Below are positions 1 to 64,000 of a DNA stretch of 64,000 nt, in pieces; within the stretch, counting starts at the first letter, position 1; every line of letters starts with the position of its first letter. A program made the position numbers and the translations under genes. Below the pieces are notes generated by a model. That model did no database searches. It was given only the letters and a program-made list of their open reading frames with translations, and was not told where the DNA came from. Origin of the DNA: Elusimicrobiota bacterium (lineage in GTDB: Bacteria; Elusimicrobiota; UBA5214; JBBAAG01). The DNA lies in contig JBBAAG010000006.1 of assembly GCA_041658405.1 (NCBI GenBank), positions 6,004-70,003 of the forward strand. Reading direction: 5' to 3'.

Positions 1-144
1 GTAGGGGACCGGTGGTACCCCAAAAAAATGGTGTTCAAGGACGCGCTTAAACGCGGAGACGGGACGGAGTTTATTATTAAGTCAATTGAGTTTGACGTCG
101 AGATACCCGCGCACGTGTTCTCCAAAGCATCGCTCCGGAGATAA
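1..144 (+). CDS. 3' end of an upstream CDS (partial; LolA-like/outer-membrane lipoprotein-sorting-like C-terminus?)
   Basis: Frame 1 is open from the window edge to TAA at 142-144. The peptide ends ...EFDVEIPAHVFSKASLRR, a beta-rich ending. The gene runs off the window so it cannot be classified. Confidence 0.3.
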   Translation, partial: VGDRWYPKKMVFKDALKRGDGTEFIIKSIEFDVEIPAHVFSKASLRR

Positions 145-223
145 TAACGATATAAACAAAAATTGGTATAATTATAGGCACTGATAATATTTAAAGAATA
201 ATAATAGAAGGGAAATAAACATT

Positions 224-1189
224 ATGTTCCGCCCGGAGATTAAGGTTATAGACTGTTCGATCCGCGACGGCGGGTTGATGAATAATTCGTATTTTACGTT
301 TGAAACTGTAAGAAACGTGTATAAAGCCGCTTGTGCTGCGGGGATTGATATCGTTGAGCTCGGGTATCGTAATAGTAAGATGAAATTTTCGGAGGCTGAG
401 TACGGCCCATGGCGGTTCTGTGACGAGAAACAGTTAAAAAAGGTTGCGGATGGTATTGACAAAAAAACTACGAAGCTCGCTATTATGCAGGACGCGCATA
501 AAGCTTTGGCGGAAGATATCGTGCCAAAGACGGAGAGTATAGTTGATGTTATCCGTATCGCTACGTATGTAAAAGATATTGATAAAGCAATACTTCTTGC
601 AAACAATGCAACGGATAAAGGGTATGAAGCGACTATAAACATAATGTCAATTTCGAAAGCGCTGGACCGCGAGCTTGACGAGGCGTTGCAGCAGATCGAG
701 GAAGAAACTAAAGTTATGGCGTGTTATATTGTTGATAGTTACGGCGCGTTGTATAGTGAAGATGTTGATTATTACGTGTCAAAATTCAAACGGTACCTTA
801 AGTCCAAAGAAATCGGGATTCATTGCCATAATAATAAACAATTGGCGTTTGCGAATACGATTGAAGGGATTATCAAGGGAGTGAATTACCTCGATGGAAC
901 GCTATACGGTATTGGCCGTGCGGCAGGGAATTGCCCGCTTGAACTCCTTATAAGTTTTCTTAAGAACCCGAAGTTTGATATCCTGCCGTTACTTGACGTT
1001 ATCAGCGAGTCAATTCTGCCGTTGGTGAAAGAAATGGCGTGGGGTTATAGTATACCCTACATGATAACCGGTGCGCTTAACCGTCATCCCGATGTTGCAA
1101 TGCAGATGATGAGCTTGCCGGATAGTGATAAAGCAAAGTTTGACTACCGCAAGTTTTACCTCAAACTCACCGAGGAAGGGCAGGAGTAA
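224..1189 (+). CDS. DRE-TIM metallolyase, DmpG/HMGL-like aldolase (pyruvate carboxyltransferase fold)
   Basis: ATG start. The N-terminal KVIDCSIRDGG motif and the IGIHCHNN His-x-His metal site match 4-hydroxy-2-oxovalerate aldolase/HMG-CoA-lyase-type TIM barrels. 321 aa. Confidence 0.7.
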   Translation: MFRPEIKVIDCSIRDGGLMNNSYFTFETVRNVYKAACAAGIDIVELGYRNSKMKFSEAEYGPWRFCDEKQLKKVADGIDKKTTKLAIMQDAHKALAEDIVPKTESIVDVIRIATYVKDIDKAILLANNATDKGYEATINIMSISKALDRELDEALQQIEEETKVMACYIVDSYGALYSEDVDYYVSKFKRYLKSKEIGIHCHNNKQLAFANTIEGIIKGVNYLDGTLYGIGRAAGNCPLELLISFLKNPKFDILPLLDVISESILPLVKEMAWGYSIPYMITGALNRHPDVAMQMMSLPDSDKAKFDYRKFYLKLTEEGQE

Positions 1190-1198
1190 AATCTCCGG

Positions 1199-2050
1199 AT
1201 GACGTTACTGGTTTTTTCGTTAGTCCTGATCACCGCGGTATTTCATGCGGCATGGAATTTCGCGGCAAAACGAGCAGCCGGGAATTTTTATGCGGTATAC
1301 ATTGGCCTTGCTGCGGTTAGCGTTGTGTTCTCTCCAATACTTCTAGTTTTATCTCCAACAGAACTTTTCAGGATAAAAGCTGTGCCTTACATCATAGCGT
1401 CAGGCGTGATACACGCAATATACTTTTCGTTACTGGGTAAAGCGTATAAGCACGGCGATATTTCTACGTCATACCCGATTGCCCGCGGGTCGGGTGTTGC
1501 AGAAACAGCGTTAACCGCGTTTTTTGTATTACAAGAAAAAATATCGGTCACCGGCGCAGCGGGTATCCTGGCGATAAGTACGGGAACAATACTGACAGGT
1601 TTGTGCCAGCCGGTTCATCCGAAAAGGATGAAGGGGTTAGTGTACGCATTACTTACCGGCGTATCAATCATGGGATACTCAATTGTTGACAAACTCGGGG
1701 TTGGAACGATAAGCCCCGTGGCGTATATTTACGAACTATACTTTGTAGCGGCGTTATGCTTAACCCCAATTGCGTTGTTCAATAAAACTAACCGCGGGGA
1801 ACTCGTTGATGCGTGGAAAAACTACCGGAATCATGGGTTTATCATCGGGATTGGGTCGTTACTGACATACTTGATAATCCTTTTTGTGTTCCGCCTTGCG
1901 CCAGTGAGTTACGTAGTTGCGCTTCGCGAGCTCGCAGTTGCTGTTGGCGCAATATTTGGTATAAAGTTTTTGGGTGAAAAATGTCCTCCTCTAAAAATAG
2001 CGGGGATTGTCCTTATCGTCGCAGGGATTATTGTCATCAAGCTCGCGTAA
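1199..2050 (+). CDS. EamA/DMT-family transporter (10 TM)
   Basis: 283-aa hydrophobic protein with two repeated five-helix halves. It starts 10 nt after the aldolase stop. Confidence 0.7.
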   Translation: MTLLVFSLVLITAVFHAAWNFAAKRAAGNFYAVYIGLAAVSVVFSPILLVLSPTELFRIKAVPYIIASGVIHAIYFSLLGKAYKHGDISTSYPIARGSGVAETALTAFFVLQEKISVTGAAGILAISTGTILTGLCQPVHPKRMKGLVYALLTGVSIMGYSIVDKLGVGTISPVAYIYELYFVAALCLTPIALFNKTNRGELVDAWKNYRNHGFIIGIGSLLTYLIILFVFRLAPVSYVVALRELAVAVGAIFGIKFLGEKCPPLKIAGIVLIVAGIIVIKLA

Positions 2051-2072
2051 ATATATTCGGAAAGGTTATTGC

Positions 2073-2921
2073 ATGAATAAAGTATTAACTGCAATTGCGT
2101 TTATCAGTGTATTTCTGGCAAGTAGTTCAGCGTATTCCGCGCAGGTGGATATTTCAACGGTTACGTTGTACAGCGATGCGTTGGGGTACAATACCACATA
2201 CTATGTTTATCTTCCTCCTAATCGCCAGCCCGGGGAAAAGTTTCCTGTCCTGTACATCCTCCACGGTGCGTGGGGGTATTACGGTGACTGGGTGGACCGT
2301 ACAAATGTTGAAGATCTGGCGGATAAGTACAAAATGGTACTCGTGTTTCCCGATTGCAGCCAGTTCGGGTGGTACCTCGACAGTAAGATTAAATCGAATT
2401 CTAAGTATGAAACGTATATCATAAAAGAACTCGTTCCGGAGGTTAACAAAAAGTTTCCTGTCCTTACGGGGAAAAACAAGTGCGGGATCATGGGGTTGAG
2501 TATGGGCGGTCACGGCGCAATGATCCTTACCGCGCACAACCCAAAGGTGTTCGGGTCCGCATCATCGTTATCGGGTATCCTGCAGCTTGAAGCGCATCCA
2601 ACCAAGCTTGACAGTTGGCACTTGCGTGAAATCCTTGGGGATCCTAATGATAAATCTAACAAAAAGCAGTGGAGTTGTTATTCCGTATACGCCCAGGCTA
2701 AGGTATTGAAGAAAAATGGTGTAAATCTATTGTTCGACTGCGGGGTGGATGATACAAAGACCGGTGCGATCACTGATGCACGGGCATTACACACAAAACT
2801 TGATGAGTTAAAAGTTAAGCATACCTACAACGAATACCCGGGGAACCATACCTGGGACTACTGGCAAGCACATCTTGAAGAACATTTGAAATTTCATTCC
2901 ACCGCGATGAGCGGAAAATAA
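2073..2921 (+). CDS. secreted esterase (esterase D/putative esterase family, alpha/beta hydrolase)
   Basis: The ATG at 2073 is preceded by AAAGG and followed by a signal peptide MNKVLTAIAFISVFLASSSAYSAQ. GLSMGGHGA is a GxSxG nucleophile elbow. The ORF track's 2007 start overlaps the upstream gene and was trimmed to 2073. Confidence 0.75.
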   Translation: MNKVLTAIAFISVFLASSSAYSAQVDISTVTLYSDALGYNTTYYVYLPPNRQPGEKFPVLYILHGAWGYYGDWVDRTNVEDLADKYKMVLVFPDCSQFGWYLDSKIKSNSKYETYIIKELVPEVNKKFPVLTGKNKCGIMGLSMGGHGAMILTAHNPKVFGSASSLSGILQLEAHPTKLDSWHLREILGDPNDKSNKKQWSCYSVYAQAKVLKKNGVNLLFDCGVDDTKTGAITDARALHTKLDELKVKHTYNEYPGNHTWDYWQAHLEEHLKFHSTAMSGK

Positions 2922-2934
2922 TAATATATATTTT

Positions 2935-2970
2935 GTGTAAAATTTGTTTGAGTTAGTTGTCTAACAGGAG
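2935..2970 (+). promoter_or_regulatory. candidate ECF-type promoter (GTCTAA -10-like element) plus AGGAG RBS upstream of the ECF sigma gene
   Basis: TGTCTAA lies at 2958-2964, followed by AGGAG at 2966-2970 and GTG at 2980. An AAAATTT lies about 16 nt upstream where an ECF -35 (GGAACTT) would sit, but the match is weak. Confidence 0.2.
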
Positions 2971-2979
2971 TAGGGAATA

Positions 2980-3597
2980 GTGCAAGGGAATAATGTTGAA
3001 CCAAAAGATACCGGTAATCGTGTGTGTAGCGAAAACGAGTTGATAACGAGCGCCATAAACGGCGACCGTAACGCGTTTGGTAAGATTGTAGAGTTGTACG
3101 CAGTACAAGTCTATAACCTTAGTTATCGTTTGACGGGTAACGAACCTGATGCGAAGGATCTTTCGCAGGAAGTGTTTTGCAGGGCATTAAAACTGATTGG
3201 CGAGTTTAAACAGGAAAGCAGTATCTCTACATGGCTGCACAGGATCGCTGTTAATTTGTGGTTGAATAATGTCAAGCACGGGAACATTGTTAAATATGAA
3301 TCTTTAGATAAGTCAGTGGTTAATGAAGAAGATAATGAAATAAAACGCGAATTTATGAGTAATGAACTTGGGCCGGAAGAAAAAGTTGTGGTAAAAGAGT
3401 TTAACCGGTTGTTGCAGGATGCGTTAAACGAGTTGACGCCGGAACAACGTGTAGCGTTTGTGTTGAAGTATATCGAAGGAAAATCGTTGAAGGAAATCGC
3501 AAAGATCTGTAATTGCAGCGTGTCGTTGGTAGGGGTGAGGTTGGCGCGCGCGTTGGTAACGCTGAACGGCAAGTTGAAGCAGTATTATAAAACGTGA
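2980..3597 (+). CDS. ECF-family RNA polymerase sigma-70 factor
   Basis: GTG start with an AGGAG RBS. It carries a region 2 (YRLTGNEPDAKDLSQEVFCRA) and a region 4 HTH (LTPEQRVAFVLKYIEGKSLKEIAKICNCSVSLVGVRLARA). 205 aa. Confidence 0.85.
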   Translation: MQGNNVEPKDTGNRVCSENELITSAINGDRNAFGKIVELYAVQVYNLSYRLTGNEPDAKDLSQEVFCRALKLIGEFKQESSISTWLHRIAVNLWLNNVKHGNIVKYESLDKSVVNEEDNEIKREFMSNELGPEEKVVVKEFNRLLQDALNELTPEQRVAFVLKYIEGKSLKEIAKICNCSVSLVGVRLARALVTLNGKLKQYYKT

Positions 3598-3609
3598 AAA
3601 CAAGGATAT

Positions 3610-4545
3610 ATGTTTATGATGAAATGCAGTGAAGTAAAGGATTTGTTGGTACTGTACGACGAGAAAGAGTTGGATGCTGAGAAACAACAACAGGTAGCGC
3701 AGCATTTGAATGAGTGTAAAGACTGTGCCGCGCTTTTAGCCGGGATGCATAATGTGACACAGTTATACAATTCTATGGGTAAAGAATCCTTACCGCCAAA
3801 CTTTGTGCGGGATGTTCAAAACAAAATCGATGTTGGCGTCGTTGTGCCAAACAAACCTGTTTCCATGATATACCGCCCGCAAACGTACGTGTATTCTGCA
3901 TTGTTGTTGATATGCCTCGCTTGCTTGTATTTTAATGTGAAACCCAAAACACAAATGCAGGCACAGGTACAACAAACGATAACGGCAGTTGTAATAAATG
4001 ATAGTAATCCTAACAAAACAAACGTCACATCTCCTGTAATAAAAGATGTTGCGAAAAAGACAGAAACCGTGGTTTTTCATCCTACGTCAACCGTAACAGA
4101 TGACACGCAAAAAATGGTTATCAACAAAACCGTTACCGTGTTCGCCAAACTACCTGAGGAACGCCAATCGACGTTGCTACGCGGGAAGTCGCAGAATGTT
4201 GATGTTAAACACGTTGTGAAACAATGGCAGGATGTGCGTAGCGGGATAAAAGAAAAAAAGGTGCTGATTATCAAAACCGAACAGGAATGGCGGGCGTTGT
4301 GGCAACAGCATAACGGTAATAACGCTTCGACGCTTCCTTTGCCGGATATAGATTTTGCGAAAAACATTGTGTTCGCAGCGTTTATGGGCGAGCAGCCCAC
4401 CGCGGGGTTTGGGATACAGATAAAAAATATTGAAGAGACTAACACTAAATATTATCTTGATATTGAAGAAGCCACGCCGGGAAGTGCAGCGACGCAAACG
4501 GGACAAAAGATACAACCGTATCATATTGTGGTTATAGATAAATAG
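3610..4545 (+). CDS. membrane anti-sigma factor (zinc-finger N-domain, single TM, PrcB-like C-terminal domain)
   Basis: It starts 12 nt after the sigma gene. HLNECKDCAALLAG is an H-x3-C-x2-C anti-sigma zinc motif. TM helix YVYSALLLICLACLYFNV. The C-terminal ~100 aa (EQEWRALWQQHNGN...YHIVVIDK) resembles the PrcB C-terminal domain. Confidence 0.65.
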   Translation: MFMMKCSEVKDLLVLYDEKELDAEKQQQVAQHLNECKDCAALLAGMHNVTQLYNSMGKESLPPNFVRDVQNKIDVGVVVPNKPVSMIYRPQTYVYSALLLICLACLYFNVKPKTQMQAQVQQTITAVVINDSNPNKTNVTSPVIKDVAKKTETVVFHPTSTVTDDTQKMVINKTVTVFAKLPEERQSTLLRGKSQNVDVKHVVKQWQDVRSGIKEKKVLIIKTEQEWRALWQQHNGNNASTLPLPDIDFAKNIVFAAFMGEQPTAGFGIQIKNIEETNTKYYLDIEEATPGSAATQTGQKIQPYHIVVIDK

Positions 4546-4555
4546 TATAGGTTGC

Positions 4556-7500
4556 ATGGATAGGAAATATATGAAGTTCAGAAGAAAACTGTTGTTGTTA
4601 ATATTAATAACCCTTATTCCGGTAAATGTGTACTCGCTGGGGTCTACGCCGACGGTGACTATTGACAGTATCGTCGGGTCAAGCGGGACGATACGGGTAA
4701 ACTATACCGCGTACGATACGGACGGGGACAGCGTTACTACTACCGAATGGCAATACAGCCGAGATAACGTTAATTGGAACGATATTTCGGAAGATACTAT
4801 CCGTAACAACTATTATAAAACACCAGGAACGTCGTATGTTAATTGGGTGAGTACATTATTCCTTTCCGGTTTCTATGATGATTCTATGTGGTTCAGGATG
4901 AAAGTAGTGGACAATTCTGGGAATGGAGATATCAATAATTTTGTTTATTCGCTAAATAAAGTTCCAATCCCTTCATATGGACATAATGCTGTAGTAAATA
5001 AAAACAGGATTTATCTCATAGGGGGGAATTCTAATAGTGGACATTTGGATACCGTTTATAATACAACAATTAATTCTGATGGAAACATCGGCGAATGGTT
5101 TCTTTCCGCAAACAGGATACCTCAAGAATCTTGTCTGCATTCTAGTACTTTATATAACAATTATCTTTATGTGACAGGAGGGGAACCCTACGGAAATGAT
5201 AATGTTTTTTATACAAAAATACACGATGATGGCAGTATTAGTAGTTTTCAAACGTCAGCGCATAAAATTCCCACAGGAGTAATGGGACATTCTTGTGTAG
5301 CATATAACGGATATTTATATATTATCGGTGGACTTGATTCTAATGTACATGCTGTTGATAAAATATATTATGCAAAAATAAACAATTCTAATGGTAGTAT
5401 ACAAGATTTTCAAACATCAACTATCACATTGCCAATTCCTTTGTATTACCTTTCTGGTACTGTGTATAATGGGTATGTATATATAACTGGTGGAAAAAAT
5501 AATTCTGTTAATTCATTTAAGGTCTACTATGCAAGATTGAGTGATGACGGAAGTATCGGTTCTTTTAATGAAGCAAATTCTATGGCTATAGAGCAACATT
5601 CAAGTGTGATTTACAACGATTGTCTTTATCTCGTAGGTGGAGGCAGAATATATTACGCAAAAATAAATAACAGTGGTGTCTTAAACACATTTGCCATTAT
5701 CACAAGCACCATCTCACTGCAACAAGCATTCTGTATAGCGAAAAATAACAAAATTTATGTTGTAGGAGGTTACATTAGTAGTAATTTATATCCCAGTGAT
5801 ACAGTATATTATGCAAATATACAAAGTGGGTTGGTGACCCAGGATTATTCAAATACTTTTTCATTGTTAATAAACAACAATGATTCTCCCATAGTGACAT
5901 TAAATGCATCGACGGGAATACAAACTACTTCGGATATAAATATTTCTTATACAATAACTGATACGTTTGCCGATAACTTATCGTTATACTGCGAATACTC
6001 TACCGACGGTGGAGCGAATTGGATCCGCGCGACGGTTAACGGGACAACGAGTTACTACAATGTTGTCAGCGCGTCGGGAACGGTAATATGGAAGTCGCAA
6101 GTCGACCTCGGGGTAAGCGTCTCTACGTTCACGGTAAGGTTCAGGATAACGCCGTCAGATTCACAGATTTTAGGTACGCCGGTAAGTACATCCGACTTCG
6201 GCGTTGACAACCGTCACAACCCGATTTTAACAATTTCCGGAATCAGTGATAATATGAAAGAACCCAGCGGGGTGATAAAAATCAGTTATACCTCTGTCGA
6301 TCCCGATGGTAACAATTTACAAACCTCCAATTGGCAATACAGCCGTGATAACGTAACCTGGTATGACATATCAAGTTCTGCAATAACTAATAATGAATTG
6401 AAACCTCTTGGGGCGTCGTATATTTTGTGGAACACCCAGTCAGGGACGAACAATCTTAACCTCGTAGAAGACGCAAGTGTATGGTACAGAATGAAACTTA
6501 CCGACGGCGTATTTTATTCGTGTTACCAAACCACGGGACCGTTTGCGGTGGACAACTACGTCAAACCGGTCATAACGTTATCGAATATATCCGGTGAGGT
6601 TACTAGTAATACAATTACGTTTAATTACACAATCACTGCGGCACCCGACGAAAACTTATCCTTGCTTTGCGAATATTCAGCTAACAACGGGACTGACTGG
6701 TCTCCCGCTATAATCAATAGTTCGACTTACAACATTACCAGCGGTCAGTTTAGCGGTAATCTTGTTTGGAACTGTGTGGGAAATATTTCAAGCGGGACTG
6801 ATAACAGCAACATTTACTTCCGTGTTACACCCTATGGCCGTGCGTTAGGATTGGCGACGACGTCGAATCTTATTCACGTGGACTACAATACCCCGCCCGC
6901 GGTTGTCGTGAATGACATATTTTCGGTGGTAAGAGACACAGTGGCGATTACTTATACTTTATCTGATACGAATAATGATGTGTTAAGCATAGTTTGTCAA
7001 TACTCTACCAACGGTGGGAGTACATGGAAACCCGCGACTGTGGTGGGGAGTACTGCAAATATTGATAGTAGCCATTATTCCGGTTCGCTGGTTTGGTACT
7101 CAAATTTGGATGAGCCGAATATCAACGTAACTACTACGAAGTTTAAAATTGTACCCTACGACAACGACCAAGGGACAGCGGATGATACTATTAATTTTCA
7201 AGTTGAAAACGTTGCTGAACCACCAAGTGTTACTATTACAAGCGTCGAGGGTACTAATGGAACAATAAAAATTAATTATACCGTTTCCGACCCCGATCCA
7301 GGGGAACAGGTTACTACTACTAAGTGGCAGTATAGCACCACTAGCAGCACCGGTCCCTGGTATGATATTGATTCAGAATATATTAGTAATAATTTTTATA
7401 AGCCAGTTGGGACATCGTATATTCAATGGAATAGTTTGGTTGCACTTAATGGTGTTTATGACGATAGTATCTGGTTTAAAATGAAAGTAGTGGATAATTC

Positions 7501-10165
7501 TGGAAATGGTAGTATAGGGAATTTTAGTACTTCTACAAATGTTATTCCGGTAGGTGTAAATGGCCATTCTAGTGTTGTTTACAATGGTTATTTATATATT
7601 ACAGCGGGTAATATGATATATTGTGCAAATCTCAATACTGATGGAAATGTGGGGAGTTTTATTACTACATCATCAACTAGTATGCCCACGAGTTACTCTC
7701 ATCATTCCAGTGTTGTTTATAATGGTTATCTATACATTACAGCTCGTAATACGGTATATTATGCGAAACTTAATACGGAGGGTAGTATAGGAAGTTTTAG
7801 CACTTCACCAAACCTTATCCCGACATCGTTGGGGTACCATTCCAGTGTGGTTAATAACGGATATCTGTATATTACAGGTGGAAACAATGGTAGTATTCTA
7901 AATACGATATATTATGCAAAAATTAACTGTGACGGTAGTATTGCTTCATTTCAGACGAATAGTAATACCATTCCCAGTCATTTGGATAGACATTCCAGTG
8001 TGGTTTATAACGGATATTTATATATTACAGGAGGTAATGGCGGCATAAGTTTGCTTAATACGGTATATTATGCGAAACTCAATGCCGATGGCAGTGTGGA
8101 AAGTTTTAATATTTCCTCAAACACTATTCCTACTTCGTTGTTTGCACATTCCAGTGTAGTGAATAACGGTTATTTATATGTTACCGGAGGATGTATTGGC
8201 GTTCCTACCAACTTAAACACCGTATATCTTGCGAAACTCAATGCTGATGGTAGTATAGGAAGTTTTAGTACTTTACCAAACACTATCCCGACTTCGTTGT
8301 ATGACCATTCCAGTGTAGTGAATAACGGCTATTTATATATTACCGGAGGGAGGAATAGTGAGCATGATGGCGTCGGTTTCAACACCATGTATTATTCCGC
8401 GTTTACTAATCTAACTAGTGGTTATGTGATTTCTTCATCGTTTCCAATCGATAATACTGACGAAACTTCGCCAACTGTACCGAGTTATATTTGGGATGGG
8501 ACAGGTGCTGATGTTGATACAACGCTATCACTTACGACATTATCCGCAAACTGGGGTACGTCGTACGACCCGGAGTCAGGAATTTCAAAATATTGGTATG
8601 CTATTGGTTTGACACAGGGAACGACAGATTTTGTCGAATGGACTGATGTTGGTCTTTCAACCTATGTCGTGAAAACAGAATTAACATTATCGTTAGGTAC
8701 AACATACTATTTCAGCGTCAAATCTGAAAACGGTTCTGGATTACAAAGTACTGCAACTGTTTCCGATGGAATATTAATAATCGGTGATATCACTCAACCA
8801 ACTAGACCAAGTTACATTTGGGACGGATTGGGAAACGACATTGATTTGTCAGTATCAACCACCACATTATCCGCGAACTGGGGTACGTCGTCCGATCCAG
8901 AGTCGGGAATCGCAAAATATTGGTACGCTATCGGTACAACACCAGGAACGACGGACTATCTCGACTGGACTGACATCGGATTGTCAACATATGTTATCAG
9001 AACAGGTTTAAACTTGAATTTTGGAACGACATATTATTTCACCGTAAAATCAGAGAACGGCGCGGGGTTGCAAAGCTCATTCCGTGTTTCCGATGGTATA
9101 TGTGTTATTTTAATTTCTACTGGCAGCAATCCGGTTGACCTTACTCCTCCGGCAACGCCCTTAATAACGTCAACCACACATCCAGAACACGATACCACGT
9201 ACGCAAACAGTTTCGCGAGGTTTACTTTTACAATGCCCAAAAGTGATGAGTCCGGGATTAGAGGGTATTATTATTTGTTAAACGGCAACAGTTCTACCTC
9301 GGTTATTCCGGAAACCGGGATTTTTGTTACGTGGGACACGATAACGTTGTCAAACTTAACCGACGGCGTGTTGTATCTCCACGCGATAGCGATCGATAAC
9401 GCGGGTAACTGGTCTTCTGCAAACACTGCGCATTACAAGTTTACCGTACGGCTTACGATTGACCCTGCGCAGGATACTGCGTTGGTATACAGCGACGGGT
9501 TAAAGATTGACGTTCCCGCGGGTACTGTGGCTGGTACCACGAAACTCGAGGTTACGCGTCCGGATATAATCAACCTCCCCCGGGTAATTAATGATCCTCA
9601 GGTTAAAGACACGAATATTGTAGTAGAAATCAAGTTTACCGACGGAACGACGGAGTTAGCAAAAGATATTACCATAAGTATTCCGTATACCGCTAACGAC
9701 ATTCCCGGGCTGGACGAGAAAAACCTTCGCGTGTTTTATTGGCATGAAACCAAGAACGGGTGGGTGTTGATCCCGGACTCTCACGTGGATACTGCTGCGA
9801 AAAACGTTATTGCGCGGGTGAACCATTTGTCGTTATTCAAAGTTATGGAATATATTCAGGGTGAGAATACTATAGAAAACTTGTCGAACTATCCTAACCC
9901 GTTCAAAGCGGGCAATGATGCGACAAAAATACGGTATATCCTCCAGAACGATTCCAACGTAAAAATCCGTATCTACGACTTAATCGGCGACTGTGTATGG
10001 GAACAAAACGTTGTTGCTGGGACTGTCGGGTCAAGCCTCGCGGGGCCGAACGAAGTGTACTGGGACGGTAGAAACAGCGCAGGCGATATTGTGGATATCG
10101 GGTCGTATATCTGTGTTGTTGAAGCAAGCGGCGTAGTGTTGAAGACGAGGATTGGAGTGAAATAG
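4556..10165 (+). CDS. 1869-aa secreted multidomain protein: signal peptide, Ig-like modules, two Kelch-type beta-propellers, three Fn3-like domains (two in tandem), C-terminal T9SS-type/FlgD-Ig-like sorting domain
   Basis: It starts 10 nt after the anti-sigma gene. Signal peptide KLLLLILITLIPVNVYS. Six or seven Kelch-like blades (HSSVVYNGYLYITGG...YYAKLNADGSIGSF) occur twice. Three Fn3-like modules follow. The C-terminus reads NYPNPFKAG...KIRIYDLIGDCVWEQ...GVK, typical of T9SS CTDs. Confidence 0.85.
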   Translation: MDRKYMKFRRKLLLLILITLIPVNVYSLGSTPTVTIDSIVGSSGTIRVNYTAYDTDGDSVTTTEWQYSRDNVNWNDISEDTIRNNYYKTPGTSYVNWVSTLFLSGFYDDSMWFRMKVVDNSGNGDINNFVYSLNKVPIPSYGHNAVVNKNRIYLIGGNSNSGHLDTVYNTTINSDGNIGEWFLSANRIPQESCLHSSTLYNNYLYVTGGEPYGNDNVFYTKIHDDGSISSFQTSAHKIPTGVMGHSCVAYNGYLYIIGGLDSNVHAVDKIYYAKINNSNGSIQDFQTSTITLPIPLYYLSGTVYNGYVYITGGKNNSVNSFKVYYARLSDDGSIGSFNEANSMAIEQHSSVIYNDCLYLVGGGRIYYAKINNSGVLNTFAIITSTISLQQAFCIAKNNKIYVVGGYISSNLYPSDTVYYANIQSGLVTQDYSNTFSLLINNNDSPIVTLNASTGIQTTSDINISYTITDTFADNLSLYCEYSTDGGANWIRATVNGTTSYYNVVSASGTVIWKSQVDLGVSVSTFTVRFRITPSDSQILGTPVSTSDFGVDNRHNPILTISGISDNMKEPSGVIKISYTSVDPDGNNLQTSNWQYSRDNVTWYDISSSAITNNELKPLGASYILWNTQSGTNNLNLVEDASVWYRMKLTDGVFYSCYQTTGPFAVDNYVKPVITLSNISGEVTSNTITFNYTITAAPDENLSLLCEYSANNGTDWSPAIINSSTYNITSGQFSGNLVWNCVGNISSGTDNSNIYFRVTPYGRALGLATTSNLIHVDYNTPPAVVVNDIFSVVRDTVAITYTLSDTNNDVLSIVCQYSTNGGSTWKPATVVGSTANIDSSHYSGSLVWYSNLDEPNINVTTTKFKIVPYDNDQGTADDTINFQVENVAEPPSVTITSVEGTNGTIKINYTVSDPDPGEQVTTTKWQYSTTSSTGPWYDIDSEYISNNFYKPVGTSYIQWNSLVALNGVYDDSIWFKMKVVDNSGNGSIGNFSTSTNVIPVGVNGHSSVVYNGYLYITAGNMIYCANLNTDGNVGSFITTSSTSMPTSYSHHSSVVYNGYLYITARNTVYYAKLNTEGSIGSFSTSPNLIPTSLGYHSSVVNNGYLYITGGNNGSILNTIYYAKINCDGSIASFQTNSNTIPSHLDRHSSVVYNGYLYITGGNGGISLLNTVYYAKLNADGSVESFNISSNTIPTSLFAHSSVVNNGYLYVTGGCIGVPTNLNTVYLAKLNADGSIGSFSTLPNTIPTSLYDHSSVVNNGYLYITGGRNSEHDGVGFNTMYYSAFTNLTSGYVISSSFPIDNTDETSPTVPSYIWDGTGADVDTTLSLTTLSANWGTSYDPESGISKYWYAIGLTQGTTDFVEWTDVGLSTYVVKTELTLSLGTTYYFSVKSENGSGLQSTATVSDGILIIGDITQPTRPSYIWDGLGNDIDLSVSTTTLSANWGTSSDPESGIAKYWYAIGTTPGTTDYLDWTDIGLSTYVIRTGLNLNFGTTYYFTVKSENGAGLQSSFRVSDGICVILISTGSNPVDLTPPATPLITSTTHPEHDTTYANSFARFTFTMPKSDESGIRGYYYLLNGNSSTSVIPETGIFVTWDTITLSNLTDGVLYLHAIAIDNAGNWSSANTAHYKFTVRLTIDPAQDTALVYSDGLKIDVPAGTVAGTTKLEVTRPDIINLPRVINDPQVKDTNIVVEIKFTDGTTELAKDITISIPYTANDIPGLDEKNLRVFYWHETKNGWVLIPDSHVDTAAKNVIARVNHLSLFKVMEYIQGENTIENLSNYPNPFKAGNDATKIRYILQNDSNVKIRIYDLIGDCVWEQNVVAGTVGSSLAGPNEVYWDGRNSAGDIVDIGSYICVVEASGVVLKTRIGVK
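4943..5850 (+). repeat. Kelch-type beta-propeller repeat array 1 (coding repeats)
   Basis: Repeated YLIGG/YVTGG/YIIGG...YYAKIN..GSI..F blades about 45-50 aa apart, preceded by an Ig-like module (WQYSRDNVNW). Confidence 0.6.
7561..8400 (+). repeat. Kelch-type beta-propeller repeat array 2 (6 blades of about 144-156 nt)
   Basis: Six near-identical units HSSVV(Y/N)NGYLYITGG...YYAKLN(A/T)DGSIGSF..N.IPTSL. The Ig-like module at 7221-7540 is about 60% identical to the one at 4636-4945, which indicates an internal duplication of module plus propeller. Confidence 0.7.
8471..9124 (+). repeat. tandem Fn3-like domain duplication (2 x 327 nt)
   Basis: PTVPSYIWDGTGADVDT...YYFSVKSENGSGLQSTATVSDGILI and PTRPSYIWDGLGNDIDL...YYFTVKSENGAGLQSSFRVSDGICV are roughly 70% identical. 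Confidence 0.7.
9878..10165 (+). other. T9SS-type C-terminal sorting domain (Por_Secre_tail/FlgD-Ig-like) of the 1869-aa protein
   Basis: NLSNYPNPFKAGNDATKIRYILQNDSNVKIRIYDLIGDCVWEQ...GSYICVVEASGVVLKTRIGVK follows the YPNPFN...V.L.IYD..G..V...G.Y CTD pattern. Confidence 0.6.
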
Positions 10166-10190
10166 TTTACTCAAGAAACTCGAAAATATT

Positions 10191-12200
10191 ATGAAAAAAG
10201 TATTGGCGTGGCTATTATTAATATCGGTTTGTGTTACGTGGTCTTCCGCGGCGGAGAATACCGGCGGGTTGCCCGGATACTTTCTTAACCTCGGTATTGG
10301 TACGCGCGTGTTGGGCATGGGCCGCGCGGGGACTGCTGTAGCGGATGATATCAGCGCGTTGTACTGGAACCCCGCAGGGTTGCGACAGATGCGGAATCTA
10401 GAGCTTATGTTTAACCACAACGAGTTGTTTGAGTTGACAAAGTATGAATGTATTGGAGTGGCAGTGCCGACGAAGTATAACTGGTCTTTTGGGTTAGGGC
10501 TAGTCCAAATGTTTTCCCCGGGTACGGTAAAACGTGACTATTTTAATACCGTTACCGGCGAGGTCAGCGACGTTAACAGCGCGTTGTTGTTTTCAAACGC
10601 GTTTTCTGTAACCGATAAATTACAGTTAGGTATTGGGACAAAGGTTGTGAACAAAAAGTTTGACGATATCGACTCCACATGGCTGGGGTTCGATTTTGGC
10701 GCGTTGTATACACTCACGGAAATTGTGAGGGTGGGGTTGGACATACAAAACATTTTTGTTTCAAGTTTCAGGCGTTACGATACCGACTATAAAGCGCCGA
10801 TGATGACTAGGGTTGGGGTGTCGTCCAGTTTGTTGGATAACGCTCTTATACTCACCGCCGACCTTGAACTTACCTCGTCGCAGTATTTGAAAATATATTG
10901 TGGCGCAGAATACCGAGTGTGGAACATTATGATGTTGCGTTTGGGGTACGATAGCAACAACCTTACAGCCGGGTTTGGCGTTGTGGTAAACAACTTCTTG
11001 TTTGACTACGCAATGCTCAGCCATACGTTAGGGTTAAGCCATCGCGCAGCGGTGACGTACCGGTTTGGAAAATACAAAAACATTACTCTCCCGGCCAAAG
11101 TTGATATTATCGTTCCGAAGAAAAAGATTGATTACGCAGTTACGGTTAACACAATGAAAGAAATACCTGTTGCGGTTTACCATTTGTTTGACGCGAAAAA
11201 TGTTGCTGTAACAAGTATCAATATCACTAATAGTACTAAGAAAGAAGTTAAGTTTAGCGTGTCAGCGCGTATAGATATCAAGAAAAGTGATGAGTTCTGG
11301 GAAGTAGTTGTCCCGCCCGGGGAAACAAAAGAACTGAATATTGTTCCATCTCTCACGCGAGAGGAAGTAAGAGCGGTCGAAGTTGTTCCTACTCTTAGCA
11401 AAATATCGGTGGAAGTGTATAAACTAAATGCTAAAGGTAAACCCGCGCTTTTGTTGCATAACATGTTACCCGTTACATTGTTGCCGTATGACCAGTTTGT
11501 CCAGGAAATTGTTGATGCGAAAAACGTGAAGTACGATATGATTGACACGCTTGCTACGTGGGTGACGTATAACGACAGGAGTTTGACGGACGTAATATCT
11601 AAAGCAAGCGAAAAAGGCGCGGCGAGTGTTCCACCGATAAAAATTGTGGGCGTCCAATCCCCTCATTTGTTTACCCGTCCTACTCCGGATTCAAGGTCAG
11701 TAGAAGAAAAGGATCAGGATTATTTAACGCAGGTAAAACTGATTTACGATACGTTAAAAGATAATTACGGGATGACATATATTAACCAGCCGATAGCGTA
11801 TGGTTTCTCACAACGCATAAAGTTGCCGTCTGAAGTGTTGAAGAATAAAGGCAACTGCGTAGAATTAGCAGTGCTGTTCTCGAGCTTGCTGGAAAGTATC
11901 GAGCTGGACCCCATAATATTGTTGTCAATCGAAGACGGCCACGCGGTGGTCGGCTGGCGAGTGGCTGGTGAAGAAAAAGATGTTTATCATTTGATGGAGA
12001 CCAGTTTGTTCGGCGAAGATTTTGATAAAGTGTTGAATCAAGGCAATGCGTTGATCGAACAGTACGGATTACAGCCAGAGTTTGCCGGCAAAATATCCTT
12101 TAACGCTAACGGCGTTTACAAAAAAGACGGCGATGTGTTGGTTTTAGATATTAAAAAAATCCATTCCTTTATTCCACCTAGTCCAAATATTTTGAGATGA
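10191..12200 (+). CDS. secreted fusion protein: N-terminal PorV/PorQ-like (FadL-like) outer-membrane beta-barrel, Ig-like linkers, C-terminal transglutaminase-like Cys-His domain
   Basis: Signal peptide MKKVLAWLLLISVCVTWSSA. GTRVLGMGRAGTAVADDISALYWNPAGL matches the PorV/PorQ family N-terminal signature. The C-terminus KGNCVELAVLFSSLLESIELDPIILLSIEDGHAVVGWRV is a transglutaminase-core Cys...His arrangement. Confidence 0.6.
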   Translation: MKKVLAWLLLISVCVTWSSAAENTGGLPGYFLNLGIGTRVLGMGRAGTAVADDISALYWNPAGLRQMRNLELMFNHNELFELTKYECIGVAVPTKYNWSFGLGLVQMFSPGTVKRDYFNTVTGEVSDVNSALLFSNAFSVTDKLQLGIGTKVVNKKFDDIDSTWLGFDFGALYTLTEIVRVGLDIQNIFVSSFRRYDTDYKAPMMTRVGVSSSLLDNALILTADLELTSSQYLKIYCGAEYRVWNIMMLRLGYDSNNLTAGFGVVVNNFLFDYAMLSHTLGLSHRAAVTYRFGKYKNITLPAKVDIIVPKKKIDYAVTVNTMKEIPVAVYHLFDAKNVAVTSINITNSTKKEVKFSVSARIDIKKSDEFWEVVVPPGETKELNIVPSLTREEVRAVEVVPTLSKISVEVYKLNAKGKPALLLHNMLPVTLLPYDQFVQEIVDAKNVKYDMIDTLATWVTYNDRSLTDVISKASEKGAASVPPIKIVGVQSPHLFTRPTPDSRSVEEKDQDYLTQVKLIYDTLKDNYGMTYINQPIAYGFSQRIKLPSEVLKNKGNCVELAVLFSSLLESIELDPIILLSIEDGHAVVGWRVAGEEKDVYHLMETSLFGEDFDKVLNQGNALIEQYGLQPEFAGKISFNANGVYKKDGDVLVLDIKKIHSFIPPSPNILR

Positions 12201-12277
12201 TACCCTCCCCTATAAAAAATAAATATCGCCAATAATCTATATGTATTGTAAAATACATCATGCAATAGGGGGATTTT

Positions 12278-14392
12278 ATGATATTGATACAAACAATATT
12301 GACTGCTGCAGTATTATTATTGACTACAATCTCAGGTTTTGCTGAATCAAAAGATTTTACGTTTATCCAGCTTACTGACGGGCATATGGAAAAAGGCGCG
12401 GTGTACCTATCGTCGACTATTGCCGAGATTAACAAGCTAACACCCGCGCCGGAGTTCGCGGTATTCACCGGCGATTTCGCGAATTACGGAACCGTACGTG
12501 AGTTCGATAAGTATGCGCAGATAATGGATGGACTTAACTATAAGTACTACACGGTTCTTGGTAATCACGAGACACAGAATAACGATGTCGGGTACTATAC
12601 GTACCAGCAACGTTACGGCAGTCCATACCATTCGTTCGACCACAACGGTATCCATTTTGTGTTACTCAACACCGGAGTGTCTTCAACCGGTGCAGGGTTT
12701 ATCACAGCTGCGCAGCTGGAGTGGTTGCGTTCTGACCTACAAAAAATAGGAACACAAATGCCGGTATTCCTGTTCTCCCACCACCTGCCAACGGATAGAG
12801 GTATTGGCAATAACGTGGAGGTTTATCAGGTGATTAAAGATTATAATATCCGCGCGTGGTTCACCGGGCATTTACATGCAACAAGGCATTTTATATGGAA
12901 TGGTATTCACGTGTTGGTAACCAAAGACACGCTTACCTGCGGCTATCGTATCATTCAGGTAAAAGGGGATAAGGTGTTCACTTATAACAAAGAAGTCGAT
13001 AAGCCTGAATCACCGGATAAAGTGGTGATTGGCCTGTATACAAAAAAATCTGCGCCCGAGTACGAACTCATATCTCCGGGGTATCAGGTTGATACTGCAA
13101 CGTCCATTACTTGTGCGGTTAAGTTTTCAACATTAACACTTACCGCAGTGAAAGCGTCCCTTCGCGCGAAGGTGGACCGCGATACAACATACACGCTTGT
13201 GTACTCTACGATAACACAGTTGTGGCAACAAAACATTCCAGTGATTCAGGGGAATCATACGTTGATAATACAGATGGTACTCACTGAGAAAACAACGTTT
13301 TATTCCGGCAACGTAGTGTCTACCGGCACAATAGGGTATATTTGGGAAAAATCTTATAACTTTACCGTCGGAGATAACGCAGTAGCGTGGAAGTACGCAA
13401 CTGGTGATATGGTGATATCAGCGCCGGTGGTTGAAAATGGAAATGTTTACTGCGGTTCAGCAGATGGAACAATGTATTGTTTATCTGCGAGTACCGGCGG
13501 AGTGAAGTGGAAATACGCAACTAACGGCATAATCTCCGGTGATCCTGTCATTTATAAGGACAAACTTATATTTGGTTCTCATGACGGTAATGTTTATGTG
13601 TTGGATAAAACCGCGGGGGCGTTGTACTGGAAATACACGAGTACTGTGCCGGTATATTCCACGCCGGTAGTAGCTGAGTCAAAGGATGGGGATTTTAATA
13701 ACACGCGGATCGTTGTTGCGCATGGAAACGGATTAATAGCAGGGCTTTCCTTTACCGACGGGACGGTATTGTGGCGATACAATACAAAATATGCGGTATC
13801 AATTTGCCCGGCATATAACCGTGAAAACGGTACCGTTTATTTCGGCGGGTGGGATGGGTATACCCGCGGGATTTCTGTTTCCACAGGCGGTGTGGTATGG
13901 TCCCGTCGTATTTATCGCGGAATGTGGGGCGCACCGGGGTCGAACTCGCCGGTGATTGACGGGGATAAACTGTACCTCAACGATATCGGTAAAGTGTACG
14001 CGTTAACCTTGTCCTCCGGCAGTACGGTATGGAGTTCGACTGTTACACATAGCACGTCAAAACCTGTGATTTATGGAGATAAAGTTATCGTATGTTCTTC
14101 TGACAATAAAGTACAGGCGTATGATAAAAGTACTGGCGCGTTGTTATGGCGGGTACAAGCTAAGCATGGGATCCACCGCGCACAACCGGTGATTTACAAC
14201 GATTATCTTGTGATATCCACATCCTGGGGTACGGTACATATTATGAATCCCGATACCGGCAAAATTGTGTATAATTACCAATTATCTGATTATCAGGTAA
14301 CATCAACACCGTGTATAATGTCAGGTAAGCTTTATATTGGCTCTTCTGACAAAAACGTGTATGCGGTTGAGCTTGATAGAATTATGAAGTAA
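12278..14392 (+). CDS. secreted calcineurin-like metallophosphoesterase fused to a PQQ/BamB-like beta-propeller
   Basis: Signal peptide. MPE motifs are LTDGHM, FTGDFANYG, LGNHE and GHLHATRH. The C-terminal PQQ-type repeats include AWKYATGDMVISAPVV, CLSASTGGVKWKY and VLDKTAGALYWKY. 704 aa. Confidence 0.75.
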   Translation: MILIQTILTAAVLLLTTISGFAESKDFTFIQLTDGHMEKGAVYLSSTIAEINKLTPAPEFAVFTGDFANYGTVREFDKYAQIMDGLNYKYYTVLGNHETQNNDVGYYTYQQRYGSPYHSFDHNGIHFVLLNTGVSSTGAGFITAAQLEWLRSDLQKIGTQMPVFLFSHHLPTDRGIGNNVEVYQVIKDYNIRAWFTGHLHATRHFIWNGIHVLVTKDTLTCGYRIIQVKGDKVFTYNKEVDKPESPDKVVIGLYTKKSAPEYELISPGYQVDTATSITCAVKFSTLTLTAVKASLRAKVDRDTTYTLVYSTITQLWQQNIPVIQGNHTLIIQMVLTEKTTFYSGNVVSTGTIGYIWEKSYNFTVGDNAVAWKYATGDMVISAPVVENGNVYCGSADGTMYCLSASTGGVKWKYATNGIISGDPVIYKDKLIFGSHDGNVYVLDKTAGALYWKYTSTVPVYSTPVVAESKDGDFNNTRIVVAHGNGLIAGLSFTDGTVLWRYNTKYAVSICPAYNRENGTVYFGGWDGYTRGISVSTGGVVWSRRIYRGMWGAPGSNSPVIDGDKLYLNDIGKVYALTLSSGSTVWSSTVTHSTSKPVIYGDKVIVCSSDNKVQAYDKSTGALLWRVQAKHGIHRAQPVIYNDYLVISTSWGTVHIMNPDTGKIVYNYQLSDYQVTSTPCIMSGKLYIGSSDKNVYAVELDRIMK

Positions 14393-14412
14393 TTGAAGGG
14401 GGAAGTACGGAA

Positions 14413-15156
14413 ATGCTTATCATAGGCCATCGCGGGTCAAGTTTTATCGCGCCGGAGAATACGTTAGCGTCAATTAATCTTGCATGGAAACAAGGAGCGG
14501 ATGCGGTTGAGATTGATATTAGGTTGACAAAAGACGGGCGTGTGGTTGCAAGCCATGACGCAAGCGCGTTAAGGATGGCTGGTGTGGATCTTACAATCGC
14601 AACCTCAACTTTCGCGGAATTACGCGCATTGGACTTCGGGAAAGTTAAGGATGAGAAGTATAAAGGCGAAACTATACCTTCACTTGAAGAAATTATTGAT
14701 ACTATCCCCGCAGGTAAGGTTTTGGTGGTAGAAATAAAAGCCGGGCTTGAGATTCTTAATGAATACTGCCGGATTGTTAATTCCAGCAGTAAGAAAGCGC
14801 AGGTATTGAGTATCGGGTTCGGGTACGAAACTATGGTTGAATGTAAGAAGATGATGCCTGATAATATTGCGTTGTATTTGGTTAGTACAAAAAAAGATAA
14901 GGATACCGGTATTTATGCGCCGTATGATATTGATGCGGTAATCGCAAAAACGGTAGAAGGTAAACTCGACGGGCTTGATGTTCATTATGTACCCGTGAAT
15001 TCCGAGTTTGTAGATAAAACTCTTGACGCAAACCTGCAGTTATACGTATGGACAGTGAATGAAGTAGTTGAAGCGCAGAGGCTAGATTCTATTGGAGTGG
15101 ATGGGTTGACGACGGATAAGCCGGATGTTATGCTGCGTAATCTCAATCGTAGATAG
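14413..15156 (+). CDS. glycerophosphodiester phosphodiesterase (GDPD family)
   Basis: LIIGHRGSSFIAPENTLASI...AVEIDIRLTKDGRVVASHD is the canonical GDPD HR(G)...E(N)T...E.D...DG..V..HD motif set. 247 aa. Confidence 0.8.
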   Translation: MLIIGHRGSSFIAPENTLASINLAWKQGADAVEIDIRLTKDGRVVASHDASALRMAGVDLTIATSTFAELRALDFGKVKDEKYKGETIPSLEEIIDTIPAGKVLVVEIKAGLEILNEYCRIVNSSSKKAQVLSIGFGYETMVECKKMMPDNIALYLVSTKKDKDTGIYAPYDIDAVIAKTVEGKLDGLDVHYVPVNSEFVDKTLDANLQLYVWTVNEVVEAQRLDSIGVDGLTTDKPDVMLRNLNRR

Positions 15157-15203
15157 GTGTGTGAGTATAATTTAATAAATTTGAGTATAAACCGGAGGAC
15201 AAC

Positions 15204-17144
15204 ATGACGTTCAGGTCTATAATTCTTGCATTAGTATTTGTTGTAATATCCGCATTGTGGGTATGGAAGTTTGAGTTAATGCTTTTGTCCTGCAACCTTA
15301 CAGAAGCCATCCCACCGATACCTGCGCTTGCCGGGTTGATATTTTTGGTAGTTCTTTACCCGCTGCTAAAATATCTGGGCGTAAAAAACCTGCTTACCCG
15401 CGGTGAAATTATGGTAGTGTTTATCTTCAACGTAATTGCAACGTTGATGTTCAGCATAGGCGTATTCCAGGCATTCCTGCCATACACCAGCGTGTTGTAT
15501 TACCACGATACTGTACTTAACAAATATGCTGATTTCAGGCAATATGTCCCGTCCTGGTTTGGCCCGCGGGATCCGGAAGTTATCCGCGGATTTTGGGAAG
15601 GTACGCCGGACGGCGCGGTACCCTGGGCACACTGGATTAAACCGTTGGCAGTATATCTCGGCTTCTTTTTATTGTACTGGTGGATCGCTACCTGTGTGTG
15701 GACAGTAATGAGAAAGCAGTGGGCGGAAAATGAGAGGTTGACATTTCCGTTGCTGAGTATTCCTCTGAGTTTGAGCGAAGAAGCGGCAGGAGAAAAGTTG
15801 CATGCTAAAGATGAGAAACCGTTTTTGTCCAACCCGTTAATGTGGCTGGGGTTCAGTATTGCCGGGATTAGCCAGGTGTTCAATCTGTTAAACACGATTG
15901 ACCCGTCGTTTCCAGCTTTAGGAAACTATTTCAGGTTCAGCACAATTTTTACGGAGCAGCCGCTGAAGTCAATTTCCGGGGTGATACTCGCGCACCGGCC
16001 GGAAGTCGTGGGGTTAGGATACCTTGTTCCGTCAGAAATATTGTTTTCCACCTGGATTTGTTATTGGATTGAACAGCTGGTAGTAGTGGCTGGCGCAGTG
16101 GTAAAAACTAATGTTCGAGGGTTTCCTCTAATCAATGAACAAGGTATTGGCGCGTACATGGCAATGGTAGTTATTGTGCTGTATGTTGCGCGGAAACATT
16201 TGTATATCGTTTTTAAGAAAGCGTTTACCAGCGCGCCGGAAATCGACGATAAAACTGAACCGTTACCTTACCGCGTAGCAGTTTTTGGCGGCCTGCTCGG
16301 GTTTATGGTGTTGATAGGTTTTTGTATGATCAGCGGGATGTCGCCATGGCTTGCGATCTTTTTCTTTGGTGTACTATTAAGTTTTGTGATGGTTTACGGC
16401 CGTATCCGCGCAGAGACAGGGATTCCGTCTGTTTGGACCTTGCCTATCTCACAAATAAAGAGCGCAACTTACCATATATGGGGGACGGATACGTTGACAT
16501 CGCTGGGCGGGTCGCTCTCAAGCCTAGCAATATTATCGTCATTTGGATTTATGATGAACGGCGGGTTTTTTAATCAAAGTACGGTGTATCAGCTTGAAAG
16601 TTTTCAATTAGGCGATAAAACCGGTGTTTCCCGCCGGCATATTGTGTGGCTAGGCCTCGGCGCAGTATTCACCGGGTTTATCCTGGGTGCAATAATGTAC
16701 CTCTCAACATATTACCAGTACGGGTTGAACAACCTAACAACGGGAACACGGACAACGTATAGCTTGCAGATATGGAATGAAGTTACTACCGCGGTGAGTA
16801 CGCCGCCAATTGCGTATTTTGCGCAAAAAGTTGCGTATGCCGCAGGGTTTGTGATTACGGGAATAATGTTTGTGATCCGCCAATTCGTATGGACAAAAAT
16901 GCCGTTGAACCCTATCGGATACCTCATTGCAACTAACGGCGCAGCTACGCATGTATGGTGGCCGTTTTTTGTCGCATGGGTGTGTAAAGGTATAATATTC
17001 AGGGTCGGCGGTGTGAAATTGTATAAAACATTGATCCCGACATTTTTGGGGTTGGTAATCGGGCAGTTTTTCTTTGCTGGAATATTCTGGGGATTTATTC
17101 ACTTATTCTTTCCGCAGTTGAAGTTCCATATATGGTTTACGTAA
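15204..17144 (+). CDS. large polytopic integral membrane protein of unknown function (>=12 TM)
   Basis: 646 aa, highly hydrophobic throughout, with no recognisable catalytic motif. It sits where a periplasmic adaptor would be expected, upstream of the OMF and RND genes. Confidence 0.6.
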   Translation: MTFRSIILALVFVVISALWVWKFELMLLSCNLTEAIPPIPALAGLIFLVVLYPLLKYLGVKNLLTRGEIMVVFIFNVIATLMFSIGVFQAFLPYTSVLYYHDTVLNKYADFRQYVPSWFGPRDPEVIRGFWEGTPDGAVPWAHWIKPLAVYLGFFLLYWWIATCVWTVMRKQWAENERLTFPLLSIPLSLSEEAAGEKLHAKDEKPFLSNPLMWLGFSIAGISQVFNLLNTIDPSFPALGNYFRFSTIFTEQPLKSISGVILAHRPEVVGLGYLVPSEILFSTWICYWIEQLVVVAGAVVKTNVRGFPLINEQGIGAYMAMVVIVLYVARKHLYIVFKKAFTSAPEIDDKTEPLPYRVAVFGGLLGFMVLIGFCMISGMSPWLAIFFFGVLLSFVMVYGRIRAETGIPSVWTLPISQIKSATYHIWGTDTLTSLGGSLSSLAILSSFGFMMNGGFFNQSTVYQLESFQLGDKTGVSRRHIVWLGLGAVFTGFILGAIMYLSTYYQYGLNNLTTGTRTTYSLQIWNEVTTAVSTPPIAYFAQKVAYAAGFVITGIMFVIRQFVWTKMPLNPIGYLIATNGAATHVWWPFFVAWVCKGIIFRVGGVKLYKTLIPTFLGLVIGQFFFAGIFWGFIHLFFPQLKFHIWFT

Positions 17145-17175
17145 AGTGTTGATGTAAACTATTTGTTATATATCG

Positions 17176-18444
17176 ATGTCTAATTATATTATGAGTTTAA
17201 AGACAGGTTTTTTGGTTATAGCAGTTGGTGTTATTATAAACACAACGGTGTTTGTACCGGTACACGCAGAACCTATGCCGTCATTAACTGAATGTGTTTC
17301 TTATACGATAACAAACCCTGAGTTGCTTAGGTTACAGGAACAAAAAGTTCGGCAGGTGAGCGAGCATATCGGGCAAGCACAGGGTGATCAATTCCCGGAT
17401 ATCCGCGCGGGATACAAAAATTACCTTACCGGTATAATATCTTCGAGGATGGCGGATGTGAACGAACCAAAGATTACGGTAACCCAGCCGCTATATTACG
17501 GCGGGAAAAAGAAGGTTGCGGTACAATCTGCTGAACATGAACTTACCCGCGAGAAAATGTTGTTGGAAAGCGTTAAACGCGATATAGCTGCAGGGGTTAC
17601 TGAAACGTTTTATAACATCGCGGAGTACGATATTGATATACGTAACACAGATGAAACTATTGAATTACTAAGGAAACGGGTAAAAGAACTGTCTGACCGT
17701 GTACGTATCGGTAAGTCGCGGGAAAGTGAAGTATTGACATTAGAATACCGTATCTCTCAATTTCTTGCGCAACGTGAACAGCTGGTGTATAACCGTAAGA
17801 CTTCGTTAGAAACATTGGCGTACTATACCGGCAAAAGTTTTGATGGTATTAACTATACCGTGAACGCAGGAAGTGTTACTGCCGTCACATTTGAAGATTG
17901 TTGTTCGAATATCAGGGGACGTTCTGACCTCAAAATGTTAAAGGAAGAGCTGGAACTCCAGTCATTACGCGTATTAACCGCAAAAGCGGGTTTATTACCA
18001 TCAGTATCACTGACTAACAGCTGGAACCTGTGGAAACTGGTGGAAGACGGGACCGGTTGGGACTTAACCCTGTCTATTGATTACCCGTTATACCGCGGCG
18101 GGATGATTAAATCGTTAGTGAAAGAAGAAGAGATTAAGAAAAGTATCGTCGAAGAACAAATCGCGAGGAAAGAACGGGATATACGGCTTGAACTCACGAG
18201 GATATATAATAACTATTCTTCTGCGATAGCGCAAATATCTCCTTTACGTAATGCGTATGAAAAATCTGTTAAAAACTATGAGCTTCAATTACAGGATTAT
18301 AAGTATAGCTTGGTGAATAACCTTGAAGTATTAACCGCGATGACTACGATGCTGGAACTCAAACGTGCGGCTGACCGCGCAGAAGTTCAGGTGGGCTATA
18401 ACGCATCAATGCTGAGGGTGTTAACTGAACAGTTTGGGATGTAA
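17176..18444 (+). CDS. TolC-like outer membrane efflux protein (OMF/OEP family)
   Basis: Signal peptide, two OEP repeats and a coiled-coil-rich sequence (TQPLYYGGKKKVAVQSAEHELTREKMLL...). 422 aa. Confidence 0.75.
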   Translation: MSNYIMSLKTGFLVIAVGVIINTTVFVPVHAEPMPSLTECVSYTITNPELLRLQEQKVRQVSEHIGQAQGDQFPDIRAGYKNYLTGIISSRMADVNEPKITVTQPLYYGGKKKVAVQSAEHELTREKMLLESVKRDIAAGVTETFYNIAEYDIDIRNTDETIELLRKRVKELSDRVRIGKSRESEVLTLEYRISQFLAQREQLVYNRKTSLETLAYYTGKSFDGINYTVNAGSVTAVTFEDCCSNIRGRSDLKMLKEELELQSLRVLTAKAGLLPSVSLTNSWNLWKLVEDGTGWDLTLSIDYPLYRGGMIKSLVKEEEIKKSIVEEQIARKERDIRLELTRIYNNYSSAIAQISPLRNAYEKSVKNYELQLQDYKYSLVNNLEVLTAMTTMLELKRAADRAEVQVGYNASMLRVLTEQFGM

Positions 18445-18463
18445 AAAGGAGTAATAACCAATA

Positions 18464-21400
18464 ATGTTGTCTGACATATCAATAAAAAACCCGGTATTCG
18501 GATGGATGCTATTGATTGGTATCATCGTATTTGGCGGCCTTTCGTTTATGACACTTGGCGTAAGCCAGTTACCCGACGTAGACGCGCCTGTATTGAGTAT
18601 AAGCGCGTCATGGGAAAACGCAGCGCCGGAGATTATTGAAACAACAATTACGGATATTATCGAAAGTACGGTTATTGGAATCCAGGGCGTGACAGAAATT
18701 AATTCTTCATCAAGAAAAGGGCAGGCATGGATAACTGTTACGTTTGATATCAATAAAAACATTGATGTTGCGTTACAAGAGGTTCAGAGCAAGCTTGCGC
18801 GGGCACAACACTCGTTACCGGAAGATATGGAACCCCCTACAATAATGAAGTCCAATCCGGAAGATCAGCCGATAGTATGGATAACCTTCTCAGGGAAACG
18901 CGGGATGAAAGAACTTATGCAGTTTACCCAGGATTATCTTAAGGACCAGTTCTCCACGATCCCTGGTGTTGGCGAAGTAACCCTTGGCGGGTTCGCGGAA
19001 CCGTGTTTGCGTGTATGGCTGAACTCAGATAAAATGTTGCAAAACGAACTCACAGTTGATGATGTTACCGCAGCGATCGGGTCGGAACATTCTGAAGTCC
19101 CCGCGGGATATATAGACACCGGGACAAAGGAACTTAATATCCGCGTAGTAGGCGAAGCCGGTAGCGTTGAAGAGTTTCAATCAATAATTATTCCTGGCCG
19201 CCGCGGTGCGCCTATGTGGAAAAAGTTCAGGATAAAAGATGTTGCGGATGTTGAAGACGGAATGGCAGATCTCAGGCATATAGCGAGAACGATGGGTGAG
19301 CAGTCGGTGGGGATCGGGATACGGAAACAGCGCGGGACAAATGCTGTGGAAGTTGCGAAAAATGTTAAGAAACGTATTGCGGAAATAAAAAAATTTCTTC
19401 CGGCAGACACAAATCTGTCTATACGGTTTGACACTACAAAGTTTGTTGAAGAATCTATAAAAGAAATGAATTTTGTGTTAATCCTTTCAGTTGTTCTGAC
19501 AGCGTTTGTGTGCTGGCTGTTCCTTGGTTCTATTAGTTCGGCAGTAAATATATTTCTGACAATTCCGATGTCGATTATTGGCGCGTTTTTTGTTATAAAA
19601 CTTTTTGGGTTTACGTTGAATACATTCACGTTATTAGCATTATCGCTGGTCGTAGGGATTGTGGTGGATGATGCTATTATGGTGCTTGAGAATATTACAC
19701 GCCACAGGGAAGCAGGCGAGCCGCGGATACGCGCTGCAATAAAAGGCGCACGGGAGATATCCTTTGCCGCGATTGCTGCTACGTTGTCGATACTCGCAAT
19801 ATTTATCCCCGTAATTTTTATGAAAGGCGTTATTGGCAAAAACTTTTTCCAGTTTGGCGTAACAATATCATCAGCAGTAATGATTTCTTTACTGGGAGCC
19901 TTGACATTAACCCCGATGTACAGCGCGCAGTTTTTGACCGTGGGCCACACAACGGGTATCGGCAGGTTGATGGACCGTATAATGGCGGTATTACGGAAAG
20001 TATATACCTCCCTGCTAGGCCAGTGCTTACGCCATCGCTGGAGGGTAATATTCGTGGCAGTAGTGTTTTTCACGGGGTCATTGTTTTTGTTTAATTTAGT
20101 TAAAAAAGAGTTTGCTCCTGCGCAGGACCAGAGTATGTTGAATGTCCGGATACAAACTGATATAGGGACATCATTGGAAATTACGGATAAAGTATTTGCC
20201 GCAGCAGAACTAGCTGTTATGCAAATACCCGAGTCGCAAACGTATTTCAGTAATTTCGGGGGTAGTGATTCTAACTCCGGCAATATTTCGTTAACACTAA
20301 AAAAACCCAAAACCCGGCCTATAAACAAAAAGAAAAACCGTGTGCTTACCCAGCAGGAAATAATTCCTATGGTCCGCGAGAAAATTAAGGCTGTCCCCGG
20401 TGTACGCAGGGTTACGGTTCAAGACCCGTCGTTGTTAAGTTTTGGCTCGCAACGCGGGTTCCCGGTTGAGTTTACGCTGCGCGGGCGTGACTGGGCAAAA
20501 CTTGCGGAGTTAAGCAAGGAAATGGCAAAACAAATGGATGCTTCCGGCGTTATGACTGATGTTGATAGCGATTATCGTATTGGCGTACCGGAACTCGCTG
20601 TATTACCTGACCGTAATAAAGCAGCGGAACGCGGGGTGAGTATTTCTACTATTGGCAACACAATAAACGCGTTGATTGCCGGTGTGCGTGCCGGTAAATA
20701 TACTGCCGGTGGGAGAAGGTATGATATTCGCGTACAGTTGGTATCGTCGGACCGTAAACAGGTTAAGGATATCAGCAGGATATGGGTACGTAATAACCGC
20801 GGGGAAACTGTGCGGTTATCTGATGTTGTTAGTATAGGCCAGCAGCCTAGTATGCTGTCAATTATGCGGCAAAACCGTGAACGCGCAATCCGCGTATTTG
20901 GCAATATCGCGCAGGGAAAGTCGCAGGGTGAAGCGTTACAGAAGGTTGAAGAAATAGCAAAAAAAGTATTGCCCGAGGGTTATAAAATCGTATTTTCGGG
21001 CAGTTCAAAAACGTTTAAGGAATCGTTTAATAGCTTATACGTTGCGTTAATTCTTGGGATTTTTGTGGCATACATGATACTTGGTGTGCAGTTTAATAGT
21101 TTTATTCATCCGTTCACCGTACTTCTTGCGTTACCGTTTAGTATTTCCGGTGCAGTTATTGCGTTATTGCTAACTCATAACTCGTTGAATATCTACAGCG
21201 CTATCGGTATAATACTTCTGATGGGCATTGTGAAAAAGAATTCTATATTGCTGGTAGATTTTACCAATCAGTTAAGGGAAAAAGGTGAGAATGTTAATGA
21301 CGCGTTGATGAAAGCATGTCCCATACGGTTAAGGCCGATTATTATGACGTCGTTCTCCACTATTGCCGGGGCGATACCTTCTGCTTTGGCGCTCGGGCCC

Positions 21401-21568
21401 GGTGCGGAGTCCAGAATACCAATGGCGGTAGTTATAATCGGCGGTGTATTGTTCTCTACGTTGTTAACCCTTTTTGTAGTTCCTTGTGCATATAGTTTAT
21501 TGTCGCGGCTTGAAAGCCGGGCGCATCAGCAGGAAGTGCATGAAGCTATTAAGGAACTCGGGCAATAA
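18464..21568 (+). CDS. RND efflux permease (AcrB/HAE-type)
   Basis: 1034 aa with 12 TM and two large periplasmic loops. Conserved motifs are VVGIVVDDAIMVLENI and KACPIRLRPIIMTSFSTIAGAIP. Confidence 0.85.
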   Translation: MLSDISIKNPVFGWMLLIGIIVFGGLSFMTLGVSQLPDVDAPVLSISASWENAAPEIIETTITDIIESTVIGIQGVTEINSSSRKGQAWITVTFDINKNIDVALQEVQSKLARAQHSLPEDMEPPTIMKSNPEDQPIVWITFSGKRGMKELMQFTQDYLKDQFSTIPGVGEVTLGGFAEPCLRVWLNSDKMLQNELTVDDVTAAIGSEHSEVPAGYIDTGTKELNIRVVGEAGSVEEFQSIIIPGRRGAPMWKKFRIKDVADVEDGMADLRHIARTMGEQSVGIGIRKQRGTNAVEVAKNVKKRIAEIKKFLPADTNLSIRFDTTKFVEESIKEMNFVLILSVVLTAFVCWLFLGSISSAVNIFLTIPMSIIGAFFVIKLFGFTLNTFTLLALSLVVGIVVDDAIMVLENITRHREAGEPRIRAAIKGAREISFAAIAATLSILAIFIPVIFMKGVIGKNFFQFGVTISSAVMISLLGALTLTPMYSAQFLTVGHTTGIGRLMDRIMAVLRKVYTSLLGQCLRHRWRVIFVAVVFFTGSLFLFNLVKKEFAPAQDQSMLNVRIQTDIGTSLEITDKVFAAAELAVMQIPESQTYFSNFGGSDSNSGNISLTLKKPKTRPINKKKNRVLTQQEIIPMVREKIKAVPGVRRVTVQDPSLLSFGSQRGFPVEFTLRGRDWAKLAELSKEMAKQMDASGVMTDVDSDYRIGVPELAVLPDRNKAAERGVSISTIGNTINALIAGVRAGKYTAGGRRYDIRVQLVSSDRKQVKDISRIWVRNNRGETVRLSDVVSIGQQPSMLSIMRQNRERAIRVFGNIAQGKSQGEALQKVEEIAKKVLPEGYKIVFSGSSKTFKESFNSLYVALILGIFVAYMILGVQFNSFIHPFTVLLALPFSISGAVIALLLTHNSLNIYSAIGIILLMGIVKKNSILLVDFTNQLREKGENVNDALMKACPIRLRPIIMTSFSTIAGAIPSALALGPGAESRIPMAVVIIGGVLFSTLLTLFVVPCAYSLLSRLESRAHQQEVHEAIKELGQ

Positions 21569-21588
21569 ACAGTTGATTGTTCCCGGGT

Positions 21589-23103
21589 TTAACTTTCGTA
21601 AAGTTTTGTTGTTGAAAACTGCGGGTCGCTCGTGAGGTTTACCCCAAGTTTTTTTAATCCGGCGTCATCTCCCGGTGTGGGGATATGCGTGGTATGAACT
21701 TCACAACCCTGTAAATCCTTGAGTTTTTCCATCGCAAGCTGTGCTGCGGGATTTGATGCGGAACTTATACTCAACGCTATAAGCGTTTCTTCCAGGTCGA
21801 GGCTGACATTTTTTGCGCCTAATATAGTTTTTTTGAATTTACCTATGGATTCCAGGATGTTAGGCGATAATAAATGTATATTTTTAGGTATCCCCGCAAG
21901 TTTTTTTGTTGCGTTCAGTACAAGGCATGATGCTGCGTGCATCAACGCAGAATTTTTGCCGGTAACTACGGTACCGTCTTGCAGCTCAATCGCTGCACCG
22001 CAGTAAATACCGTTATGCCCTTTTTTCTTTGTTTCCGCATCTTTTGCAGCTTCACGTGCCGGTGCGACAACACTGCGGGCTTCAGGTTTCAGCCCGAGTT
22101 GTTCCATCAGCATTTCTTCACGCTGGACAGTATCTCTTTCTTCCAACCCCATAGCATACTCGCAACACGCACGGAAGTAGCGCCGTATAACTTCCTGTTT
22201 TGCCGCGTCCTTCACAATTTCGTCGTCAGTTATTCCGAAGCCTGCACGGTTGACACCCATATCCGTAGGTGATTTATACACATCTTTGGTACCCATTATT
22301 TTTTCTAGTATACGACGTATCACAGGAAATACTTCTACATCGCGGTTGTAGTTTATCAAGGTTTCCCCGTATGCTTCAAGGTGGTGAGAGTCAATCATAT
22401 TAAAATCTTTGATATCCGCGGTAGCGGCTTCATACGCAACGTTGACCGGATGCTTAAGCGGGATGTTCCAGATAGGGAATGTTTCGAATTTAGCGTAGCC
22501 CGAGTTTTTGCCGTGCTGGTGGTCATGATAAAGCTGGGAGAGGCACGTGGCGAGCTTCCCACTGCCGGGGCCCGGTGCGGTGACAACAACTAACGGCTTA
22601 TTTGTTTTTATATACGGATTAGCGCCGTACCCGTCTTTACTGACGATTGTGTCAATATCGGTTGGGTATCCTTTGATTGCGAAGTGAGTATATACGTTAA
22701 CCCCGCGGCGTTCAAGTTTGGTTTTAAACAATTTCGCAGCGGGTTGGTTGCCGAACCGCGTGATTACAACCGCGAGGACGTTTATATCCCATTCTTTGAG
22801 GTCGTCAATAAGCTTCATAGCGTCAACGTCGTAGGTGATCCCGAAATCTGCACGGATTTTACGGCGTTCAATATCACCGGCGTAGATGCATAGTATGATA
22901 TCCGCATTGTCTTTAAGTTTTTGGAGTAACCGCATTTTTACGTTGGGGTCAAAACCGGGTAGTACGCGCGCAGCATGGTAGTCATAAATAATTTTTCCGC
23001 CGAACTCAAGATAAAGTTTGTTATCAAACCTTTTTGCGCGTTCCATAATCGCTGCAGTTTGTTCGTTAAGGTATTTTTCGTTGTCAAACCCTGTTTTTCT
23101 CAT
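21589..23103 (-). CDS. DUF1846 (UPF0371) family protein
   Basis: 504 aa. The N-terminus [49 protein letters not shown] is characteristic of UPF0371/DUF1846. It is convergent with the RND gene. Confidence 0.65.
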
Positions 23104-23494
23104 CTTGGCATGCTCCTTCTTTTATTTTTTTTGTTTTAAACACATAAATTTGGTTTGCCAGGCGGTACCAACCCTGGACGCTGTTCTCGAGTTTGAAGTA
23201 GTGGATAATATAGGGAATCAGGAGTATAAAAAATAACGCGTCTACAATAATGAAGCCAGTATTTTTGGAGTAAAGAGTGAAAAATACTGTTAACAGAGAC
23301 ATTATGGCAAACGCGAGGGTTACTAATAAATGTATTAACCGTTCATGCTGCAGGTATTTTATCTGCTGGTTATGGAATCTGTAGAGCTCTTCCCAGTCGT
23401 ATGCCGGGTCATAGTTTTCTATCAACGTGCGGATATGTGTTTCGTGTTTCTTCAAATATGCGTTCATATTTTTATCAAATAAATACCCCTTCAA
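23084..23494 (-). CDS. small membrane protein (2 TM), hypothetical
   Basis: 136-aa ORF overlapping the DUF1846 start by 20 nt. It has two hydrophobic helices ([23 protein letters not shown] and [17 protein letters not shown]). Confidence 0.4.
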
Positions 23495-23652
23495 TTATGA
23501 TAACGCCATTGTTTAAAAGTAATTATAGTACCCGTTTTCCTATGTTGCAACAATAATGTTAAAAATATTTATACTGAGTACAATTTTATATAATTATAAA
23601 ATTAGAGCGCGGGTGTTGATTATACATAAGTTCATATCAGGAGATTTTCTGT

Positions 23653-25938
23653 ATGCTATCAAAAAGGTTTCAGCAGTTTAAACTTGAAGCGGAGAAGGAT
23701 GTAGGGAGTAAACAGCGGTATGACTTTCTGCTTGACCGCGCTGTATTGTTGACGGAAGGGTATAAGCTTAACACTGCCGTACCGTTCGAACTTAGACGTG
23801 CAAAAGCGTTGGCGTACCTCATAGCAAATACTAAACCGCGGATGGATGAATCATCAATTATTGCGGGGTATTACCCGCATGTAAACGGTATGATGATCGC
23901 ATATCCCGAATTATTTGGGTCAGGGGTGAAAGATATAAATGATTATGTTTCGAAAAAACCATACAAAGGAAAACAAAAAGCGCAGCTTGTCGACGTTCTT
24001 GAGTTTTGGACACGGCAGGCGCCGGTGAGTTTAAATACTGCTATTTCTGATCCCAAAATAGGAAGTTATCGATATAACGGCATATTTATGGGTTCTGGTT
24101 GGTGTAACGGGCATTGTGTGCCGAATCACGAAAAAATTTTAAAGATAGGGTATTCCGGTGTAGCTAAAGAAGCAATTGCTGTAATTAAGAAATTAAAACC
24201 TGAAGCACCAGGTTTTTATGAGCATAAACTGTTTTTAGACGGGATTATCGATATTTGTAATGCTGTAAAAGTTTTTGGGGAGAACTATGCTGCGGAACTT
24301 GAACTACGTGCAAATAAATGTGGTGGTACAGAACGCCAGAGGTTGTTAATACTTGCGGATACCTGCCGCCGGGTGCCGTACTATCCTGCGGAAAGTTTTA
24401 TCGATGCTGTGCAATCATTATGGTTCCAGCATATGATGATTACTATGGAAGACCAGCCTAACGCGCAATCACCCGGCAGGATAGACCAGTTTCTTTATCC
24501 TTACTTCAAAAAGGATAAGGTTGATGACGCGACAGCTACTGAATTAATGACAGACTTGTTTTTGAAATACTGGAAACCCTATGATGTGCAGAACACGATG
24601 GTTGGCGGGCAGAGGGTTGACGGTACTGACGCAGTAAATGAGTTGTCGTATATCACTCTAAAAGTGCTGAAGGATTTGCATATGATCCGCCCGGTATCCG
24701 TTAGATATCACAAGAAAACGGATTTCGGGTTAATTGAAGCTGCTGCGGATGTTATCTCTGACGGTATGGGTGTTCCCATGATGTTCAACGACGATATTAT
24801 AATCCCGTCATTGCTGGATAAAGGTATTTCTTTGGAAGACGCGAGGGATTATGCGATTATCGGGTGTATTGAAGTGACTATCTCCGGGAAAGCCAACCCC
24901 CGAGCGGTGAGTCATTTAATGAACCTCGGAAAATGTTTTGAGCTCGCAATAAATAATGGTAAAGACATGCGTACTGGCGGACAGCTTGGAGTAGAAACCG
25001 GGTATCTATATAACTGTAAGAACTCTGCGCAGTTAATGAGAATATATAAGCAACAGGTTGAATATTTTGCGAAGTACGCGGTTGCAATGTCGAATACCGG
25101 CGAAAAAATTCAGGCGTCAACTTATCCTATGCCTATCCTCTCTGCGATGACGGATGATTGTGTATCCCGCGGGGTGGACATCACAAAAGGCGGAGCAAGG
25201 TATAACTACCATAGTACCTGCGGGATCGGTGTGCCAAATGTTGCGGACTCAATCGCTGCGGTTGATACTTTATGTTTTAAAACAAAAAAGTTGTCATTAC
25301 GCAAGGTGTATAACGCATTAAAAAGTAATTATAAGGACACTGAACCTGTGCGCCTGTTGTTGCTAAACCACGCGCCAAAGTACGGTAATGATATTGACTA
25401 TGTGGATAAGTACGCACGTGAAGTTGCGGGGCATTACTGCGACGTTATGAGTAAACACCGCAGCCCTACCGGGCAGTATTTTACGCACCTGTTTTCGTTC
25501 CGGTGGCACCTTGATCCGTGCGGGAAAAATTGCTGGGCAACGCCTGACGGGCGCAGGGCCGGTGATCCGCTGGCATACAGTATTTCCGCAACACAGGGAC
25601 GGGATATTATCGGTGCGACAGCTGTGTGTAATTCAGTTGCAAAAATTGACCATCGGAAGTCCGCGGCAGGGACGTCGTTTATTATTGAACTTCATCCCAG
25701 CGTGTTTGATGATGATGGATACAAAAAAGTTGCGGCACTGATGAAAACCTTTTTTGATAACGGCGGGGGTCAGTTGCAGTTCAATGTTGCCTCCGCGGAT
25801 ACTTTAAAAAAAGCACAGGAGAAACCTGAGGATTATAAAAACCTTTTTGTCCGGGTATCAGGTTTCAGCAGCCAGTTTGTTACGCTTGATAAAGAAATGC
25901 AGGATCATATTATTGCACGGACTAAGCATAGAAGGTGA
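23653..25938 (+). CDS. glycyl radical enzyme (PFL-like fold), eliminase-type Cys-x-Glu thiyl loop
   Basis: 761 aa. The C-terminal glycyl-radical motif is FVRVSGFSSQFVTLDKEMQDHIIARTKH. The thiyl loop is IGCIEVTISG, a single Cys followed by Glu as in choline lyase and glycerol or Hyp dehydratases, not the PFL Cys-Cys. Confidence 0.8.
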   Translation: MLSKRFQQFKLEAEKDVGSKQRYDFLLDRAVLLTEGYKLNTAVPFELRRAKALAYLIANTKPRMDESSIIAGYYPHVNGMMIAYPELFGSGVKDINDYVSKKPYKGKQKAQLVDVLEFWTRQAPVSLNTAISDPKIGSYRYNGIFMGSGWCNGHCVPNHEKILKIGYSGVAKEAIAVIKKLKPEAPGFYEHKLFLDGIIDICNAVKVFGENYAAELELRANKCGGTERQRLLILADTCRRVPYYPAESFIDAVQSLWFQHMMITMEDQPNAQSPGRIDQFLYPYFKKDKVDDATATELMTDLFLKYWKPYDVQNTMVGGQRVDGTDAVNELSYITLKVLKDLHMIRPVSVRYHKKTDFGLIEAAADVISDGMGVPMMFNDDIIIPSLLDKGISLEDARDYAIIGCIEVTISGKANPRAVSHLMNLGKCFELAINNGKDMRTGGQLGVETGYLYNCKNSAQLMRIYKQQVEYFAKYAVAMSNTGEKIQASTYPMPILSAMTDDCVSRGVDITKGGARYNYHSTCGIGVPNVADSIAAVDTLCFKTKKLSLRKVYNALKSNYKDTEPVRLLLLNHAPKYGNDIDYVDKYAREVAGHYCDVMSKHRSPTGQYFTHLFSFRWHLDPCGKNCWATPDGRRAGDPLAYSISATQGRDIIGATAVCNSVAKIDHRKSAAGTSFIIELHPSVFDDDGYKKVAALMKTFFDNGGGQLQFNVASADTLKKAQEKPEDYKNLFVRVSGFSSQFVTLDKEMQDHIIARTKHRR

Positions 25939-25956
25939 ATAGGTAATACAATTTAA

Positions 25957-26775
25957 GTGGAGAAAGCCGTAATCTTTGATATCCAGCGGTTCTCGGTTCA
26001 TGACGGGTACGGTATACGTACTACCGTATTTTTTAAGGGATGCACTCTTAATTGCGTATGGTGCCAGAACCCGGAATCGATTTCCGCGAAAAAACAGTTG
26101 TTGTTTCATTCCGAACTTTGTATTACCTGCGGTGCGTGCGCAATAATTTGTGGTAACGGGCATAAGATTTTACATAATAAACATGTATTCAATCGCAGGC
26201 CTTGTATATCGTGCGGGAAATGTACGTCCGCGTGCTTGACAAAAGCGTTGGTGGTTTCCGGGAAGGAAGTTACTGTAAACGATATCTGTGATGAAGTGGT
26301 GAAGGATAAAAAGTTTTATAGTTCTTCCGGTGGGGGTGTAACATTTTCGGGGGGTGAGCCTCTGGTATACTCATTGTTTATCCGCAGGGTAATGGATAAA
26401 TTGAAGAAAGTAAAGGTCGGGGTTGCAATCCAAACCGCGGGGAATGTTAAATGGGAAAATATTGAACGCGTGATCGATGCTGATATTTTTATGTATGACC
26501 TTAAACTTATGGATCCCGGGCTTCATAAAAAGTATACAGGATATTCCAATGACCTTATACTCCAGAATCTCAGGAAATTATCTGCCCTGCGTAAAGTAGT
26601 TGTGCGGACACCGTTAATCCCCGGGATCACTGATACCAAAAAAAATGTTGCTGCTATAAAACGTTTTGTGTCTGCACTACCAAACGTTATAGAATTAAAG
26701 TTCCTGCCTTATAACGAATTCACGCCGGCAAAATATAATGCGTTAGGGCTTAAATATAAACTTCGCAGCATTTAA
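25957..26775 (+). CDS. glycyl-radical enzyme activating enzyme (radical SAM)
   Basis: GTG start 18 nt after the GRE stop. CTLNCVWC is the CxxxCxxC radical-SAM motif. A ferredoxin-like Cys cluster CITCGACAIIC is present. The N-terminus IFDIQRFSVHDGYGIRTTVFFKGC is typical of GRE activases. Confidence 0.85.
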   Translation: MEKAVIFDIQRFSVHDGYGIRTTVFFKGCTLNCVWCQNPESISAKKQLLFHSELCITCGACAIICGNGHKILHNKHVFNRRPCISCGKCTSACLTKALVVSGKEVTVNDICDEVVKDKKFYSSSGGGVTFSGGEPLVYSLFIRRVMDKLKKVKVGVAIQTAGNVKWENIERVIDADIFMYDLKLMDPGLHKKYTGYSNDLILQNLRKLSALRKVVVRTPLIPGITDTKKNVAAIKRFVSALPNVIELKFLPYNEFTPAKYNALGLKYKLRSI

Positions 26776-26824
26776 TATTTCATAGTATTTACAAAAATAT
26801 TTAAATGTGATATATTTTTTTATT

Positions 26825-27928
26825 ATGAAAACGCCATATTATTTTATCGACGAAAATAAGTTGATGTATAATCTTCTTAAAATAGAGAAGTTGCGCAAAC
26901 TTTCCGGGACAAAGTCAGTGCTCGCGCTTAAATGTTTTTCTACATGGTCAGTATTCAACCTTATGCGTAAGTATATGGATGGAACCACAAGTAGTTCGTT
27001 GTACGAAGCAAGGCTTGGGCATGAAAAGTTTGGGAAAGAAGTTCATGCGTACAGTGTTGCATGGAAGGATAACGAAATCAGTGAAGTAAAAAAGTATGCA
27101 AGTAAGGTTATCTTCAATTCTATTTCTCAATTAAACCGTTTTTATAGAGAAGTCAGGACGTTGCCTTTGGGTTTACGTGTGAACCCCGGGATTAGTTATT
27201 CGCATTTTGACCTTGCAAATCCTGTACGTAAATATTCGCGGTTAGGCGTGTGCAGTATTAATGATGTAGAACGCGTGCTTCCAAAAATATCCGGGTTAAT
27301 GTTTCATTATAACTGCGAGAATAATGACTATAAAAACATCTGCCAAAACCTTAGTTTCATCGCGGATAAATACGGGAAAATACTGAAAAAACTTGACTGG
27401 GTAAGCCTTGGCGGCGGGTATTATTTTACGCAGAAAGGGTTCCCGCTTGAAAAGTTTGCACATAAACTCAAGGAGTTTAGCACAACTTTTGGTGTGCAGG
27501 TATACCTTGAACCCGGGGAAAGTTCTATCACTCAAAGCGCAGAGCTTGTCACTACAGTCGTAGATATTGTGCGTAACAAAAAAAGTGTTGCGATAGTCGA
27601 CGCATCAACGGAAGCGCATATGCTTGACCTCCTGATCTACCGCATCCCGGCGAAGATGGAATACGGTATAAGTAAAACCGGAAAGCATAGGTACATCGTT
27701 GCGGGACGGTCATGTTTAGCGGGTGATATTTTTGGTGAGTACTCTTTTAAATCGCCGTTGCGGATAGGCAGTGAACTGCGTATTACCGACGCTGCGGGGT
27801 ATACTATGGTGAAAAAAAACTGGTTCAACGGTTTACAAATGCCGTCGATTGTAGTGAAAAGGTTAAACGGTAAATTGGACATCATAAAAAGTTTTAGTTA
27901 TAATGATTTTAAAGATAGTTTGTCGTAA
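26825..27928 (+). CDS. nspC: carboxynorspermidine/carboxyspermidine decarboxylase (fold-III PLP decarboxylase)
   Basis: About 368 aa. The N-terminus MKTPYYFIDENKL and the adjacent CANSDH gene fit the alternative spermidine pathway. The ORF track offers a GTG at 26807; the ATG at 26825 is preferred. Confidence 0.6.
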   Translation: MKTPYYFIDENKLMYNLLKIEKLRKLSGTKSVLALKCFSTWSVFNLMRKYMDGTTSSSLYEARLGHEKFGKEVHAYSVAWKDNEISEVKKYASKVIFNSISQLNRFYREVRTLPLGLRVNPGISYSHFDLANPVRKYSRLGVCSINDVERVLPKISGLMFHYNCENNDYKNICQNLSFIADKYGKILKKLDWVSLGGGYYFTQKGFPLEKFAHKLKEFSTTFGVQVYLEPGESSITQSAELVTTVVDIVRNKKSVAIVDASTEAHMLDLLIYRIPAKMEYGISKTGKHRYIVAGRSCLAGDIFGEYSFKSPLRIGSELRITDAAGYTMVKKNWFNGLQMPSIVVKRLNGKLDIIKSFSYNDFKDSLS

Positions 27929-27953
27929 TATGAAACAAGGAGATTAAGTTTAG

Positions 27954-29189
27954 ATGAGAAAGAACGTGTTGATCATCGGTGCGGGCGGTGTTTCGCATGT
28001 AGCAGCGCATAAGGCTGCAATGCATAACGACGTATTAGGCGATATCTGTATAGCGTCACGGACACAAAAAAAGTGTGATGCTATAATAGAAAGCGTTAAC
28101 CGAAAAAATAATGTTAAGGATAAAAGTAAAAAACTGTATTCCCGCCAGGTCAACGCATTAGACGTAGCTGCAACAAGTAAGCTTATCAAAGAAACAAAAT
28201 CTGATATCGTCCTTAACCTCGGGCAGGCGTATGTTAATATGTCAGTCCTTGAAGCATGTATCAATACCGGTGCGGTGTATATGGATACCGCAATACATGA
28301 AGATCCGGGTAAGGTATGCGAGGACCCGCCCTGGTACGCGAACTACGAATGGAAACGCCGTGACCGGTGTAAGGACAATAAGGTTACAGCAATCCTTGGG
28401 GTTGGGTTTGATCCCGGTATAGTCAACGCATGGTGCGCGCTTGCGGTAAAGCATTACTTCGACAAGATTGATACCATCGATATTATGGATGTCAACGCAG
28501 GTAGTCACGGTAAATATTTCGCAACAAACTTTGATCCTGAGATAAACTTCCGTGAGTTCAAAAAAGTGTGGACATGGATTGACCGTAAATGGGTGGAAGC
28601 TAAAGTACATGATGTGAAACGGTTCTACAACTTCCCGGTTGTCGGTAAACTGCCGATATATCTTAACGGCCATGACGAACTTCATTCGTTATCAAAAAAT
28701 ATTGATGCTAATAGTATCCGTTTTTGGATGGGTTTCGGGGATCATTATATTAATGTGTTCACAGTACTTACCAAGCTCGGGTTAACCTCCGAGAAACCGA
28801 TTAAGACCGCGGAAGGTGTTGAGGTTATACCGCTGAAAGTCCTGAAAGCATTACTTCCCGACCCGTCGTCATTAGCGCCGGGGTATACCGGTAAAACGTG
28901 TATCGGTAATCTTATTAAAGGAACTAAAGACGGGAAACCTAAGAAAGTGTTTATCTACAATATCTGTGACCATGCGGAGTGTTATAAAGAAATTGAAGCA
29001 CAGGCAATTTCGTATACTGCCGGAGTGCCGCCCATAGCTGCAGCGATGCTTGTCGCTAACGGTAAGTGGGATGTCAAACGTATGGTCAATGTTGAAGAAC
29101 TTGACCCGGACCCGTTTATTGAACTGCTAAACGGTATGGGCTTACCAACAGAAGTGTTGGAGAACCCGCCTGAACAGGAAATGCCATAA
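27954..29189 (+). CDS. carboxynorspermidine synthase/dehydrogenase (saccharopine dehydrogenase family)
   Basis: AAGGAG RBS. The N-terminal Rossmann motif is VLIIGAGGVSHVAAHKAA. The 411-aa length and the neighbouring nspC fit a CANSDH. Confidence 0.65.
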   Translation: MRKNVLIIGAGGVSHVAAHKAAMHNDVLGDICIASRTQKKCDAIIESVNRKNNVKDKSKKLYSRQVNALDVAATSKLIKETKSDIVLNLGQAYVNMSVLEACINTGAVYMDTAIHEDPGKVCEDPPWYANYEWKRRDRCKDNKVTAILGVGFDPGIVNAWCALAVKHYFDKIDTIDIMDVNAGSHGKYFATNFDPEINFREFKKVWTWIDRKWVEAKVHDVKRFYNFPVVGKLPIYLNGHDELHSLSKNIDANSIRFWMGFGDHYINVFTVLTKLGLTSEKPIKTAEGVEVIPLKVLKALLPDPSSLAPGYTGKTCIGNLIKGTKDGKPKKVFIYNICDHAECYKEIEAQAISYTAGVPPIAAAMLVANGKWDVKRMVNVEELDPDPFIELLNGMGLPTEVLENPPEQEMP

Positions 29190-29208
29190 TATATTTTCTG
29201 TAGAGTGT

Positions 29209-30393
29209 TTATGTGCGTATCTTCAACGTAAACACAAGGTTTACCAGTGCGAGTACTGCGCCGCTGAGGAAAATGTATTCGTACCCGAACCGAGTCCATA
29301 CAATACCGCCGAGTAATGCAACACTTATCGAGAATACGTGGTCAATCGACGTTCCTGCGGATAATGTTGCGGTAACGTCCTGCGGAGATAATGCTACTTT
29401 CTTAAGATACGTAGCGCGGGCCATACTCACAGACATTAGCAGCTGGTCTATGATATAACACCCGCTGATGATTGCCAGTGCAACACCATGGCTGAACATT
29501 TTACCTGCAAATCCATAGAATACGCAGACAAATACTGTCATCACGGTTTCTATAGAAAGGATCACGCGTTCACCGTACTTATCGATCCATCTCCCGAGTA
29601 AGGGTTTGAATACTATACCTATAATCCCGCCGATAGTGAGCAACGTTGCGATTGCCTGTGTTGGCTGCATATACACGGTGATCAATACCCACGGAGCGAA
29701 GGTCATGAATAACTGTTTTCTCGTGCCGAACATCACGGTTAGGATGTAATACAAATAGTACTCTTTCCGGTAAACAAGTTTTGTTTTAAACGGGACGGGC
29801 ATATTTTTTTTCATCCCGAATATTAACCCCGCAGCGAGAAGCAGGAATACAGCGGAAATTATGAATGCCGTGGGAAAGTTTAACCTCAAATATTTGAACC
29901 CCAGAAAAATAAAGAAACTACCGGCAATCGCTGCGAAATTACCCGCACCCTGTAACTGCCCAAGCCGGCGGCCGGTCTTCCCATCCCTCGCGAGTTCCAT
30001 CCCGATATCCGAGGTTAACGGCAAAAATATGTGCTGGCCTAAACTGAAGATAAACAGCCAGGCAAGCATTACAGAAAAACTTTTTGCTGTAAGGGCAATT
30101 AATAATATCCCGATGGCAGCAAGAACCTGTGATACCGCTGCCAAAGTGCGGTTACAAAAGAAAAATAGTAGTGCAGATATAAAAACTACCATCACACCGG
30201 GAAGTTCACGCGGGAGTTCAATCACTGTCCTCTGCAGGCTCGTGATAGCGTATTGTTCATTCAAGAAGTTGTTGAATGTAGACTCCACAATACTTGACGC
30301 AAAGCCAATGAATACAGTTGCCAGTAAAAATAGCCAGAAGTCGCGGGGTAATGATCTTGCTTTATCTTTAAACTGTTCAATATACTTTTTCAA
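29209..30393 (-). CDS. MFS transporter (12 TM)
   Basis: 394-aa hydrophobic protein convergent with the CANSDH gene. It has a GRRLGQLQG-type MFS loop. Confidence 0.7.
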   Translation of the reverse strand: MKKYIEQFKDKARSLPRDFWLFLLATVFIGFASSIVESTFNNFLNEQYAITSLQRTVIELPRELPGVMVVFISALLFFFCNRTLAAVSQVLAAIGILLIALTAKSFSVMLAWLFIFSLGQHIFLPLTSDIGMELARDGKTGRRLGQLQGAGNFAAIAGSFFIFLGFKYLRLNFPTAFIISAVFLLLAAGLIFGMKKNMPVPFKTKLVYRKEYYLYYILTVMFGTRKQLFMTFAPWVLITVYMQPTQAIATLLTIGGIIGIVFKPLLGRWIDKYGERVILSIETVMTVFVCVFYGFAGKMFSHGVALAIISGCYIIDQLLMSVSMARATYLKKVALSPQDVTATLSAGTSIDHVFSISVALLGGIVWTRFGYEYIFLSGAVLALVNLVFTLKIRT

Positions 30394-30465
30394 AAAATAA
30401 TCCTTATGTTCTGTTGATACTATAGTTTATAACAAAAAATGTGTTAAGTTGTTATAATATTGATT

Positions 30466-32409
30466 ATGAATATATTTATCGTAGTTATAATTTTACTCTG
30501 TATCCCTGTTACGGGATATACCGCCACGTCAATCGATGCGGATAATACAAATATACAGTATATCGGCCGGATAGATTTTAGTAACCCAAAAAAACCTGCG
30601 TTTGACTGGTCCGGCGCGTATATTTACGCAAGGTTTACCGGTACCTCATGTAAGATCAGGGTACAGGAGCCAATGGCGGATTGTTGGTATAACGTTTTTG
30701 TTGATAACGCAGCGCAGCCGCTGGTTATTGGTTCGACAGTAGCAGCGGCAGTGGTATATCCTGTTGCCAGCGGGCTAGCGGATACCACGCATTCAATACT
30801 TATCACGCGAAGAAATGAAGCGTCACTCGGGAAAACACAGTTTCTCGGGTTTATCCTCGATACTGGGGAGGCATTACAGGCATGTCCCGCGCGTCCCACA
30901 CGGAGGATTGAAGCAATCGGTGATTCAATCACCTGCGGGTATGGCAATATGGGCGCCGCGACGGATACTTTTAAAAAGTCTACGGAAAACAATTATCTTA
31001 CTTACGAAGCAATAGCTGCACGGGCGTTAAACGCAGATTTTACAGTTGTTGCATGGTCAGGGAAGGGTGTTATACGCAACTACGACGATTCAGTAACGGC
31101 TTCCGCTACGCCATTACCTATGTATTATTACCGTACATTGGGGAATAGTGTTAATTCCTCAACCTGGACTTTTATACCTCAACCACAGGTTATTACGATA
31201 CATCTTGGGACTAATGATTTCTCAACTAGCCCGAATCCCAGCCAAACACAGTTTGAGAACGCGTACCTCGCATTTGTCCAACAGATACGGTTAAGGAATC
31301 CTGATGCGCATATCGTATGTATTTACAGTACATTAATAAAAAGCGCGGTCAAGCCGTATATCCAGGATGTGGTAACACAATCGGGGGATAGTAAAGTACA
31401 TTTCGCGGATCTCGGAGTTACGCTTAACTATCCCGCAGACTGGGGTGCCAGCGGGCATCCAAACGTAAGCGGGCATCAGAAAATGGCAAATGCGCTGGTA
31501 CCGTTGATACAAAACTTTTTTGTTGCGGATTCAACTCCGGTTAATACCGCACCGGAAACGCCGTATACACTTACCGGCAGCAGTTATACTCTGACGAATA
31601 CCACCTGCACGTTTAATACTGCCGCCACCGATCCTGATGGTGATAATGTGAAGTACCGGTACGACTGGGGTGACGGAACTACAACGGAGACTACACTGCA
31701 AACTTCTGGAGTAACGGTATCCGTACAGCATTCATGGCCCGCAATCGGGCAGTATAGTGTTAAAACAAAAGCTGTTGATGAGCATAACGAAGAATCCGCG
31801 TGGTCAGCTGTATTAACCGTGAGGGTATCTTCCGTAACGTATTACTGCACTCTCAGCACCTCAATAAACCAGGTTGAGTGGGGATACATAACAAAAACAC
31901 CGGAGAAAAGTGTTTATATTAAAGGTGAACAATTACAACTTACTGCTGTCCCGTCTGAAGGTTATAGGTTCACGAGTTGGTCCGGCGGGGTGACGAGCGA
32001 AACAAATCCATTGACCTTAGCATTGGCTACCAATACCGCAGTAACCGCAAATTTTGAGATCATCATCCAAAGTACTTTTAGTTTAACCATAAATATATCC
32101 CCTACCGGTGCGGGGGCCGTTACAAAACAGCCGAATATGATACATTACTCATCGGGGACTACGGTAACGCTTACCGCAAAAGCGGCAGAGGGTTATGCTT
32201 TTAAAGAATGGGCCGGTGATGTTATGAGTACGTCTAATCCAGTAACGTTTAAGATGTCTTCCCCAAAAACTCTTACCGCCGTATTTGACGTGCGGGCGGT
32301 TGAGCAAGAAGATACTGTAAAACCTGCGGAAGTTCATATCGGTTCAAGCGGGGGTATCCGCAAAAAAATCGGTGAGTTAAAACAAAAAATGTCTTCCACA
32401 GGACAGTGA
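30466..32409 (+). CDS. secreted SGNH/GDSL hydrolase fused to a PKD domain and two divergent InlB B-repeat (Listeria-Bacteroides repeat) domains
   Basis: ATG at 30466 after a TATAAT. Signal peptide. IEAIGDSITCGYG is a GDS(L) motif. KYRYDWGDGTT is a PKD motif. YRFTSWSGGVTSETNPLTLALATNTAVTANF and YAFKEWAGDVMSTSNPVTFKMSSPKTLTAVF are the LBR-type repeats. Confidence 0.75.
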   Translation: MNIFIVVIILLCIPVTGYTATSIDADNTNIQYIGRIDFSNPKKPAFDWSGAYIYARFTGTSCKIRVQEPMADCWYNVFVDNAAQPLVIGSTVAAAVVYPVASGLADTTHSILITRRNEASLGKTQFLGFILDTGEALQACPARPTRRIEAIGDSITCGYGNMGAATDTFKKSTENNYLTYEAIAARALNADFTVVAWSGKGVIRNYDDSVTASATPLPMYYYRTLGNSVNSSTWTFIPQPQVITIHLGTNDFSTSPNPSQTQFENAYLAFVQQIRLRNPDAHIVCIYSTLIKSAVKPYIQDVVTQSGDSKVHFADLGVTLNYPADWGASGHPNVSGHQKMANALVPLIQNFFVADSTPVNTAPETPYTLTGSSYTLTNTTCTFNTAATDPDGDNVKYRYDWGDGTTTETTLQTSGVTVSVQHSWPAIGQYSVKTKAVDEHNEESAWSAVLTVRVSSVTYYCTLSTSINQVEWGYITKTPEKSVYIKGEQLQLTAVPSEGYRFTSWSGGVTSETNPLTLALATNTAVTANFEIIIQSTFSLTINISPTGAGAVTKQPNMIHYSSGTTVTLTAKAAEGYAFKEWAGDVMSTSNPVTFKMSSPKTLTAVFDVRAVEQEDTVKPAEVHIGSSGGIRKKIGELKQKMSSTGQ

Positions 32410-32410
32410 T

Positions 32411-32881
32411 ATGAACTTATACAAAAAAATATGTACTACCGCGGTTCTGGTGTATATCCTCGCAATCCCTTCTTCTGTGGTAGCTGCCTCAAAGATGGAT
32501 CTCGGGGTAACATTAGGTACTTACGGTATCGGCGCAAAGGTTGGGTTTACCAATAATTTTGCAGCGGAACTACGGTATGCACTTGAACCAGATGTGCATA
32601 ACACATCCTTCCGTGGATGTTATTTGTTCTTACAAAATAAGAATTTGTCACCGTTTGCCGGGGTTGAGTACGGGTTGATAGATTTTGTAGCGGAAGATAT
32701 CACGGGTACTGGGAATATGATGAACGCTTTTATCGGGAGTGAATTACGGTTAAAACCCTGGCTTGCATTAAATATTGACCTCGCGTATTCGTATGTCACG
32801 CTTACCTCGGGGGATTATAGTGTTGCCGGGCCGGAATGGTTGTTCAATGCAGGTATTGTGTTTTACCTTAAAACTAATTAA
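32411..32881 (+). CDS. small outer-membrane beta-barrel protein (8-strand OmpA-TM/OMP_b-brl-like)
   Basis: Translationally coupled (TGAtATG) to the upstream gene. It has a signal peptide and alternating amphipathic strands. It is a paralogue of the ORF at 51457-51933 (shared SPFAGVEYG / LPFAGVEVD). Confidence 0.6.
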   Translation: MNLYKKICTTAVLVYILAIPSSVVAASKMDLGVTLGTYGIGAKVGFTNNFAAELRYALEPDVHNTSFRGCYLFLQNKNLSPFAGVEYGLIDFVAEDITGTGNMMNAFIGSELRLKPWLALNIDLAYSYVTLTSGDYSVAGPEWLFNAGIVFYLKTN

Positions 32882-32914
32882 TAATTATAGAATAAGGATG
32901 GGGGTAATAAAAGA

Positions 32915-35314
32915 ATGAGAGAACAAAAAATGTGTGTTTTAGCAGCGGTATTGGTAGCTTTAACTGTAATACCGGTACTTGCAGCGGATGATGAACCCGA
33001 GGATGTGAGCTCAACAATAACAGCGGCGGTACAACCGGTGAGTATAACAGTATCGGGTGCTGTGTTTATTGACAAAAACGGGAATAATGTTATGGATCCC
33101 GGCGAAAACGGTATTGAAGGTATACAAATAACTGATGGTGTAAGTATTATCCTTACCGGCAAAGACGGGACGTACAAAATCGTTGCAGACTACATAAAAT
33201 CACCGTTTGTATATGCCACCCAGCCTAACGGTTACAGATTCGCAGGGAAGTTTTATACATATATCACAACAGTAACTGCTGTGATGACGTCAAACTTCGG
33301 GATTGTCCCGGTTGAGGGTTCAACCTCACCTGATCATACGTTTGTGCATATAACGGATATCCATATCGGCAGAGGCGGGCTTGGCACTGTTTATGATAAT
33401 GCAGTGAAAGAGATTAACGGATTAACCCCAAAACCTGCGTTTATAACAGCTACCGGCGATCTTGTGAATGCAGGGAAGGATACAAAAAGTTATGAAAAGT
33501 ATGCCGATATCATAAGTAAGTTTAACCTTCCGATATACAACGTTTTGGGAAACCACGATATACCGGTAAAGAATTATGAAATGTTCTTAGGCCCTGCGTA
33601 TTACTCCTTTGATTACGGTACCCGGCATTTTGTTGTGGTCAACTGCAAAGAAGAGAACAGGTATACGCCATGGCTTATGCAGGACCTGGAATTGAATAAA
33701 GACAAAGAAATTGTGGTGTTCCAGCACTACCACCCGGAGAAAAAGTTGCTGGATTTACTGTCAAAATATAACACCAGGGCATTATTATTCGGGCACTGGC
33801 ATTCTACACGGACAATAATGTACGGTAAGATAATGATTATCGCTACACAATCATGGTTATTCGGGGGTATAGACTTTTCACCAAAAGGTTTCCGTGTGAT
33901 AACATTCAAAAACGGTAAATTATCGGCCGAAATTAAGTACTCTGGAATTACGCGCCACGCAGTTATCGCAAGTCCCGCACAGGAAGTTCGGGCAGGTGAG
34001 GATATAGATATACGTGTTAACCTGTACGATACGGTATCCGGTATCGCTGCGGTTGAGGCGAAGATCGATAACGGTAAATCTTTGGTATTAACCCCGCAAG
34101 GCGGATGGTTATGGAAAACCCAGGTACCTGTCCCGGGTAAAAAGTTGTCAACGGGTAAACACATAGTATCTATAAAAGTTCACGGGGTGGATGGTTCAAC
34201 ACTAGGCATGTCTTCTGAGTTTATGATAACTAAAACCCCGGTGGTAACTTCCCCGAAGTTGGTTAGCACAGTGTATGCCGGTAACAATACAGCGTTCTCA
34301 TCACCGGCAATATACAAAAACACAACAATTGTTGGAACACAGGATGATAGGACAGTAGATACCAGCGCAATTGTTGCAGTTGATAACACAGCGGGTAAAG
34401 TTGTGTGGAAGTACGGTACTGACAGTGCGGTCATCGGCAGTGTTGTGATAAACAACGGTATTGCTTATGGTATTTCCGTTACGGGTACGTTGTACGCGGT
34501 AAACGCAGAGGACGGTGTATTACGCTGGAAGTATACATTGAACGCTCCGGAACAGCGCTGGGTATACAATGCTCCGGAAGTAAAGGACGGGGTTGTATAT
34601 TTTGGTGTACCGTCACAGTTTGTTGCGTTAGATGCGAATACCGGATACCAAGTATGGGCATCAACGGGGTTAGGCAGTACGGACTGGATAAGTACGAGGA
34701 TGGCACCGTATAGCGACGGAAAAAATGTGTATATTGCATTTAACTGGCACGGCGTGCTTAACGCTGTGGATAAAACTACCGGGAGTACTGTTTGGCGGTA
34801 TAAGTTCGGCGGGCGGTATACCAGCGCAAAAGTCGCGGAGAACGGTAACTTAATATACTTCACAGCGGATAAAAAATTATACGCTATCGATAAAAGTACA
34901 GGCGGTGTAGTGTGGGCGTACACGGTTAAATCGCTGTGGAACGCATCAGAGCCGGTAGTAACCTCCGACGGGACCGGGCTTATCATCGGTACATCCGATG
35001 GGCAGGTGGTTAGATTAAACACCGCAGCGGGAACAAAAGTGTGGGAGTATCAAACCGGTAAAGAAATCGGGTGTTCATTACCCTACCGCAGTGCGGGTGT
35101 CAGCGCAGTGATGTCCTCACCGTTAATAGTAAATAATATGGTGTATGTCGGTTCAAATGATGGTAATGTTTACGCGCTGGATGCCGGGACAGGTGAAAAA
35201 AAGTGGGGATACACTCTTGGCGTGCCGGTAGTATCAAAACCGGTAGTTGAAGGGGATAAGGTTGTTATCGCAGCTACAGACGGGAATATCTATACACTCG
35301 AACAACCTAAATAG
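32915..35314 (+). CDS. secreted SdrD-B-like domain + calcineurin-like metallophosphoesterase + PQQ/BamB-like beta-propeller fusion
   Basis: Signal peptide. VSGAVFIDKNGNNVMDPGENGIEGIQITDG is an SdrD B-like/CnaB-type motif. MPE motifs are HITDIHIG, ATGDLVNAG, LGNHD and GHWHS. PQQ repeats fill the C-terminal half. It is a paralogue of the gene at 12278-14392. Confidence 0.75.
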   Translation: MREQKMCVLAAVLVALTVIPVLAADDEPEDVSSTITAAVQPVSITVSGAVFIDKNGNNVMDPGENGIEGIQITDGVSIILTGKDGTYKIVADYIKSPFVYATQPNGYRFAGKFYTYITTVTAVMTSNFGIVPVEGSTSPDHTFVHITDIHIGRGGLGTVYDNAVKEINGLTPKPAFITATGDLVNAGKDTKSYEKYADIISKFNLPIYNVLGNHDIPVKNYEMFLGPAYYSFDYGTRHFVVVNCKEENRYTPWLMQDLELNKDKEIVVFQHYHPEKKLLDLLSKYNTRALLFGHWHSTRTIMYGKIMIIATQSWLFGGIDFSPKGFRVITFKNGKLSAEIKYSGITRHAVIASPAQEVRAGEDIDIRVNLYDTVSGIAAVEAKIDNGKSLVLTPQGGWLWKTQVPVPGKKLSTGKHIVSIKVHGVDGSTLGMSSEFMITKTPVVTSPKLVSTVYAGNNTAFSSPAIYKNTTIVGTQDDRTVDTSAIVAVDNTAGKVVWKYGTDSAVIGSVVINNGIAYGISVTGTLYAVNAEDGVLRWKYTLNAPEQRWVYNAPEVKDGVVYFGVPSQFVALDANTGYQVWASTGLGSTDWISTRMAPYSDGKNVYIAFNWHGVLNAVDKTTGSTVWRYKFGGRYTSAKVAENGNLIYFTADKKLYAIDKSTGGVVWAYTVKSLWNASEPVVTSDGTGLIIGTSDGQVVRLNTAAGTKVWEYQTGKEIGCSLPYRSAGVSAVMSSPLIVNNMVYVGSNDGNVYALDAGTGEKKWGYTLGVPVVSKPVVEGDKVVIAATDGNIYTLEQPK

Positions 35315-35382
35315 ACAGTCCTTGATTTATTCGTGAGTATGTTTTATAATACTCTGCGTTCCGGTTTTTTGGGAGCACGGAT

Positions 35383-35455
35383 TCCCCGGTAGCTCAATTG
35401 GTAGAGCACCTGACTGTTAATCAGGTGGTTGATGGTTCGAGTCCACCCCGGGGAG
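35383..35455 (+). tRNA. tRNA-Asn (anticodon GTT)
   Basis: Manual fold: acceptor TCCCCGG/CCGGGGA, D-arm GCTC-AATTGGTA-GAGC, anticodon arm CCTGA-CTGTTAA-TCAGG, T-arm GATGG-TTCGAGT-CCACC, discriminator G, no encoded CCA. It closely resembles E. coli tRNA-Asn. Confidence 0.85.
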
Positions 35456-35657
35456 TTTTTTAGTTATAGTCCTACTCATTTCAAAACGTTTCACTAGTGC
35501 CATCTTTTACCATCCTGTACATTTTACCGCTTTAAGTACACTATACCTTTGACTACAAAGATGTTTCAATTTGTTTCACTGTTATCATTTAGTAATGGGG
35601 AACGTGCATGTTTTTATTGAAAGGGGGATTTATATGTGTACAGGTATTCGGATTTTG

Positions 35658-36941
35658 TTAAGTTAAGTTAATACTTTTTCTAGGATTCCTGAAAAAATCC
35701 GCTATAGTTATATACTGAAAATCTCCTTTATCCTTTATTAAGTTATTTGTTTGTAGAATGACTGTTTTCTGTGTCTTTTTATATCTTCTTCCAAACAAAT
35801 CTAGTGAAGTTAAAAGTACAGGAGAATTTCCAGATTTTACTTCTATGGCAATTAATTTGTCTCCGGCTTGAATTACGAAATCTACTTCATCGTCTCTGTC
35901 ACGCCAATAAAAAAGTTCACCACCTATTTCTTGAGCAATAGCTAGTAGTTTCACTCCTATAGCATTTTCAGTCAATCTACCCATCAACGCTTTGTCCTTC
36001 AGCGTAACCTTATAACCAGTGCCTCTCGTGGCAGTAACTAATGAATTATCCCATACCAATATTTTTGGGGTGGATCCTCTCTGCTTGATTCTGCTGCCGC
36101 TGTATTTCTCCAGAGGGGATAATAGAAACGCATTAGATAATAACCTTAGATAAGACGCTATTGTTGTAGTATTCCCGGCATCCTGCAACTGGCCAAGCAT
36201 TTTTTGGTAGCTGATTATTTCAGCAGGATGTACCAGCCCAATGCCGAGTAGCTGGCGTAACAATGCGGGTTTGGTAATCGCCGACATGAGCAGTACATCT
36301 TTTGACAGGACAGTTTCTATCAACGAATCTCTGATATATTTTGACCATCTTGGCTCATCATCACGCAAAGGAATTGCTCCGGGGTATCCTCCAAAATAAA
36401 GGTATTCCTCTATTTTCATTTTAAAGTATTCTTCACATTCAGGAAATGACCAGTGGGTATGCCTGTGGATTTCAAAACGTCCGGCTAGGCTTTCAGTCAA
36501 CCCTTTTTGCACTAAAAGTGATGAAGAACCTAAAAGAATAACTCGTATCGATTTTTTTGTTCTCTTATCTTCATCAAACAATTTTTTTACAACTTCACTC
36601 CAGCGCGGTATTTTTTGTACTTCATCAAGTATAAGAAGTGTTTTACTTCTTTTCTTCTCGTATAATACCCTGGCTTCATCCCATTGCGCTGTAATCCAAT
36701 CAATAGTAGGGGTATTCGGCAAGTCTGCGGTTTTATAAAGTTTTGGCCCGGCCCACTTCTTGTATAACTGCAGAACGAGAGTTGTTTTTCCAACCTGTCG
36801 CGGCCCTATAACAACCTGAATTAGATTCGGTTCTCCATGCGACCTTTTATCCAGTTCATCAAACAGGAACTTTCTGATATATTCTTTCATAATGCAAAAA
36901 TAATAGCATGTCAGGAAACATCTGTCAAACGAATAACTCAA
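35658..36941 (-). CDS. AAA+ ATPase with C-terminal DUF4143-like domain
   Basis: Walker A GPRQVGKTTL and Walker B LLILDEVQ. The architecture is typical of the AAA_14 + DUF4143 family. The true start may be the internal Met at about 36890. Confidence 0.65.
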   Translation of the reverse strand: MSYSFDRCFLTCYYFCIMKEYIRKFLFDELDKRSHGEPNLIQVVIGPRQVGKTTLVLQLYKKWAGPKLYKTADLPNTPTIDWITAQWDEARVLYEKKRSKTLLILDEVQKIPRWSEVVKKLFDEDKRTKKSIRVILLGSSSLLVQKGLTESLAGRFEIHRHTHWSFPECEEYFKMKIEEYLYFGGYPGAIPLRDDEPRWSKYIRDSLIETVLSKDVLLMSAITKPALLRQLLGIGLVHPAEIISYQKMLGQLQDAGNTTTIASYLRLLSNAFLLSPLEKYSGSRIKQRGSTPKILVWDNSLVTATRGTGYKVTLKDKALMGRLTENAIGVKLLAIAQEIGGELFYWRDRDDEVDFVIQAGDKLIAIEVKSGNSPVLLTSLDLFGRRYKKTQKTVILQTNNLIKDKGDFQYITIADFFRNPRKSINLT

Positions 36942-37132
36942 TCCATTGAGTTATTCGTTAATATTACCACAGAAGCGTTTATGTATTAAATGGATGTGTT
37001 TTAACATTGAAAAGTGACCCACTTCTAACATCCAATATTGACCCAGTCTGTAGTTATTGTTACCGTCGCAATCGTTATACATACTCCCGTGTCATTTCTG
37101 AAGATTAAATTGGGGCAATTACCAGGGCTATT

Positions 37133-39232
37133 TTACAATGTTATCTTCACAACTTCGTACTCTCCAATTCTTGGGAGTACAAACTTTACAGTATTTCCTT
37201 TTTGCGTGAATTTAAGTTTTTTCCCGGACCACAACGCGGTGACAGATTGTATTTTGTTCTTAACCTTGAGTTCAACCTCGACGTAGTGCACAGGTATAAT
37301 TTGTTCAATCGGCCGTTTAGTTTCGGATGTGAAGTTCACGAAGTATGCATAAACATCACCGGTTTCTTTACTTTTCCTTACCGTAATCTCGATAGATGTC
37401 GGTGTATTGGTAAGTTTTACCTCAACCCCGGCTAATGATTTCAATATATTCCTTGTTATACGATAAAAGTCGGGAAGGTTAAACCTGGCTAATGCATGTC
37501 CTACAGTTCCGGCAAAAAAGATTGACCGTCCTTTACCATACTTGTTCTCAATAAGGAACGGTTTCTCAGACTTCTTCGGTGCACCGGCATACCGTCCCAG
37601 CAGCGGTTCATAAAACTTTATTGGCGCTGCGAGTTTGGTGGTTACATTCAACCCGTGGATGGTAGAGACAATATAGTTTCGTTTATTCAACCCCTTTACA
37701 CTAAAATGGTTAGGATTTGCTGCGTAAATAAAGTCCCAGTTCAGCGGGCCGAACGGCGTACCAACACTTTGAATACCCATAACATCTGCTAGTTGCAGGT
37801 TTTTACACTTCTTTCCTTTTTCATCGTACAACGATGTTTCAAACGAAGACAAAATGTTCCCGCCGGAATTGACAAACTTTTTCACGCCGGTAACAACATT
37901 CTTTGACATACACGCAACATTGGGGAATACTACCAGTTTGTACTTCGGGTCGATATTCTCAAGCGCTTTTTCGTCGATAACATCAAACGGTACATGGTTC
38001 CTCGCAAGAATAGCGTAGAACCCGTAAAACTCTTCCAGTACATTCCCAGCTTTTTCAGCTTTCATCTCTTTTGTAAAATCGGTCAGCGGTATTTCAGAAC
38101 CGGTATAATAATTCCCTGTTTGAGCAGGCCACACCAACGCAACGGATGCCAACGACGCGGTGTTTATAAACAGTTCAGGATACTTTTTGATAAACGCATT
38201 GTATTTCTGCAGTACCTTCATCTCGTTCGGGTAACACTCCGGATCATCCGAATACGAAATATTCACGTTCGATTGATGCGTAATTGTTTGGCTGTACAGA
38301 ATACTGATCTCACCAGCGGGTAAGGTTGAGAAATTCCAGGGTTTATGCCCCGTTGCACAGAAAACTACTGATGGTTTACCGCCCGCCAGTCCATTGATCA
38401 ATTTCGAGGTAGCTCCGGGTTTGTAAATAGACTCGCGTAGCTCGCCGATAAGAAACCCGCCCTCTGTTCCGAGCATATCGGTAACTTCGATGATTTTACG
38501 GTTATTCCTGCCTGTTGGCCAGTCCGGAGATATCGTGTTGCCGTTCATGTAAAGCAACGTATCAGGGTTCGCTTGTTTTATCACGCGGTTGGATTCAGCA
38601 AGAAACGCGTGCATACTTTCCGACTGGAACTCTAAGAGATCGTACCACTGAGGGTTATCGCGCTGGGAAACAAGCTTAGTTTTCGAAGGTAGTTCATACC
38701 CATACTTTTTTTGGAACGCGGTTTTGCACGCGGTGCAATAACACGTGTCCGCCAAAAATATAGGCCCGTCAAAAAATATGCCGTCCACCCCGCAGGACGC
38801 GAGGTCACGTACGACTTTGAATACCCGTTCCCGCCATGGACTGTTGATGCAAAATGAAGTATTTCTGCTGTAGAGGTTGTCTACGGCAATGCCGTCCTCT
38901 TTCCTCTGTACCCAAGCCGGCATAAGATCGATATACTTAGTATTTTCGGAGTGAACGTTGTAGTACACGATTACCCGCGTTTTTTGTTTCCGTGCATGCT
39001 CAAGATATTTTTTTAAGGATACTGAATCAATTTCTAGAGAATGGTCCCATGGTACATGAAATATTTCTTCAGGAAGATCGCTTCCCCCGCGTTTAAACGC
39101 GTAGTTTATCAAATGTTCGGCATTACCGCCGAGTTTTTTAAGGGTTTGTATTTTCTTTGTAAAATCATCAAACTTATCCGGGAATTTTATTATCCGTATC
39201 GGCTCCGTAAGCCACCATTTCTTTTCGCTCAT
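37133..39232 (-). CDS. cytoplasmic putative glycoside hydrolase (GHL-type TIM barrel + beta-galactosidase-trimerisation-like domain)
   Basis: 699 aa with no signal peptide. The C-terminal region VVFPNVACMSKNVVTGVKKFVNSGGNIL resembles the class-I amidotransferase-like trimerisation domain of GH42/GHL proteins. The family assignment is tentative. Confidence 0.45.
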   Translation of the reverse strand: MSEKKWWLTEPIRIIKFPDKFDDFTKKIQTLKKLGGNAEHLINYAFKRGGSDLPEEIFHVPWDHSLEIDSVSLKKYLEHARKQKTRVIVYYNVHSENTKYIDLMPAWVQRKEDGIAVDNLYSRNTSFCINSPWRERVFKVVRDLASCGVDGIFFDGPIFLADTCYCTACKTAFQKKYGYELPSKTKLVSQRDNPQWYDLLEFQSESMHAFLAESNRVIKQANPDTLLYMNGNTISPDWPTGRNNRKIIEVTDMLGTEGGFLIGELRESIYKPGATSKLINGLAGGKPSVVFCATGHKPWNFSTLPAGEISILYSQTITHQSNVNISYSDDPECYPNEMKVLQKYNAFIKKYPELFINTASLASVALVWPAQTGNYYTGSEIPLTDFTKEMKAEKAGNVLEEFYGFYAILARNHVPFDVIDEKALENIDPKYKLVVFPNVACMSKNVVTGVKKFVNSGGNILSSFETSLYDEKGKKCKNLQLADVMGIQSVGTPFGPLNWDFIYAANPNHFSVKGLNKRNYIVSTIHGLNVTTKLAAPIKFYEPLLGRYAGAPKKSEKPFLIENKYGKGRSIFFAGTVGHALARFNLPDFYRITRNILKSLAGVEVKLTNTPTSIEITVRKSKETGDVYAYFVNFTSETKRPIEQIIPVHYVEVELKVKNKIQSVTALWSGKKLKFTQKGNTVKFVLPRIGEYEVVKITL

Positions 39233-39251
39233 GATATCCTCCTACAAAATA

Positions 39252-39446
39252 TTATCTTTGCAATTTCCATACATCTTTCCCCATATTGTTTCCTGCAACC
39301 ACCCATAAAGCATCGTTGTGCGGATTCCAGCCGCCGATAAGCCACATTTTTCCTTTAAATACCAGCGCGCCTGCCCCGTCCCGTGGTGCATAAGTTGTTG
39401 TAGTTACCGACGATAGGATTATACACATCCTTGTGTCAAAATTCAA
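39252..39446 (-). pseudogene. possible gene fragment (Kelch/beta-propeller-like remnant) upstream of the GHL gene
   Basis: 64-aa ORF ...KGKMWLIGGWNPHNDALWVVAGNN. It is too short for a domain and ends 19 nt before the next gene. Confidence 0.2.
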
Positions 39447-39676
39447 TGCAATAATGGGTCGTATTTGGATGCAAACTCACAGGCGTTTATCGGCTGTTAT
39501 TCCAATCCCGTTTTTTACTCTTTCACAAAAAATAGGTATAATATTTGCAATCAAATCGGAGGAACGGACTATGAGTACAAAACACAGCGAAAATAGAACA
39601 ACAATAAAGAGCAAATCCTCTACTCTACTGATAGACGCGAGAATCAAAGAGCTGGACGACTGGAGAGGCAAGACGC

Positions 39677-40660
39677 TCAATCACACTTAACGATTTCAAT
39701 GCTTATATGCGCCAGTTCGTGTACTTCTTTCAGCAATTCCTTGTATACATCCAATTCTTTAGGCTCTTTTGCAACCAAAGATATAATGCACGAATACCTG
39801 TTTTGTTCTACTTTCCAAAGATGTAAGTCAGATATTTTTGTGTCATTATCATTTTCTACTATCCCTTTGATTTCTTGCTGTAACTCTTCATTGTTTCCGC
39901 TGTCCAACAAAATCGTTGCAGTATCTCTCAATAATTGAAATGACCAGCGGAAGATTAGTATCGAACTTACAATACCCATCAACGGGTCAAGAAAGTTTAA
40001 CTGCATAAGTTTTGCACCTAATAACGCGACAATCGCGAAAACAGAAGTTAATGCATCAGCGATCACATGTAGATACGCCGATTTCATGTTCAAGTCGTGT
40101 TCCAGCTGGTGGGTATGACCGTGTTCATGGTTGTGGTCATTATGATGATCATGATGGTGATGATGTTGTCCCTGCTTATCGAAACTTAGTATCGCTGCGC
40201 AGGCAACGTTTACAAGTAATCCCAAACCCGCAACTAGTAATGCTTGGTTATACTGGATAACCAGGGGATGCAATATTCTATCAACAGAAAAGTATACTAC
40301 GCACAGGCCAACTATTCCGAGCAAGATTGCGCTTGTATATGCCCCGAGAATTTCGATTTTCCATGTACCAAAAGTATAATCAGTATTATTCTTCTGTTTT
40401 TTCGCTATAAGGTACGCAAAAAGCGTAATTGTTAAAGCGCTGGCATGAGTTGCCATGTGCCATCCATCAGAAAGTAAAGCCATTGAGTTAAAAATGTAGC
40501 CAAACACGATTTCAGCCAGCATGGTTAGTTCGGTGATTATGATAACAACAAAAACTTTTCTAAAATTTGATTCTTTGACTTCATGAAAGTTGTGCGGGTG
40601 CTGATAAACTTGTATATTACTGTGGTGCATTTCGGTATTTATACTCCCTTTATTAAACAA
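39677..40660 (-). CDS. cation diffusion facilitator (CDF) metal efflux transporter, His-rich loop
   Basis: Six TM helices, a His-rich cytoplasmic loop QGQHHHHHDHHNDHNHEHGHTHQLEH and a C-terminal cytoplasmic domain. 327 aa. Confidence 0.8.
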   Translation of the reverse strand: MFNKGSINTEMHHSNIQVYQHPHNFHEVKESNFRKVFVVIIITELTMLAEIVFGYIFNSMALLSDGWHMATHASALTITLFAYLIAKKQKNNTDYTFGTWKIEILGAYTSAILLGIVGLCVVYFSVDRILHPLVIQYNQALLVAGLGLLVNVACAAILSFDKQGQHHHHHDHHNDHNHEHGHTHQLEHDLNMKSAYLHVIADALTSVFAIVALLGAKLMQLNFLDPLMGIVSSILIFRWSFQLLRDTATILLDSGNNEELQQEIKGIVENDNDTKISDLHLWKVEQNRYSCIISLVAKEPKELDVYKELLKEVHELAHISIEIVKCD

Positions 40661-40780
40661 CTCATATCACAAGCATTATAACAAAAATCAGTATTATAAG
40701 GTAATTATCAAACCTTAACAAGAGGGTCAAATATTGCTATAATTTAAACATACACAAGCATGAAAGGATAAATACAGCCT

Positions 40781-40978
40781 ATGATAAAGCGACGTGTCCG
40801 CTCAGGCTCTGAATTCTGCAATAAGTGCGGTATAGCAAATAATAGCGAACACTCTTGGTTACGCTCCCGGTCCAGTTTTCGATACATCCCTATACTTTGC
40901 CCCAAATGTTCGAAGACATTATCCAAGGATGTAAAAGAATTTATTAAGAACTGGCTGCATTTCAATCTCCCGCGTTGA
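40781..40978 (+). CDS. small zinc-ribbon protein (two CxxC pairs), hypothetical
   Basis: 65-aa ORF with CNKCG and CPKCS. It overlaps an antisense 73-aa ORF (40744-40965). Neither has a strong RBS. Confidence 0.3.
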   Translation: MIKRRVRSGSEFCNKCGIANNSEHSWLRSRSSFRYIPILCPKCSKTLSKDVKEFIKNWLHFNLPR

Positions 40979-42194
40979 CAATATAAACATCAGACCGTCC
41001 CCCATGGGCGGCAGTATAAGATATCCAGTTGCCGGAAGCGTCTGTTAACGGATGCGGGTGGGAATACTGCCCCGGGAGGCTTCCCCACTCGGTATTGTGC
41101 AAACAAATAGGTTCCAATTTCGGCTCGCTTTCTGTGCCATCTCCATAATATAACCATTGAAGCTTGTCACGGGAAAAGAATCCGTCGATGATCAGCGCCG
41201 GCTTGTTTGGTAACGGCGTATTGTGTCCATAAAAACTGGATTCAGGAAATACCCTCTCCCAGACTGTGTTACCGGTTGGCGTGGCCACTCCGAAATACTC
41301 CCCGCCGCTTTCCGCTTTTCCATGATAGCACATGGCAGACCCGTCCCAGAGCCACGCTTGGTGGCTTTGAAAATATCCTGGATAATATGTCTTCAACGGG
41401 CGGATCTTTCCTGTCTGTATGTCAAGCAACCAGATGCGCGATGTATGTCCGTCGCCCTTACCCCAGTATCCCGGCGGGAGATCCAGATCGAAATACAGCA
41501 GCCCGCCGTTGGACGGACAGAACGCGCAATGAGCGGACTGGGCCGGCGAAGGGTGTTCGTAAAGAATATCCATTATACCGCTTCCATCCATTGGTACACG
41601 GATCAAACGAAGGCGGTGTAAATATTCGCGATAGCGTTTTTGAGGAATTAGTGGCCATTGGCTGCCCCGCATCTCCGGGTGAGCTGAGCTTAGTGTGATT
41701 CCCACGTACTTCTCATCGGGAGAAACGCTTGGCGCTCCGAATATCCATTCATCGCCGCAGTCGTCCAAGATAATCCGCGCATCGCAGGTGTGAATATCCA
41801 CTGCCATGATGCGCCTCTCAATAGTGAACACTACTACACCAGATTTCGGGGCAATGCTGACACGGTTACCGCAAATTCCGCGGCCATCAACGTCGGCAAA
41901 GGTGAGGCACATCCCGCGGTGAATATAATTACGGTCGCCGACGCCCGGTGCGCGCCAAAGCGCTTTCAAGTCGCCTGTCTCGGCCTCTGCGGCAATAACC
42001 CATGTAGATCCTTCACGAACGGAGACGAACACCATGTATCGTCCGTCAGCGGAAAAACCTGAATTCGTATGATACGTAGGAGTCTGATTGATCCGTCCGG
42101 TGGTGGTCAAACGACGCACGGAGCGCCCGGTCAACGCATCACTATAAGTTTCTGACTCATTCCAAGTATCGCCGATCTTCATGCCTTCCTCCAA
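40962..42194 (-). CDS. oligogalacturonide-lyase-like beta-propeller protein (PL22-like)
   Basis: 410 aa, cytoplasmic. The N-terminal motif TYSDALTGRSVRRLTTTG matches the Ogl (D.TG..V.RLT) signature. WD/TolB-like propeller blades follow. Confidence 0.5.
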   Translation of the reverse strand: MEEGMKIGDTWNESETYSDALTGRSVRRLTTTGRINQTPTYHTNSGFSADGRYMVFVSVREGSTWVIAAEAETGDLKALWRAPGVGDRNYIHRGMCLTFADVDGRGICGNRVSIAPKSGVVVFTIERRIMAVDIHTCDARIILDDCGDEWIFGAPSVSPDEKYVGITLSSAHPEMRGSQWPLIPQKRYREYLHRLRLIRVPMDGSGIMDILYEHPSPAQSAHCAFCPSNGGLLYFDLDLPPGYWGKGDGHTSRIWLLDIQTGKIRPLKTYYPGYFQSHQAWLWDGSAMCYHGKAESGGEYFGVATPTGNTVWERVFPESSFYGHNTPLPNKPALIIDGFFSRDKLQWLYYGDGTESEPKLEPICLHNTEWGSLPGQYSHPHPLTDASGNWISYTAAHGGRSDVYIVNAGD

Positions 42195-42229
42195 CTAACA
42201 CCTTTTTCTTTGTAGGATTCTACACAGAC

Positions 42230-42514
42230 TTATAATTTCTCAACCATTTGGTGGAAACGTTTTTCAATTTCATTACAGAAAACAGTATCTGACAACCTGA
42301 TATTCATCATTTCTTCATCGCTCAAAGGTTTTGTTTTTGGCGATAATAACTTAATTGATAACGCTTCTGCGAACACAAGTTTATTCCCAGCCAGCGCTTT
42401 GACTTCTTTGAAAACATTTTCGTATCCGAATGTAGTATCCTTATTCTCTTCATCACTTCCGCAAGTGGTTACAAAAATAAGTTCCACGATACTTTTCATA
42501 AGCGCGAGGTCCAC
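42230..42514 (-). pseudogene. 3' fragment of a flavodoxin-family gene (duplicate of the 3' end of the gene at 49171-49617)
   Basis: GTG-initiated 94-aa ORF. Residues 6-55 (MKSIVELIFVTTCGSDEENKDTTFGYENVFKEVKALAGNKLVFAEALSIKLLS) match the C-terminus of the flavodoxin-like ORF about 7 kb downstream. The N-terminal FMN-binding half is missing. Confidence 0.45.
42349..42499. repeat. direct repeat copy 1 (about 150 bp, about 85% identical to 49188-49345)
   Basis: Aligned by eye: ...gctttgacttctttgaaaacattttcgtatccgaatgtagtatccttattctcttcatcacttccgcaagtggttacaaaaata... against the copy at about 49.2 kb. Confidence 0.65.
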
Positions 42515-42701
42515 GAAAATTACTCCAATTTATTTTACTCGGTTTTTGTTTTTCGCGCCACAGGGGGTACCCCTTGTGATGTTACTAGTTCCTTAATATT
42601 TAATAGGTATCTAACTTAAGGTCACTAACGCTGAGAAATTGGGATCCTTATACCCAATCAAACAGGTTATGACATCGTTTAGTTGTCAATTGAGTTGAAA
42701 A

Positions 42702-43370
42702 TTGAATATTGATATACTTAAATCAAAGAACTGGGAAAGACATTTGAGAATAGATATTTATCAGGTTATAAAGGACAATTATACCGTGCGGACTACCGGC
42801 GTATTTAATGACAAACTGCTTACCGTATCAATAATATTATCGATTACGGTACATTTTCTTATGTTTTACTTACCGAGGGTAATGATTGTTGAAGACGAGA
42901 TTAATCCGTTGGACTATAAACTTGTACAGTTAGTGGACATGGAACCTCTGCTTCCAATGATGCTGAAATCTGAAAATGCAGACGGCGAACTTAAACCCGT
43001 AGAGCAAACTCCCAAAGAAGTAAAGGAACTACCCAGAGAAGTAGCAAAACCAGTTACTGAATTGCAAAATTATTCTAACTACCTGCCCTTTTTTCAAGTA
43101 GCAAGGCTGCCTGAATTTATACAAAAAGTTAAGCCGGAATATCCATTAACCGCAAGGGTAAGAGACATTGAATCTAGTGTAATTGCGGAAGGATATATTG
43201 ATGCTGAAGGTAAGATGAGGAAAGTTGTTATTGTGAAAAGCGGTAGTACAGAATTTGATGCCGCAGTTATTGCTGCTTTGTACAAATCAAAATTTAAGCC
43301 AGCAATTTCGAAAGAAGGGAAGCCGGTAGCTGTTAAAGTACGGATTCCTTTTAAGTTTGAACTTGAATAA
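42702..43370 (+). CDS. tonB: TonB-family energy transducer (N-terminal TM anchor, C-terminal TonB domain)
   Basis: TTG start (ORF track). TM helix LLTVSIILSITVHFLMFYL. The C-terminus YPLTARVRDIESSVIAEGYIDAEGKMRKVVIVKSGSTEFDAAVIAALYKSKFKPA is a TonB_C fold. Confidence 0.6.
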   Translation: MNIDILKSKNWERHLRIDIYQVIKDNYTVRTTGVFNDKLLTVSIILSITVHFLMFYLPRVMIVEDEINPLDYKLVQLVDMEPLLPMMLKSENADGELKPVEQTPKEVKELPREVAKPVTELQNYSNYLPFFQVARLPEFIQKVKPEYPLTARVRDIESSVIAEGYIDAEGKMRKVVIVKSGSTEFDAAVIAALYKSKFKPAISKEGKPVAVKVRIPFKFELE

Positions 43371-43391
43371 CAGATTAGGAGGAAATGTTTT

Positions 43392-44021
43392 ATGGCAGGA
43401 ATGTCGTTTCTTGAATGGTTTAAAATGGGCGGAATATTCATGTGGCCGCTACTGATATTTTCAATAATTGGCCTGGCATACATAATAGAACGAAGCGCCG
43501 TCTTTCTTATGGTTAAAATACAACCGGGAATGGAAATTGAAGATATGTTTGCAAAACTCGACGAAAAAGATGTTGAATCTGCGAAAAAAGTGTTGGCTAA
43601 GCACAAAAACGCATATATTACAGAAGTCATGGCGGCAGGGCTTGATATGCTGGACCAGACAATTGAAAGAATGGAAAAATCGATGGAAGCGTGTATCAAT
43701 ATTAAAATAAAAATTCTTGAAAAACGGCTAAACATGCTCGTAGTAATCAGCAACCTCGCGCCACTAACCGGATTTTTGGGAACCGTATCCGGTATGATAA
43801 ACGCGTTCAAATCTATTGCCGTAGCAGAAGAAGTTTCTACCCAGCTTGTTGCCGCGGGTATTTATGAAGCGCTGATTACAACAGTTGCCGGGCTTGTTAT
43901 AGCTATAGTGGTGGTAAGCGCGCATAGCGTTTTTATGAACACTGTGGATAACTTTATCAACGATTCTGAACGGTTAACAAATAGGTTGGTTGAAGTGCTT
44001 ATAGAAAAAAAGATTAAGTAA
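43392..44021 (+). CDS. exbB: MotA/TolQ/ExbB proton-channel protein
   Basis: AGGAGG RBS at 43377-43382. Three TM helices. LAPLTGFLGTVSGMINAF is the ExbB/TolQ signature. Confidence 0.8.
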   Translation: MAGMSFLEWFKMGGIFMWPLLIFSIIGLAYIIERSAVFLMVKIQPGMEIEDMFAKLDEKDVESAKKVLAKHKNAYITEVMAAGLDMLDQTIERMEKSMEACINIKIKILEKRLNMLVVISNLAPLTGFLGTVSGMINAFKSIAVAEEVSTQLVAAGIYEALITTVAGLVIAIVVVSAHSVFMNTVDNFINDSERLTNRLVEVLIEKKIK

Positions 44022-44033
44022 GAAGAGTTTTTT

Positions 44034-44402
44034 ATGATCAAAGTAAGGCGCAGAAATAACGAGATACCGATGTCGTCAATGTCAGACATAGCATTTTTAC
44101 TTATAATATTTTTTATTGTCACAATGTCTTTTGTATACAAAAGCGGGTTGAATATACTGCTTCCAAAAAAGGGCGCGCAACCGCGGGTGGTAAGTGTTAA
44201 TGAAGTGTTCCAGCTTGAACTTAACGCTGTCGGGCGGTTGTCTCAAAACAAGATAAATATTAGCCTTGATAGCATGAAGTTTGGTACCAGAACCGGTGCT
44301 ATTATCAAGGTGGATAAAGCGTGTAAGTATGCAAATGTTATTGCGTTGATTGAACATTTGCAGAAAAACGGGGTTTACAGGATCTCGCTTAAAACATTAT
44401 GA
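44034..44402 (+). CDS. exbD: ExbD/TolR biopolymer transport protein (copy 1)
   Basis: N-terminus RRRNNEIPMSSMSDIAFLLIIFFIVT with a single TM. 122 aa. Confidence 0.75.
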   Translation: MIKVRRRNNEIPMSSMSDIAFLLIIFFIVTMSFVYKSGLNILLPKKGAQPRVVSVNEVFQLELNAVGRLSQNKINISLDSMKFGTRTGAIIKVDKACKYANVIALIEHLQKNGVYRISLKTL

Positions 44403-44818
44403 TAAAGATTAGGCGTAGAAAAGTTAATATTCCGGTCTCGTCAATGTCAGACATTGCGTTTTTATTATTAATATTCTTGATGGTAACTACACTGACATCG
44501 TCACAAAAAGCTGTTACTGTAACTCTGCCGCAGGTTGTAAAAGCGAGTAAAATAGACGCAAAGAAACGGATAAATGTGTATATAAAAAAAGACGGGAAGT
44601 TGTTTTACAACAGTAAGCAGGTAGATACGGATAAACTTATGGATATACTGGAAAACCTGGCAGTGTTCAACAAACACGCAACTGTTTTTTTGTACAGCGA
44701 CGTTGATACTGAGTATCGGCACGTTGATTCCGTAATACAGATACTAAAAAATGTTCAGATACGAAACTGCGTGTTTGCAACGAAGAATGTAACTTCGCAG
44801 GTTAATAATGCTAAGTAA
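44399..44818 (+). CDS. exbD: ExbD/TolR biopolymer transport protein (copy 2, tandem paralogue)
   Basis: ATGA overlap with copy 1. N-terminus RRRKVNIPVSSMSDIAFLLLIFLMVT. 139 aa. Confidence 0.75.
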   Translation: MIKIRRRKVNIPVSSMSDIAFLLLIFLMVTTLTSSQKAVTVTLPQVVKASKIDAKKRINVYIKKDGKLFYNSKQVDTDKLMDILENLAVFNKHATVFLYSDVDTEYRHVDSVIQILKNVQIRNCVFATKNVTSQVNNAK

Positions 44819-44839
44819 ACTATCAAGGTGTAATTGACA

Positions 44840-47164
44840 ATGGCAACAAAACTTAACTATCTACTAATACTATCATTCATTCTCATACATGTTTCTACAG
44901 GTTATTCATATGAAATAACGGGGAAACTGTACGATTCTGTTACAAACATCGTGTTGACTGACGGGTATATTGAAATATACGGTACAGAAAAATATGCACA
45001 AACTTCTGCTGACGGTACGTATGTATTGACAATTCAGCCTACAGGGCATTACCTGTTGTCATTCCATGCAATGGGATATGAATCAAAACAAACGGAAGTT
45101 GATGTTATCGCTGATATTAATCTCGATGTTGCACTACATGAGGGGAACGTCCCGTCTCTTAACGAAATAGTGGTTTCTGCAGAAAAAGAAAAAGCTGTTG
45201 TTTCAAAACAGGAAGTTAGGAAAGAAGAAATTCAGCGTGCAATGAAAAACTATTTTGATGATCCATTAAAGATATTGCAGACAATGCCTGGTGTAGTACG
45301 TGCAAATTATTTTAGTTCAATGATGTACGTACGCGGGGGAGAACCTTGGGAAAACGCAGGTGTTTGGGATGGTATTTACCTGCCGGTACTATACCATTAC
45401 GGCGGCTTGTTAAGCGTGTATAACCTCTCACTTATTGAAAACATAGCGTTTTATACCGGTGCATATCCCGCTATTTACGGTAATGCATTATCGTCAGTAA
45501 TAAATGTAAATAACCGGAGAGGGGATTATAAAAAAATTAAAGGTTCATTCACTCTTGGGTTGATAAGTTCTAGTTTGAACCTTGAGGTACCGGTGCCATT
45601 GCTGGAAGAATCGTCGTTTATCATCGGGATGAGAAGGACTTACTATGACCTTCTTCTCAACCTGCTTATAAATAAACAGGGAATAATGTTTCCTTATTAC
45701 TACGATATTCAAGGTAACTTTACTTTCAAAACCGGGAAAAGCAAGTTTACGTTATCCGGCTTGTATTCTTTTGAGGAGATTAACATGGCTGTAAATCCCA
45801 GTACCGGTATTGCAGCCGGAGTTTCAGTCTCAGCATTGTCATTGAGCGAAACGCCTGTGGTGTCATTACAGTGGCTGTACAAACCAGCGGAAAGTTTTTA
45901 TCTTAACCTTATTGCCGGATGGACTAAACAATACTCAAAAAGTGATTTAAGCGCTGACCTATCCAGTTTTTCAATCACTGATGAATTAAACATATCCGCA
46001 ACTAAAGTACAATACTTTTATTTGTATAACTACAGTACGTCATATCTTTACAACGTGAAGCCGGTATTTCATTTCATACCTTCGGAAATACAGCATTTAC
46101 AGGCGGGGATTGATGTCCAGCAGTATCCCGATATCAAAGAAGTGTTTGATATGGAATATAGCTATACCAATCTGAATAACAGAAACCGGGTAGTAAAAAC
46201 TGTGATGGAATCTACTTCTACCGCAACTCTTTACTGCCCGTTTATTCAGGATGAGATAAGCTTGTTCAATGAAAAACTTACGCTCCTTCCGGGTTGCCGG
46301 ATGACTTACCTGGACTTTAATGGACAGACTGTCACTGAGCCACGGTTTTCTGCTGAGTACAGTATTTCACAAAACGATACTGTAAAACTTGCAGTTGGGA
46401 AAGTTACACAGTTTATCGCTGAACCGCGGGTGTTAAAAGATAAGGATAAATCTGGTTTAAAGCTTCCGGAAGCATGGCATTATGTTGCTGGTTATGAAAA
46501 AGATATTGCAGAAGGAGTTTTATTACGGACAGAACTGTTCTATAAAGATTATAGTAACCTGATATTATTTGAAAGTAATAATTTTAATTCTACTGCTTCT
46601 AATAATATGTACGGCTATTCCCGGGGCCTGGAATTATTTGTTGAAAAGAAAAAAAGTGGTAATACAAACTTGTCCGGATGGATAAGCGCAGCGTTGCTTG
46701 ACTCGCGGCGTGTTATTTCATCTAAACTTTCATCAGGTAGTATTATTCCTGTGAATGAAGAGTTTTATCCGGATCAAGACAGGCGGTTTAATATGTCTAT
46801 TGTAGTGGACTGGAAAATATCAACGAAACTGATGTTATATTCTGAGTTTGATTATACTACCGGCAGCCCGTATACTCCAATAACCGGTGCTACAAAAAGA
46901 GTATATAGTTCCGGGAACGTGTCGTATCAGCCTGTATACGGTAAGTATAATTCAGAACGGCTTCCTGACTACCATACGCTTGACGTCAAGCTGGATTATA
47001 AGTTTAAATCGTTTGGCATAGAGTCATCATGTTTTTTACAGGTTAATAACTTATATAATCATACAAATGTTATGGGTTACGATTACTCCCGCGATTATTC
47101 AGTAAAAACAGAACGAAGTTACCTGGGATTATTGATAGTTACCGGCCTGGAATTTGTATGGTAA
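44840..47164 (+). CDS. TonB-dependent outer-membrane receptor with N-terminal carboxypeptidase-regulatory-like domain
   Basis: ATG at 44840 after AAGGTG. Signal peptide. YEITGKLYDSVTNIVLTDGYIEIYG...DGTYVLT is a CarboxypepD_reg-type motif. A plug and a long beta-barrel follow. The terminal residue is aromatic (..GLEFVW). Confidence 0.7.
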   Translation: MATKLNYLLILSFILIHVSTGYSYEITGKLYDSVTNIVLTDGYIEIYGTEKYAQTSADGTYVLTIQPTGHYLLSFHAMGYESKQTEVDVIADINLDVALHEGNVPSLNEIVVSAEKEKAVVSKQEVRKEEIQRAMKNYFDDPLKILQTMPGVVRANYFSSMMYVRGGEPWENAGVWDGIYLPVLYHYGGLLSVYNLSLIENIAFYTGAYPAIYGNALSSVINVNNRRGDYKKIKGSFTLGLISSSLNLEVPVPLLEESSFIIGMRRTYYDLLLNLLINKQGIMFPYYYDIQGNFTFKTGKSKFTLSGLYSFEEINMAVNPSTGIAAGVSVSALSLSETPVVSLQWLYKPAESFYLNLIAGWTKQYSKSDLSADLSSFSITDELNISATKVQYFYLYNYSTSYLYNVKPVFHFIPSEIQHLQAGIDVQQYPDIKEVFDMEYSYTNLNNRNRVVKTVMESTSTATLYCPFIQDEISLFNEKLTLLPGCRMTYLDFNGQTVTEPRFSAEYSISQNDTVKLAVGKVTQFIAEPRVLKDKDKSGLKLPEAWHYVAGYEKDIAEGVLLRTELFYKDYSNLILFESNNFNSTASNNMYGYSRGLELFVEKKKSGNTNLSGWISAALLDSRRVISSKLSSGSIIPVNEEFYPDQDRRFNMSIVVDWKISTKLMLYSEFDYTTGSPYTPITGATKRVYSSGNVSYQPVYGKYNSERLPDYHTLDVKLDYKFKSFGIESSCFLQVNNLYNHTNVMGYDYSRDYSVKTERSYLGLLIVTGLEFVW

Positions 47165-47191
47165 CGGAACAAATTCATAAGTCTTTTGTTT

Positions 47192-49009
47192 TCATTTGAC
47201 AGGAAATTCAGTAATCCTTAAATTTGTCCATCCGTAAGGGATTAATTCAAGATCTTCAACTTGTTTAGAGTTATTAATTTTTTGGCCTTTAACTTTTACT
47301 GTAACCGGTACTTTTGCAGATTTAAAAACAAAATCATTTATTTTATAATCAATAAATTTTAAATTACTAACATTTTTTTTCATAAGTGCATAATTCCATG
47401 GAGTTGTTGGCCGGATTTCCCAATCAGCATGAGGGAGTTCCCTGTATGGTGTATTTTCATTTATACGTTTCCATTTTTCACCGATTTTTAATGAATAAAT
47501 AATTGGCCCGCGTTTTATTGCTACGGTATTATTCGGTCTTTTCAGAACCTCTGGTTGCATCGGATATTTTAGCGTAATTATAGTCAACCCGCTCCACTTT
47601 TTGTTAATCCTAAAAAAATGGCCGGGTTTCACAGTATCTCCCAGTGTTTTATTATTAACTTTAATAAGTGCTTTCCTGGCCCACGATGGGATTCGTAAAG
47701 ATAAAGGAAATCTTACTGTTTTATCAGTTTTAAGTTTTATTGTTATAGTATCGCTGAAAGGATAGCTTGTTTCTATACTTGCTTCTATCTTACTGCCGTT
47801 GATATTAGTGATTACTTTACTCGGAGCGTAAGCACAAACTGCTAAACCGTTATCTTTTGATTTCATCCATAAATGCGCAGTGAATTTAGGCCATCCCTGG
47901 CTCAGATTTGCGGTACAACACCCGAAGTGAGGTTCTAGCCCAAAGATATTTGCATCAGGCCCGTTTGTTGTCCACACAGGGTTGGGATTTATTACACACT
48001 CAATTTGATTAACCTGCTGATCGTATTGGTGTGCCCACATATCAGGTGAAAATGTTGCGGGTAATGCATTAAACGCAATTAGTTCCAGCCTATCTCCAAA
48101 AACTGTATCTCCTAAAATTGATAATAATATTTCTAATGAATACATATATTCTACAACTGCGCATAGCTCTGTTCCCTGAACAGGATTTAACCCTGCTAAA
48201 CACTCATCACCTGAAAAAACACCTGTAACCATTCCATGATATTTATCAAGTTTATCGATCATCTCATACACTGTTTGTTTGTCAATATTATCGCCGGTCA
48301 TCTGATAAATTAATGCGTGCGACTTTACTGCCATTGCGTTATTCACAACGTGGCCCATGTAATTCCATCCACCCTTGGGTGTTGCTTTTGTTATTGGCCA
48401 GTTTTTAAAGTAATTACCCCAGTTAAAACCCTGAGCATATAATTTTATGGCTAATCTCAGCAGCCAGTCTTCCTTCGTTTTCTGATATAACCAATAAATT
48501 GGTATCAGTGCCTCGAACCATCTGGAATGCGCCCAGTTATTTACTGTGTTTTTGTTTATATGAACATTAATATTCTTACATGCTTTTTTTACTACATCTA
48601 CAATTTTTTCATTTTTGGTTACGTCATAATACTGTGTCAGGACTTTTAACACTAAAAACTGTCCCCATAAATCATAATTTTTGTAATACGGCCCAAGCCA
48701 TCCGTCGTCCTTCTGGTTGGAAATAATATAAGACATGTATTTATTTACTTTATTTATTAGTTTTTTATCCCGTAATAAATAGGCAAGAGGTAGAACACCG
48801 TCCAGCCAGTACGGAGCCCTCTCCCATCCTTCGGCATCACCGCCGAACCATTTACTGTTTTTTATATCAGGCCAAAATTCGTCAACTTTCCCGCTTAAGC
48901 TTTTTGCCTGGAGTTTAAGTTGATTTTTTAACCATCCCGAAGGCTGGATTTCTGTGATTGAAAGCGGAGTAAAAACAGGTTCTTTTATTAGCTTCATAAA
49001 ACTTATCAC
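47192..49009 (-). CDS. GH127-family (DUF1680) beta-L-arabinofuranosidase-like six-hairpin glycosidase
   Basis: 605 aa, cytoplasmic. The GH127 Zn-site arrangement Glu-x-Cys (GTELCAVVE) ... Cys-Cys (HFGCCTANLSQGW) is present. Confidence 0.55.
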   Translation of the reverse strand: MISFMKLIKEPVFTPLSITEIQPSGWLKNQLKLQAKSLSGKVDEFWPDIKNSKWFGGDAEGWERAPYWLDGVLPLAYLLRDKKLINKVNKYMSYIISNQKDDGWLGPYYKNYDLWGQFLVLKVLTQYYDVTKNEKIVDVVKKACKNINVHINKNTVNNWAHSRWFEALIPIYWLYQKTKEDWLLRLAIKLYAQGFNWGNYFKNWPITKATPKGGWNYMGHVVNNAMAVKSHALIYQMTGDNIDKQTVYEMIDKLDKYHGMVTGVFSGDECLAGLNPVQGTELCAVVEYMYSLEILLSILGDTVFGDRLELIAFNALPATFSPDMWAHQYDQQVNQIECVINPNPVWTTNGPDANIFGLEPHFGCCTANLSQGWPKFTAHLWMKSKDNGLAVCAYAPSKVITNINGSKIEASIETSYPFSDTITIKLKTDKTVRFPLSLRIPSWARKALIKVNNKTLGDTVKPGHFFRINKKWSGLTIITLKYPMQPEVLKRPNNTVAIKRGPIIYSLKIGEKWKRINENTPYRELPHADWEIRPTTPWNYALMKKNVSNLKFIDYKINDFVFKSAKVPVTVKVKGQKINNSKQVEDLELIPYGWTNLRITEFPVK

Positions 49010-49170
49010 CTTTTCTGATGTACTATGATATCTAGAGTACTCCCCATTGTCAATACCAGTCTATGAGATGAACAAGATATAGCCGTAGTCGTAATTTCTC
49101 TTTCCTTTTTGCTACTTTTTCCTTTCTCTTTGTTAATTCTGTGCATACTGTGGATAACCCATTTCTGTCT

Positions 49171-49617
49171 TTACTGTTTCGTTCCTGACGACAATAATTT
49201 TATTGACAACGCTTCTGTAAGCATAAGTTTGTCCTCTACTAGCGTTTTGACTTCTTTGAAAACATTTTCGGATCCAAATTTTGTATCCTTATTCTCCTCA
49301 TCACTTCTGCAAGTGGTCACAAAAATATGTTTCCCGATACTTTTCATGTGTTTCCGTATAAACCCGCGTATCGGCGAGACAAGTTGGCCCATCCAGATAG
49401 GGGTTAGGATAATTACCCGGTCATAAGGCGCAGGATCGTGACTGGTACGTTTTGTCATTGTTCCTATACGCATAAGGGAGAGTAAGATTAATAACGGGAA
49501 TAATTTTGGAACTGGTACTATAGCTTCAACATCGCACTGTAGTTCCCGGGCAAGCCGTTTCGCGGCGTATTCATTATTTCCCGTGAATGAATAATAATAA
49601 ACTACCGTTTTTTTATA
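49171..49617 (-). pseudogene. flavodoxin-family protein gene with no in-frame start codon upstream of the flavodoxin N-terminus
   Basis: The ORF track calls an ATG at 49473, but the reading frame is open upstream to a TAA at 49618-49620. The extension (Y)KKTVVYYYSFTGNNEYAAKRLARELQCDVEAIV... is the canonical flavodoxin N-terminus and FMN phosphate loop. No ATG/GTG/TTG precedes it (TAA TAT AAA AAA ACG GTA), and it sits next to an A7 homopolymer. Confidence 0.45.
49188..49345. repeat. direct repeat copy 2 (matches 42349-42499)
   Basis: ...cgttttgacttctttgaaaacattttcggatccaaattttgtatccttattctcctcatcacttctgcaagtggtcacaaaaata... Confidence 0.65.
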
Positions 49618-49671
49618 TTACCACTACTACATTTACACCCGTTCTATTTTGTTGTTACCCGGGAAGTTTCA

Positions 49672-50508
49672 TTACCAATGATAACTCAAACATGGAGACA
49701 GTAATAGTGTTGTAGTAGAACCTGAGTGTACAGTTTCTTTTCCGATGAACAGTTTGGCATCCAGCCTTAAATGCATATTGTGCTTAGCCCAAAACTCAAT
49801 CCCAGTACTCATAATCGGCATAGGACCCTCAACGAATTCGTCATAACTGTATGTATAAGTAAGCCAGTAAGCATGAACTTCGTTATAATACAACCCTGCC
49901 CCAAAATATACCGAGAAATTAGTATCATAAAAAAAATGGTATTTCACAAGCATGGGAAACGAATAATGGCGGTCATTACCGAATCCTGTGTGCCTATATA
50001 TATCATCTGGAAAATAGTTGTATGAATCACTTCGTGTATACGCACTTGAATTTAGTTCAACACCCCAGCCTTTAGGCCCTACAAACTCATAAAATATTCC
50101 AAAACCGTATACGGTAGATGAAGATAAATGAAAAACATCTCCGCCTGCTGTTATTCCTGCTCCCCCGACTTTAAGTTTTATTCCTGTATAGACAACTATA
50201 TTTCCTGGTTCTACACGCCCGGTGTAATTATGAATTACCCTGCCAATAGATTTGTGGGCTTGTACTCTAGTGATTCGCAGTTGCCCAATTTTTGTGTTTT
50301 TATTCCAAATATCGAATACCTGTCTTTTTTCAATGTCGTCCAGCATCCCGCTGCCAACTGTTACAGTTCTCCCATCAACTTCTGTGATTTGTATCTGTTT
50401 AGTTAGACTGGTATCCAATTTTGTGGTACTAATTTCTGCTTGTGCTTTTGTGTTTATACCCACAATAAATATACTACAAAACAGTAATAAAACACATATT
50501 TTTTTCAT
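49672..50508 (-). CDS. outer-membrane beta-barrel protein with N-terminal soluble domain, hypothetical
   Basis: Signal peptide MKKICVLLLFCSIFIVGINTKAQA. The C-terminal half has alternating aromatic/hydrophobic strands ending ...LSYHW. It is co-directional with the DUF3494 gene 26 nt upstream. Confidence 0.55.
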   Translation of the reverse strand: MKKICVLLLFCSIFIVGINTKAQAEISTTKLDTSLTKQIQITEVDGRTVTVGSGMLDDIEKRQVFDIWNKNTKIGQLRITRVQAHKSIGRVIHNYTGRVEPGNIVVYTGIKLKVGGAGITAGGDVFHLSSSTVYGFGIFYEFVGPKGWGVELNSSAYTRSDSYNYFPDDIYRHTGFGNDRHYSFPMLVKYHFFYDTNFSVYFGAGLYYNEVHAYWLTYTYSYDEFVEGPMPIMSTGIEFWAKHNMHLRLDAKLFIGKETVHSGSTTTLLLSPCLSYHW

Positions 50509-50534
50509 TCTTCTAATTCCCTCTATCCCTTGCC

Positions 50535-51413
50535 TTACGGGGCAGGTTGTACAACCGTGTTGGAATCAAGAGTTACCGCAGTCTGCGACAATAATCTGCC
50601 GTTTATCGTTGCACCAGTATTCAGCGTAATTGCTGTTTGTGACAGTATCACCCCTTCAAAATGCGCGGTCGTATCAAGGGATACAGCACCAAAGGCCTGC
50701 CAGAAAATGTTTTTGGGTAGTGCACCGCCAGATAGTATCACATTCTTCGCAGCGGCAATGGTTAGATCTCCCGATATCTGGAAGATCCATACATCGTTTG
50801 GCCCACCCGAGAGCGTAACATCCGTCGGGATTAAAAGACTGGTACCCCATTTATATGTACCCGCGGGTAGTGTCATCCCGCCAATATTTCCCGCACCAAT
50901 TTCGGTAAAATCAGCAGCTCGTCCTGCGGCATTGGTGTACGCAGTTTCCATATTGCTTACAGCTGTTGTCAGGTTAGCAGGGGTTGGAACCGCATAGTCG
51001 GCAGCGTATATCCTTCCAGTAACTTGAGTGGCAATTGAAAATTGATTTGAGACATCCATTGCTTCTGAAAATCCTGTGATACCGATCGCTGCGATGGGAC
51101 TCACTCCGATATTACCAGTGATTGCGGAGGTTGGAATGGTTGAAATACCTGATTTTGATAGAATCACATAATTTCCAGCTGTTCCAAGAACCACTGGTAC
51201 TGGGCCTGCTCCTAAGCCGTCTCTACCCGTTCCGTCGCCTGGAGTTGTTGGGGCGACGATCTTTTCCTTGTTTTTATCTACCACTTTCTTATCCAACTCT
51301 ACCACTTTTTGTTTTATTGCGCCTGTCATACCAAATCTTAAACCTGCAGCAGTTAAAACAGAACATGTAAAAATACAAATCGTAAAAACTAAAAACACTT
51401 TTTCAAATTTCAT
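50535..51413 (-). CDS. DUF3494 ice-binding-protein family (IBP-1 fold) secreted protein
   Basis: The start ATG at 51413 carries a GGAGGAG RBS. Signal peptide. Family-characteristic segments are LGTAGNYVILSKSGISTIPTSAITGNIGVSPIAAIGITGF, LPAGTYKWGTSLLIPTDVTLSGGPNDVWIFQI, KNIFWQAFGAVSLDTTAHFEGVILSQTAITLNTGATINGRLLSQTAVTL. Confidence 0.75.
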   Translation of the reverse strand: MKFEKVFLVFTICIFTCSVLTAAGLRFGMTGAIKQKVVELDKKVVDKNKEKIVAPTTPGDGTGRDGLGAGPVPVVLGTAGNYVILSKSGISTIPTSAITGNIGVSPIAAIGITGFSEAMDVSNQFSIATQVTGRIYAADYAVPTPANLTTAVSNMETAYTNAAGRAADFTEIGAGNIGGMTLPAGTYKWGTSLLIPTDVTLSGGPNDVWIFQISGDLTIAAAKNVILSGGALPKNIFWQAFGAVSLDTTAHFEGVILSQTAITLNTGATINGRLLSQTAVTLDSNTVVQPAP

Positions 51414-51418
51414 TTTAT

Positions 51419-51425
51419 CTCCTCC
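51419..51425 (-). promoter_or_regulatory. Shine-Dalgarno (GGAGGAG) of the DUF3494 gene
   Basis: ctcctcc on the + strand, 5-7 nt upstream of the ATG (51411-51413 complement). Confidence 0.5.
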
Positions 51426-51456
51426 GATAATTATCATATTTCATCTATTACAGCTA

Positions 51457-51933
51457 TCATTTTTTCCCAAAATAATAATTTATTCCGAAATTAACCACGT
51501 ATTCCAAGTCGTTGACAGACTCTGATGAGCCTTTGTCTGTAAGTGATACAATGGCAGGGCCAAAATCTAATTGAACCGAAAAACTTTTTACAAAAAAATG
51601 CTCAATACCGGCAAAAACTTCTCCTGTTATTCCCGTTCCCTCGCTATTGTTTCCCTTAAACGAAGCATAGTCTACTTCCACACCCGCAAAAGGCAGAATT
51701 GTTTTTATAGGCCTAAAATACCAATATCCTCTAAAACCGCCGAGAATAATGTTGTTTTCACTCTGGCTTTTCAGTTCAAGAGATATTTTATCACTTAAAA
51801 AATACCTTACCCCGACTCCCGGATAATTTAATCCTAATCCAATATCACCTTTTACAACTTCTCCATAAACAACAGGTGCAAGAAACAATAAACTACATCC
51901 TAGAAACAAGCAAACCAACTTTTGAGTTTTCAT
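51457..51933 (-). CDS. small outer-membrane beta-barrel protein (paralogue of 32411-32881)
   Basis: Signal peptide MKTQKLVCLFLGCSLLFLAPVVYG. Eight predicted strands. It shares LPFAGVEVDYASF...GTGITGEVFAGIE with the other small barrel and ends in F-rich strands (NYYFGKK). Confidence 0.6.
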   Translation of the reverse strand: MKTQKLVCLFLGCSLLFLAPVVYGEVVKGDIGLGLNYPGVGVRYFLSDKISLELKSQSENNIILGGFRGYWYFRPIKTILPFAGVEVDYASFKGNNSEGTGITGEVFAGIEHFFVKSFSVQLDFGPAIVSLTDKGSSESVNDLEYVVNFGINYYFGKK

Positions 51934-51984
51934 CTAAATAACTTCCTTTACTTTCCTTTGTTTTTAAAACTTCATTCTGCTAAA

Positions 51985-52082
51985 TATAATGATACTTAAA
52001 GCAAAAATATAGATGAATCGGCTGGTTCTGCTTTTGTCTGACTTATTTCTGCTTATTCAGCTGTATTTGATATAATACAACT
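51985..52082 (+). repeat. about 100-nt intergenic element copy 1, containing a conserved hydrophobic mini-ORF (52013-52075: MNRLVLLLSDLFLLIQLYLI)
   Basis: About 85% identical over roughly 55 nt to 62530-62590, with weaker similarity in the flanks. The mini-ORF stop lies 8 nt before the FG-GAP gene ATG at 52083. Confidence 0.5.
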
Positions 52083-54134
52083 ATGAAAGATATTACACAG
52101 AATGACAATTATCCGAAATTTGGATTACCAATACCGCAACCGTTGTTAAGCAATTACGGGCCAATAATGTTTGGCGGCTGCGGCGCAAAGTTTCGTGTAG
52201 TACATTGGCGCAAGAACGGTAAACGCGGTATAATTTGTGGCGGTGTTGGCGGTGCAACAAATCCAATACGGTACTATGAGGAACGACCTAACTCTCGGAG
52301 CGAACTACAGTTTGTTTACATTAAAACATTAGCACCGTACAACCCTGACTACATAACTTACCCGACAGTGATAGACTGGAGTGGTAACGGTACACGCGAT
52401 ATAATATTTAATACACGTAATACTATGCTATATCTCAGCCGCTCGACAAACAATGACGAACTGCCTGATTATGCTCAACCGGAACCGGTTAAAGATATTG
52501 ACGGCATACCTTTTTCTTTTGAATACCACCATCCTGATCACGAGATTGATACCCTTAACGGTTATACTGATGAACGGTACCACAATTATTTATGTACTGA
52601 AGTGTTTGATTGGTATGGAGATGGAGGCCGTGATTTGTTGGTTGGTGACGAAACCGGCGTGATTTGGCTGTTGGAAGATGTTTCACAGGATAGAGGCGAA
52701 CCAAAATACCATAGTGAACATTATACGAAACGTTCACGACGTGATGACCCAACCTCGCCGTCGTACAAAAAATCGCGGTTTGAAGAAACAACCGGGCAGG
52801 TGTTTGCAAAACCAACCCGGATGCTGACAGACATTGACGGCAAAACTATTCGTGTCGGCCATGGTTGCTGGGGCAACGCGAAGTTAGCCGGGTTTTGTGC
52901 GAAACCGAGTATAGTTGATTGGGATAGAGACGGCAACCCTGACCTGTTGATACCCTGTGGTGACCGGAAAGATTCGGAGATAGTGTTTTATCGTAATGTA
53001 GGCAAATCAAAAGACGGGTCACCGTTATTGAAATATGAAGGACAAATCTGTGATTACCAGGGTAACAAACTTGGATTACCGCGGCACGATTTTATTGTTG
53101 TTACTGACTGGTTTGGGAACGGCAGAAACGATATGTTGCTTGGTGATAGAGGACATATAAAGGTTTATAAAAACATTTCAGATGATGCACGGAACCCCAC
53201 TCTAAAATTTGAAAGTTACCTTTGCCAGGAAAACGTGCAGATGGCAATTAACATGAAACTACACATTTGCGATTATAATAACGACGGTAAAAATGATATC
53301 GTTGAAGGCGGGACTGATGGAATGGTAAGGGTACGGTTTAATGTTGGTACAACAACCACCCCGTTATTCTCAGCAGACCCGGTTTTCTTAACTGATGATA
53401 AAGGCAACAAAATCCGTGTTTTTGGCGAGACTGACCCTACTGCGGTTGAGGAGTACGGTGACTCATCACCGTTGGTAACCGACTGGGACAATGACGGCAT
53501 ACCTGACCTGCTGTTAGGCAGTGATACGGGCCATATATATTTCTATAAAGGAATGTTAGATAAAAGCCAAAAATATCCCACCAAATTTGTTGATAAAGGC
53601 AAACTTTGTGATGGGACCGGAAAAATAATTAAAGTTCATAACCGCACGGACATTTGTTTACTAGACATTGACGGTGACGGTACTGACGAACTGTTAATCA
53701 GCGGGGTAACGTACCAGCTAGGACACAAAACTGATACTGATATTGGCGGCGATGTAGTGTACTTCAAAATTGTTGGGCGTAATAGTGACGGTGTACCGAT
53801 ACTATCCGAACGTCAACCGTTCATCGTTGACGGTAAACCCATTAAAATCATGCCAAACCAGAATACACGTATAAAACCCGGCGATTTTAACCACGACGGC
53901 AAAATCGAGCTTTTTTTCTGGTGCAACTCGATGGGTAACAACATAATCCGGTACCGTAATGGTAAAACAGGTTCGCGTGAATGGTATTTTGCGGAAACTA
54001 TTGCCGGCGGGTTCGGCCTCGGAGTACCCGGTGATATAGATAATGATGGGTGGGTAGAATTTGTCTATGGCGGCGGTGAGTCTGGTCGCGGGGTGTACTA
54101 CTCAAACTTCTGGAAAGATAAGGATGTAAGTTAA
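52083..54134 (+). CDS. FG-GAP/VCBS-repeat beta-propeller protein (integrin-alpha-like), no recognisable signal peptide
   Basis: Repeated Ca-binding DxDxDG-type loops: DWDRDGNPDLL, DYNNDGKNDIV, DWDNDGIPDLLLG, DIDGDGTDELLISG, DFNHDGKIELF, DIDNDGWVEFVYGG. 683 aa. Confidence 0.7.
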   Translation: MKDITQNDNYPKFGLPIPQPLLSNYGPIMFGGCGAKFRVVHWRKNGKRGIICGGVGGATNPIRYYEERPNSRSELQFVYIKTLAPYNPDYITYPTVIDWSGNGTRDIIFNTRNTMLYLSRSTNNDELPDYAQPEPVKDIDGIPFSFEYHHPDHEIDTLNGYTDERYHNYLCTEVFDWYGDGGRDLLVGDETGVIWLLEDVSQDRGEPKYHSEHYTKRSRRDDPTSPSYKKSRFEETTGQVFAKPTRMLTDIDGKTIRVGHGCWGNAKLAGFCAKPSIVDWDRDGNPDLLIPCGDRKDSEIVFYRNVGKSKDGSPLLKYEGQICDYQGNKLGLPRHDFIVVTDWFGNGRNDMLLGDRGHIKVYKNISDDARNPTLKFESYLCQENVQMAINMKLHICDYNNDGKNDIVEGGTDGMVRVRFNVGTTTTPLFSADPVFLTDDKGNKIRVFGETDPTAVEEYGDSSPLVTDWDNDGIPDLLLGSDTGHIYFYKGMLDKSQKYPTKFVDKGKLCDGTGKIIKVHNRTDICLLDIDGDGTDELLISGVTYQLGHKTDTDIGGDVVYFKIVGRNSDGVPILSERQPFIVDGKPIKIMPNQNTRIKPGDFNHDGKIELFFWCNSMGNNIIRYRNGKTGSREWYFAETIAGGFGLGVPGDIDNDGWVEFVYGGGESGRGVYYSNFWKDKDVS

Positions 54135-54162
54135 CCCAATACCGCGTTCAATTTTCAATATC

Positions 54163-54657
54163 TTAATTATTTTTTATGGCTTTCTGTTGGGGTAAATAGA
54201 GAAATAGAAGAATAACAGCGCTTATTAATATCATAGCTCCAAAAAAATGTATAGATTCTGATATTAACTGACAGCGTGACAATAATCCTGCTTTTGAAAG
54301 TAACCAGTTCCAATCGTGGATATCTCCGCCTACCAAAGGAAGTACTTGAGCCTGCGCATCTCCCAAATACCATGCTATATTCATTACATTTTCTCCGAAC
54401 CATATTCCGCAAATCGCAGCTTCATATTTCTGTCCACGGCTTACAAATCTTAAGCAAAAGACAGTTGGGAAAAATAATTGCCCTAAAGTACCACCTAAAA
54501 ACCTAATGGTATCTCCGAAAAAAATGAAGATATAATGCCCAGCTTCATGAAAAATTAGATTCACTCCATCGATGAAGTTATATTGGTAGAAGAATATCAA
54601 CCAAATAACATATGGGACAACGCAAATAGAAAAGATTTTTTTTATACCAAAATTCAT
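54163..54657 (-). CDS. small polytopic membrane protein with HExxH motif (putative membrane zinc metalloprotease)
   Basis: 164 aa with four or five TM helices. HEAGHYIF lies at the end of TM1. Confidence 0.45.
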   Translation of the reverse strand: MNFGIKKIFSICVVPYVIWLIFFYQYNFIDGVNLIFHEAGHYIFIFFGDTIRFLGGTLGQLFFPTVFCLRFVSRGQKYEAAICGIWFGENVMNIAWYLGDAQAQVLPLVGGDIHDWNWLLSKAGLLSRCQLISESIHFFGAMILISAVILLFLYLPQQKAIKNN

Positions 54658-54836
54658 TTGTATTATTTCACTATACCGCTCCTATATAAGATTATAACAG
54701 AAATTGGTAAAATAACGCCTTGGGAAAACGTGTCACACGGCTTGTAATTAAACTTTCAAAGTAATGTTAATAAACATTGACACTTCAATCTCTGAAGAAA
54801 AAATATCAGTACGTAACGAAATAATTGATCCTGTTA

Positions 54837-55526
54837 TCAGAGCGTTATTGTCCCGTCTCTCATATTGACAATCCTGCCCGCCGATTCTGCGAGTTGAGTA
54901 TTATGAGTGACCATAATTATTGTCAGGCCTTCATTTTTGTTTAATCTTTTTAAAAGATCGCCAATTTCCCCGCTTCTTTTGGTATCAAGATTCCCGGTGG
55001 GCTCATCTGCAAATAATATACGGGGTTTATTTATAATCGCACGGGCAATCGCAACCCTCTGCATTTCACCGCCGGACAGCTGTGAAGGGAGATGGTTAAT
55101 CCTGTCTCCAAGGCCCAGCATCTCAAGAATTTTCATTACATCATCCTTGGATACAGTTTTTTTGGAGAAGGTTAGCGGAAGAATTGTGCTCTCGTACACT
55201 GTAAGAGTTGGTATTAAATAAAAACTCTGGAAAATATAACCAAAATATTCTCTTCTTATCTTTGTGAAAGCCGTTTCTGATAATACTTTATCTTTCGAAA
55301 AAACAGTATTTCCTGCGATAGTTAATCGTCCTGAACTCGGGTTATCAAGGCATCCCAGTATATTAATAAGTGTTGTCTTGCCCGAACCTGAGGGGCCTAA
55401 GAATGAAATAAAATCGCCGGTTTGGACCTTAAGCGAGACAGTATTCAACGCAAGGATATCCTCACTCCCGCGTGTATATTTTTTTGTAATATTTTCAGCA
55501 TCAATAATGATATTATTTTCTATCAT
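54837..55526 (-). CDS. ABC transporter ATP-binding protein (MacB/LolD-like)
   Basis: Walker A GPSGSGKTTL, signature LSGGEMQRVAIARA, Walker B ILFADEPTGNLD. 229 aa. Confidence 0.85.
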   Translation of the reverse strand: MIENNIIIDAENITKKYTRGSEDILALNTVSLKVQTGDFISFLGPSGSGKTTLINILGCLDNPSSGRLTIAGNTVFSKDKVLSETAFTKIRREYFGYIFQSFYLIPTLTVYESTILPLTFSKKTVSKDDVMKILEMLGLGDRINHLPSQLSGGEMQRVAIARAIINKPRILFADEPTGNLDTKRSGEIGDLLKRLNKNEGLTIIMVTHNTQLAESAGRIVNMRDGTITL

Positions 55527-55528
55527 AA

Positions 55529-56719
55529 CTATACACCCTCCGATTTTATAGCTTCAATAGGCCTTATACTTGCTGCTTTCCACGCGGGATATAAACCGCT
55601 GAGTAGTCCTACCACCACCACAACAAGTATTCCGGCAAGGACTAGCCTGCCATCTATTAAAATAAGTTCACCTGTGGGTGTATAAGGTAATATACGTCTT
55701 ATCAGTAGATCCGTAAGTTTTGACAGCCCGAGAGCCATTAGGTTTCCTAATATACCGCCCGCAAAACAAAGAATCGTTGTTTCAAACATGACAAGTTTGA
55801 ATATATCGGCAGGCATTGCACCGATACTTTTTAGAATTCCTATCTCCTGGAAACGTTCAAAAACAGACATAAGTATTGTATTAATTACGCCTATCATTGC
55901 GATGAGTATGGCAATAATTGCAATAGAAAAAACCATGATCTTTGCCGTTCCGATAAGGCTTATAATAGTCTCTTTTACCTGAGCAAGAGACACGACCTGG
56001 ACATCGGGCAGGTTATAGAGTTGTTCTTCAAGTTTGTCCATATCAGCTTTTTTCGTTGCTTTAATACCGATACCGGTAAGACGCCCGGTCATCCCAAATG
56101 TTTTCTGCAGGACCCTTATCGGCACAAATATGGTTCCATCATCCTGGGTTCCGGTTCTTTTTAGTATACCTGTTACCTTGAGTTCCACGTTTTTTTCCGG
56201 GATAAGAATCATATCTCCGAGCTCCCTTTGTTCAAGTTCTGCTGCTTCATATCCCATAACAACCTCATAGGCATCCGGGTTGTTGAACCATGTTCCGGTC
56301 GAGAATTTTAAATATGATTTCATTGCAGGAAATGTTTCAGGATCAATCCCGAGATATGATGTTATCCCGCCGCTTTCCCCTTTGTTCGGGTCAAACACAG
56401 CCTGCATCAGCATCGGTGTTGTCTTCTCAATTTCTTTATATTTTGTTAATTCCCTTAAAATATTTTCTTCCATGTACCGCAGCCCGGTCCCGCCTTTCAG
56501 CATCAATGTTGCAGCTTCATACGGGCATCCTTTTGCAGTTACAAGTAAATTGAAGCCCATATTATCAATATCCTTATTAAGCGCTCTCTCGTACCCTTTA
56601 TTGAATCCGAGCAGGCTTACTAAAACCCAGGTTGAGAGCGATATACCAATAATTGTTAAAACCGTTCTAGTTTTTTTCCTTAACAGGTTCTTATAAGCGA
56701 CCTGATATATTTTTAGCAT
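55529..56719 (-). CDS. ABC transporter permease, FtsX-like (MacB/LolE-type, 4 TM with large periplasmic domain)
   Basis: 396 aa. It has an N-terminal TM, a roughly 200-aa periplasmic domain and a C-terminal FtsX three-TM bundle. It ends 2 nt upstream of the ATPase gene. Confidence 0.8.
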   Translation of the reverse strand: MLKIYQVAYKNLLRKKTRTVLTIIGISLSTWVLVSLLGFNKGYERALNKDIDNMGFNLLVTAKGCPYEAATLMLKGGTGLRYMEENILRELTKYKEIEKTTPMLMQAVFDPNKGESGGITSYLGIDPETFPAMKSYLKFSTGTWFNNPDAYEVVMGYEAAELEQRELGDMILIPEKNVELKVTGILKRTGTQDDGTIFVPIRVLQKTFGMTGRLTGIGIKATKKADMDKLEEQLYNLPDVQVVSLAQVKETIISLIGTAKIMVFSIAIIAILIAMIGVINTILMSVFERFQEIGILKSIGAMPADIFKLVMFETTILCFAGGILGNLMALGLSKLTDLLIRRILPYTPTGELILIDGRLVLAGILVVVVVGLLSGLYPAWKAASIRPIEAIKSEGV

Positions 56720-56722
56720 ATT

Positions 56723-57364
56723 TCAGTTACCTTTCTTGAATAATGGAAGATGTTTGTTGCTATATATAAATACATCCATAAGGATAAGATTTTTTTTAAC
56801 GGCTCTTAACACAGCTTTAAAATCCTTTACTGATTGCGGATCAGGATTATTGATTATAACCATAGAATCCGGTATATTGAACGTGCCGGATGAAACATCG
56901 TAACTATAAAATTCTTTCAAAGAAAGGTTTATAAATTGCCCGCCAAATGAACTATCCCTGAATTTTGAAGCATACTTTGCTGTTAATTTTTGAATATAAA
57001 AATTCTTGATTACGCTTTTAAGGTCAAGAGCCAGAAATACCTGTATACCCCCGTATACGCCTTTTTGGTTTATACCGTGTATATACCCTATAGTCACTGT
57101 TCCTTTAGAGATCTCATAAATTGTATAGGGTACATCTATTTTTTCATATATGCCGTTAAACTTATCGCCAAGCCTTTCTTCTATCTCCTTAAAAAGTTCA
57201 TTCCCGCCTTTTTTGTCAATGGAAACATACTTGGTTTTATATCCTGTTGACCCGGGAAATAGTCTTTTAACATCCCTGTCAGGGTCGTTTAAATCACAAC
57301 CCACCGCGGCAAAAATATTAGTAGCACTTAAAAGTAAAATCAGGCATAATACGATAGTTCTCAT
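56723..57364 (-). CDS. secreted lipoprotein, possible FMN-binding-like domain
   Basis: Signal/lipobox LLLSATNIFAAVGC. GINQKGVYGGIQVFLALD...YDVSSGTFNIPDSMV loosely resembles FMN_bind domains, but the D-x-x-S/T-G-A-T/S flavinylation motif is imperfect. Confidence 0.4.
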   Translation of the reverse strand: MRTIVLCLILLLSATNIFAAVGCDLNDPDRDVKRLFPGSTGYKTKYVSIDKKGGNELFKEIEERLGDKFNGIYEKIDVPYTIYEISKGTVTIGYIHGINQKGVYGGIQVFLALDLKSVIKNFYIQKLTAKYASKFRDSSFGGQFINLSLKEFYSYDVSSGTFNIPDSMVIINNPDPQSVKDFKAVLRAVKKNLILMDVFIYSNKHLPLFKKGN

Positions 57365-57390
57365 TTATCCTATCCTCCCATAAAAAAGTA

Positions 57391-58413
57391 TCAGATTATT
57401 TTGTATAAATATAACTGGCAAATGATTTTTCCATCTCCTGTTGCCTGGCTATAATTATACATGCTCCTTAGTGTCAGGTATTCATTAATAATGAACGTAA
57501 CTGCGGTATAAAACTTAAAAAATTCATTTTGTCCCGCGGTTTTTTCTAATACAGGCTGAAACTCAATTTTTAACCTGTTCTCATCAAAAAAATTTATGCC
57601 GTATCTGAAAAGAAAACCGTGGACATAATCATTCTGCATATCTCCAATAACGGATTCTAGCCTGAATTCATGGTTATTAACGAAATATGAACAATCAATG
57701 CCCGTCAGAACGGTCCTGGACAATCCGGGGTTCATTCTGTGATAACCCATAAAATCAGCTGTGTTCCCGAAACCAATACTTAACCCGATATTAAAATTAT
57801 CTCTTTCAATAACCCCGTATGCTGTACGCAAATTAATAAGGTAATTTCCTTCAGATATAAACGGCATACCCGAACCTGAAGTTAAGGACAGGTTAATATC
57901 GCCGTTGTTGTAAACCTTGTATAACCCTGCTCCCCAGTCTCTGTCATAACCGAATCCTTCCATTGAAAGGTTCTGAAGCAGATGCGCATGTGTGTCAAGA
58001 TATGAAGACAATCCAAAAGCCGGCCTGCTGTGGCCGAACCATATATCTGCAAACCCAAGTTTTCCTCTGATGTAAGCATTATATACCTGTGTTTCAAAAT
58101 TGTTTTGAAACATATTATTCCATGCAATTCTTCCCTGGAGTGCCAGTATTATACGGTCACCGTAATCCGAAGAAAAACGGTGAAGATAATCAAATCCCAA
58201 AGAAGGCTTCTGCATCGGGTGATTGTATGAAAATGAATAATATTCAAGCTCAGCTTTTGTTGACGAATATCCCAGAACAAACTGTGATTCCAGAAAAAAC
58301 AGCGAATCTGATGCTTCTACCGGCTGGACTGATAAAAGTATTGTGAATACTATTACTATTAGATTTATCAACTTAACCAACATTAAACCTGATTGTGTCG
58401 CTGTATATTTCAT
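57391..58413 (-). CDS. outer-membrane beta-barrel (porin-like) protein, hypothetical
   Basis: 340 aa. The likely start is an internal Met (MLVKLINL...) followed by a signal peptide. Aromatic-rich alternating strands. Confidence 0.5.
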   Translation of the reverse strand: MKYTATQSGLMLVKLINLIVIVFTILLSVQPVEASDSLFFLESQFVLGYSSTKAELEYYSFSYNHPMQKPSLGFDYLHRFSSDYGDRIILALQGRIAWNNMFQNNFETQVYNAYIRGKLGFADIWFGHSRPAFGLSSYLDTHAHLLQNLSMEGFGYDRDWGAGLYKVYNNGDINLSLTSGSGMPFISEGNYLINLRTAYGVIERDNFNIGLSIGFGNTADFMGYHRMNPGLSRTVLTGIDCSYFVNNHEFRLESVIGDMQNDYVHGFLFRYGINFFDENRLKIEFQPVLEKTAGQNEFFKFYTAVTFIINEYLTLRSMYNYSQATGDGKIICQLYLYKII

Positions 58414-58792
58414 CCTGGTTCTTCAGGAACTTTATTTTGACTTCCCATTTGCCTGGCATAACGACATTCACGGGCAGTAGATAGTCGCCTTTTGTGTTCT
58501 GCTTAAATTCTATTTCCTGTGAATCATGCGCGCCTTTCATTGAGGGCATTCCTGAGATACCTGTTATTGTATATTCATTATTATTTTTCCCGTTGGAGTC
58601 AAAAACATTGATTTTAACAATAACCATGCCAAGTGCCGGGTTTTTGTCAAAATCATACTGGAAATAATCTCCGCCGGTTATTTGCACTTTTTCACCGGGT
58701 TTTATTGAGTGTATTTCCCCTGATTTTGTGCATCCCAAAAGTGTACTGAAGATAAGAATTAATACAGTTTTTAGAATAAACTTGTTTTTCAT
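58373..58792 (-). CDS. lipoprotein, hypothetical (YtkA/CopC-like beta-sandwich?)
   Basis: Lipobox FSTLLGC after a signal peptide. 139 aa. Confidence 0.5.
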   Translation of the reverse strand: MKNKFILKTVLILIFSTLLGCTKSGEIHSIKPGEKVQITGGDYFQYDFDKNPALGMVIVKINVFDSNGKNNNEYTITGISGMPSMKGAHDSQEIEFKQNTKGDYLLPVNVVMPGKWEVKIKFLKNQDEIYSDTIRFNVG

Positions 58793-58828
58793 ATTCGCCT
58801 CCTTTACGTTAATTATAGCACACTACTC

Positions 58829-59251
58829 TTAACTTTTTGTTTTACCCTTATTTCCCAGTAATTCTATTTTTGTAATTACATCCAGCGGGTTAAACGGTTT
58901 TATTAAGCATTCATCCAGTCCATACATTTTCCTTATATACTCATAACTATCAGTTAAATAATAACCGGTCATCGCGATTATAGGTATTCCCGATGTTTCT
59001 TCTTTCTTTCTTAATTCATCAGCTACTTGAAACCCGTTTTTTCCTTCCATTTTGAGATCCAGTAAGATAACGTCCGGTTTATGCTTAATTACATTTTCCA
59101 GCGCTTTAGTTCCGTCACTAAATGTTATGGTTTTATACCCGCTTAATTTAAGTGTTTCTTTTAATTCTTCTAAAAACACTTTTTCATCATCAATTATCAT
59201 TACCTTCGTTTTTTTTGTTTTCATTCTTATTGAATTACCTTTCATTCTCAT
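58829..59251 (-). CDS. stand-alone response-regulator receiver domain (CheY-like)
   Basis: KVMIIDDE..., phospho-acceptor loop VILLDLKMEG and IIAMTGY. The start may be the internal ATG at about 59224 (MKTKKTKVMII). Confidence 0.75.
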   Translation of the reverse strand: MRMKGNSIRMKTKKTKVMIIDDEKVFLEELKETLKLSGYKTITFSDGTKALENVIKHKPDVILLDLKMEGKNGFQVADELRKKEETSGIPIIAMTGYYLTDSYEYIRKMYGLDECLIKPFNPLDVITKIELLGNKGKTKS

Positions 59252-59450
59252 AAATCATACGGTTATTATCATAAACTATCCTAATTACAAAAGGGATTGC
59301 TAAATTCCGTATATTATTGATTTTATTCTATGTTAATATGAGATTTATTTGCGGATAAAAGTCAGTAAAAAGCAGAGTTCACCAATTGTATTGTTAGACA
59401 AGTTGAAATATACTTTTAAATTAGATATGAAAATACTGGGGAAGTAAATA

Positions 59451-61121
59451 ATGAATGAAATTTCTGTATTAATTGCAGGTAAAGCCGGATATGGAATCGA
59501 TAAGTCCGGTTCAATAATCGCAAGCCTATTCAACCATTTGGGATACAGGATATATATATACAGGGATTACCCGTCACTTATAAGAGGCGGGCATACTTTT
59601 TCTATTATCCGGGCATCAGGCCAAAAGATCAGTACTCATAGGAACAACGTCGATTTTTTACTTGCATTAAATCAGGATACTATAGACTTTCATAAACAAA
59701 GGTTGAAAGACAATTCTATTATAATTTACGATTCTGATTCAGTCAAACTTCCATCTTTTCCCGTTGAGATACAATCATTTGGTATACCTGTTGCTAAAAT
59801 CCTAAAAACGGAAAACGCAGCTGATATTATGCGTAATACCTGCATCATAGGCGCTTTCTGCAAGGCAGCAGGTATCGGGAAAGATATTATGGAAAAAGTT
59901 ATCAAGAAAAGTATGGCTAAGGAAACAGAGTTAAACACAAAAATTGCAGTCAAAGGGTTTGACGAAACCGGGGTATCCAAACAAATAGATGTTATCGCAC
60001 AAGTTAGCCTGCCAATAATCACGGGTAATGAAGCTATAAGTTTAGGCTTGATTAAAGGCGGATTACAAGCATATATTTCGTATCCCATGACACCGTGTTC
60101 CGGTATTCTCCATTTTTTGGCTGAGATGGCTGAAGAATTTTCGTTGAAAGTCGTTCATCCGGAAAATGAGATTTCTGTGATGCTCATGGCTCTAGGATTT
60201 TCGTATATGGGAGAGAAAGTGGCGGTGGGTACTTCAGGCGGCGGGTTTTGTTTAATGACAGAAGGTTTTAGTTTCAGCGGGATGGCAGAACTACCGGTGG
60301 TTGTTATCGTTGGCCAGCGTCCCGGCCCAAGCACAGGCTTGCCTACGTACACAGGCCAGACCGAACTACATTTTGTGCTTAACGCCGGTCAAGGCGAATT
60401 CTGCCGATTCGTAGTTGCGCCGGGCGATGCGGAGGAAGCATATTATTGGTCCGGAATATCAATGAATATTGCACAGAAATACCAGACTCCTGCGATTATA
60501 TTGTCAGATAAAACATTATCCGAAGGCGCGAGTAGTTTTGATATTGCACAAACAGGGCCGGTAGATGATGAAAAAGGTTTTTTGTGGGACAGAAAAGGCG
60601 AGTATAAACGTTACCTAAATTCAGAGACGGGAATCTCTCAGTTGGCGTTCCCTCCTGACAAAGATGTTGTTATAAAGGTTAATAGTTACGAACATGACGA
60701 ATCGGGAATCACGGCTGAAGAGGCCGGGGTCACAAACAAAATGTTGGAAAAACGGATGCGTAAAGAAGCGTATCTATCATCGGAATTGGAAGATTACAAA
60801 ACAGTGAATGTCGCAGGAAACAGGGATTCACCCACAGGTGTGGTATGCTGGGGGTCAAATAAAGGCGTAGTTTTTGAAGCTGCTGCTAACCTGGGTTTAC
60901 GCGCAATCCATCCGGTGGTACTCTGGCCATTTCCCAGAAAACAGTTTCAGGATGCATTGAACGGAATCACAAAACTTGTCTGTGTGGAAAACAATGCAAC
61001 AGGACAGTTAGCGAAGCTTATCTCCCAATTGGGATACAAAGTGGACCACACAATGTTGCGTTATGACGGCCGGCCGTTTTCCCTGGATGAACTGGAAGAA
61101 AAGTTGAGGATGGAGATATGA
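59451..61121 (+). CDS. 2-oxoacid:ferredoxin oxidoreductase alpha subunit (gamma-alpha fused)
   Basis: The N-terminal gamma-like domain (GKAGYGIDKSGSIIASLFNHLGYRIYIYRDYPSLIRGGHTFSIIRA) is followed by the alpha domain (ISYPMTPCSGILHFLAE). 556 aa. Confidence 0.8.
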   Translation: MNEISVLIAGKAGYGIDKSGSIIASLFNHLGYRIYIYRDYPSLIRGGHTFSIIRASGQKISTHRNNVDFLLALNQDTIDFHKQRLKDNSIIIYDSDSVKLPSFPVEIQSFGIPVAKILKTENAADIMRNTCIIGAFCKAAGIGKDIMEKVIKKSMAKETELNTKIAVKGFDETGVSKQIDVIAQVSLPIITGNEAISLGLIKGGLQAYISYPMTPCSGILHFLAEMAEEFSLKVVHPENEISVMLMALGFSYMGEKVAVGTSGGGFCLMTEGFSFSGMAELPVVVIVGQRPGPSTGLPTYTGQTELHFVLNAGQGEFCRFVVAPGDAEEAYYWSGISMNIAQKYQTPAIILSDKTLSEGASSFDIAQTGPVDDEKGFLWDRKGEYKRYLNSETGISQLAFPPDKDVVIKVNSYEHDESGITAEEAGVTNKMLEKRMRKEAYLSSELEDYKTVNVAGNRDSPTGVVCWGSNKGVVFEAAANLGLRAIHPVVLWPFPRKQFQDALNGITKLVCVENNATGQLAKLISQLGYKVDHTMLRYDGRPFSLDELEEKLRMEI

Positions 61122-61972
61122 TGCAGGAAAAAAATTGGGGAACAAACGCTATTAATACCTGGTGTCCTGGCTGCGGTAATTTTGCAATTTTGAATTCAAT
61201 AAAATCAGTACTAAAGTCGCTGGTTGCGGATAATATATTGGCGGAAAACATAGTCCTTGTTTCCGGAATAGGCTGCGGTGCCAAGATCGTTGATTATATC
61301 AATGCCAACAGTGTTTACTCAATTCACGGCCGGGTTCTTCCTGTGGCAGAAGGAATCAAACTTGCTAACCCGCAGATGAAAGTAATTGGTTTAGCCGGTG
61401 ATGGCGACACTTATGGAGAAGGAATGGAACACCTTGTTTTCGCTGCAAAAAGAAATATTGATATTACCATGATTGTCCACAATAACAGGGTGTATGGGTT
61501 GACTACAGGACAGTACACGCCAACATCGCCGTTGGGTTATAAAGGGCGGTCTACACCTCAAGGGAGTAAGGAGACACCGATAAACCCTCTGGAAATCATG
61601 CTTGCAAGCGGCGCAAGTTTTATTAGCCGCGGTACATCTACTACTATGGAATTGCTAAAAAAACTTATGAGGGAAGCAATAATGCATAAAGGGTTTGCAC
61701 TCGTGGATATCCTGCAGGTATGCGTAACATTTTTTAATATGTATGAATACTACAACAAAAACGTGTATGAACTAGCCGGACATGATCCCGCTGATTACGG
61801 AAAGGCAATGCAGAGAATCAGGGAATGGAATTATAGTAATACCGATGCTAAAATACCGCTAGGAGTTTTTTATAAAAAAGAAATACCGACGTTTGAAGAA
61901 TATTATTTACACCTAGGTAAGGAGACAGAACGCAGTCAAAAAATACATAAAATATTGGAGAATACAATATAA
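61118..61972 (+). CDS. 2-oxoacid:ferredoxin oxidoreductase beta subunit (TPP-binding)
   Basis: ATGA overlap with the alpha subunit gene. WCPGCGNFAILNSI and the GDGDTYGEG TPP motif are present. Confidence 0.85.
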   Translation: MMQEKNWGTNAINTWCPGCGNFAILNSIKSVLKSLVADNILAENIVLVSGIGCGAKIVDYINANSVYSIHGRVLPVAEGIKLANPQMKVIGLAGDGDTYGEGMEHLVFAAKRNIDITMIVHNNRVYGLTTGQYTPTSPLGYKGRSTPQGSKETPINPLEIMLASGASFISRGTSTTMELLKKLMREAIMHKGFALVDILQVCVTFFNMYEYYNKNVYELAGHDPADYGKAMQRIREWNYSNTDAKIPLGVFYKKEIPTFEEYYLHLGKETERSQKIHKILENTI

Positions 61973-62037
61973 AATTGTTACAACCCCCCAAAATAATTAT
62001 ACCAACTGAATTTCTATACTAATCATATTGCTGAATA

Positions 62038-62442
62038 TTATTTTGGAAAGTATTTACGGACTTTTGCTGCAATCTGATGATCCGTCATTTTATCAACTGT
62101 TTCAACGCCAACAATACGGCTGCCGAGGTTGTGTATTTTAAGCCGTTTTATAAGTTCTCCCTTTGCCTCACCGGGGCCAAATATAAGAAGAGCTCCTGCA
62201 TTACGAATACATGCAATTACTGCATCGTAGTATATATTTAGATGTGCTGTAAAAGTTTTCTGGCGGATATCACTTGATGGAACTTTAAGTGATTCATATC
62301 TGCCCTTAAGAGGTGAATCTCCGGAACGACGTAGCTGTTTTTCTACCTTTGATATTATCAGTTTTATCTCTTCCCCTTCGTTCGTAACAGCAAAAATAAT
62401 AGCTTTTCTGTGATCAACCCATAAACCCATTTTTGTTTTCAT
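62038..62442 (-). CDS. hypothetical protein, possible baeRF/Host_attach-like (eRF1-related) fold
   Basis: 134 aa. The N-terminus MGLWVDHRKAIIFAV resembles the conserved start of Host_attach-family proteins. Tentative. Confidence 0.35.
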   Translation of the reverse strand: MKTKMGLWVDHRKAIIFAVTNEGEEIKLIISKVEKQLRRSGDSPLKGRYESLKVPSSDIRQKTFTAHLNIYYDAVIACIRNAGALLIFGPGEAKGELIKRLKIHNLGSRIVGVETVDKMTDHQIAAKVRKYFPK

Positions 62443-62514
62443 CGCATTCCTCCCATAAACTTTTTAAGTCGTCTTTAAAATGTGATCAACTTTCTTTTAT
62501 TAAAAGTCAATAAC

Positions 62515-62605
62515 TTAATAATACTGGTAGATAAAAAATATATGAATTGGCTGGTTCTGCTTTTATGTGACTATTTTCCGCTTATGCAGAATTAATACAC
62601 GTTAG
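62515..62605 (+). repeat. about 100-nt intergenic element copy 2, containing mini-ORF 62542-62595 (MNWLVLLLCDYFPLMQN)
   Basis: tatgaattggctggttctgcttttatgtgactattttccgcttatgcag aligns to 52012-52060. It lies between two minus-strand genes. Confidence 0.5.
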
Positions 62606-62659
62606 CACACATCAGTTCTTTAAGATAAAGTAGTTAATACTCAACAAAAATCCTGTTTT

Positions 62660-63124
62660 TCAAATATTTCTAATTATCCTTGCAGATAAGACTAGTTCCT
62701 TAATTTCTGGCGGTAACTTTTTATTCTGCCATTTTCGTTCTGATTCTACAGGCTTCCCTGCACTTTTCACGGCTTTTAAAGCATACCATGCCGGGCCTAA
62801 CGAATGATCAGCCATATGTGCAGTAGCAACAGCATGGCCTACAGCGCGAGCTACTGCAATTGCTTCCGGGGTTGAAGCTTCACGTGCTACCGCTATTGCG
62901 TCTAATGCCGCTTTTCTCGCATCGCCAACTGAAGCTTTTCCTTGTTTCCATTTTTTTGCTACATCCAGCGTGTTTATTAACCGTTTATCAATTTTCTTGC
63001 CGAAAAGATGTAATACATGTTTTGCACAGGAACATGCCCAGGCCATTAACTGGTAGTGCCGGGCTTTTGTTAGTGGCCCGCCACGGTGTACTGCAATAAA
63101 TCGTTTATCTCTCATATTTTTCAT
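62660..63124 (-). CDS. hypothetical Ala-rich all-alpha cytoplasmic protein (immunity-protein-like?)
   Basis: 154 aa. Repeated A-x-x-A helices (ARKAALDAIAVAREASTPEAIAVARAVGHAVATAHMADH). No family assigned. Confidence 0.4.
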   Translation of the reverse strand: MKNMRDKRFIAVHRGGPLTKARHYQLMAWACSCAKHVLHLFGKKIDKRLINTLDVAKKWKQGKASVGDARKAALDAIAVAREASTPEAIAVARAVGHAVATAHMADHSLGPAWYALKAVKSAGKPVESERKWQNKKLPPEIKELVLSARIIRNI

Positions 63125-63375
63125 GAATCCGTTTATCTTAATAAATCTAATGATAGATCGTTAATGACATTTTACTAACAACACATGTTCATTTCAATCT
63201 GTATTCCATATTGTGTACTATATTTTGTTTGTGTATATATTTTCACAATTGACTTTTTACACTACTAAGCCTTATAATTTTAATACTAATGTTAATATAC
63301 ACTTTGATTGCTTTACTGAACAAAAATGCTGTAAGTATAGAATCCAGGAACGGTATTTCTATTTTCAGTAGTTTT

Positions 63376-64000
63376 ATGTATCAATACAACAAAAATATCG
63401 GATATTTACTTGCTGCAGTTTTATTAATGTTGCCAATATCTGTATATGCGCGGGTGGATTCAATAGATATTACAGACGGCGGGATTACAGATTATAATAA
63501 TGCTGCATACATGCTGGTATTAAACGATCCTAAGGAAACAAGTACTTTCGCTGATATTGACGATGTTTATACCGCACACACATCAACACAATTGTACATA
63601 AGTTTTAAAAATCAAGCTAAACTCAATAAAGGCGCAGCTGGGCGTAACACTTACGATTATTTTATCTATATAGATAAAGACCAGTCTGCCGGTACGGGGT
63701 ATCCTATAAACGGTGCAGGCGCGGATTATTTGCTTACTGCCAACGTGATTACTGTTGACGGTATACGCGTAAAAACCAGTAAATTAAAAAAATGGGACGG
63801 GTACAGTTGGAGTATTTCAACCTCCACAAACCTTGAAGCGTATACTCAGGATACGGGTTCGTATGCAGTGGAATTTAAAATAAACTGGACAGAACTCAAC
63901 GGCGCGGATGGTGATTCTCATACAGGCTTGCCTCCCACCGGCAGAATGAACTTCGTGTTTTATGCTGAGATAAACGGTGCTAGCGGCGATTATGCGCCGG
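63376..64000 (+). CDS. secreted protein, 5' partial (runs off window end)
   Basis: ATG at 63376. Signal peptide MYQYNKNIGYLLAAVLLMLPISVYA. The frame is open to the window end. It is beta-rich and may be carbohydrate-binding-like. It is missing from the ORF track because it has no stop. Confidence 0.55.
   Translation, partial: MYQYNKNIGYLLAAVLLMLPISVYARVDSIDITDGGITDYNNAAYMLVLNDPKETSTFADIDDVYTAHTSTQLYISFKNQAKLNKGAAGRNTYDYFIYIDKDQSAGTGYPINGAGADYLLTANVITVDGIRVKTSKLKKWDGYSWSISTSTNLEAYTQDTGSYAVEFKINWTELNGADGDSHTGLPPTGRMNFVFYAEINGASGDYAP

Follow-up and report, generated by a model that had tools for sequence, protein, structure and literature searches.

Nine plus-strand genes lie closely together in a 64 kb stretch of an Elusimicrobiota metagenome contig (hereafter the window), and the 18.6 kb run that they form is very probably a juxtaposition of independent units, in which the real system is a four-gene module. 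Genes 1–4 (positions 2936–12200) encode an ECF sigma factor, an anti-sigma factor, a cargo protein ending in a C-terminal sorting domain (CTD), and a PorV-like barrel fused to a transglutaminase (TGase)-like domain, and constitute a conserved unit whose members travel together. Synteny in about nine independent modules, an ECF-type promoter motif, and co-divergence of the CTD with the barrel all argue for such a unit, which is probably controlled by the sigma factor; it appears to be limited to Elusimicrobia and so far undescribed. The initial annotation of this DNA had presented all nine genes as one regulated cell-surface module, and on this evidence the description can be kept for genes 1–4 and dropped for genes 5–9, which are absent beside the other modules and are best regarded as neighbours only.

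Organization of the nine-gene run

The nine open reading frames (orfs) have exactly the coordinates first assigned to them and are separated by spacers of 12, 10, 25, 77, 20, 47, 31 and 19 nt, in that order. No credible opposite-strand gene is present within the run, the minus-strand orfs (such as that at 19177–20328) being antisense within strongly supported genes; the picture of nine co-directional genes with 10–77 nt spacers and no intervening opposite-strand gene is therefore accurate. HMM searches agreed with nearly all of the domain calls, the sole exception being Fn3. The co-directional stretch begins before the sigma gene, with three more plus-strand genes—an HMGL-like gene (224–1189), an EamA gene (1199–2050), and an esterase gene ending at 2921. 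No terminator is predicted inside the run, nor after position 12200, so transcriptional read-through from the module into genes 5–9 is possible in this particular genome.

Conservation of the four-gene module

Nine to ten modules were compared: that of the window and those of loci L002, L003/4, L005, L007, L008 (two), L010/16, L015 and L018. In all of them the gene immediately upstream of the barrel–TGase gene ends in a CTD, and the sigma and anti-sigma genes are present in four of the five modules whose upstream region is visible. The module sometimes occurs in tandem copies. Downstream genes are different in every relative—L007, at 66% identity, has a convergent GH4 gene there—and none of the other module loci, even at this level of identity, combines the module with any of genes 5–9. 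Synteny in related genomes is thus conserved for one part of the run and not for the other.

Across the modules, CTDs that are more alike go with barrels that are more alike (rho 0.73, Mantel p 0.004), a correspondence not seen with TGase-domain identity (rho 0.05). The signal is reduced to rho 0.44 (p 0.035) when the outlier L002 is omitted, and to p 0.067 when L007 is omitted as well.

The sigma factor, anti-sigma factor and promoter motif

The first gene (2980–3597, + strand) encodes a 205-aa ECF sigma factor containing regions 2 and 4 only (Sigma70_r2 and r4_2). Its TIGR02937 score of 108.8 bits (cutoff 42.9), together with the anti-sigma gene 12 nt downstream, confirms the original call; it scores below the cutoff of every NCBIfam equivalog model. 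The second gene (3610–4545, + strand) encodes a single-pass anti-sigma factor with a zf-HC2 domain at aa 6–40 (PF13490, 29.6 bits against a cutoff of 22.2), a hydrophobic segment read from the sequence at about aa 93–108, and a PrcB_C domain at aa 254–309 (40.2 bits against a cutoff of 24). The zinc motif (H-x3-C-x2-C) is seen as HLNECKDC at aa 32–39, upstream of the hydrophobic segment. The earlier identification as a membrane anti-sigma stands on the first two of these features, and the PrcB_C domain had gone unmentioned. L002, L003 and L008 have a sigma gene at the orthologous position, followed by an anti-sigma of the same zf-HC2/PrcB_C architecture.

An ECF-type promoter-like motif, TGTAAA-N16-TGTCTAA, is located at 2936–2964 (+ strand), 16 nt upstream of the sigma start codon. 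When both strands of the window were scanned with the strict pattern TG[CT][AG][ATG]A-N16/17-[CT]GTCTAA (TGYRNA-N16/17-YGTCTAA), this was the single match, where by our estimate about 0.14 would be expected. The motif also precedes the sigma gene in L002, L003 and L008, even though the sigma factors share just 36–51% identity, and it precedes the cargo gene in L002 (as a second copy) and in L015; these two cargo-gene sites were left out of the motif definition and so represent an independent recovery. The motif thus sits ahead of sigma, and also ahead of the cargo gene in modules with a long spacer there. Its conservation could partly reflect translation initiation signals, since the −10-like element is very near the start codon, in overlap with a conserved GGAG stretch. 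L010 is the only module without sigma and anti-sigma genes, and its cargo gene is preceded by a canonical TTGACA-N17-TATACT promoter.

The zf-HC2 anti-sigmas of the RsiW/SigW and RseA/RpoE type are released by regulated proteolysis. The module resembles these pairs in its sigma factor, made up of sigma2 and sigma4 only, in a putatively co-transcribed anti-sigma that has zf-HC2 at the N-terminus and crosses the membrane once, and in a predicted autoregulatory promoter with a CGTC-like −10 element. It differs in its sensor domain, PrcB_C, which is otherwise known from the PrcB subunit of the Treponema dentilisin protease complex, and in that a putative protease is encoded within the regulated operon, fused to an outer membrane barrel.

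The cargo protein and its CTD

The third gene (4556–10165, + strand) encodes the 1869-aa cargo, a secreted protein with an N-terminal signal peptide (MDRKYMKFRRKLLLLILITLIPVNVYS). Of its description as a Kelch/Fn3 protein, the Kelch propellers are recovered by matches to Kelch families, and Fn3 is not, no model matching at E≤0.01. Cargo bodies differ among the modules, ranging from 719 to more than 3300 aa and containing Kelch, TPR or DUF2341 domains or no Pfam match, and the CTD is the constant element.

The CTD, a T9SS type A-like/FlgD-Ig-like sorting domain, occupies aa 1754–1869 (9815–10162, + strand), and its conserved pattern is YPNPF...IYDL.G...WDG.N..G..V..G.YIC.V...KIGVK. It scores 22.5 bits with TIGR04183 against a cutoff of 23; all seven module CTDs examined match this model (best E-value 7.2e-10), always at the C-terminus, and a T9SS-type CTD is probable. 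Compared with solved structures, the CTD profile has its best match in the PorU CTD (6za2_A, E-value 7.8e-6), with PorZ also matched, and the type B model TIGR04131 matches one of the seven CTDs (E-value 0.031); we therefore classify the domain as type A-like rather than type B. The cargo may be exposed at the surface.

The barrel–transglutaminase-like protein

The fourth gene (10191–12200, + strand) encodes a signal peptide, a barrel (aa ~21–294), a beta-sandwich (~315–450) and a TGase-like domain (~456–658). The barrel scores 94.8 bits with the PorV/PorQ family model NF033709 (cutoff 90) and has 14 strands in an AF2 model that is moderately confident over its full length (pLDDT 71.6). Its best solved match is PorV by fold and by sequence alike, with 8gl6_F as the top Foldseek match (E-value 1.3e-10) and 6h3i_F as the top profile match (E-value 7e-15). 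Scores fall below the equivalog cutoffs for PorV (NF033710, 19.3 vs 250), PorQ (NF033711, 64.9 vs 220) and PorV2 (NF052325, 71.4 vs 325), so the barrel is not assigned to any of these three.

The TGase-like domain scores 20.2 bits with Pfam Transglut_core (PF01841), below the cutoff of 23, and this model matches just two of 76 relatives. The fold of the domain places a Cys at a helix N-terminus, a His on the strand after it and an acidic residue in third place; true transglutaminases, PNGase and TGase-like proteases come closest to it, rather than NlpC/P60. The putative catalytic residues are Cys556 (11856–11858) in a GNC(I/V)EL motif, the conserved His584 (11940–11942), and Glu603 (11997–11999) in an LLET motif, all on the + strand. 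The family score of the barrel, the fold and these residues bear out the proposed fusion of a PorV-like barrel to a TGase-like domain. The two motifs and the His are kept in eight of ten modules, and Cys and His are the sole invariant columns among 76 diverse family members. In the sigma-less L010, Cys, His and Glu are all lost (to S, T and A), and the cargo and CTD are retained; L008a, which may or may not have a sigma gene, has Ser in place of Cys. L010 is thus the single module that ties a dead triad to a missing sigma and hints at a link between the enzyme and signalling. The even number of barrel strands predicts, by topology rules alone, that the fused domain is periplasmic.

A model for the module and its alternatives

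We propose that the membrane anti-sigma holds the sigma factor until its PrcB_C domain senses a periplasmic signal, upon which the freed sigma would transcribe its own operon and the cargo and barrel genes in positive autoregulation. The cargo would be exported by Sec and its CTD recognised by the cognate barrel in a way comparable to the binding of T9SS cargo CTDs by PorV, and the barrel would then keep the cargo in place at the outer membrane. Translocation of a folded 200 kDa protein is beyond a 14-strand barrel by itself. The fused periplasmic domain would perform a thiol-dependent cleavage or transamidation. We favour a step that ties into sigma/anti-sigma signalling, for instance a site-1-type cut in the periplasmic domain of the anti-sigma once cargo has engaged the barrel; CTD processing, as by PorU, is the alternative. 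A specific CTD–barrel partnership under ECF control is moderately likely, and the signalling-coupled role of the enzyme domain is a tentative proposal of low confidence. A four-gene module acting in this way, with genes 5–9 as neighbours, is to our minds the best explanation overall and a reasonably probable one, and it would make the module a novel form of T9SS-like cargo handling that has an ECF regulator of its own.

The module could instead be an accessory of a canonical T9SS encoded elsewhere, the barrel being a cargo-specific PorV/PorQ paralog and the TGase-like domain replacing the PorU sortase to remove the CTD and attach the cargo to a surface glycolipid. The resemblance to the PorV shuttle of Flavobacterium johnsoniae and Porphyromonas gingivalis (PDB 6h3i, 8gl6) is close: the module cargo ends in an Ig-like CTD of ~90–110 aa homologous to TIGR04183 and to the type A CTDs of PorU and PorZ, its partner, a 14-strand barrel of the FadL type, is best matched by PorV from a substrate-bound T9SS complex, and the CTD co-diverges with this barrel. 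The enzyme domain, a thiol (Cys-His) enzyme associated with a PorV/PorQ-type barrel and CTD cargo, is plausibly a functional analogue of PorU, which is a C25-type cysteine peptidase, and Cys-His enzymes can be transpeptidases. Nevertheless, its transglutaminase/papain-like fold differs from the gingipain/caspase-like fold of PorU, and it is covalently fused to the barrel and predicted to be periplasmic, whereas PorU works on the cell surface. Elusimicrobia do not belong to the FCB group, to which the available passages of the literature describe T9SS as confined, and those that name both Elusimicrobia and T9SS report none in Elusimicrobia. None of the core genes (SprA/Sov, PorK/L/M/N, PorU) is present in the 64 kb window; each cargo has a dedicated barrel encoded beside it, in place of a general shuttle; the barrel misses the PorV and PorQ equivalog cutoffs and carries a 350-aa C-terminal extension (beta-sandwich plus TGase-like domain); and the module is probably under dedicated ECF control. 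Retention of cargo and CTD by the catalytically dead L010 further indicates that catalysis is not essential for every cargo, and we consider the accessory explanation doubtful.

In a second alternative, peptidoglycan or some other periplasmic polymer is the substrate of the TGase/papain-fold domain, which would either open the wall locally or tie the barrel to it, and through the barrel the outer membrane and cargo, while taking no part in signalling or CTD processing. Members of this domain family are fused elsewhere to CsgG, FlgO and LpoB (periplasm-facing outer membrane lipoprotein domains), TPR, PD40 and SLH, cleavage of peptidoglycan peptides is common among papain-fold enzymes such as NlpC/P60, and the domain evolves independently of CTD and barrel, all of which suit such a role. 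The closest folds are, however, not those of NlpC/P60, and the strict 1∶1 adjacency to CTD cargo, the dedicated sigma/anti-sigma pair, and the loss of the triad in the sigma-less module are left unexplained, making this alternative improbable.

The module also invites comparison with the type B CTD cargo/PorP-SprF-like barrel gene pairs of Bacteroidota, such as SprB-SprF, reportedly described by Gorasia and colleagues in 2022. In both, a large protein, known or predicted to be at the surface, is encoded beside its own outer membrane barrel, with CTD anchoring that is as yet a proposal for the module, and with one barrel for one cargo. The module differs in its type A-like CTD and PorV/PorQ-family barrel, and adds a fused enzyme domain and a sigma/anti-sigma pair.

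Genes 5–9

Gene 5 (12278–14392, + strand) encodes a protein with Metallophos and PQQ-like propeller domains that Pfam and a signal peptide identify, as had been suggested, as a secreted metallophosphoesterase-PQQ propeller. It is absent next to every other module, a paralog (25% identity) is found in an unrelated context of the window (32915–35314), and the spacer before it, the longest of the run at 77 nt, holds sigma-70-like hexamers. Gene 6 (14413–15156, + strand) is a GDPD glycerophosphodiester phosphodiesterase, as called (PF03009, 134.7 bits), and lacking a signal peptide is predicted to be cytoplasmic; in other loci GDPD is never near the module. The 646-aa polytopic membrane protein of gene 7 (15204–17144, + strand) proves to be a transporter-like DUF6785+DUF6784 protein (382 and 70 bits), relatives of which adjoin rhamnosidase, DUF4838, cellulase and GH53 genes and are never beside OMF/RND genes or the module in the loci compared.

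Genes 8 and 9 encode a TolC-like OMF (17176–18444, + strand; OEP) and an MdtB/AcrB-like RND pump (18464–21568, + strand; ACR_tran), correctly recognised as an adaptor-less pair: the window contains no gene for an MFP adaptor, and no MFP-like family recurs in the flanks of 68 related OMF–RND loci. An adaptor may still be encoded in another part of the genome. RND follows OMF directly in 68 of 70 informative metagenomic loci (L020 and L021 included), with a median gap of −4 nt; the RNDs are 45–65% identical to that of the window, and MarR is upstream in ten loci. We regard the pair as a separate, autonomous, conserved two-gene cassette. It resembles AcrAB-TolC and MdtABC-TolC in that the RND is collinear with MdtB and AcrB over 1–1017 and the OMF belongs to the TolC/OEP family, and differs in having no periplasmic adaptor gene in operon or flanks and in the usual 4-nt overlap of its two genes.

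A single envelope regulon or operon of all nine genes under ECF control, with the phosphoesterases remodelling surface phospholipid or teichoic-like polymers and the pump exporting a product linked to the giant protein, is highly improbable and largely refuted by synteny: it accords with the tight packing, the lack of an internal terminator, and a loose motif match (18-nt spacing) at 17153–17182, but that match overlaps the OMF start codon and so cannot drive the gene, the strict motif is absent before each of genes 5–9, the genes preceding sigma make co-directionality a regional property, and genes 5–9 have the separate associations described above.

Implications

The available passages of the literature regard sorting of the T9SS type as peculiar to the Bacteroidota/FCB group. 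Its two signature parts, a type A-like CTD and a PorV-like barrel, are present in Elusimicrobia, where the wiring is different: each cargo has its own barrel, a Cys-His enzyme is fused to that barrel, and the module has a private ECF sigma/anti-sigma pair with a recognisable promoter. With only four genes, the system is a compact one for testing CTD recognition, covalent processing and envelope signalling side by side. The thiol-enzyme domain belongs to a large family (~1100 representative clusters) that is poorly detected by current Pfam models. The adaptor-less OMF–RND cassette, seen in at least 68 loci, prompts one to ask whether certain RND pumps might couple to their channel with no adaptor in the periplasm. 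It is conceivable, if rather unlikely, that Elusimicrobia have a self-contained CTD-dependent surface display in which the barrel–TGase protein replaces the PorU/PorZ/PorQ attachment complex, each serving one giant cargo and reporting its engagement to a private ECF sigma by cleaving the PrcB_C-type anti-sigma. If signalling-coupled sorting is indeed how the module works, it would constitute a new sorting system, and possibly an evolutionary precursor or offshoot of T9SS cargo handling.

Composition of the gene run

Nine plus-strand open reading frames had been placed between 2980 and 21568 in the initial annotation and interpreted as a single ECF-regulated cell-surface module. The reading frames are present at exactly those coordinates, and their spacers, given there as 10–77 nt, measure 12, 10, 25, 77, 20, 47, 31 and 19 nt. 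Pfam and NCBIfam matches agree with the domain calls for all nine genes, with the exception of the Fn3 domain claimed for the third, which was not detected among the matches to the nine proteins. The first gene (2980–3597) encodes an ECF sigma factor (TIGR02937, 108.8 bits; cutoff 42.9), and the second (3610–4545) an anti-sigma factor with zf-HC2 and a C-terminal PrcB_C domain (Pfam), the latter missing from the earlier account. These are followed by a 1869-aa Kelch-propeller cargo protein (4556–10165) ending in a C-terminal domain (CTD), and by a PorV-like barrel fused to a transglutaminase-like domain (barrel::TGase, 10191–12200). The barrel matches the PorV/PorQ family NF033709 (94.8 bits; cutoff 90), and the match to Transglut_core is weak (20.2 bits; cutoff 23). 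The remaining genes encode a secreted Metallophos protein with a PQQ-like propeller (12278–14392), a GDPD lacking a signal peptide (14413–15156), a DUF6785+DUF6784 membrane protein (15204–17144), an OEP-family OMF (17176–18444) and an ACR_tran RND pump (18464–21568). The plus-strand run itself starts upstream of the sigma gene, where HMGL-like, EamA and esterase genes are also co-directional.

Elsewhere in the window are DUF1846 (21589–23103, minus strand), a glycyl-radical enzyme and activase (23653–26775), a tRNA-Asn (35382–35456) that is the sole Rfam match, TonB/ExbB with a TonB-dependent receptor (42702–47164), GH127 (47192–49009), an ice-binding-like protein (50535–51437), a MacB-type ABC system adjoining an unannotated 340-aa gene (55529–58413) and pyruvate:ferredoxin oxidoreductase (59451–61121).

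The observation of the run is thus confirmed and the reading of it partly so: the 18.6 kb 'system' is a four-gene Elusimicrobia module (genes 1–4) together with unrelated neighbours, including an independent OMF-RND cassette. We reject a nine-gene unit on the basis of synteny, the distribution of a promoter motif, and the independent contexts of DUF6785 and of the OMF-RND pair.

A conserved four-gene module

Full-length homologs of the barrel::TGase protein (37–66% identity) all derive from Elusimicrobia; their contigs were retrieved, and all loci were annotated with locally built HMMs. Modules were recognized in the window and in the related loci L002, L003/L004, L005, L007, L008/L009/L017 (two in tandem), L010/L016, L015 and L018, and in every one of them the gene directly upstream of barrel::TGase ends in a CTD of the same type (~110 aa). 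The cargo bodies are highly variable in length (719 to more than 3300 aa) and in type (Kelch, TPR+Kelch, Kelch+DUF2341, or without a Pfam domain), and all retain the CTD. Sigma and zf-HC2/PrcB_C anti-sigma genes precede the cargo in four of the five modules with a visible upstream region (the window, L002, L003 and the second module of L008), the exception being L010.

Genes 5–9 are absent from the module at every other locus, and the genes found downstream differ each time: an HD-GYP regulator and an ABC transporter in L002, MazE and GH20 in L003, VanZ in L005, a GH4 gene in convergent orientation in L007 (where the barrel protein shares 66% identity with that of the window), and a second module after the first in L008. 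When the nine window proteins were compared by tblastn with ~100 loci, none paired the module with Metallophos-PQQ, GDPD, DUF6785, OMF or RND. A scan of genome contigs recovered four Elusimicrobia loci and one barrel-only Ignavibacteria locus; because this search is pattern-based, the phyletic spread is probably under-sampled.

The tandem arrangement (L008 1–19261, equivalent to L009 and L017) consists of a first module with a cargo exceeding 3300 aa and a barrel protein with a Cys to Ser substitution, and a second with sigma, anti-sigma, a 1285-aa cargo without a Pfam domain, and a barrel of its own, so that duplication involves the module as a whole. A large protein encoded on the minus strand of another contig (L012 14285–17941) ends in a CTD of more divergent sequence (E 5e-13) with no adjoining barrel::TGase gene, and CTD proteins therefore also occur outside the module in Elusimicrobia-like contigs.

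Promoter motif and transcription

The regions preceding the four sigma genes share the sequence TG(C/T)RNA-N16/17-(C/T)GTCTAA, with GGAG and the start codon next; ECF promoters typically have a CGTC-like −10 element. With both strands considered, the strict motif has a single match in the 64 kb window (2936–2964); about 0.14 chance matches per window are estimated from base composition. It also recurs at two sites outside its defining set, one in L002 within a 160-nt spacer between the anti-sigma and cargo genes, and one in L015 directly before the cargo gene. The module sigma factors are only 36–51% identical and the anti-sigma factors 29–46%, so that conservation of the motif does not simply reflect recent common descent. 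In the sigma-less L010, the cargo gene is instead preceded by a canonical promoter, TTGACA-N17-TATACT.

The strict motif is absent before each of genes 5–9. A loose match at 17153–17182 is probably due to chance, as its spacing is 18 nt and its −10-like element runs into the OMF start codon. No terminator-like site was found after 12200, and read-through into genes 5–9 is therefore possible in this genome. The spacer at 12201–12277 is the longest of the run (77 nt) and AT-rich, with sigma-70-like hexamers at 12192–12220 and 12226–12254. A terminator or structured RNA within it was considered and rejected, as the CCCCTAT...ATAGGGG inverted repeat shows no gain in folding over shuffled sequence (z −0.64).

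The neighbouring genes and the OMF-RND cassette

Metallophos-PQQ has a paralog in the window (32915–35314, 799 aa, 25% identical) that is also secreted, has an extra MetallophosN domain and lies in an unrelated context, following a CE2/GDSL esterase that has PKD domains (30460–32409); this architecture is therefore a multi-copy family in the genome. Relatives of the DUF6785/DUF6784 protein adjoin rhamnosidase, DUF4838, cellulase and GH53 genes (in L012, L013 and L014), and at L012 8001–14217 two copies flank a rhamnosidase gene. This proximity to glycoside hydrolase genes suggests a role related to carbohydrate transport, and these proteins may be carbohydrate transporters. That DUF6785 is a substitute adaptor or partner of the OMF/RND pair can be dismissed, since it is absent from all of the 80+ OMF loci.

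The adaptor-less OMF/RND pair proved to be real and conserved. The nearest OMF relatives are only 24–28% identical, yet an RND gene directly follows each. Scanning metagenomes with the RND protein by itself gave no matches, and an OMF alignment retrieved 80 loci. Of the informative loci among these and the related loci L020 and L021, 68 of 70 have an RND gene beginning no more than 120 nt from the OMF stop (median gap −4 nt). The cassette RND proteins are 45–65% identical to that of the window and the OMFs only 23–33%. No adaptor-like family recurs in the flanks, where the commonest neighbour is a MarR regulator (upstream in 10 loci), and the RND protein aligns collinearly with MdtB and AcrB, and so has no fused adaptor. 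The OMF-RND pair without a flanking adaptor gene is a conserved autonomous cassette, although an adaptor encoded elsewhere in these genomes is possible. No description of the cassette or of MFP-less RND operons was found in the literature searched.

Similarity to type IX secretion components

All seven of the module CTDs tested match the T9SS type A model TIGR04183 (best 7e-10), that of the window scoring 22.5 bits against a cutoff of 23, and module CTDs also match the CTD regions of the T9SS PorU/PorZ models. Among solved structures, the CTD profile finds the PorU CTD (6za2_A, E 7.8e-6), PorZ and FlgD Ig-like domains, and that of the barrel family retrieves PorV of F. johnsoniae (6h3i_F, E 7e-15). 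The AF2 model of the barrel has 14 strands, and its top Foldseek match is PorV in a substrate-bound T9SS complex (8gl6_F, E 1.3e-10), with FadL and TodX ranking lower. The barrel does not, however, reach the PorV, PorQ or PorV2 equivalog cutoffs.

Across nine modules, CTD and barrel identities are correlated (Spearman 0.73, Mantel p 0.004). Leaving out the outlier L002 lowers the coefficient to 0.44 (p 0.035), and dropping L007 as well gives 0.42 (p 0.067). CTD identity is uncorrelated with identity in the TGase region (rho 0.05). Judged from these sequence comparisons, the pattern would fit a specific CTD-barrel contact, with the enzyme under separate constraint.

The transglutaminase-like domain

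In the AF2 model the motif GNC556(I/V)EL lies at a helix N-terminus, H584 at the start of a strand and E603 within LLET. An exhaustive search of 1.84 billion representatives with the beta-sandwich and TGase-like region (aa 313–669; window 11127–12197) identified 1155 relatives at E≤1e-3 and 26 at E≤1e-30. Cys and His are the only invariant columns in an alignment of 76 diverse relatives, of which Pfam detects the domain in only ~2; the domain is poorly detected by current Pfam models. A PorV-like barrel is present on only ~19 of the best 150 representatives, and other partners include CsgG/FlgO/LpoB-type lipoprotein, TPR, PD40, SLH, response-regulator and AAA domains. The thiol-enzyme domain is therefore promiscuous, and most of the proteins carrying it are envelope-associated. 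The region also matches the N-terminal part (positions 11–238) of the NCBIfam anti-phage ProA model (E 3e-14). PDB sequence searches with the TGase region and with the anti-sigma factor gave no matches.

Cys, His and Glu are kept in eight of the ten modules. In L008a the Cys is replaced by Ser, and in L010 (1453–5977, equivalent to L016), which has a 719-aa cargo, the three are replaced by Ser, Thr and Ala. L010 is also the only module that both lacks sigma and anti-sigma genes and uses a sigma-70-type promoter. This single case is only suggestive, and hints that the catalytic role may be tied to the sigma/anti-sigma circuit and not be needed by every cargo.

A proposed mechanism

The composition of the module is well supported, and we infer the following mechanism. 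The sigma factor would be sequestered by the zf-HC2 anti-sigma until a periplasmic event sensed through PrcB_C frees it; using the conserved promoter, it would then transcribe its own operon along with the genes for cargo and barrel. The cargo, a protein of 200 kDa, and the barrel protein both have signal peptides; after Sec export, the cargo CTD would dock to its cognate barrel, as T9SS CTDs do to PorV, keeping the cargo at the outer membrane. Even-stranded outer membrane barrels have a periplasmic C-terminus, and by this general topology the fused enzyme domain should be periplasmic. There the tethered Cys-His-Glu domain might cleave or transamidate a substrate. We favour site-1-type cleavage of the anti-sigma; PrcB is a subunit of a protease complex in Treponema, and ECF sigma factors are usually released by regulated proteolysis. 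The enzyme could alternatively process the CTD in a PorU-like manner, or tether to peptidoglycan.

The reviews retrieved present T9SS as restricted to the FCB superphylum, and the papers found to mention both Elusimicrobia and T9SS draw no connection between them. Literature searches for PorV with transglutaminase, PrcB with anti-sigma, and PrcB_C returned nothing relevant, and the four-gene module has no description in the literature searched. It would combine T9SS-like cargo handling with ECF signalling.

What the first reader, a model, noticed from the sequence alone, without database searches (positions are those of the whole stretch)
10191..12200. PorV/PorQ-like outer-membrane barrel fused to a transglutaminase-like Cys-His domain, immediately downstream of a CTD cargo gene
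The N-terminal 270 aa carry the PorV/PorQ-family signature (GTRVLGMGRAGTAVADDISALYWNPAGL) and FadL-like barrel strands. After Ig-like linkers the C-terminus has a transglutaminase-core arrangement (GNCVELAVLFSSLLES...GHAVVGWRV...DVYHLMETS). In T9SS, PorV shuttles CTD cargo to the PorU Cys-protease sortase. A PorV-like barrel that carries its own papain-like Cys-His domain next to the only CTD cargo in the window suggests a self-contained cargo processing or attachment device. An alternative reading is a surface protein-crosslinking function.
Basis: partly seen in the sequence, partly recalled or inferred. Interest (0 to 1): 0.7.

Follow-up and report, generated by a model that had tools for sequence, protein, structure and literature searches.

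The report
PorV-like barrel carrying transglutaminase-fold enzyme
An outer-membrane barrel protein of an uncultured Elusimicrobiota bacterium, related to the cargo-holding protein PorV of type IX secretion, carries a built-in cysteine enzyme and is always encoded right after one giant protein that bears the matching secretion tag, which suggests a private anchor-and-processing device for that one protein.

Summary
Window 10191-12200 (+) encodes a 669-aa Sec-exported protein. It has a compact 14-stranded PorV/PorQ-family barrel (NCBIfam PorV_fam 94.8 bits, cutoff 90; best PDB fold match PorV), a ~20-aa linker, and a beta-sandwich plus transglutaminase-fold module with Cys556-His584-Glu603.

The module belongs to an unnamed, widespread family (1,157 clusters). 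Cys and His are kept in at least 147 of 150 representatives. Its only curated match is the N-terminus of NCBIfam 'anti-phage protein ProA'.

The gene ends a conserved Elusimicrobiota operon: ECF sigma, anti-sigma (zf-HC2/PrcB_C), a giant repeat protein ending in a T9SS type-A-like CTD, then this fusion. Of 19 PorV-like barrel genes examined, 17 have a CTD gene immediately upstream. Barrels with TPR or other tails show the same pairing. When the module sits on a small barrel, CTD genes lie next to it.

A cargo-dedicated PorV-like anchor is therefore well supported. The enzyme's job (CTD processing or release, or anti-sigma cleavage) is inferred. Barrel topology places the enzyme in the periplasm, not on the surface like PorU, so the 'self-contained sortase' reading is only partly supported. 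This is a new variant of a known kind, of moderate interest.

The parts
2980..3597 (+). ECF-type sigma-70 factor, first gene of the conserved cassette
   Evidence: Pfam Sigma70_r2 and Sigma70_r4_2. Orthologues sit at the same position in L001, L002, L005b and L012.
3610..4545 (+). Membrane anti-sigma factor: cytoplasmic zf-HC2, one TM helix (aa 92-110), periplasmic part ending in a PrcB_C domain
   Evidence: Pfam zf-HC2 (aa 6-40) and PrcB_C (aa 254-309). TM helix from hydropathy. Conserved next to the sigma gene in L001, L002, L005b and L012.
4556..10165 (+). Giant (1869 aa) Sec-signal-bearing repeat protein with Kelch propellers, Ig-like and BNR repeats: the 'cargo'
   Evidence: Pfam Kelch families, Reelin_subrepeat-B, FlgD_ig. 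The body varies between cassettes (Kelch, NHL, PQQ, fn3, or no Pfam); only the C-terminal domain is constant.
9881..10162 (+). C-terminal domain of the cargo (aa 1776-1869), T9SS type-A-like CTD / FlgD_ig-like
   Evidence: TIGR04183 22.7 bits (cutoff 23). It also matches the CTD parts of the PorU and PorZ models. All 7 aligned CTDs hit TIGR04183, best E 6.5e-10. It is the only CTD in the window at E<=1.
10191..12200 (+). The finding: barrel-enzyme fusion gene (669 aa plus stop)
   Evidence: It is 100% identical to a protein NCBI names 'PorV/PorQ family protein [Elusimicrobiota bacterium]'.
10191..10250 (+). Sec signal peptide (aa 1-20, MKKVLAWLLLISVCVTWSSA|AEN)
   Evidence: Read from the sequence. 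The cleavage site is inferred from the A-x-A-like SSA motif.
10281..11066 (+). PorV/PorQ-family outer-membrane barrel (aa 31-292): N-terminal FadL/PorV-type segment with the NPAGL motif, then 14 strands with short loops
   Evidence: NCBIfam NF033709 94.8>90. AF2 strands at aa 71-291. Foldseek top hit PorV 8gl6_F, E 2e-10.
11067..11132 (+). Variable Lys/Pro-rich linker (aa 293-314)
   Evidence: pLDDT below 50 for aa 295-312. Poorly conserved and variable in length in alignment A1.
11133..11483 (+). Beta-sandwich (Ig-like) domain of the module (aa 315-431)
11484..12197 (+). Transglutaminase-fold alpha/beta domain (aa 432-669)
11856..11858 (+). Codon of Cys556 (TGC), the predicted nucleophile and the only Cys of the module
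   Evidence: Conserved in 147/150. All 24 closest representatives keep Q-N-C-[ED]-H-[ED]. Codon checked.
11940..11942 (+). Codon of His584 (CAC), predicted general base
   Evidence: Conserved in 148/150. Codon checked.
11997..11999 (+). Codon of Glu603 (GAG), predicted third triad member
   Evidence: Glu in 106 and Asp in 14 of 141. Lost together with Cys and His in orthologue P0007.

Best explanation
This is the last gene of a four-gene Elusimicrobiota operon: ECF sigma factor, membrane anti-sigma factor, giant CTD-tagged repeat protein, barrel-enzyme fusion.

**Shown**
- The product is a Sec-exported outer-membrane protein with a compact 14-stranded PorV/PorQ-family barrel.
- The barrel's C-terminus continues, through a flexible ~20-residue tether, into a beta-sandwich plus transglutaminase-fold domain.
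- That domain has a conserved Gln541...Asn555-Cys556-x-Glu558...His584...Glu603 set.
- A CTD-tagged gene lies immediately upstream in every cassette.

**Inferred**
1. The barrel is the private receptor and anchor for the C-terminal domain of the giant protein encoded just upstream. This would resemble how PorV holds type-A CTD cargo and PorU, how PorQ holds PorZ, and how PorP/SprF-like barrels hold their cognate type-B cargo.
2. The tethered domain hangs on the periplasmic face of the outer membrane.
3. It is a protein-directed cysteine peptidase or transamidase that processes the partner, clipping or releasing it or fixing it covalently. The logic is closest to the periplasmic transglutaminase-like protease LapG, which controls retention of the giant adhesin LapA.
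4. The ECF sigma/anti-sigma pair switches the whole device on in response to an envelope signal.
For: - **Catalytic set.** Cys 147/150, His 148/150, Glu/Asp 120/141, Gln541 148/149, Asp/Glu558 150/150. Orthologue P0007 has lost Cys, His and Glu together, as expected for residues that act as one unit. Cys556 is the only Cys of the module.
- **Synteny, barrel+module cassettes.** A CTD gene lies directly upstream in 10/10 distinct cassettes: window, L001, L002, L004, L005a, L005b, L006, L007, L010, L013b.
- **Synteny, barrels with other tails.** The same holds for 7 PorV-like barrels with other tails or cut by a contig end: L015, L016, L020, L023, L024, L065, L073.
- **Synteny, exceptions.** The two exceptions (L011, L093) are bare barrels without a tail.
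- **Module on small barrels.** These also sit with sigma, anti-sigma and CTD genes (L012) or with CTD genes (L013).
- **Variable cargo bodies.** Only the CTD is constant.
- **CTD similarity.** The CTDs match the CTD portions of the PorU and PorZ models (best E 4e-12 and 8.9e-13), the two T9SS proteins that stay bound to PorV and PorQ. Roles of PorU, PorZ, PorV and PorQ are from PMC5562754 and PMC8545088.
- **CTD is not a general tag here.** Other secreted-looking proteins in the window carry no CTD.
- **Tight operon.** Gaps of 12, 10 and 25 bp.
- **Precedents.** Cognate cargo/shuttle gene pairs: PMC12618676. LapG: PMC3032545.
Against: - There is no direct evidence for CTD-barrel binding.
- The barrel is about 130 aa shorter than PorV, with very short loops. 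It scores far below the PorV and PorQ equivalog cutoffs.
- If the module is periplasmic and the CTD ends up outside, where they meet is unclear.
- The module is exchangeable for TPR, Ig or FlgD_ig-like tails on other CTD-linked barrels, so it is not essential for cargo handling in general.
- The same module is common in cytoplasmic receiver, AAA, TIR-like and Zn-finger proteins and in ProA, so it is not CTD-specific.
- Two of 11 close orthologues lack the Cys.
- In the reverse test, only 6 of 80 metagenomic CTD loci have a barrel gene right downstream.
Confidence: 0.4

Rival explanations
1. Envelope signalling device. The barrel with its periplasmic tail acts like a cell-surface-signalling transducer of the FecA/FecR/FecI type. 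The tethered cysteine protease is the site-1 protease, or the binding partner, of the anti-sigma factor's periplasmic PrcB_C domain. Engagement or loss of the giant protein would then turn on the ECF sigma factor.
For: - Sigma and anti-sigma genes lie directly upstream in the window, L001, L002 and L005b, and immediately before the module gene in L012.
- The anti-sigma has one TM helix and a ~200-aa periplasmic part with PrcB_C. PrcB_C is a domain named after a subunit of the Treponema dentilisin protease complex (PMC8167434).
- The predicted periplasmic location of the module fits.
- The one cassette whose module has lost Cys, His and Glu (L006) has no sigma/anti-sigma pair upstream.
Against: - The module family is mostly found without any sigma or anti-sigma.
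- CTD-linked barrels exist with non-enzymatic tails.
- There is no evidence for a module-PrcB_C contact.
- This does not explain why a CTD-tagged gene is the constant neighbour.
- It is compatible with, rather than exclusive of, the best explanation.
Confidence: 0.2
2. One reading: a surface-exposed, self-contained sortase. The C-terminal module reaches the cell surface, for example by threading the linker through the barrel as in inverse autotransporters. There it cleaves the CTD and attaches the cargo covalently to a surface lipid or glycan, combining the roles of PorV and PorU in one polypeptide.
For: - The transglutaminase-fold Cys-His-Glu chemistry can do acyl transfer as well as hydrolysis (established for the superfamily).
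- The cargo is strictly adjacent.
- No C25-type PorU is in the window.
- An N-terminal barrel followed by an Ig-like domain recalls intimin and invasin. The intimin barrel is among the generic barrel hits.
Against: - The barrel has an even strand count, and its long hairpin and loop sit at extracellular positions under the canonical topology. The C-terminus is therefore periplasmic.
- The N-terminal FadL/PorV-type segment normally occupies the lumen.
- Sister barrels carry TPR and SLH tails, which are typically periplasmic.
- The module also sits behind small 8-strand-like barrels and CsgG/LpoB-type lipoprotein domains.
- There is no homology to PorU.
Confidence: 0.12
3. A generic outer-membrane anchor with an envelope-maintenance enzyme. 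The barrel only tethers the module to the outer membrane. The module acts on peptidoglycan or other envelope proteins, for example tethering the outer membrane to the wall. The neighbouring CTD gene is co-regulated but is not its substrate.
For: - The barrel type is interchangeable: PorV-like, small barrel, or CsgG/LpoB lipoprotein.
- Sister barrels carry SLH or TPR tails typical of wall or periplasm contacts.
- The module is predicted to be periplasmic.
Against: - The same module is abundant in cytoplasmic proteins, which argues for protein substrates rather than wall substrates.
- The CTD adjacency of 17/19 is hard to explain by co-regulation alone.
Confidence: 0.1
4. A defence-related function. 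The module is the effector head shared with the NCBIfam 'anti-phage protein ProA', and the cassette is an envelope-located anti-phage or conflict system.
For: - NF058533 ProA N-terminal positions ~10-310 match this protein (E 3e-14) and every family member tested (E 1e-13 to 1e-29).
- Fusion partners such as AAA/STAND-like, TIR-like and receiver domains are typical of conflict systems.
Against: - Scores are far below the ProA cutoff (51.5 vs 1500), and only the head domain is shared.
- There is no PADLOC hit.
- Neighbours are housekeeping or envelope genes, not a defence island.
- No publication on ProA could be found.
Confidence: 0.05

Closest known systems
PorV (T9SS outer-membrane shuttle; PDB 8gl6_F, 6h3i_F) and PorQ
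   Same: - Same family by the curated NCBIfam model (94.8>90).
- Same N-terminal G-x-G...WNPAGL signature.
- Best structural match of the barrel is PorV.
- Genetic link to a protein with a type-A-like CTD.
- PorV holds CTD cargo and PorU; PorQ holds PorZ (PMC5562754, PMC8545088).
   Different: - Not an equivalog: PorV 19.3/250, PorQ 64.9/220, PorV2 71.4/325 bits.
- About 130 aa shorter, with very short loops.
- Carries a 355-aa enzymatic tail.
- One barrel gene per cargo gene, instead of one PorV for all cargo.
- Found in Elusimicrobiota, with no T9SS core genes seen nearby.
Cognate PorP/SprF-like shuttle or anchor proteins of type-B CTD cargo (e.g. SprB/SprF)
   Same: Same genetic logic: a large CTD-tagged surface protein gene is followed by the gene of its own outer-membrane barrel partner, which is needed for secretion and anchoring (PMC12618676; Gorasia 2022, PMC9143113, title seen).
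   Different: - Different barrel family (PorP/SprF vs PorV/PorQ).
- Different CTD type: here type-A-like (TIGR04183 7/7 vs TIGR04131 1/7).
- PorP/SprF proteins carry no enzyme domain.
LapG (bacterial transglutaminase-like cysteine proteinase) with the giant adhesin LapA
   Same: - Working in the periplasm on a giant, outer-membrane-retained repeat protein to control its surface retention (PMC3032545, PMC4359373).
   Different: - No sequence-level membership.
- LapG is soluble and controlled by the c-di-GMP receptor LapD.
- LapA is a T1SS substrate cut at its N-terminus.
- Here the enzyme is fused to a barrel, control is by an ECF sigma/anti-sigma pair, and the constant element of the partner is a C-terminal CTD.
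PorU, the T9SS sortase
   Same: Proposed functional analogy only: a cysteine enzyme held by a PorV-type barrel that acts on CTDs (PMC8545088).
   Different: - PorU has a C25/gingipain-type fold, is a separate protein and is surface-exposed.
- There is no homology to the module. Only the cargo CTDs resemble PorU's own CTD.
N-terminal domain of NCBIfam NF058533 'anti-phage protein ProA'
   Same: It is the only curated model that covers the beta-sandwich plus transglutaminase-fold module: model positions 11-238 match aa 339-592, E 3e-14.
   Different: ProA is a ~1900-aa protein. Only its head is shared (51.5 bits vs cutoff 1500). No barrel and no CTD partner are known for it. I could not trace its primary literature.
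Cell-surface signalling triads (FecA-FecR-FecI type)
   Same: An outer-membrane barrel with a periplasmic extension is encoded together with a single-pass anti-sigma factor and an ECF sigma factor. The comparison rests on established knowledge of the Fec system.
   Different: - The barrel is not a TonB-dependent transducer.
- The extension is C-terminal and enzymatic.
- A giant CTD protein is part of the operon.

Membership tests
PorV/PorQ family (NCBIfam NF033709) | Score at or above the curated family cutoff | tested here: met
   94.8 bits vs cutoff 90, aa 31-292 over model positions 6-326/326. NCBI names the identical protein 'PorV/PorQ family protein'.
PorV/PorQ family (NCBIfam NF033709) | FadL-like 14-stranded outer-membrane barrel with an N-terminal conserved segment | tested here: met
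   AF2 model has strands at aa 71-291. Foldseek top hit is PorV 8gl6_F (E 2e-10), then FadL and TodX. The N-terminal 30-53 segment has low confidence.
PorV proper / PorQ proper / PorV2 (equivalogs NF033710, NF033711, NF052325) | Score at or above the equivalog cutoff | tested here: not met
   19.3 vs 250; 64.9 vs 220; 71.4 vs 325 bits.
Type IX secretion system component | Genome encodes the translocon and motor (SprA/Sov, PorK/L/M/N) and the attachment complex (PorU, PorZ) | not testable with these tools
Literature searches on Elusimicrobia and T9SS returned nothing relevant.
Type IX secretion system component | Physical binding of cargo CTD by the barrel | not testable with these tools
   Indirect only: a CTD gene lies directly upstream of 17/19 PorV-like barrel genes examined.
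T9SS type-A sorting domain (TIGR04183), for the upstream gene | Score at or above the domain cutoff at the extreme C-terminus | tested here: inconclusive
   The window CTD scores 22.7 bits vs cutoff 23. All 7 cassette CTDs hit the model, best E 6.5e-10. Pfam FlgD_ig gives 21-27 bits vs cutoff 27.
Transglutaminase-like superfamily (Pfam PF01841, clan Peptidase_CA) | Pfam gathering score | tested here: inconclusive
   This protein scores 20.2 vs 23 bits. 14 of 72 relatives hit at E<=0.01, best 4.5e-8; DUF553 hits 10 and Transglut_core2 hits 3.
Transglutaminase-like superfamily (Pfam PF01841, clan Peptidase_CA) | Transglutaminase / papain-like core fold | tested here: met
   [not shown]
Transglutaminase-like superfamily (Pfam PF01841, clan Peptidase_CA) | Conserved Cys (at a helix N-terminus), His (in a strand) and Asp/Glu | tested here: met
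   Cys 147/150, His 148/150, Glu/Asp 120/141. The Cys starts helix 556-569 and the His lies in strand 584-591.
Transglutaminase-like superfamily (Pfam PF01841, clan Peptidase_CA) | Triad residues within catalytic distance in 3D | not testable with these tools
   The tools do not expose the model coordinates.
Anti-phage protein ProA (NCBIfam NF058533) | Full-length match at or above the cutoff | tested here: not met
   51.5 bits vs 1500. Only model positions 11-238 of 1903 match. No PADLOC hit.
BTLCP / LapG family | Sequence membership (family HMM) | tested here: not met
   [not shown]
PorU sortase (NF033707 / Peptidase C25) | C25-type catalytic domain | tested here: not met
   The fusion protein does not hit it. 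Only the cargo CTDs hit the CTD end of the PorU model.

The most novel reading that the evidence does not exclude
Elusimicrobiota may use a minimal, T9SS-independent 'one cargo, one barrel' surface-display system. Each CTD-tagged giant protein would be received, and possibly translocated, by its own PorV-family barrel. The fused transglutaminase-fold Cys-His-Glu domain would perform the sortase-like step, removing the CTD and attaching the cargo covalently. This would be a self-contained counterpart, or an evolutionary relative, of the PorV-PorU attachment complex outside the Bacteroidota, switched on by a dedicated ECF sigma/anti-sigma pair.
Probability: 0.15. Interest if true: 0.85.

Novelty: new variant of a known kind. 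Interest (0 to 1): 0.55.

Why it matters
- **CTD-PorV recognition outside Bacteroidota.** PorV-type barrels and type-A CTDs are regarded as parts of the Bacteroidota type IX secretion system, where one PorV serves all type-A cargo. Here, in a distant uncultured phylum, each CTD-tagged giant protein comes with its own PorV-family barrel gene. That barrel carries a tail that is often an enzyme. If the pairing reflects physical CTD-barrel binding, it offers a two-component system in which CTD recognition by a PorV-like barrel can be studied without the ~20-protein T9SS. It also bears on how the T9SS attachment step evolved.
- **A large unnamed enzyme family.** The work defines a family of 1,157 clusters at 50% identity, made of a beta-sandwich plus a transglutaminase-fold Cys-His-Glu module. 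This module is reused on outer-membrane barrels, on lipoproteins, on cytoplasmic signalling and NTPase proteins, and at the head of the 'anti-phage protein ProA'. Its substrate is unknown.
- **A natural substrate candidate.** The barrel-tethered version has a built-in candidate substrate, the neighbouring cargo. That makes the family's biochemistry directly testable.

Tried and rejected
- **PADLOC:** no hit for the fusion protein.
- **Single-sequence search against PDB sequences:** only a weak PorV N-terminal match, E 0.96. The module profile against PDB sequences gave only sub-significant hits at the Cys motif: a transglutaminase-like ciliary protein (E 0.019) and the CPR-C4 protease (E 1.2).
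- **Word-indexed homologue searches with the module:** only 5-8 proteins. The exhaustive HMMER search was the informative one.
- **Literature on ProA:** five searches found nothing relevant.
- **Literature on T9SS in Elusimicrobia:** only incidental co-mentions.
- **Is the module's beta-sandwich a CTD-like domain that could pair with the cargo CTD?** Rejected: hhalign probability 0.7%.
- **Is the CTD a general secretion tag in this genome region?** Rejected for the window: there is only one CTD at E<=1, although several other secreted-looking proteins are present.
- **Is a barrel gene a universal neighbour of such CTDs?** Rejected: only 6 of 80 metagenomic CTD loci have one directly downstream.
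- **Promoter and terminator scan of the operon:** counts no different from shuffles, so uninformative.
- **First metagenome scan with alignment A2:** It was repeated with A6.
- **Genome-collection scan:** only 5 loci, all Elusimicrobia except one bare Ignavibacteria barrel.
Full report
**What is there.** The ORF at 10191-12200 (+) is real and encodes 669 aa. An identical protein exists in public data. It sits on an 89-kb contig of an Elusimicrobiota metagenome-assembled genome, and NCBI names it 'PorV/PorQ family protein'. The protein starts with a typical Sec signal peptide (MKKVLAWLLLISVCVTWSSA|AEN).

**The barrel.**
- Residues 31-292 pass the curated NCBIfam PorV/PorQ family model (94.8 bits, cutoff 90) and Pfam UPF0164 (31.8 vs 21.4).
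- They score far below the equivalog cutoffs for PorV (19.3/250), PorQ (64.9/220) and PorV2 (71.4/325).
- An AF2 model of the whole protein (mean pLDDT 71) shows strands from aa 71 to 291, which I count as 14.
- Connections are very short, apart from an extended beta3-beta4 hairpin and one 18-residue loop at aa 187-204.
- The best solved-structure match is PorV in the substrate-bound T9SS translocon complex (8gl6_F, E 2e-10), followed by FadL and TodX.
- The barrel is therefore a member of the PorV/PorQ family, but not PorV or PorQ proper. It is about 130 aa shorter than PorV.

**The C-terminal module.**
- After a poorly conserved Lys/Pro-rich linker (aa 293-314, pLDDT below 50), residues 315-669 form a two-domain unit.
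- Modelled alone with a 20-sequence alignment, this unit reaches pLDDT 92.5 and pTM 0.89.
- It consists of a beta-sandwich (aa 315-431) and an alpha/beta domain.
- Foldseek finds no solved structure at E<=1e-3.
- Pfam Transglut_core is just sub-threshold in this protein (20.2 vs 23). It is hit by 14 of 72 relatives (best E 4.5e-8), with DUF553 hit by 10 and Transglut_core2 by 3.

**How conserved and how widespread the module is.**
- An exhaustive HMMER search with aa 315-669 against 1.84 billion cluster representatives found 1,157 clusters at E<=1e-3, 284 at E<=1e-10 and 26 at E<=1e-30.
- Among 150 aligned stretches from the best 148 representatives, Cys556 is kept in 147/150 and His584 in 148/150. 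Position 603 is Glu in 106 and Asp in 14 of 141.
- Gln541 (148/149), Asn555 (137/150) and Asp/Glu558 (150/150) are also conserved.
- All 24 closest representatives keep Q-N-C-[ED]-H-[ED].
- Cys556 opens a helix and His584 lies in a strand, as in transglutaminase cores.
- Cys556 is the only cysteine of the module.
- Among 11 close full-length orthologues, P0011 has Cys to Ser. P0007 has lost Cys, His and Glu together. This co-loss is what one expects if the three residues work as one unit. It also shows that the protein keeps a non-catalytic role.
- The only curated model that covers the module is the N-terminal ~300 positions of NCBIfam NF058533 'anti-phage protein ProA'. The match is E 3e-14 here and 1e-13 to 1e-29 in every relative tested, always far below the 1500-bit cutoff.
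- I could not find a paper on ProA. PADLOC gives nothing.

**What the module is attached to elsewhere.**
- The closest ~20 clusters have the PorV-like barrel. Where a source names an organism, it is always Elusimicrobia.
- Other close Elusimicrobia paralogues (P0168, P0022, P0025, P0027) have a signal peptide and a ~165-230-aa small beta-barrel-like N-terminus ending in an aromatic residue.
- More distant members have lipoprotein signal peptides, CsgG/LpoB/FlgO-type outer-membrane lipoprotein domains, or TM anchors.
- Many are plainly cytoplasmic, with receiver, AAA/STAND-like, TIR-like, zinc-finger or coiled-coil N-termini. Named examples come from Anaerolineae and Poribacteria.
- The module is therefore a mobile, protein-directed effector domain, not something specific to CTD handling.

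**Genomic context, the strongest result.**
- In the window the gene is the last of four tightly packed genes with gaps of 12, 10 and 25 bp:
  - an ECF sigma factor (2980-3597);
  - an anti-sigma factor with zf-HC2, one TM helix and a periplasmic PrcB_C domain (3610-4545);
  - a 1869-aa Sec-signal-bearing Kelch/Ig repeat protein (4556-10165);
  - the fusion gene.
- The last ~90 aa of the giant protein match the T9SS type-A CTD model (22.7 vs 23 bits) and FlgD_ig.
- The CTDs of seven such upstream genes align well. All hit TIGR04183 (best E 6.5e-10). They hit the CTD ends of the PorU (7/7, best 4e-12) and PorZ (6/7, 8.9e-13) models even better.
- A profile built from them finds the CTD only in the gene directly upstream of the barrel gene, and nowhere else in the window or in ~170 kb of related loci.
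- All 10 distinct barrel+module cassettes show this arrangement: window, L001, L002, L004, two in tandem in L005, L006, L007, L010, and the second gene of L013.
- The cargo bodies differ (Kelch, NHL, or no Pfam). Only the CTD is constant.
- Sigma and anti-sigma genes are directly upstream wherever the upstream region is visible, except in L006.

**Which part goes with the CTD?**
- Both parts do.
- PorV-like barrel paralogues without the module are also directly preceded by a CTD-tagged large protein. These are P0012 (Ig+TPR tail), P0018, and the barrels of L023 (FlgD_ig/CHU_C-like tail), L024, L065 and L073 (TPR tails).
- Small-barrel+module genes also sit with CTD genes. In L012 they sit directly behind a sigma/anti-sigma pair as well.
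- Of 19 PorV-like barrel genes seen, 17 have a CTD gene immediately upstream. The two exceptions are bare barrels without a tail: L011 from Ignavibacteria, and L093.
- The reverse does not hold. Of 80 metagenomic loci with related CTDs, only 6 have a barrel gene directly downstream. Most are arrays of CTD proteins without one.
- So the CTD is a broad family, and the private barrel is a lineage-specific arrangement.

**Orientation.**
- With an even strand number, both termini are on the same side.
- If the N-terminus is periplasmic, as in FadL and PorV (established knowledge), the extended beta3-beta4 hairpin and the only long loop fall at extracellular positions, as they should. The C-terminal module then hangs in the periplasm (inference).
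- Two observations agree with this. Sister barrels carry TPR or SLH tails. The module also sits behind small barrels and CsgG/LpoB-type lipoprotein domains.
- I could not test this directly. I give roughly 15% to surface exposure by an inverse-autotransporter-like route.

**Most likely mechanism.**
- I propose that the barrel is the private outer-membrane receptor and anchor for the CTD of the protein encoded upstream.
- There is precedent in PorV holding cargo and PorU, in PorQ holding PorZ (PMC5562754, PMC8545088), and in cognate PorP/SprF-like partners of type-B CTD cargo, which are likewise encoded next to their cargo (PMC12618676).
- I propose that the tethered Cys-His-Glu domain is a periplasm-facing peptidase or transamidase that processes or releases the partner. 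The logic is closest to LapG acting on the giant adhesin LapA (PMC3032545).
- The architecture, family placement, residue conservation and synteny are shown. Binding, orientation, substrate and chemistry are inferred.
- The main rival is that the module talks to the anti-sigma factor as a site-1 protease or transducer. This fits the conserved sigma/anti-sigma pair and the PrcB_C domain, which is named after a protease-complex subunit (PMC8167434).
- A pure envelope-maintenance role and a defence role are less likely.

**Known or new?**
- NCBI already annotates the barrel part.
- To my knowledge, four things are not described, and no Pfam entry or searched paper covers them:
  - the fused module as a family;
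  - its fusion to PorV-like barrels;
  - the four-gene cassette;
  - the one-cargo-one-barrel rule in Elusimicrobiota.
- It is best classed as a new variant of a known kind: a PorV/PorQ-family barrel paired with CTD cargo.
- No T9SS core gene lies in the window. Whether the genome has a T9SS could not be tested, and that is the main open point for the more novel reading.

Noticed in passing
window 12278-14392 and 32915-35314: Two paralogous secreted proteins combine a calcineurin-like metallophosphoesterase with a PQQ/BamB-like beta-propeller. The first lies directly downstream of the fusion gene, but this position is not conserved in other cassettes. Relatives of the module are themselves fused to such propellers (P0047, P0082).
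   Followed up: partly
L005 10001-11881 and 17246-19261 (same as L009): Elusimicrobia bacterium RIFOXYB2_FULL_48_7 carries two cassettes in tandem. The first fusion protein (P0011) has Ser in place of the catalytic Cys; the second (P0020) keeps Cys. The same genome has a third, small-barrel version (P0168).
   Followed up: partly
L006 4049-5977 (P0007): This orthologue has lost Cys, His and Glu together and also lacks the loop at aa 488-505. It still follows a CTD gene, but it has a VWA_3 gene rather than a sigma/anti-sigma pair upstream.
   Followed up: partly
window aa 500-512 of the fusion protein (nt 11688-11726): The loop motif D-x-R-S-[LV]-x-E-K-D-x-D-Y is conserved in the Elusimicrobia subfamily, has low model confidence, and is deleted in the two Cys-less orthologues. 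It may be a regulatory or substrate-like loop.
   Followed up: no
L012 10001-16893: The small-barrel+module gene P0168 directly follows a sigma/anti-sigma pair. After it come a 910-aa ORF plus a 139-aa ORF carrying the CTD (probably one frameshifted gene), and then GNA1162-like and CsgG/LpoB-like lipoprotein genes. CsgG/LpoB domains are also fused to the module in 5-6 of 72 relatives.
   Followed up: partly
L023 1837-3213; P0013: Some PorV-like barrels carry their own FlgD_ig/CHU_C-like (CTD-like) domain at the C-terminus, so the barrel and a CTD-type fold are in one polypeptide.
   Followed up: no
L013 367-6548: A module gene (P0022) is followed by two NHL-repeat proteins, each with a CTD, and then by a second barrel+module gene. 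In other words, two cargo genes are flanked by two module genes.
   Followed up: partly
window 15204-21568: A DUF6785/DUF6784 multi-pass membrane protein lies directly upstream of an outer-membrane efflux protein and an AcrB-type RND pump. No periplasmic adaptor gene is obvious between them.
   Followed up: no
window 49672-51437 (-): An ice-binding-like (PF11999, E 2.6e-73) secreted protein is encoded next to a small OMP_b-brl outer-membrane protein. This is another possible secreted protein and barrel pair, without a CTD.
   Followed up: no
window 19177-20328 (-): A 383-aa ORF lies antisense inside the AcrB gene. It is almost certainly spurious.
   Followed up: no

Follow-up and report, generated by a model that had tools for sequence, protein, structure and literature searches.

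Within the window, the whole stretch of 64,000 nt that was analyzed, a glycyl-radical enzyme (GRE) and its activase lie directly upstream of two enzymes of carboxy(nor)spermidine metabolism, which raises the question of whether the four genes form a functional unit, as a sequence-only reading of the locus had proposed, or a gene-order coincidence, the fallback that the same reading allowed. We favor, at a probability of about 0.8, two independent, self-sufficient gene modules that happen to be neighbors in a compact Elusimicrobiota genome.

Gene content and spacing of the four-gene block

The four ORFs are encoded on the + strand between positions 23653 and 29189 in the order GRE, radical-SAM activase, NspC and CANSDH-type dehydrogenase. 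The gaps between them measure 18, 49 and 25 nt, the second being 31 nt if NspC starts at GTG. Both this layout, earlier described as four co-directional genes with spacers of 18-50 nt, and the gene identities were borne out, the latter by domain and family profile matches. The features are as follows:

23495..23652, + strand: AT-rich intergenic region, 158 nt, upstream of the GRE (sequence read)
23653..25938, + strand: GRE of the 1,2-eliminase type, 761 aa (PF02901, 476 bits; PF01228, 96 bits)
25957..26775, + strand: GRE-activating radical-SAM enzyme, 272 aa, GTG start (TIGR02494, 314 bits; cut-off, 174)
26776..26824, + strand: AT-rich spacer between activase and nspC, 49 nt, with a sigma-70-like site
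26825..27928, + strand: NspC, carboxynorspermidine/carboxyspermidine decarboxylase, 367 aa (TIGR01047, 424 bits; cut-off, 409)
27954..29189, + strand: CANSDH, carboxy(nor)spermidine dehydrogenase/synthase of the saccharopine-dehydrogenase family, 411 aa (PF03435, Sacchrp_dh_NADP; PF16653, Sacchrp_dh_C)

The region 23495..23652 presumably contains the promoter of the GRE-activase unit; an SD-like GGAG (23640-23643) precedes the GRE start, and the genes 5' of the GRE (orf136 and DUF1846) are divergent, both lying on the - strand. The activase carries a CX3CX2C motif at 26041-26064, with two ferredoxin-like Cys clusters after it, and it scores below all substrate-specific activase equivalogs. This locus is the only one in which a member of the GRE clade was seen with an activase adjoining it.

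The start of NspC is most likely ATG 26825 and not GTG 26807; the 367-aa product from the ATG is identical to a deposited protein (P0121). NspC shares 57-70% identity with its relatives, which include hundreds from Elusimicrobia and Endomicrobia, and matches PDB entries 3mt1 (447 bits) and 3n29 (264 bits). CANSDH scores 481 bits with NF043000, under the cut-off of 800, is 60-83% identical to the relatives' gene directly 3' of nspC, and matches 4ina (365 bits) and the carboxyspermidine dehydrogenase 8deb (319 bits). Judged by these matches, NspC and CANSDH are canonical enzymes.

Spacers of 50 nt or less separate 25 of the 34 co-directional neighbor pairs of the window (median 25 nt), runs of unrelated genes included, and along one run of 12 unrelated genes all spacers are at most 77 nt. 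The tightness of the four-gene block is no greater than chance for this genome, and short spacers, being the norm in the window, are thus uninformative on functional coupling. Neither the GRE-activase pair nor nspC-CANSDH shows marks of recent arrival in composition or codon usage, and no Rfam match was obtained in 23000-30600 at E≤1.

Neighborhoods of relatives and the start of the nspC unit

Evidence on functional coupling comes from a comparison set of about 90 related loci, including 80 nspC loci drawn from many phyla and loci of the GRE clade. CANSDH is found directly 3' of nspC in 73 of the 80 nspC loci, and a GRE or activase in none of them (tblastn, E≤1e-5; at least 900 nt upstream available in 77 loci and at least 3200 nt in 69). 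Among NspC relatives with context, the closest ones, at 70% and 69% identity, are encoded in stand-alone bicistrons with divergent upstream genes and no GRE. Reciprocally, eight distinct loci of the GRE clade whose flanks are readable (L001, L002/L003, L004/L005, L087, L088/L089, L094/L095, L096 and L097/L098) contain no nspC or CANSDH homologue; their GREs are 38-51% identical to the one studied here. No GRE relative above 70% identity has usable context, and a 69% identical fragment (P0002) lies on a 1.3-kb contig. Across the compared loci, the linkage between this GRE clade and nspC/CANSDH is not conserved, and the comparison indicates that the GRE-spermidine gene neighborhood represents a gene-order coincidence and not a new polyamine pathway. 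In the literature, no polyamine-linked GRE is reported in a June 2026 review of these enzymes, and none of the papers searched pairs 'glycyl radical enzyme' with 'carboxyspermidine'. In the GRE-clade relatives, the neighborhoods hint weakly at a sugar-derived compound as the substrate.

These results bear directly on the proposed functional unit, a real metabolic operon in which the GRE would supply or process a substrate of the polyamine enzymes, for instance by dehydrating 4-hydroxy-L-threonine (2-amino-3,4-dihydroxybutanoate) to L-aspartate beta-semialdehyde, the aldehyde that CANSDH uses as co-substrate, or by an elimination on a hydroxylated diamine. Such an operon would fit the common strand and the short spacers, none of the three holding a terminator-like site, as well as the fact that CANSDH consumes an aldehyde in a locus with no other aldehyde-handling enzyme. 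However, the short spacers carry little weight in this genome, the adjacency recurs in none of the compared loci of either kind, and NspC and CANSDH are 57-83% identical to enzymes of genomes without such a GRE, so no special partner is needed. We regard this operon as very improbable, and of the claims in the sequence-only reading it is the coincidence that now accounts best for the locus.

The lack of any terminator-like hairpin between activase and nspC implies that the four genes may be co-transcribed, a point that counts against two separate modules. On the same side stand the adjoining activase, seen in no other member of the clade, the lack of recent-arrival marks in either module, and the want of usable context for any GRE relative above 70% identity. 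Read-through from the GRE promoter could carry nspC-CANSDH without any metabolic coupling, for example if both were expressed under anoxia in unrelated pathways, and many unrelated genes of the window are packed co-directionally with comparable spacers. On the other hand, the 49-nt spacer contains a sigma-70-like TTTACA-17 nt-TATATT, preceded by TG (extended -10), at 26788-26816, a consensus match only, which lies 9 nt upstream of the ATG of nspC, and no SD precedes this ATG; together they suggest that nspC has its own start. In addition, 64 of 76 loci have an upstream ORF that either diverges from nspC or is separated from it by at least 90 nt, so that nspC as a rule heads its unit. The spacer 26776..26824 is a candidate separate promoter for nspC-CANSDH, possibly near-leaderless, and shared transcription of unrelated pathways is a possible but less likely arrangement. 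It differs from the two-module reading in transcript structure only.

In the two-module reading, nspC-CANSDH would constitute the ordinary alternative spermidine/norspermidine pathway, in which aspartate semialdehyde and putrescine or 1,3-diaminopropane would be condensed, reduced and then decarboxylated; the pair would probably be transcribed from a promoter of its own within the 49-nt spacer, with some read-through from the GRE module possible.

Active site and predicted chemistry of the GRE

The residues that define the GRE active site map to the following positions:

24112..24114, + strand: His154, aligned with glycerol dehydratase His164 and HypD His160 (invariant alignment column)
24460..24468, + strand: N270-A271-Q272, in place of H281-S282-I283 (GHSISP) in the alignment
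24862..24879, + strand: Cys loop GCIEVT, residues 404-409, with thiyl Cys405 and general base Glu407 (CXE motif)
24901..24909, + strand: R417-A418-V419, in place of W445-H446-D447 (GWHD); clade signature, from the alignment
25852..25869, + strand: glycine loop RVSGFS, residues 734-739, with radical site Gly737 (PF01228, 96 bits)

The RVSGFS loop and the single-Cys, eliminase-type Cys-x-Glu loop had thus been recognized correctly; the CXE motif is that defined in PMC13450708, and a role as acid or in tuning the Glu has been described for the His at the position of His154 (PMC13450708, PMC7077986). An AlphaFold2 model of the enzyme (pLDDT 92.5) superimposes on glycerol dehydratase 1r8w with a TM of 0.92.

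From these motifs we infer a radical 1,2-elimination. The radical-SAM activase would put a radical on Gly737, from which it would pass to Cys405, and the Cys405 thiyl radical would take a hydrogen from the hydroxyl-bearing carbon of the substrate; Glu407 would deprotonate the hydroxyl, and a vicinal leaving group, most likely OH, would depart with the help of His154 to give an aldehyde or ketone, the chemistry of glycerol and propanediol dehydratases. No aldehyde dehydrogenase, alcohol dehydrogenase, 1,3-propanediol dehydrogenase or microcompartment genes are found near the GRE locus. That the GRE product has no aldehyde dehydrogenase, alcohol dehydrogenase or microcompartment nearby to take it up, while CANSDH consumes an aldehyde, was counted against the two-module reading.

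The pocket is, as read from the alignment, remodeled and more hydrophobic, with Ala271, Val419, Phe614, Phe616, an added Arg417 and a deleted Tyr339 loop. None of the mapped pocket positions carries an acidic residue, which together with the gained Arg would argue against a cationic amine substrate; the enzyme is most likely a 1,2-eliminase acting on a probably non-amine substrate, and the remodeling points to one other than glycerol, 1,2-propanediol, hydroxyproline or choline. In a four-gene operon Arg417 could bind a carboxylate, but R/H417 also occurs in clade members that lie in sugar-type contexts without polyamine genes.

The suggestion that the GRE might represent a new specificity class, which would also suit an operon, gained support. 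It scores under every NCBIfam equivalog cut-off and does not fall firmly within any characterized family; by sequence, it belongs to a small uncharacterized clade with a pocket signature of its own, GKANP[RH]AVSH.

Comparison with known systems

The nearest sequence match of the GRE in a PDB search is the B12-independent glycerol dehydratase DhaB1 of Clostridium butyricum (1R8W/1R9D; 464 bits, 34.7% identity), with which it has in common the fold, the CXE Cys loop, the His164 equivalent and the Gly loop. DhaB2 resembles the activase in being of the PFLE_PFLC type, with ferredoxin-like clusters and a gene adjoining that of the GRE, and both dehydratases probably employ the radical 1,2-elimination mechanism. 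The second and third matches (392 and 388 bits, TM 0.89-0.90) are 1,2-propanediol dehydratases (Roseburia inulinivorans 5I2A/5I2G; 9RCO), which are likewise similar in the catalytic Cys, Glu and His.

With these as its best sequence and fold matches, the GRE could simply be a glycerol or 1,2-propanediol dehydratase and hence already explained. Against this, its identity is only 34.7%, it reaches 502 bits with TIGR01774, whose cut-off is 678, and the GHSISP and GWHD motifs that propanediol dehydratase retains in common with glycerol dehydratase are replaced by PNAQSP (H281/S282 to N/A) and NPRAV (W445/H446/D447 to R/A/V). The 10-residue loop of Tyr/Phe339 is deleted and Y640/S642 are changed to F/F. 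Propanediol dehydratase loci are microcompartment-associated, unlike this one, and the pocket differences, along with the missing 1,3-propanediol dehydrogenase, imply that glycerol is not expected as substrate. That it is simply one of these two dehydratases is very improbable.

The trans-4-hydroxy-L-proline dehydratase HypD (6VXC) has the same CXE loop and His160 equivalent, and it is the top-scoring NCBIfam equivalog (458 bits, far under the cut-off of 1100), just as the HypD-activase model is for the neighboring activase (306 bits, far under 425). Asn270 aligns with Asp278, which is essential in HypD (PMC7077986), and the GRE lacks the Asp339/Phe340 region.

The pathway formed by CANSDH/CASDH and NspC/CASDC is known in Vibrio and Campylobacter. 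The third and fourth genes are canonical members of this alternative spermidine/norspermidine route and have the order and spacing seen in 73 of 80 nspC loci, the sole difference here being an unusual upstream neighbor.

Layout of the locus and spacing of its genes

The four genes lie in the order and spacing that the sequence-only reading had described, namely co-directional with 18-50 nt gaps. This observation was correct, as four + strand ORFs are present between 23653 and 29189 with spacers of 18, 49 and 25 nt.

Genes of the locus
23653-25938, +, ORF 1, glycyl radical enzyme (GRE), 761 aa, full-length PFL-like domain and Gly_radical domain
25957-26775, +, ORF 2, activase, 272 aa, GTG start, TIGR02494, CX3CX2C motif, two ferredoxin-like cysteine clusters
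26825-27928, +, ORF 3, NspC, carboxy(nor)spermidine decarboxylase, 367 aa, ATG 26825, TIGR01047, start matching the protein deposited for the MAG
27954-29189, +, ORF 4, CANSDH, carboxy(nor)spermidine dehydrogenase of the saccharopine-dehydrogenase family

The GRE is 100% identical to the NCBI entry 'MAG: pyruvate formate lyase family protein [Elusimicrobiota bacterium]', encoded on an 89-kb contig, and the ATG at 26825 is most likely the start of NspC. We consider it probable (about 80%) that the locus consists of two independent modules placed next to each other in a compact genome: a GRE eliminase with its activase, and a canonical nspC-CANSDH pair that probably has its own promoter.

In the window, 25 of the 34 pairs of adjacent co-directional ORFs are spaced by 50 nt or less (median 25 nt), so short spacers cannot be used as operon evidence in this genome, and the tight packing of the locus is not meaningful by itself. 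Between 224 and 21568, twelve co-directional genes of unrelated functions follow each other with spacers of at most 77 nt; they encode an HMGL-like enzyme, an EamA transporter, an esterase, an ECF sigma/anti-sigma pair, a Kelch-repeat protein, an outer-membrane protein, a metallophosphatase, a GDPD, a DUF6785 protein and an RND efflux system. The ECF sigma factor (2980-3597) and its zf-HC2 anti-sigma factor (3610-4545) are followed after 10 nt by the 1869-aa Kelch-repeat/beta-propeller protein (4556-10165). A paralogous pair (12278-14392 and 32915-35314), combining a calcineurin-like metallophosphatase domain with PQQ-like beta-propeller repeats, has one member on each side of the region.

The 49-nt spacer between the activase gene and nspC, near the upper limit of the short spacers, is AT-rich and contains a sigma-70-like sequence (TTTACA-17 nt-TATATT, TG just before; 26788-26816), the -10 element of which stops 9 nt short of the nspC ATG. 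No Shine-Dalgarno sequence was seen ahead of that ATG, and the nspC mRNA would be leaderless or near-leaderless if this candidate site were used. No terminator-like hairpin was found in the three spacers, and the four genes may therefore be co-transcribed, but a promoter-like site is present within the 49-nt spacer. The four genes resemble the rest of the window in GC, GC3 and codon-usage divergence, so neither module bears a sign of recent insertion, and comparison of these measures with the window gave no sign of horizontal transfer of either one.

Elsewhere in the window, the gene at 40962-42194 (-), with weak similarity to oligogalacturonate lyase, may have been horizontally acquired (GC 0.53 and GC3 0.55, versus about 0.43 for the window), the region between about 42 and 50 kb is conversely richer in AT (GC 0.37-0.39), and the protein encoded at 50535-51437 (-) gives a strong match to the ice-binding-like domain PF11999 (247 bits). 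Divergent from the GRE gene, an uncalled 136-codon ORF with a hydrophobic stretch and the probable start MNAYLKK (23084-23494, -) shares 20 nt with the beginning of the DUF1846 gene and was matched by neither Pfam nor NCBIfam. No Rfam element, riboswitches included, was matched between 23000 and 30600 at E<=1; apart from a single tRNA gene at 35383-35455 (+; RF00005, 69 bits), nothing in the window reached the Rfam gathering level. Among 39 ORFs scanned over the 64 kb, no further polyamine gene (speA, aguA or aguB) and no asd was found, nor any gene for an aldehyde dehydrogenase, an alcohol dehydrogenase or a microcompartment shell. A 2-oxoacid:ferredoxin oxidoreductase is encoded at 59451-61972, in keeping with an anaerobic host, where a GRE can function.

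The nspC-CANSDH pair across genomes

NspC scores 424 bits against the TIGR01047 equivalog cut-off of 409, matches the solved carboxy(nor)spermidine decarboxylases 3mt1 (447 bits) and 3n29 (264 bits), and shares 65-70% identity with hundreds of NspC sequences of Elusimicrobia and Endomicrobia. CANSDH carries PF03435 and PF16653 (saccharopine-dehydrogenase NADP and C-terminal domains) and matches the solved structures 4ina and 8deb, the latter a 'carboxyspermidine dehydrogenase' (319 bits). At the level of sequence comparison, the solved structures confirm both predicted assignments. CANSDH falls under the NF043000 equivalog cut-off (481 versus 800 bits), a shortfall that may reflect a narrowly trained model.

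A scan limited to one genome per species yielded 80 nspC loci from many phyla, which were compared with the window proteins by tblastn. CANSDH lies immediately 3' of nspC in 73 of them, at 60-83% identity; two others end just past nspC and five have no adjacent CANSDH. Neither a GRE nor an activase was detected in any of the 80 (E<=1e-5); the sequence covered upstream amounts to 900 nt or more in 77 loci and to 3200 nt or more in 69. As the other neighbours in the window, DUF1846 and an MFS transporter, are also missing from all 80, there is no wider synteny around nspC. The nearest upstream ORF is divergent (29 loci) or co-directional but at least 90 nt distant (35 loci) in 64 of the 76 evaluable loci, which suggests that nspC is usually the first gene of its own unit. 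The closest relative on a long contig (970 kb, NspC 70% identical) is a stand-alone bicistron with a divergent MgtE gene on one side and a convergent gene on the other, and a 69%-identical relative has a divergent DUF192 gene upstream. The nspC-CANSDH pair is an ordinary self-contained module.

Relatives of the GRE and the proposed polyamine link

The GRE belongs to a clade with the signature NA[QNH] / GCIE[VIL]T / P[RH][AV]V / HLF[ST]F and a deletion of the Tyr339 loop, found in about 15 of the best 150 representatives of 50%-identity clusters; the pocket substitutions are clade-wide, being shared by these representatives and by the relative proteins P0003-P0016. Close relatives are few. A 426-aa fragment on a 1.3-kb contig (P0002, 69% identity) is the only one above 51% outside the metagenome scan, and the 44 nt past its stop hold no activase start like that at the window's junction, which is uninformative. 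The metagenome scan gave seven loci on short contigs (best 49-64% identity), none with an activase or nspC downstream, and an exhaustive phmmer search of 1.84 billion cluster representatives found no relative above 46%.

Eight distinct clade loci have readable flanks (L001, L002/L003, L004/L005, L087, L088/L089, L094/L095, L096 and L097/L098; 38-51% identity). None contains an nspC or CANSDH homologue, and no activase adjoins the GRE in the seven with a readable downstream flank, L094/L095 being left out because its contig ends at the GRE; the window GRE is the sole clade member seen with an adjacent activase. The neighbours include GFO_IDH_MocA oxidoreductases in two loci, a 3-keto-disaccharide hydrolase and a GH130 enzyme, glycosyltransferases and an acyl carrier protein, URO-D-like proteins (twice), and a PocR-domain histidine kinase. 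The oxidoreductase genes lie upstream of the GRE on the opposite strand, adjacent in L094 and three genes away in L096.

Four relatives of about 905 aa and about 42% identity, P0003 (L096, 8001-10712), P0004, P0007 and P0008, carry an F5/8 type C (discoidin) domain. It is inserted inside the PFL-like domain (Pfam order PFL-like / F5_F8_type_C / PFL-like), and this arrangement is unusual among GREs and hints at carbohydrate binding; together with the clade neighbours it gives a faint hint of carbohydrate-related substrates. In these eight loci, the relatives of the GRE show no connection with polyamines.

The sequence-only reading had proposed that the GRE may be joined to the alternative spermidine/norspermidine route, with coincidence of gene order as its fallback, and had suggested following the co-occurrence of the GRE clade with nspC/CANSDH across genomes. 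This comparison returned none in either set: the adjacency is found in 0/80 nspC loci and 0/8 clade loci, the full GRE-activase-nspC-CANSDH order does not recur in these independent genomes, and the closest NspC relatives are without it. On this comparative evidence the polyamine link is unlikely, and the fallback is preferred; on the GRE side, the verdict of coincidence rests on context from relatives at 38-51% identity. No relevant paper emerged from a literature search on glycyl radical enzymes together with carboxyspermidine or spermidine, and a 2026 GRE review lists no polyamine-linked GRE and stresses that whole clades still lack annotation (PMC13450708).

Were the link real, this would be the first GRE known to help build a primary metabolite, and the alternative spermidine route would gain a new entry point. 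The GRE would then be a new amino-acid or amino-alcohol 1,2-eliminase feeding the polyamine enzymes, which we regard as very improbable. In one version it would dehydrate 4-hydroxy-L-threonine to L-aspartate beta-semialdehyde, the aldehyde co-substrate of CANSDH; if true, an anaerobic radical reaction would bypass aspartate-semialdehyde dehydrogenase, and the four genes would form a spermidine/norspermidine operon peculiar to the lineage. With two independent modules as the preferred reading, the remaining lead is a modest one, a small eliminase-like GRE clade with its own pocket signature. As many clades of this sort are still without annotation according to the 2026 review, it adds to a known gap and opens no new question; a search for its substrate would be reasonable, though the same holds for many other clades.

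Class and pocket of the GRE compared with known enzymes

Both motifs named in the sequence-only reading were located, the glycine loop RVSGFS at residues 734-739 (PF01228, 96 bits versus a cut-off of 22) and the Cys-x-Glu loop GCIEVT at residues 404-409. An AlphaFold2 model (pLDDT 92.5, pTM 0.92) retrieved only GREs among its 50 top Foldseek matches, with a TM of 0.92 to the glycerol dehydratase structure 1r8w, and the predicted fold is the ten-stranded barrel of the superfamily. The adjoining activase scores 314 bits with TIGR02494 (cut-off 174), and its CX3CX2C motif reads CTLNCVWC (26041-26064). The CXE motif is C405-I406-E407, invariant in these columns of a 36-sequence alignment, and His154 aligns with His164 of glycerol dehydratase and His160 of HypD. 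Gly737 is the predicted radical site, and the putative catalytic apparatus of the eliminase class (Cys405, Glu407, His154, Gly737) is intact as judged from these alignments. We conclude that the GRE is a 1,2-eliminase; it may also be an isomerase, as the CXE motif, defined in PMC13450708, is common to both classes.

With all characterised NCBIfam equivalogs, the score of the GRE stays under the cut-off.

Scores of the GRE against family models (bits; cut-off)
HypD, NF043068: 458; 1100
HpsG-type, NF048011: 404; 1000
C-S lyase/HpfG set, NF048009: 371; 1000
CutC, TIGR04394: 335; 1050
TIGR01774 subfamily: 502; 678

On these scores we ruled out the choline TMA-lyase CutC, as well as the C-S lyases IslA/IseG/HpsG and the DHPS dehydratase HpfG, which feature an Arg/Gln/Arg sulfonate clamp (PMC13450708). 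HypD and glycerol/1,2-propanediol dehydratase were ruled out on score and, respectively, on pocket residues and pocket motifs.

Among solved structures, the best match is the B12-independent glycerol dehydratase of Clostridium butyricum (1r8w; 464 bits, 34.7% identity), followed by two 1,2-propanediol dehydratases. Direct alignment showed that these three enzymes conserve GHSISP, GWHD and the Tyr/Phe339 loop; Ser282 (GHSISP), Asp447 (GWHD) and this loop reportedly bind substrate, a statement attributed to O'Brien et al. 2004. Tyr640 of glycerol dehydratase also has a role in the pocket.

Pocket of glycerol/propanediol dehydratases and corresponding sequence of the GRE
GHSISP: PNAQSP (H281N, S282A)
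GWHD: NPRAV (W445R, H446A, D447V)
Ten-residue loop with Tyr/Phe339: deleted
Tyr640 / Ser642: Phe / Phe

From these substitutions we conclude that the pocket is probably more hydrophobic, with one basic residue added. In CutC an acidic residue binds the amine; no acidic residue was gained at the mapped pocket positions of the GRE, which would argue against a cationic, polyamine-like substrate. The documented residues of glycerol dehydratase are Cys433, Glu435, which deprotonates the C1-OH, and His164, which protonates the leaving C2-OH (June 2026 review, Imrich et al., PMC13450708). In HypD, Asp278, which binds the amine, and Asp339 are essential and strictly conserved (PMC7077986). The alignment of pocket residues that the sequence-only reading had proposed thus separates the GRE from both types of enzyme: the substrate motifs of the glycerol/propanediol dehydratases are changed, and, with the HypD-annotated P0092 as alignment guide, the position of HypD Asp278 is occupied by Asn270 and the region of Asp339 is deleted.
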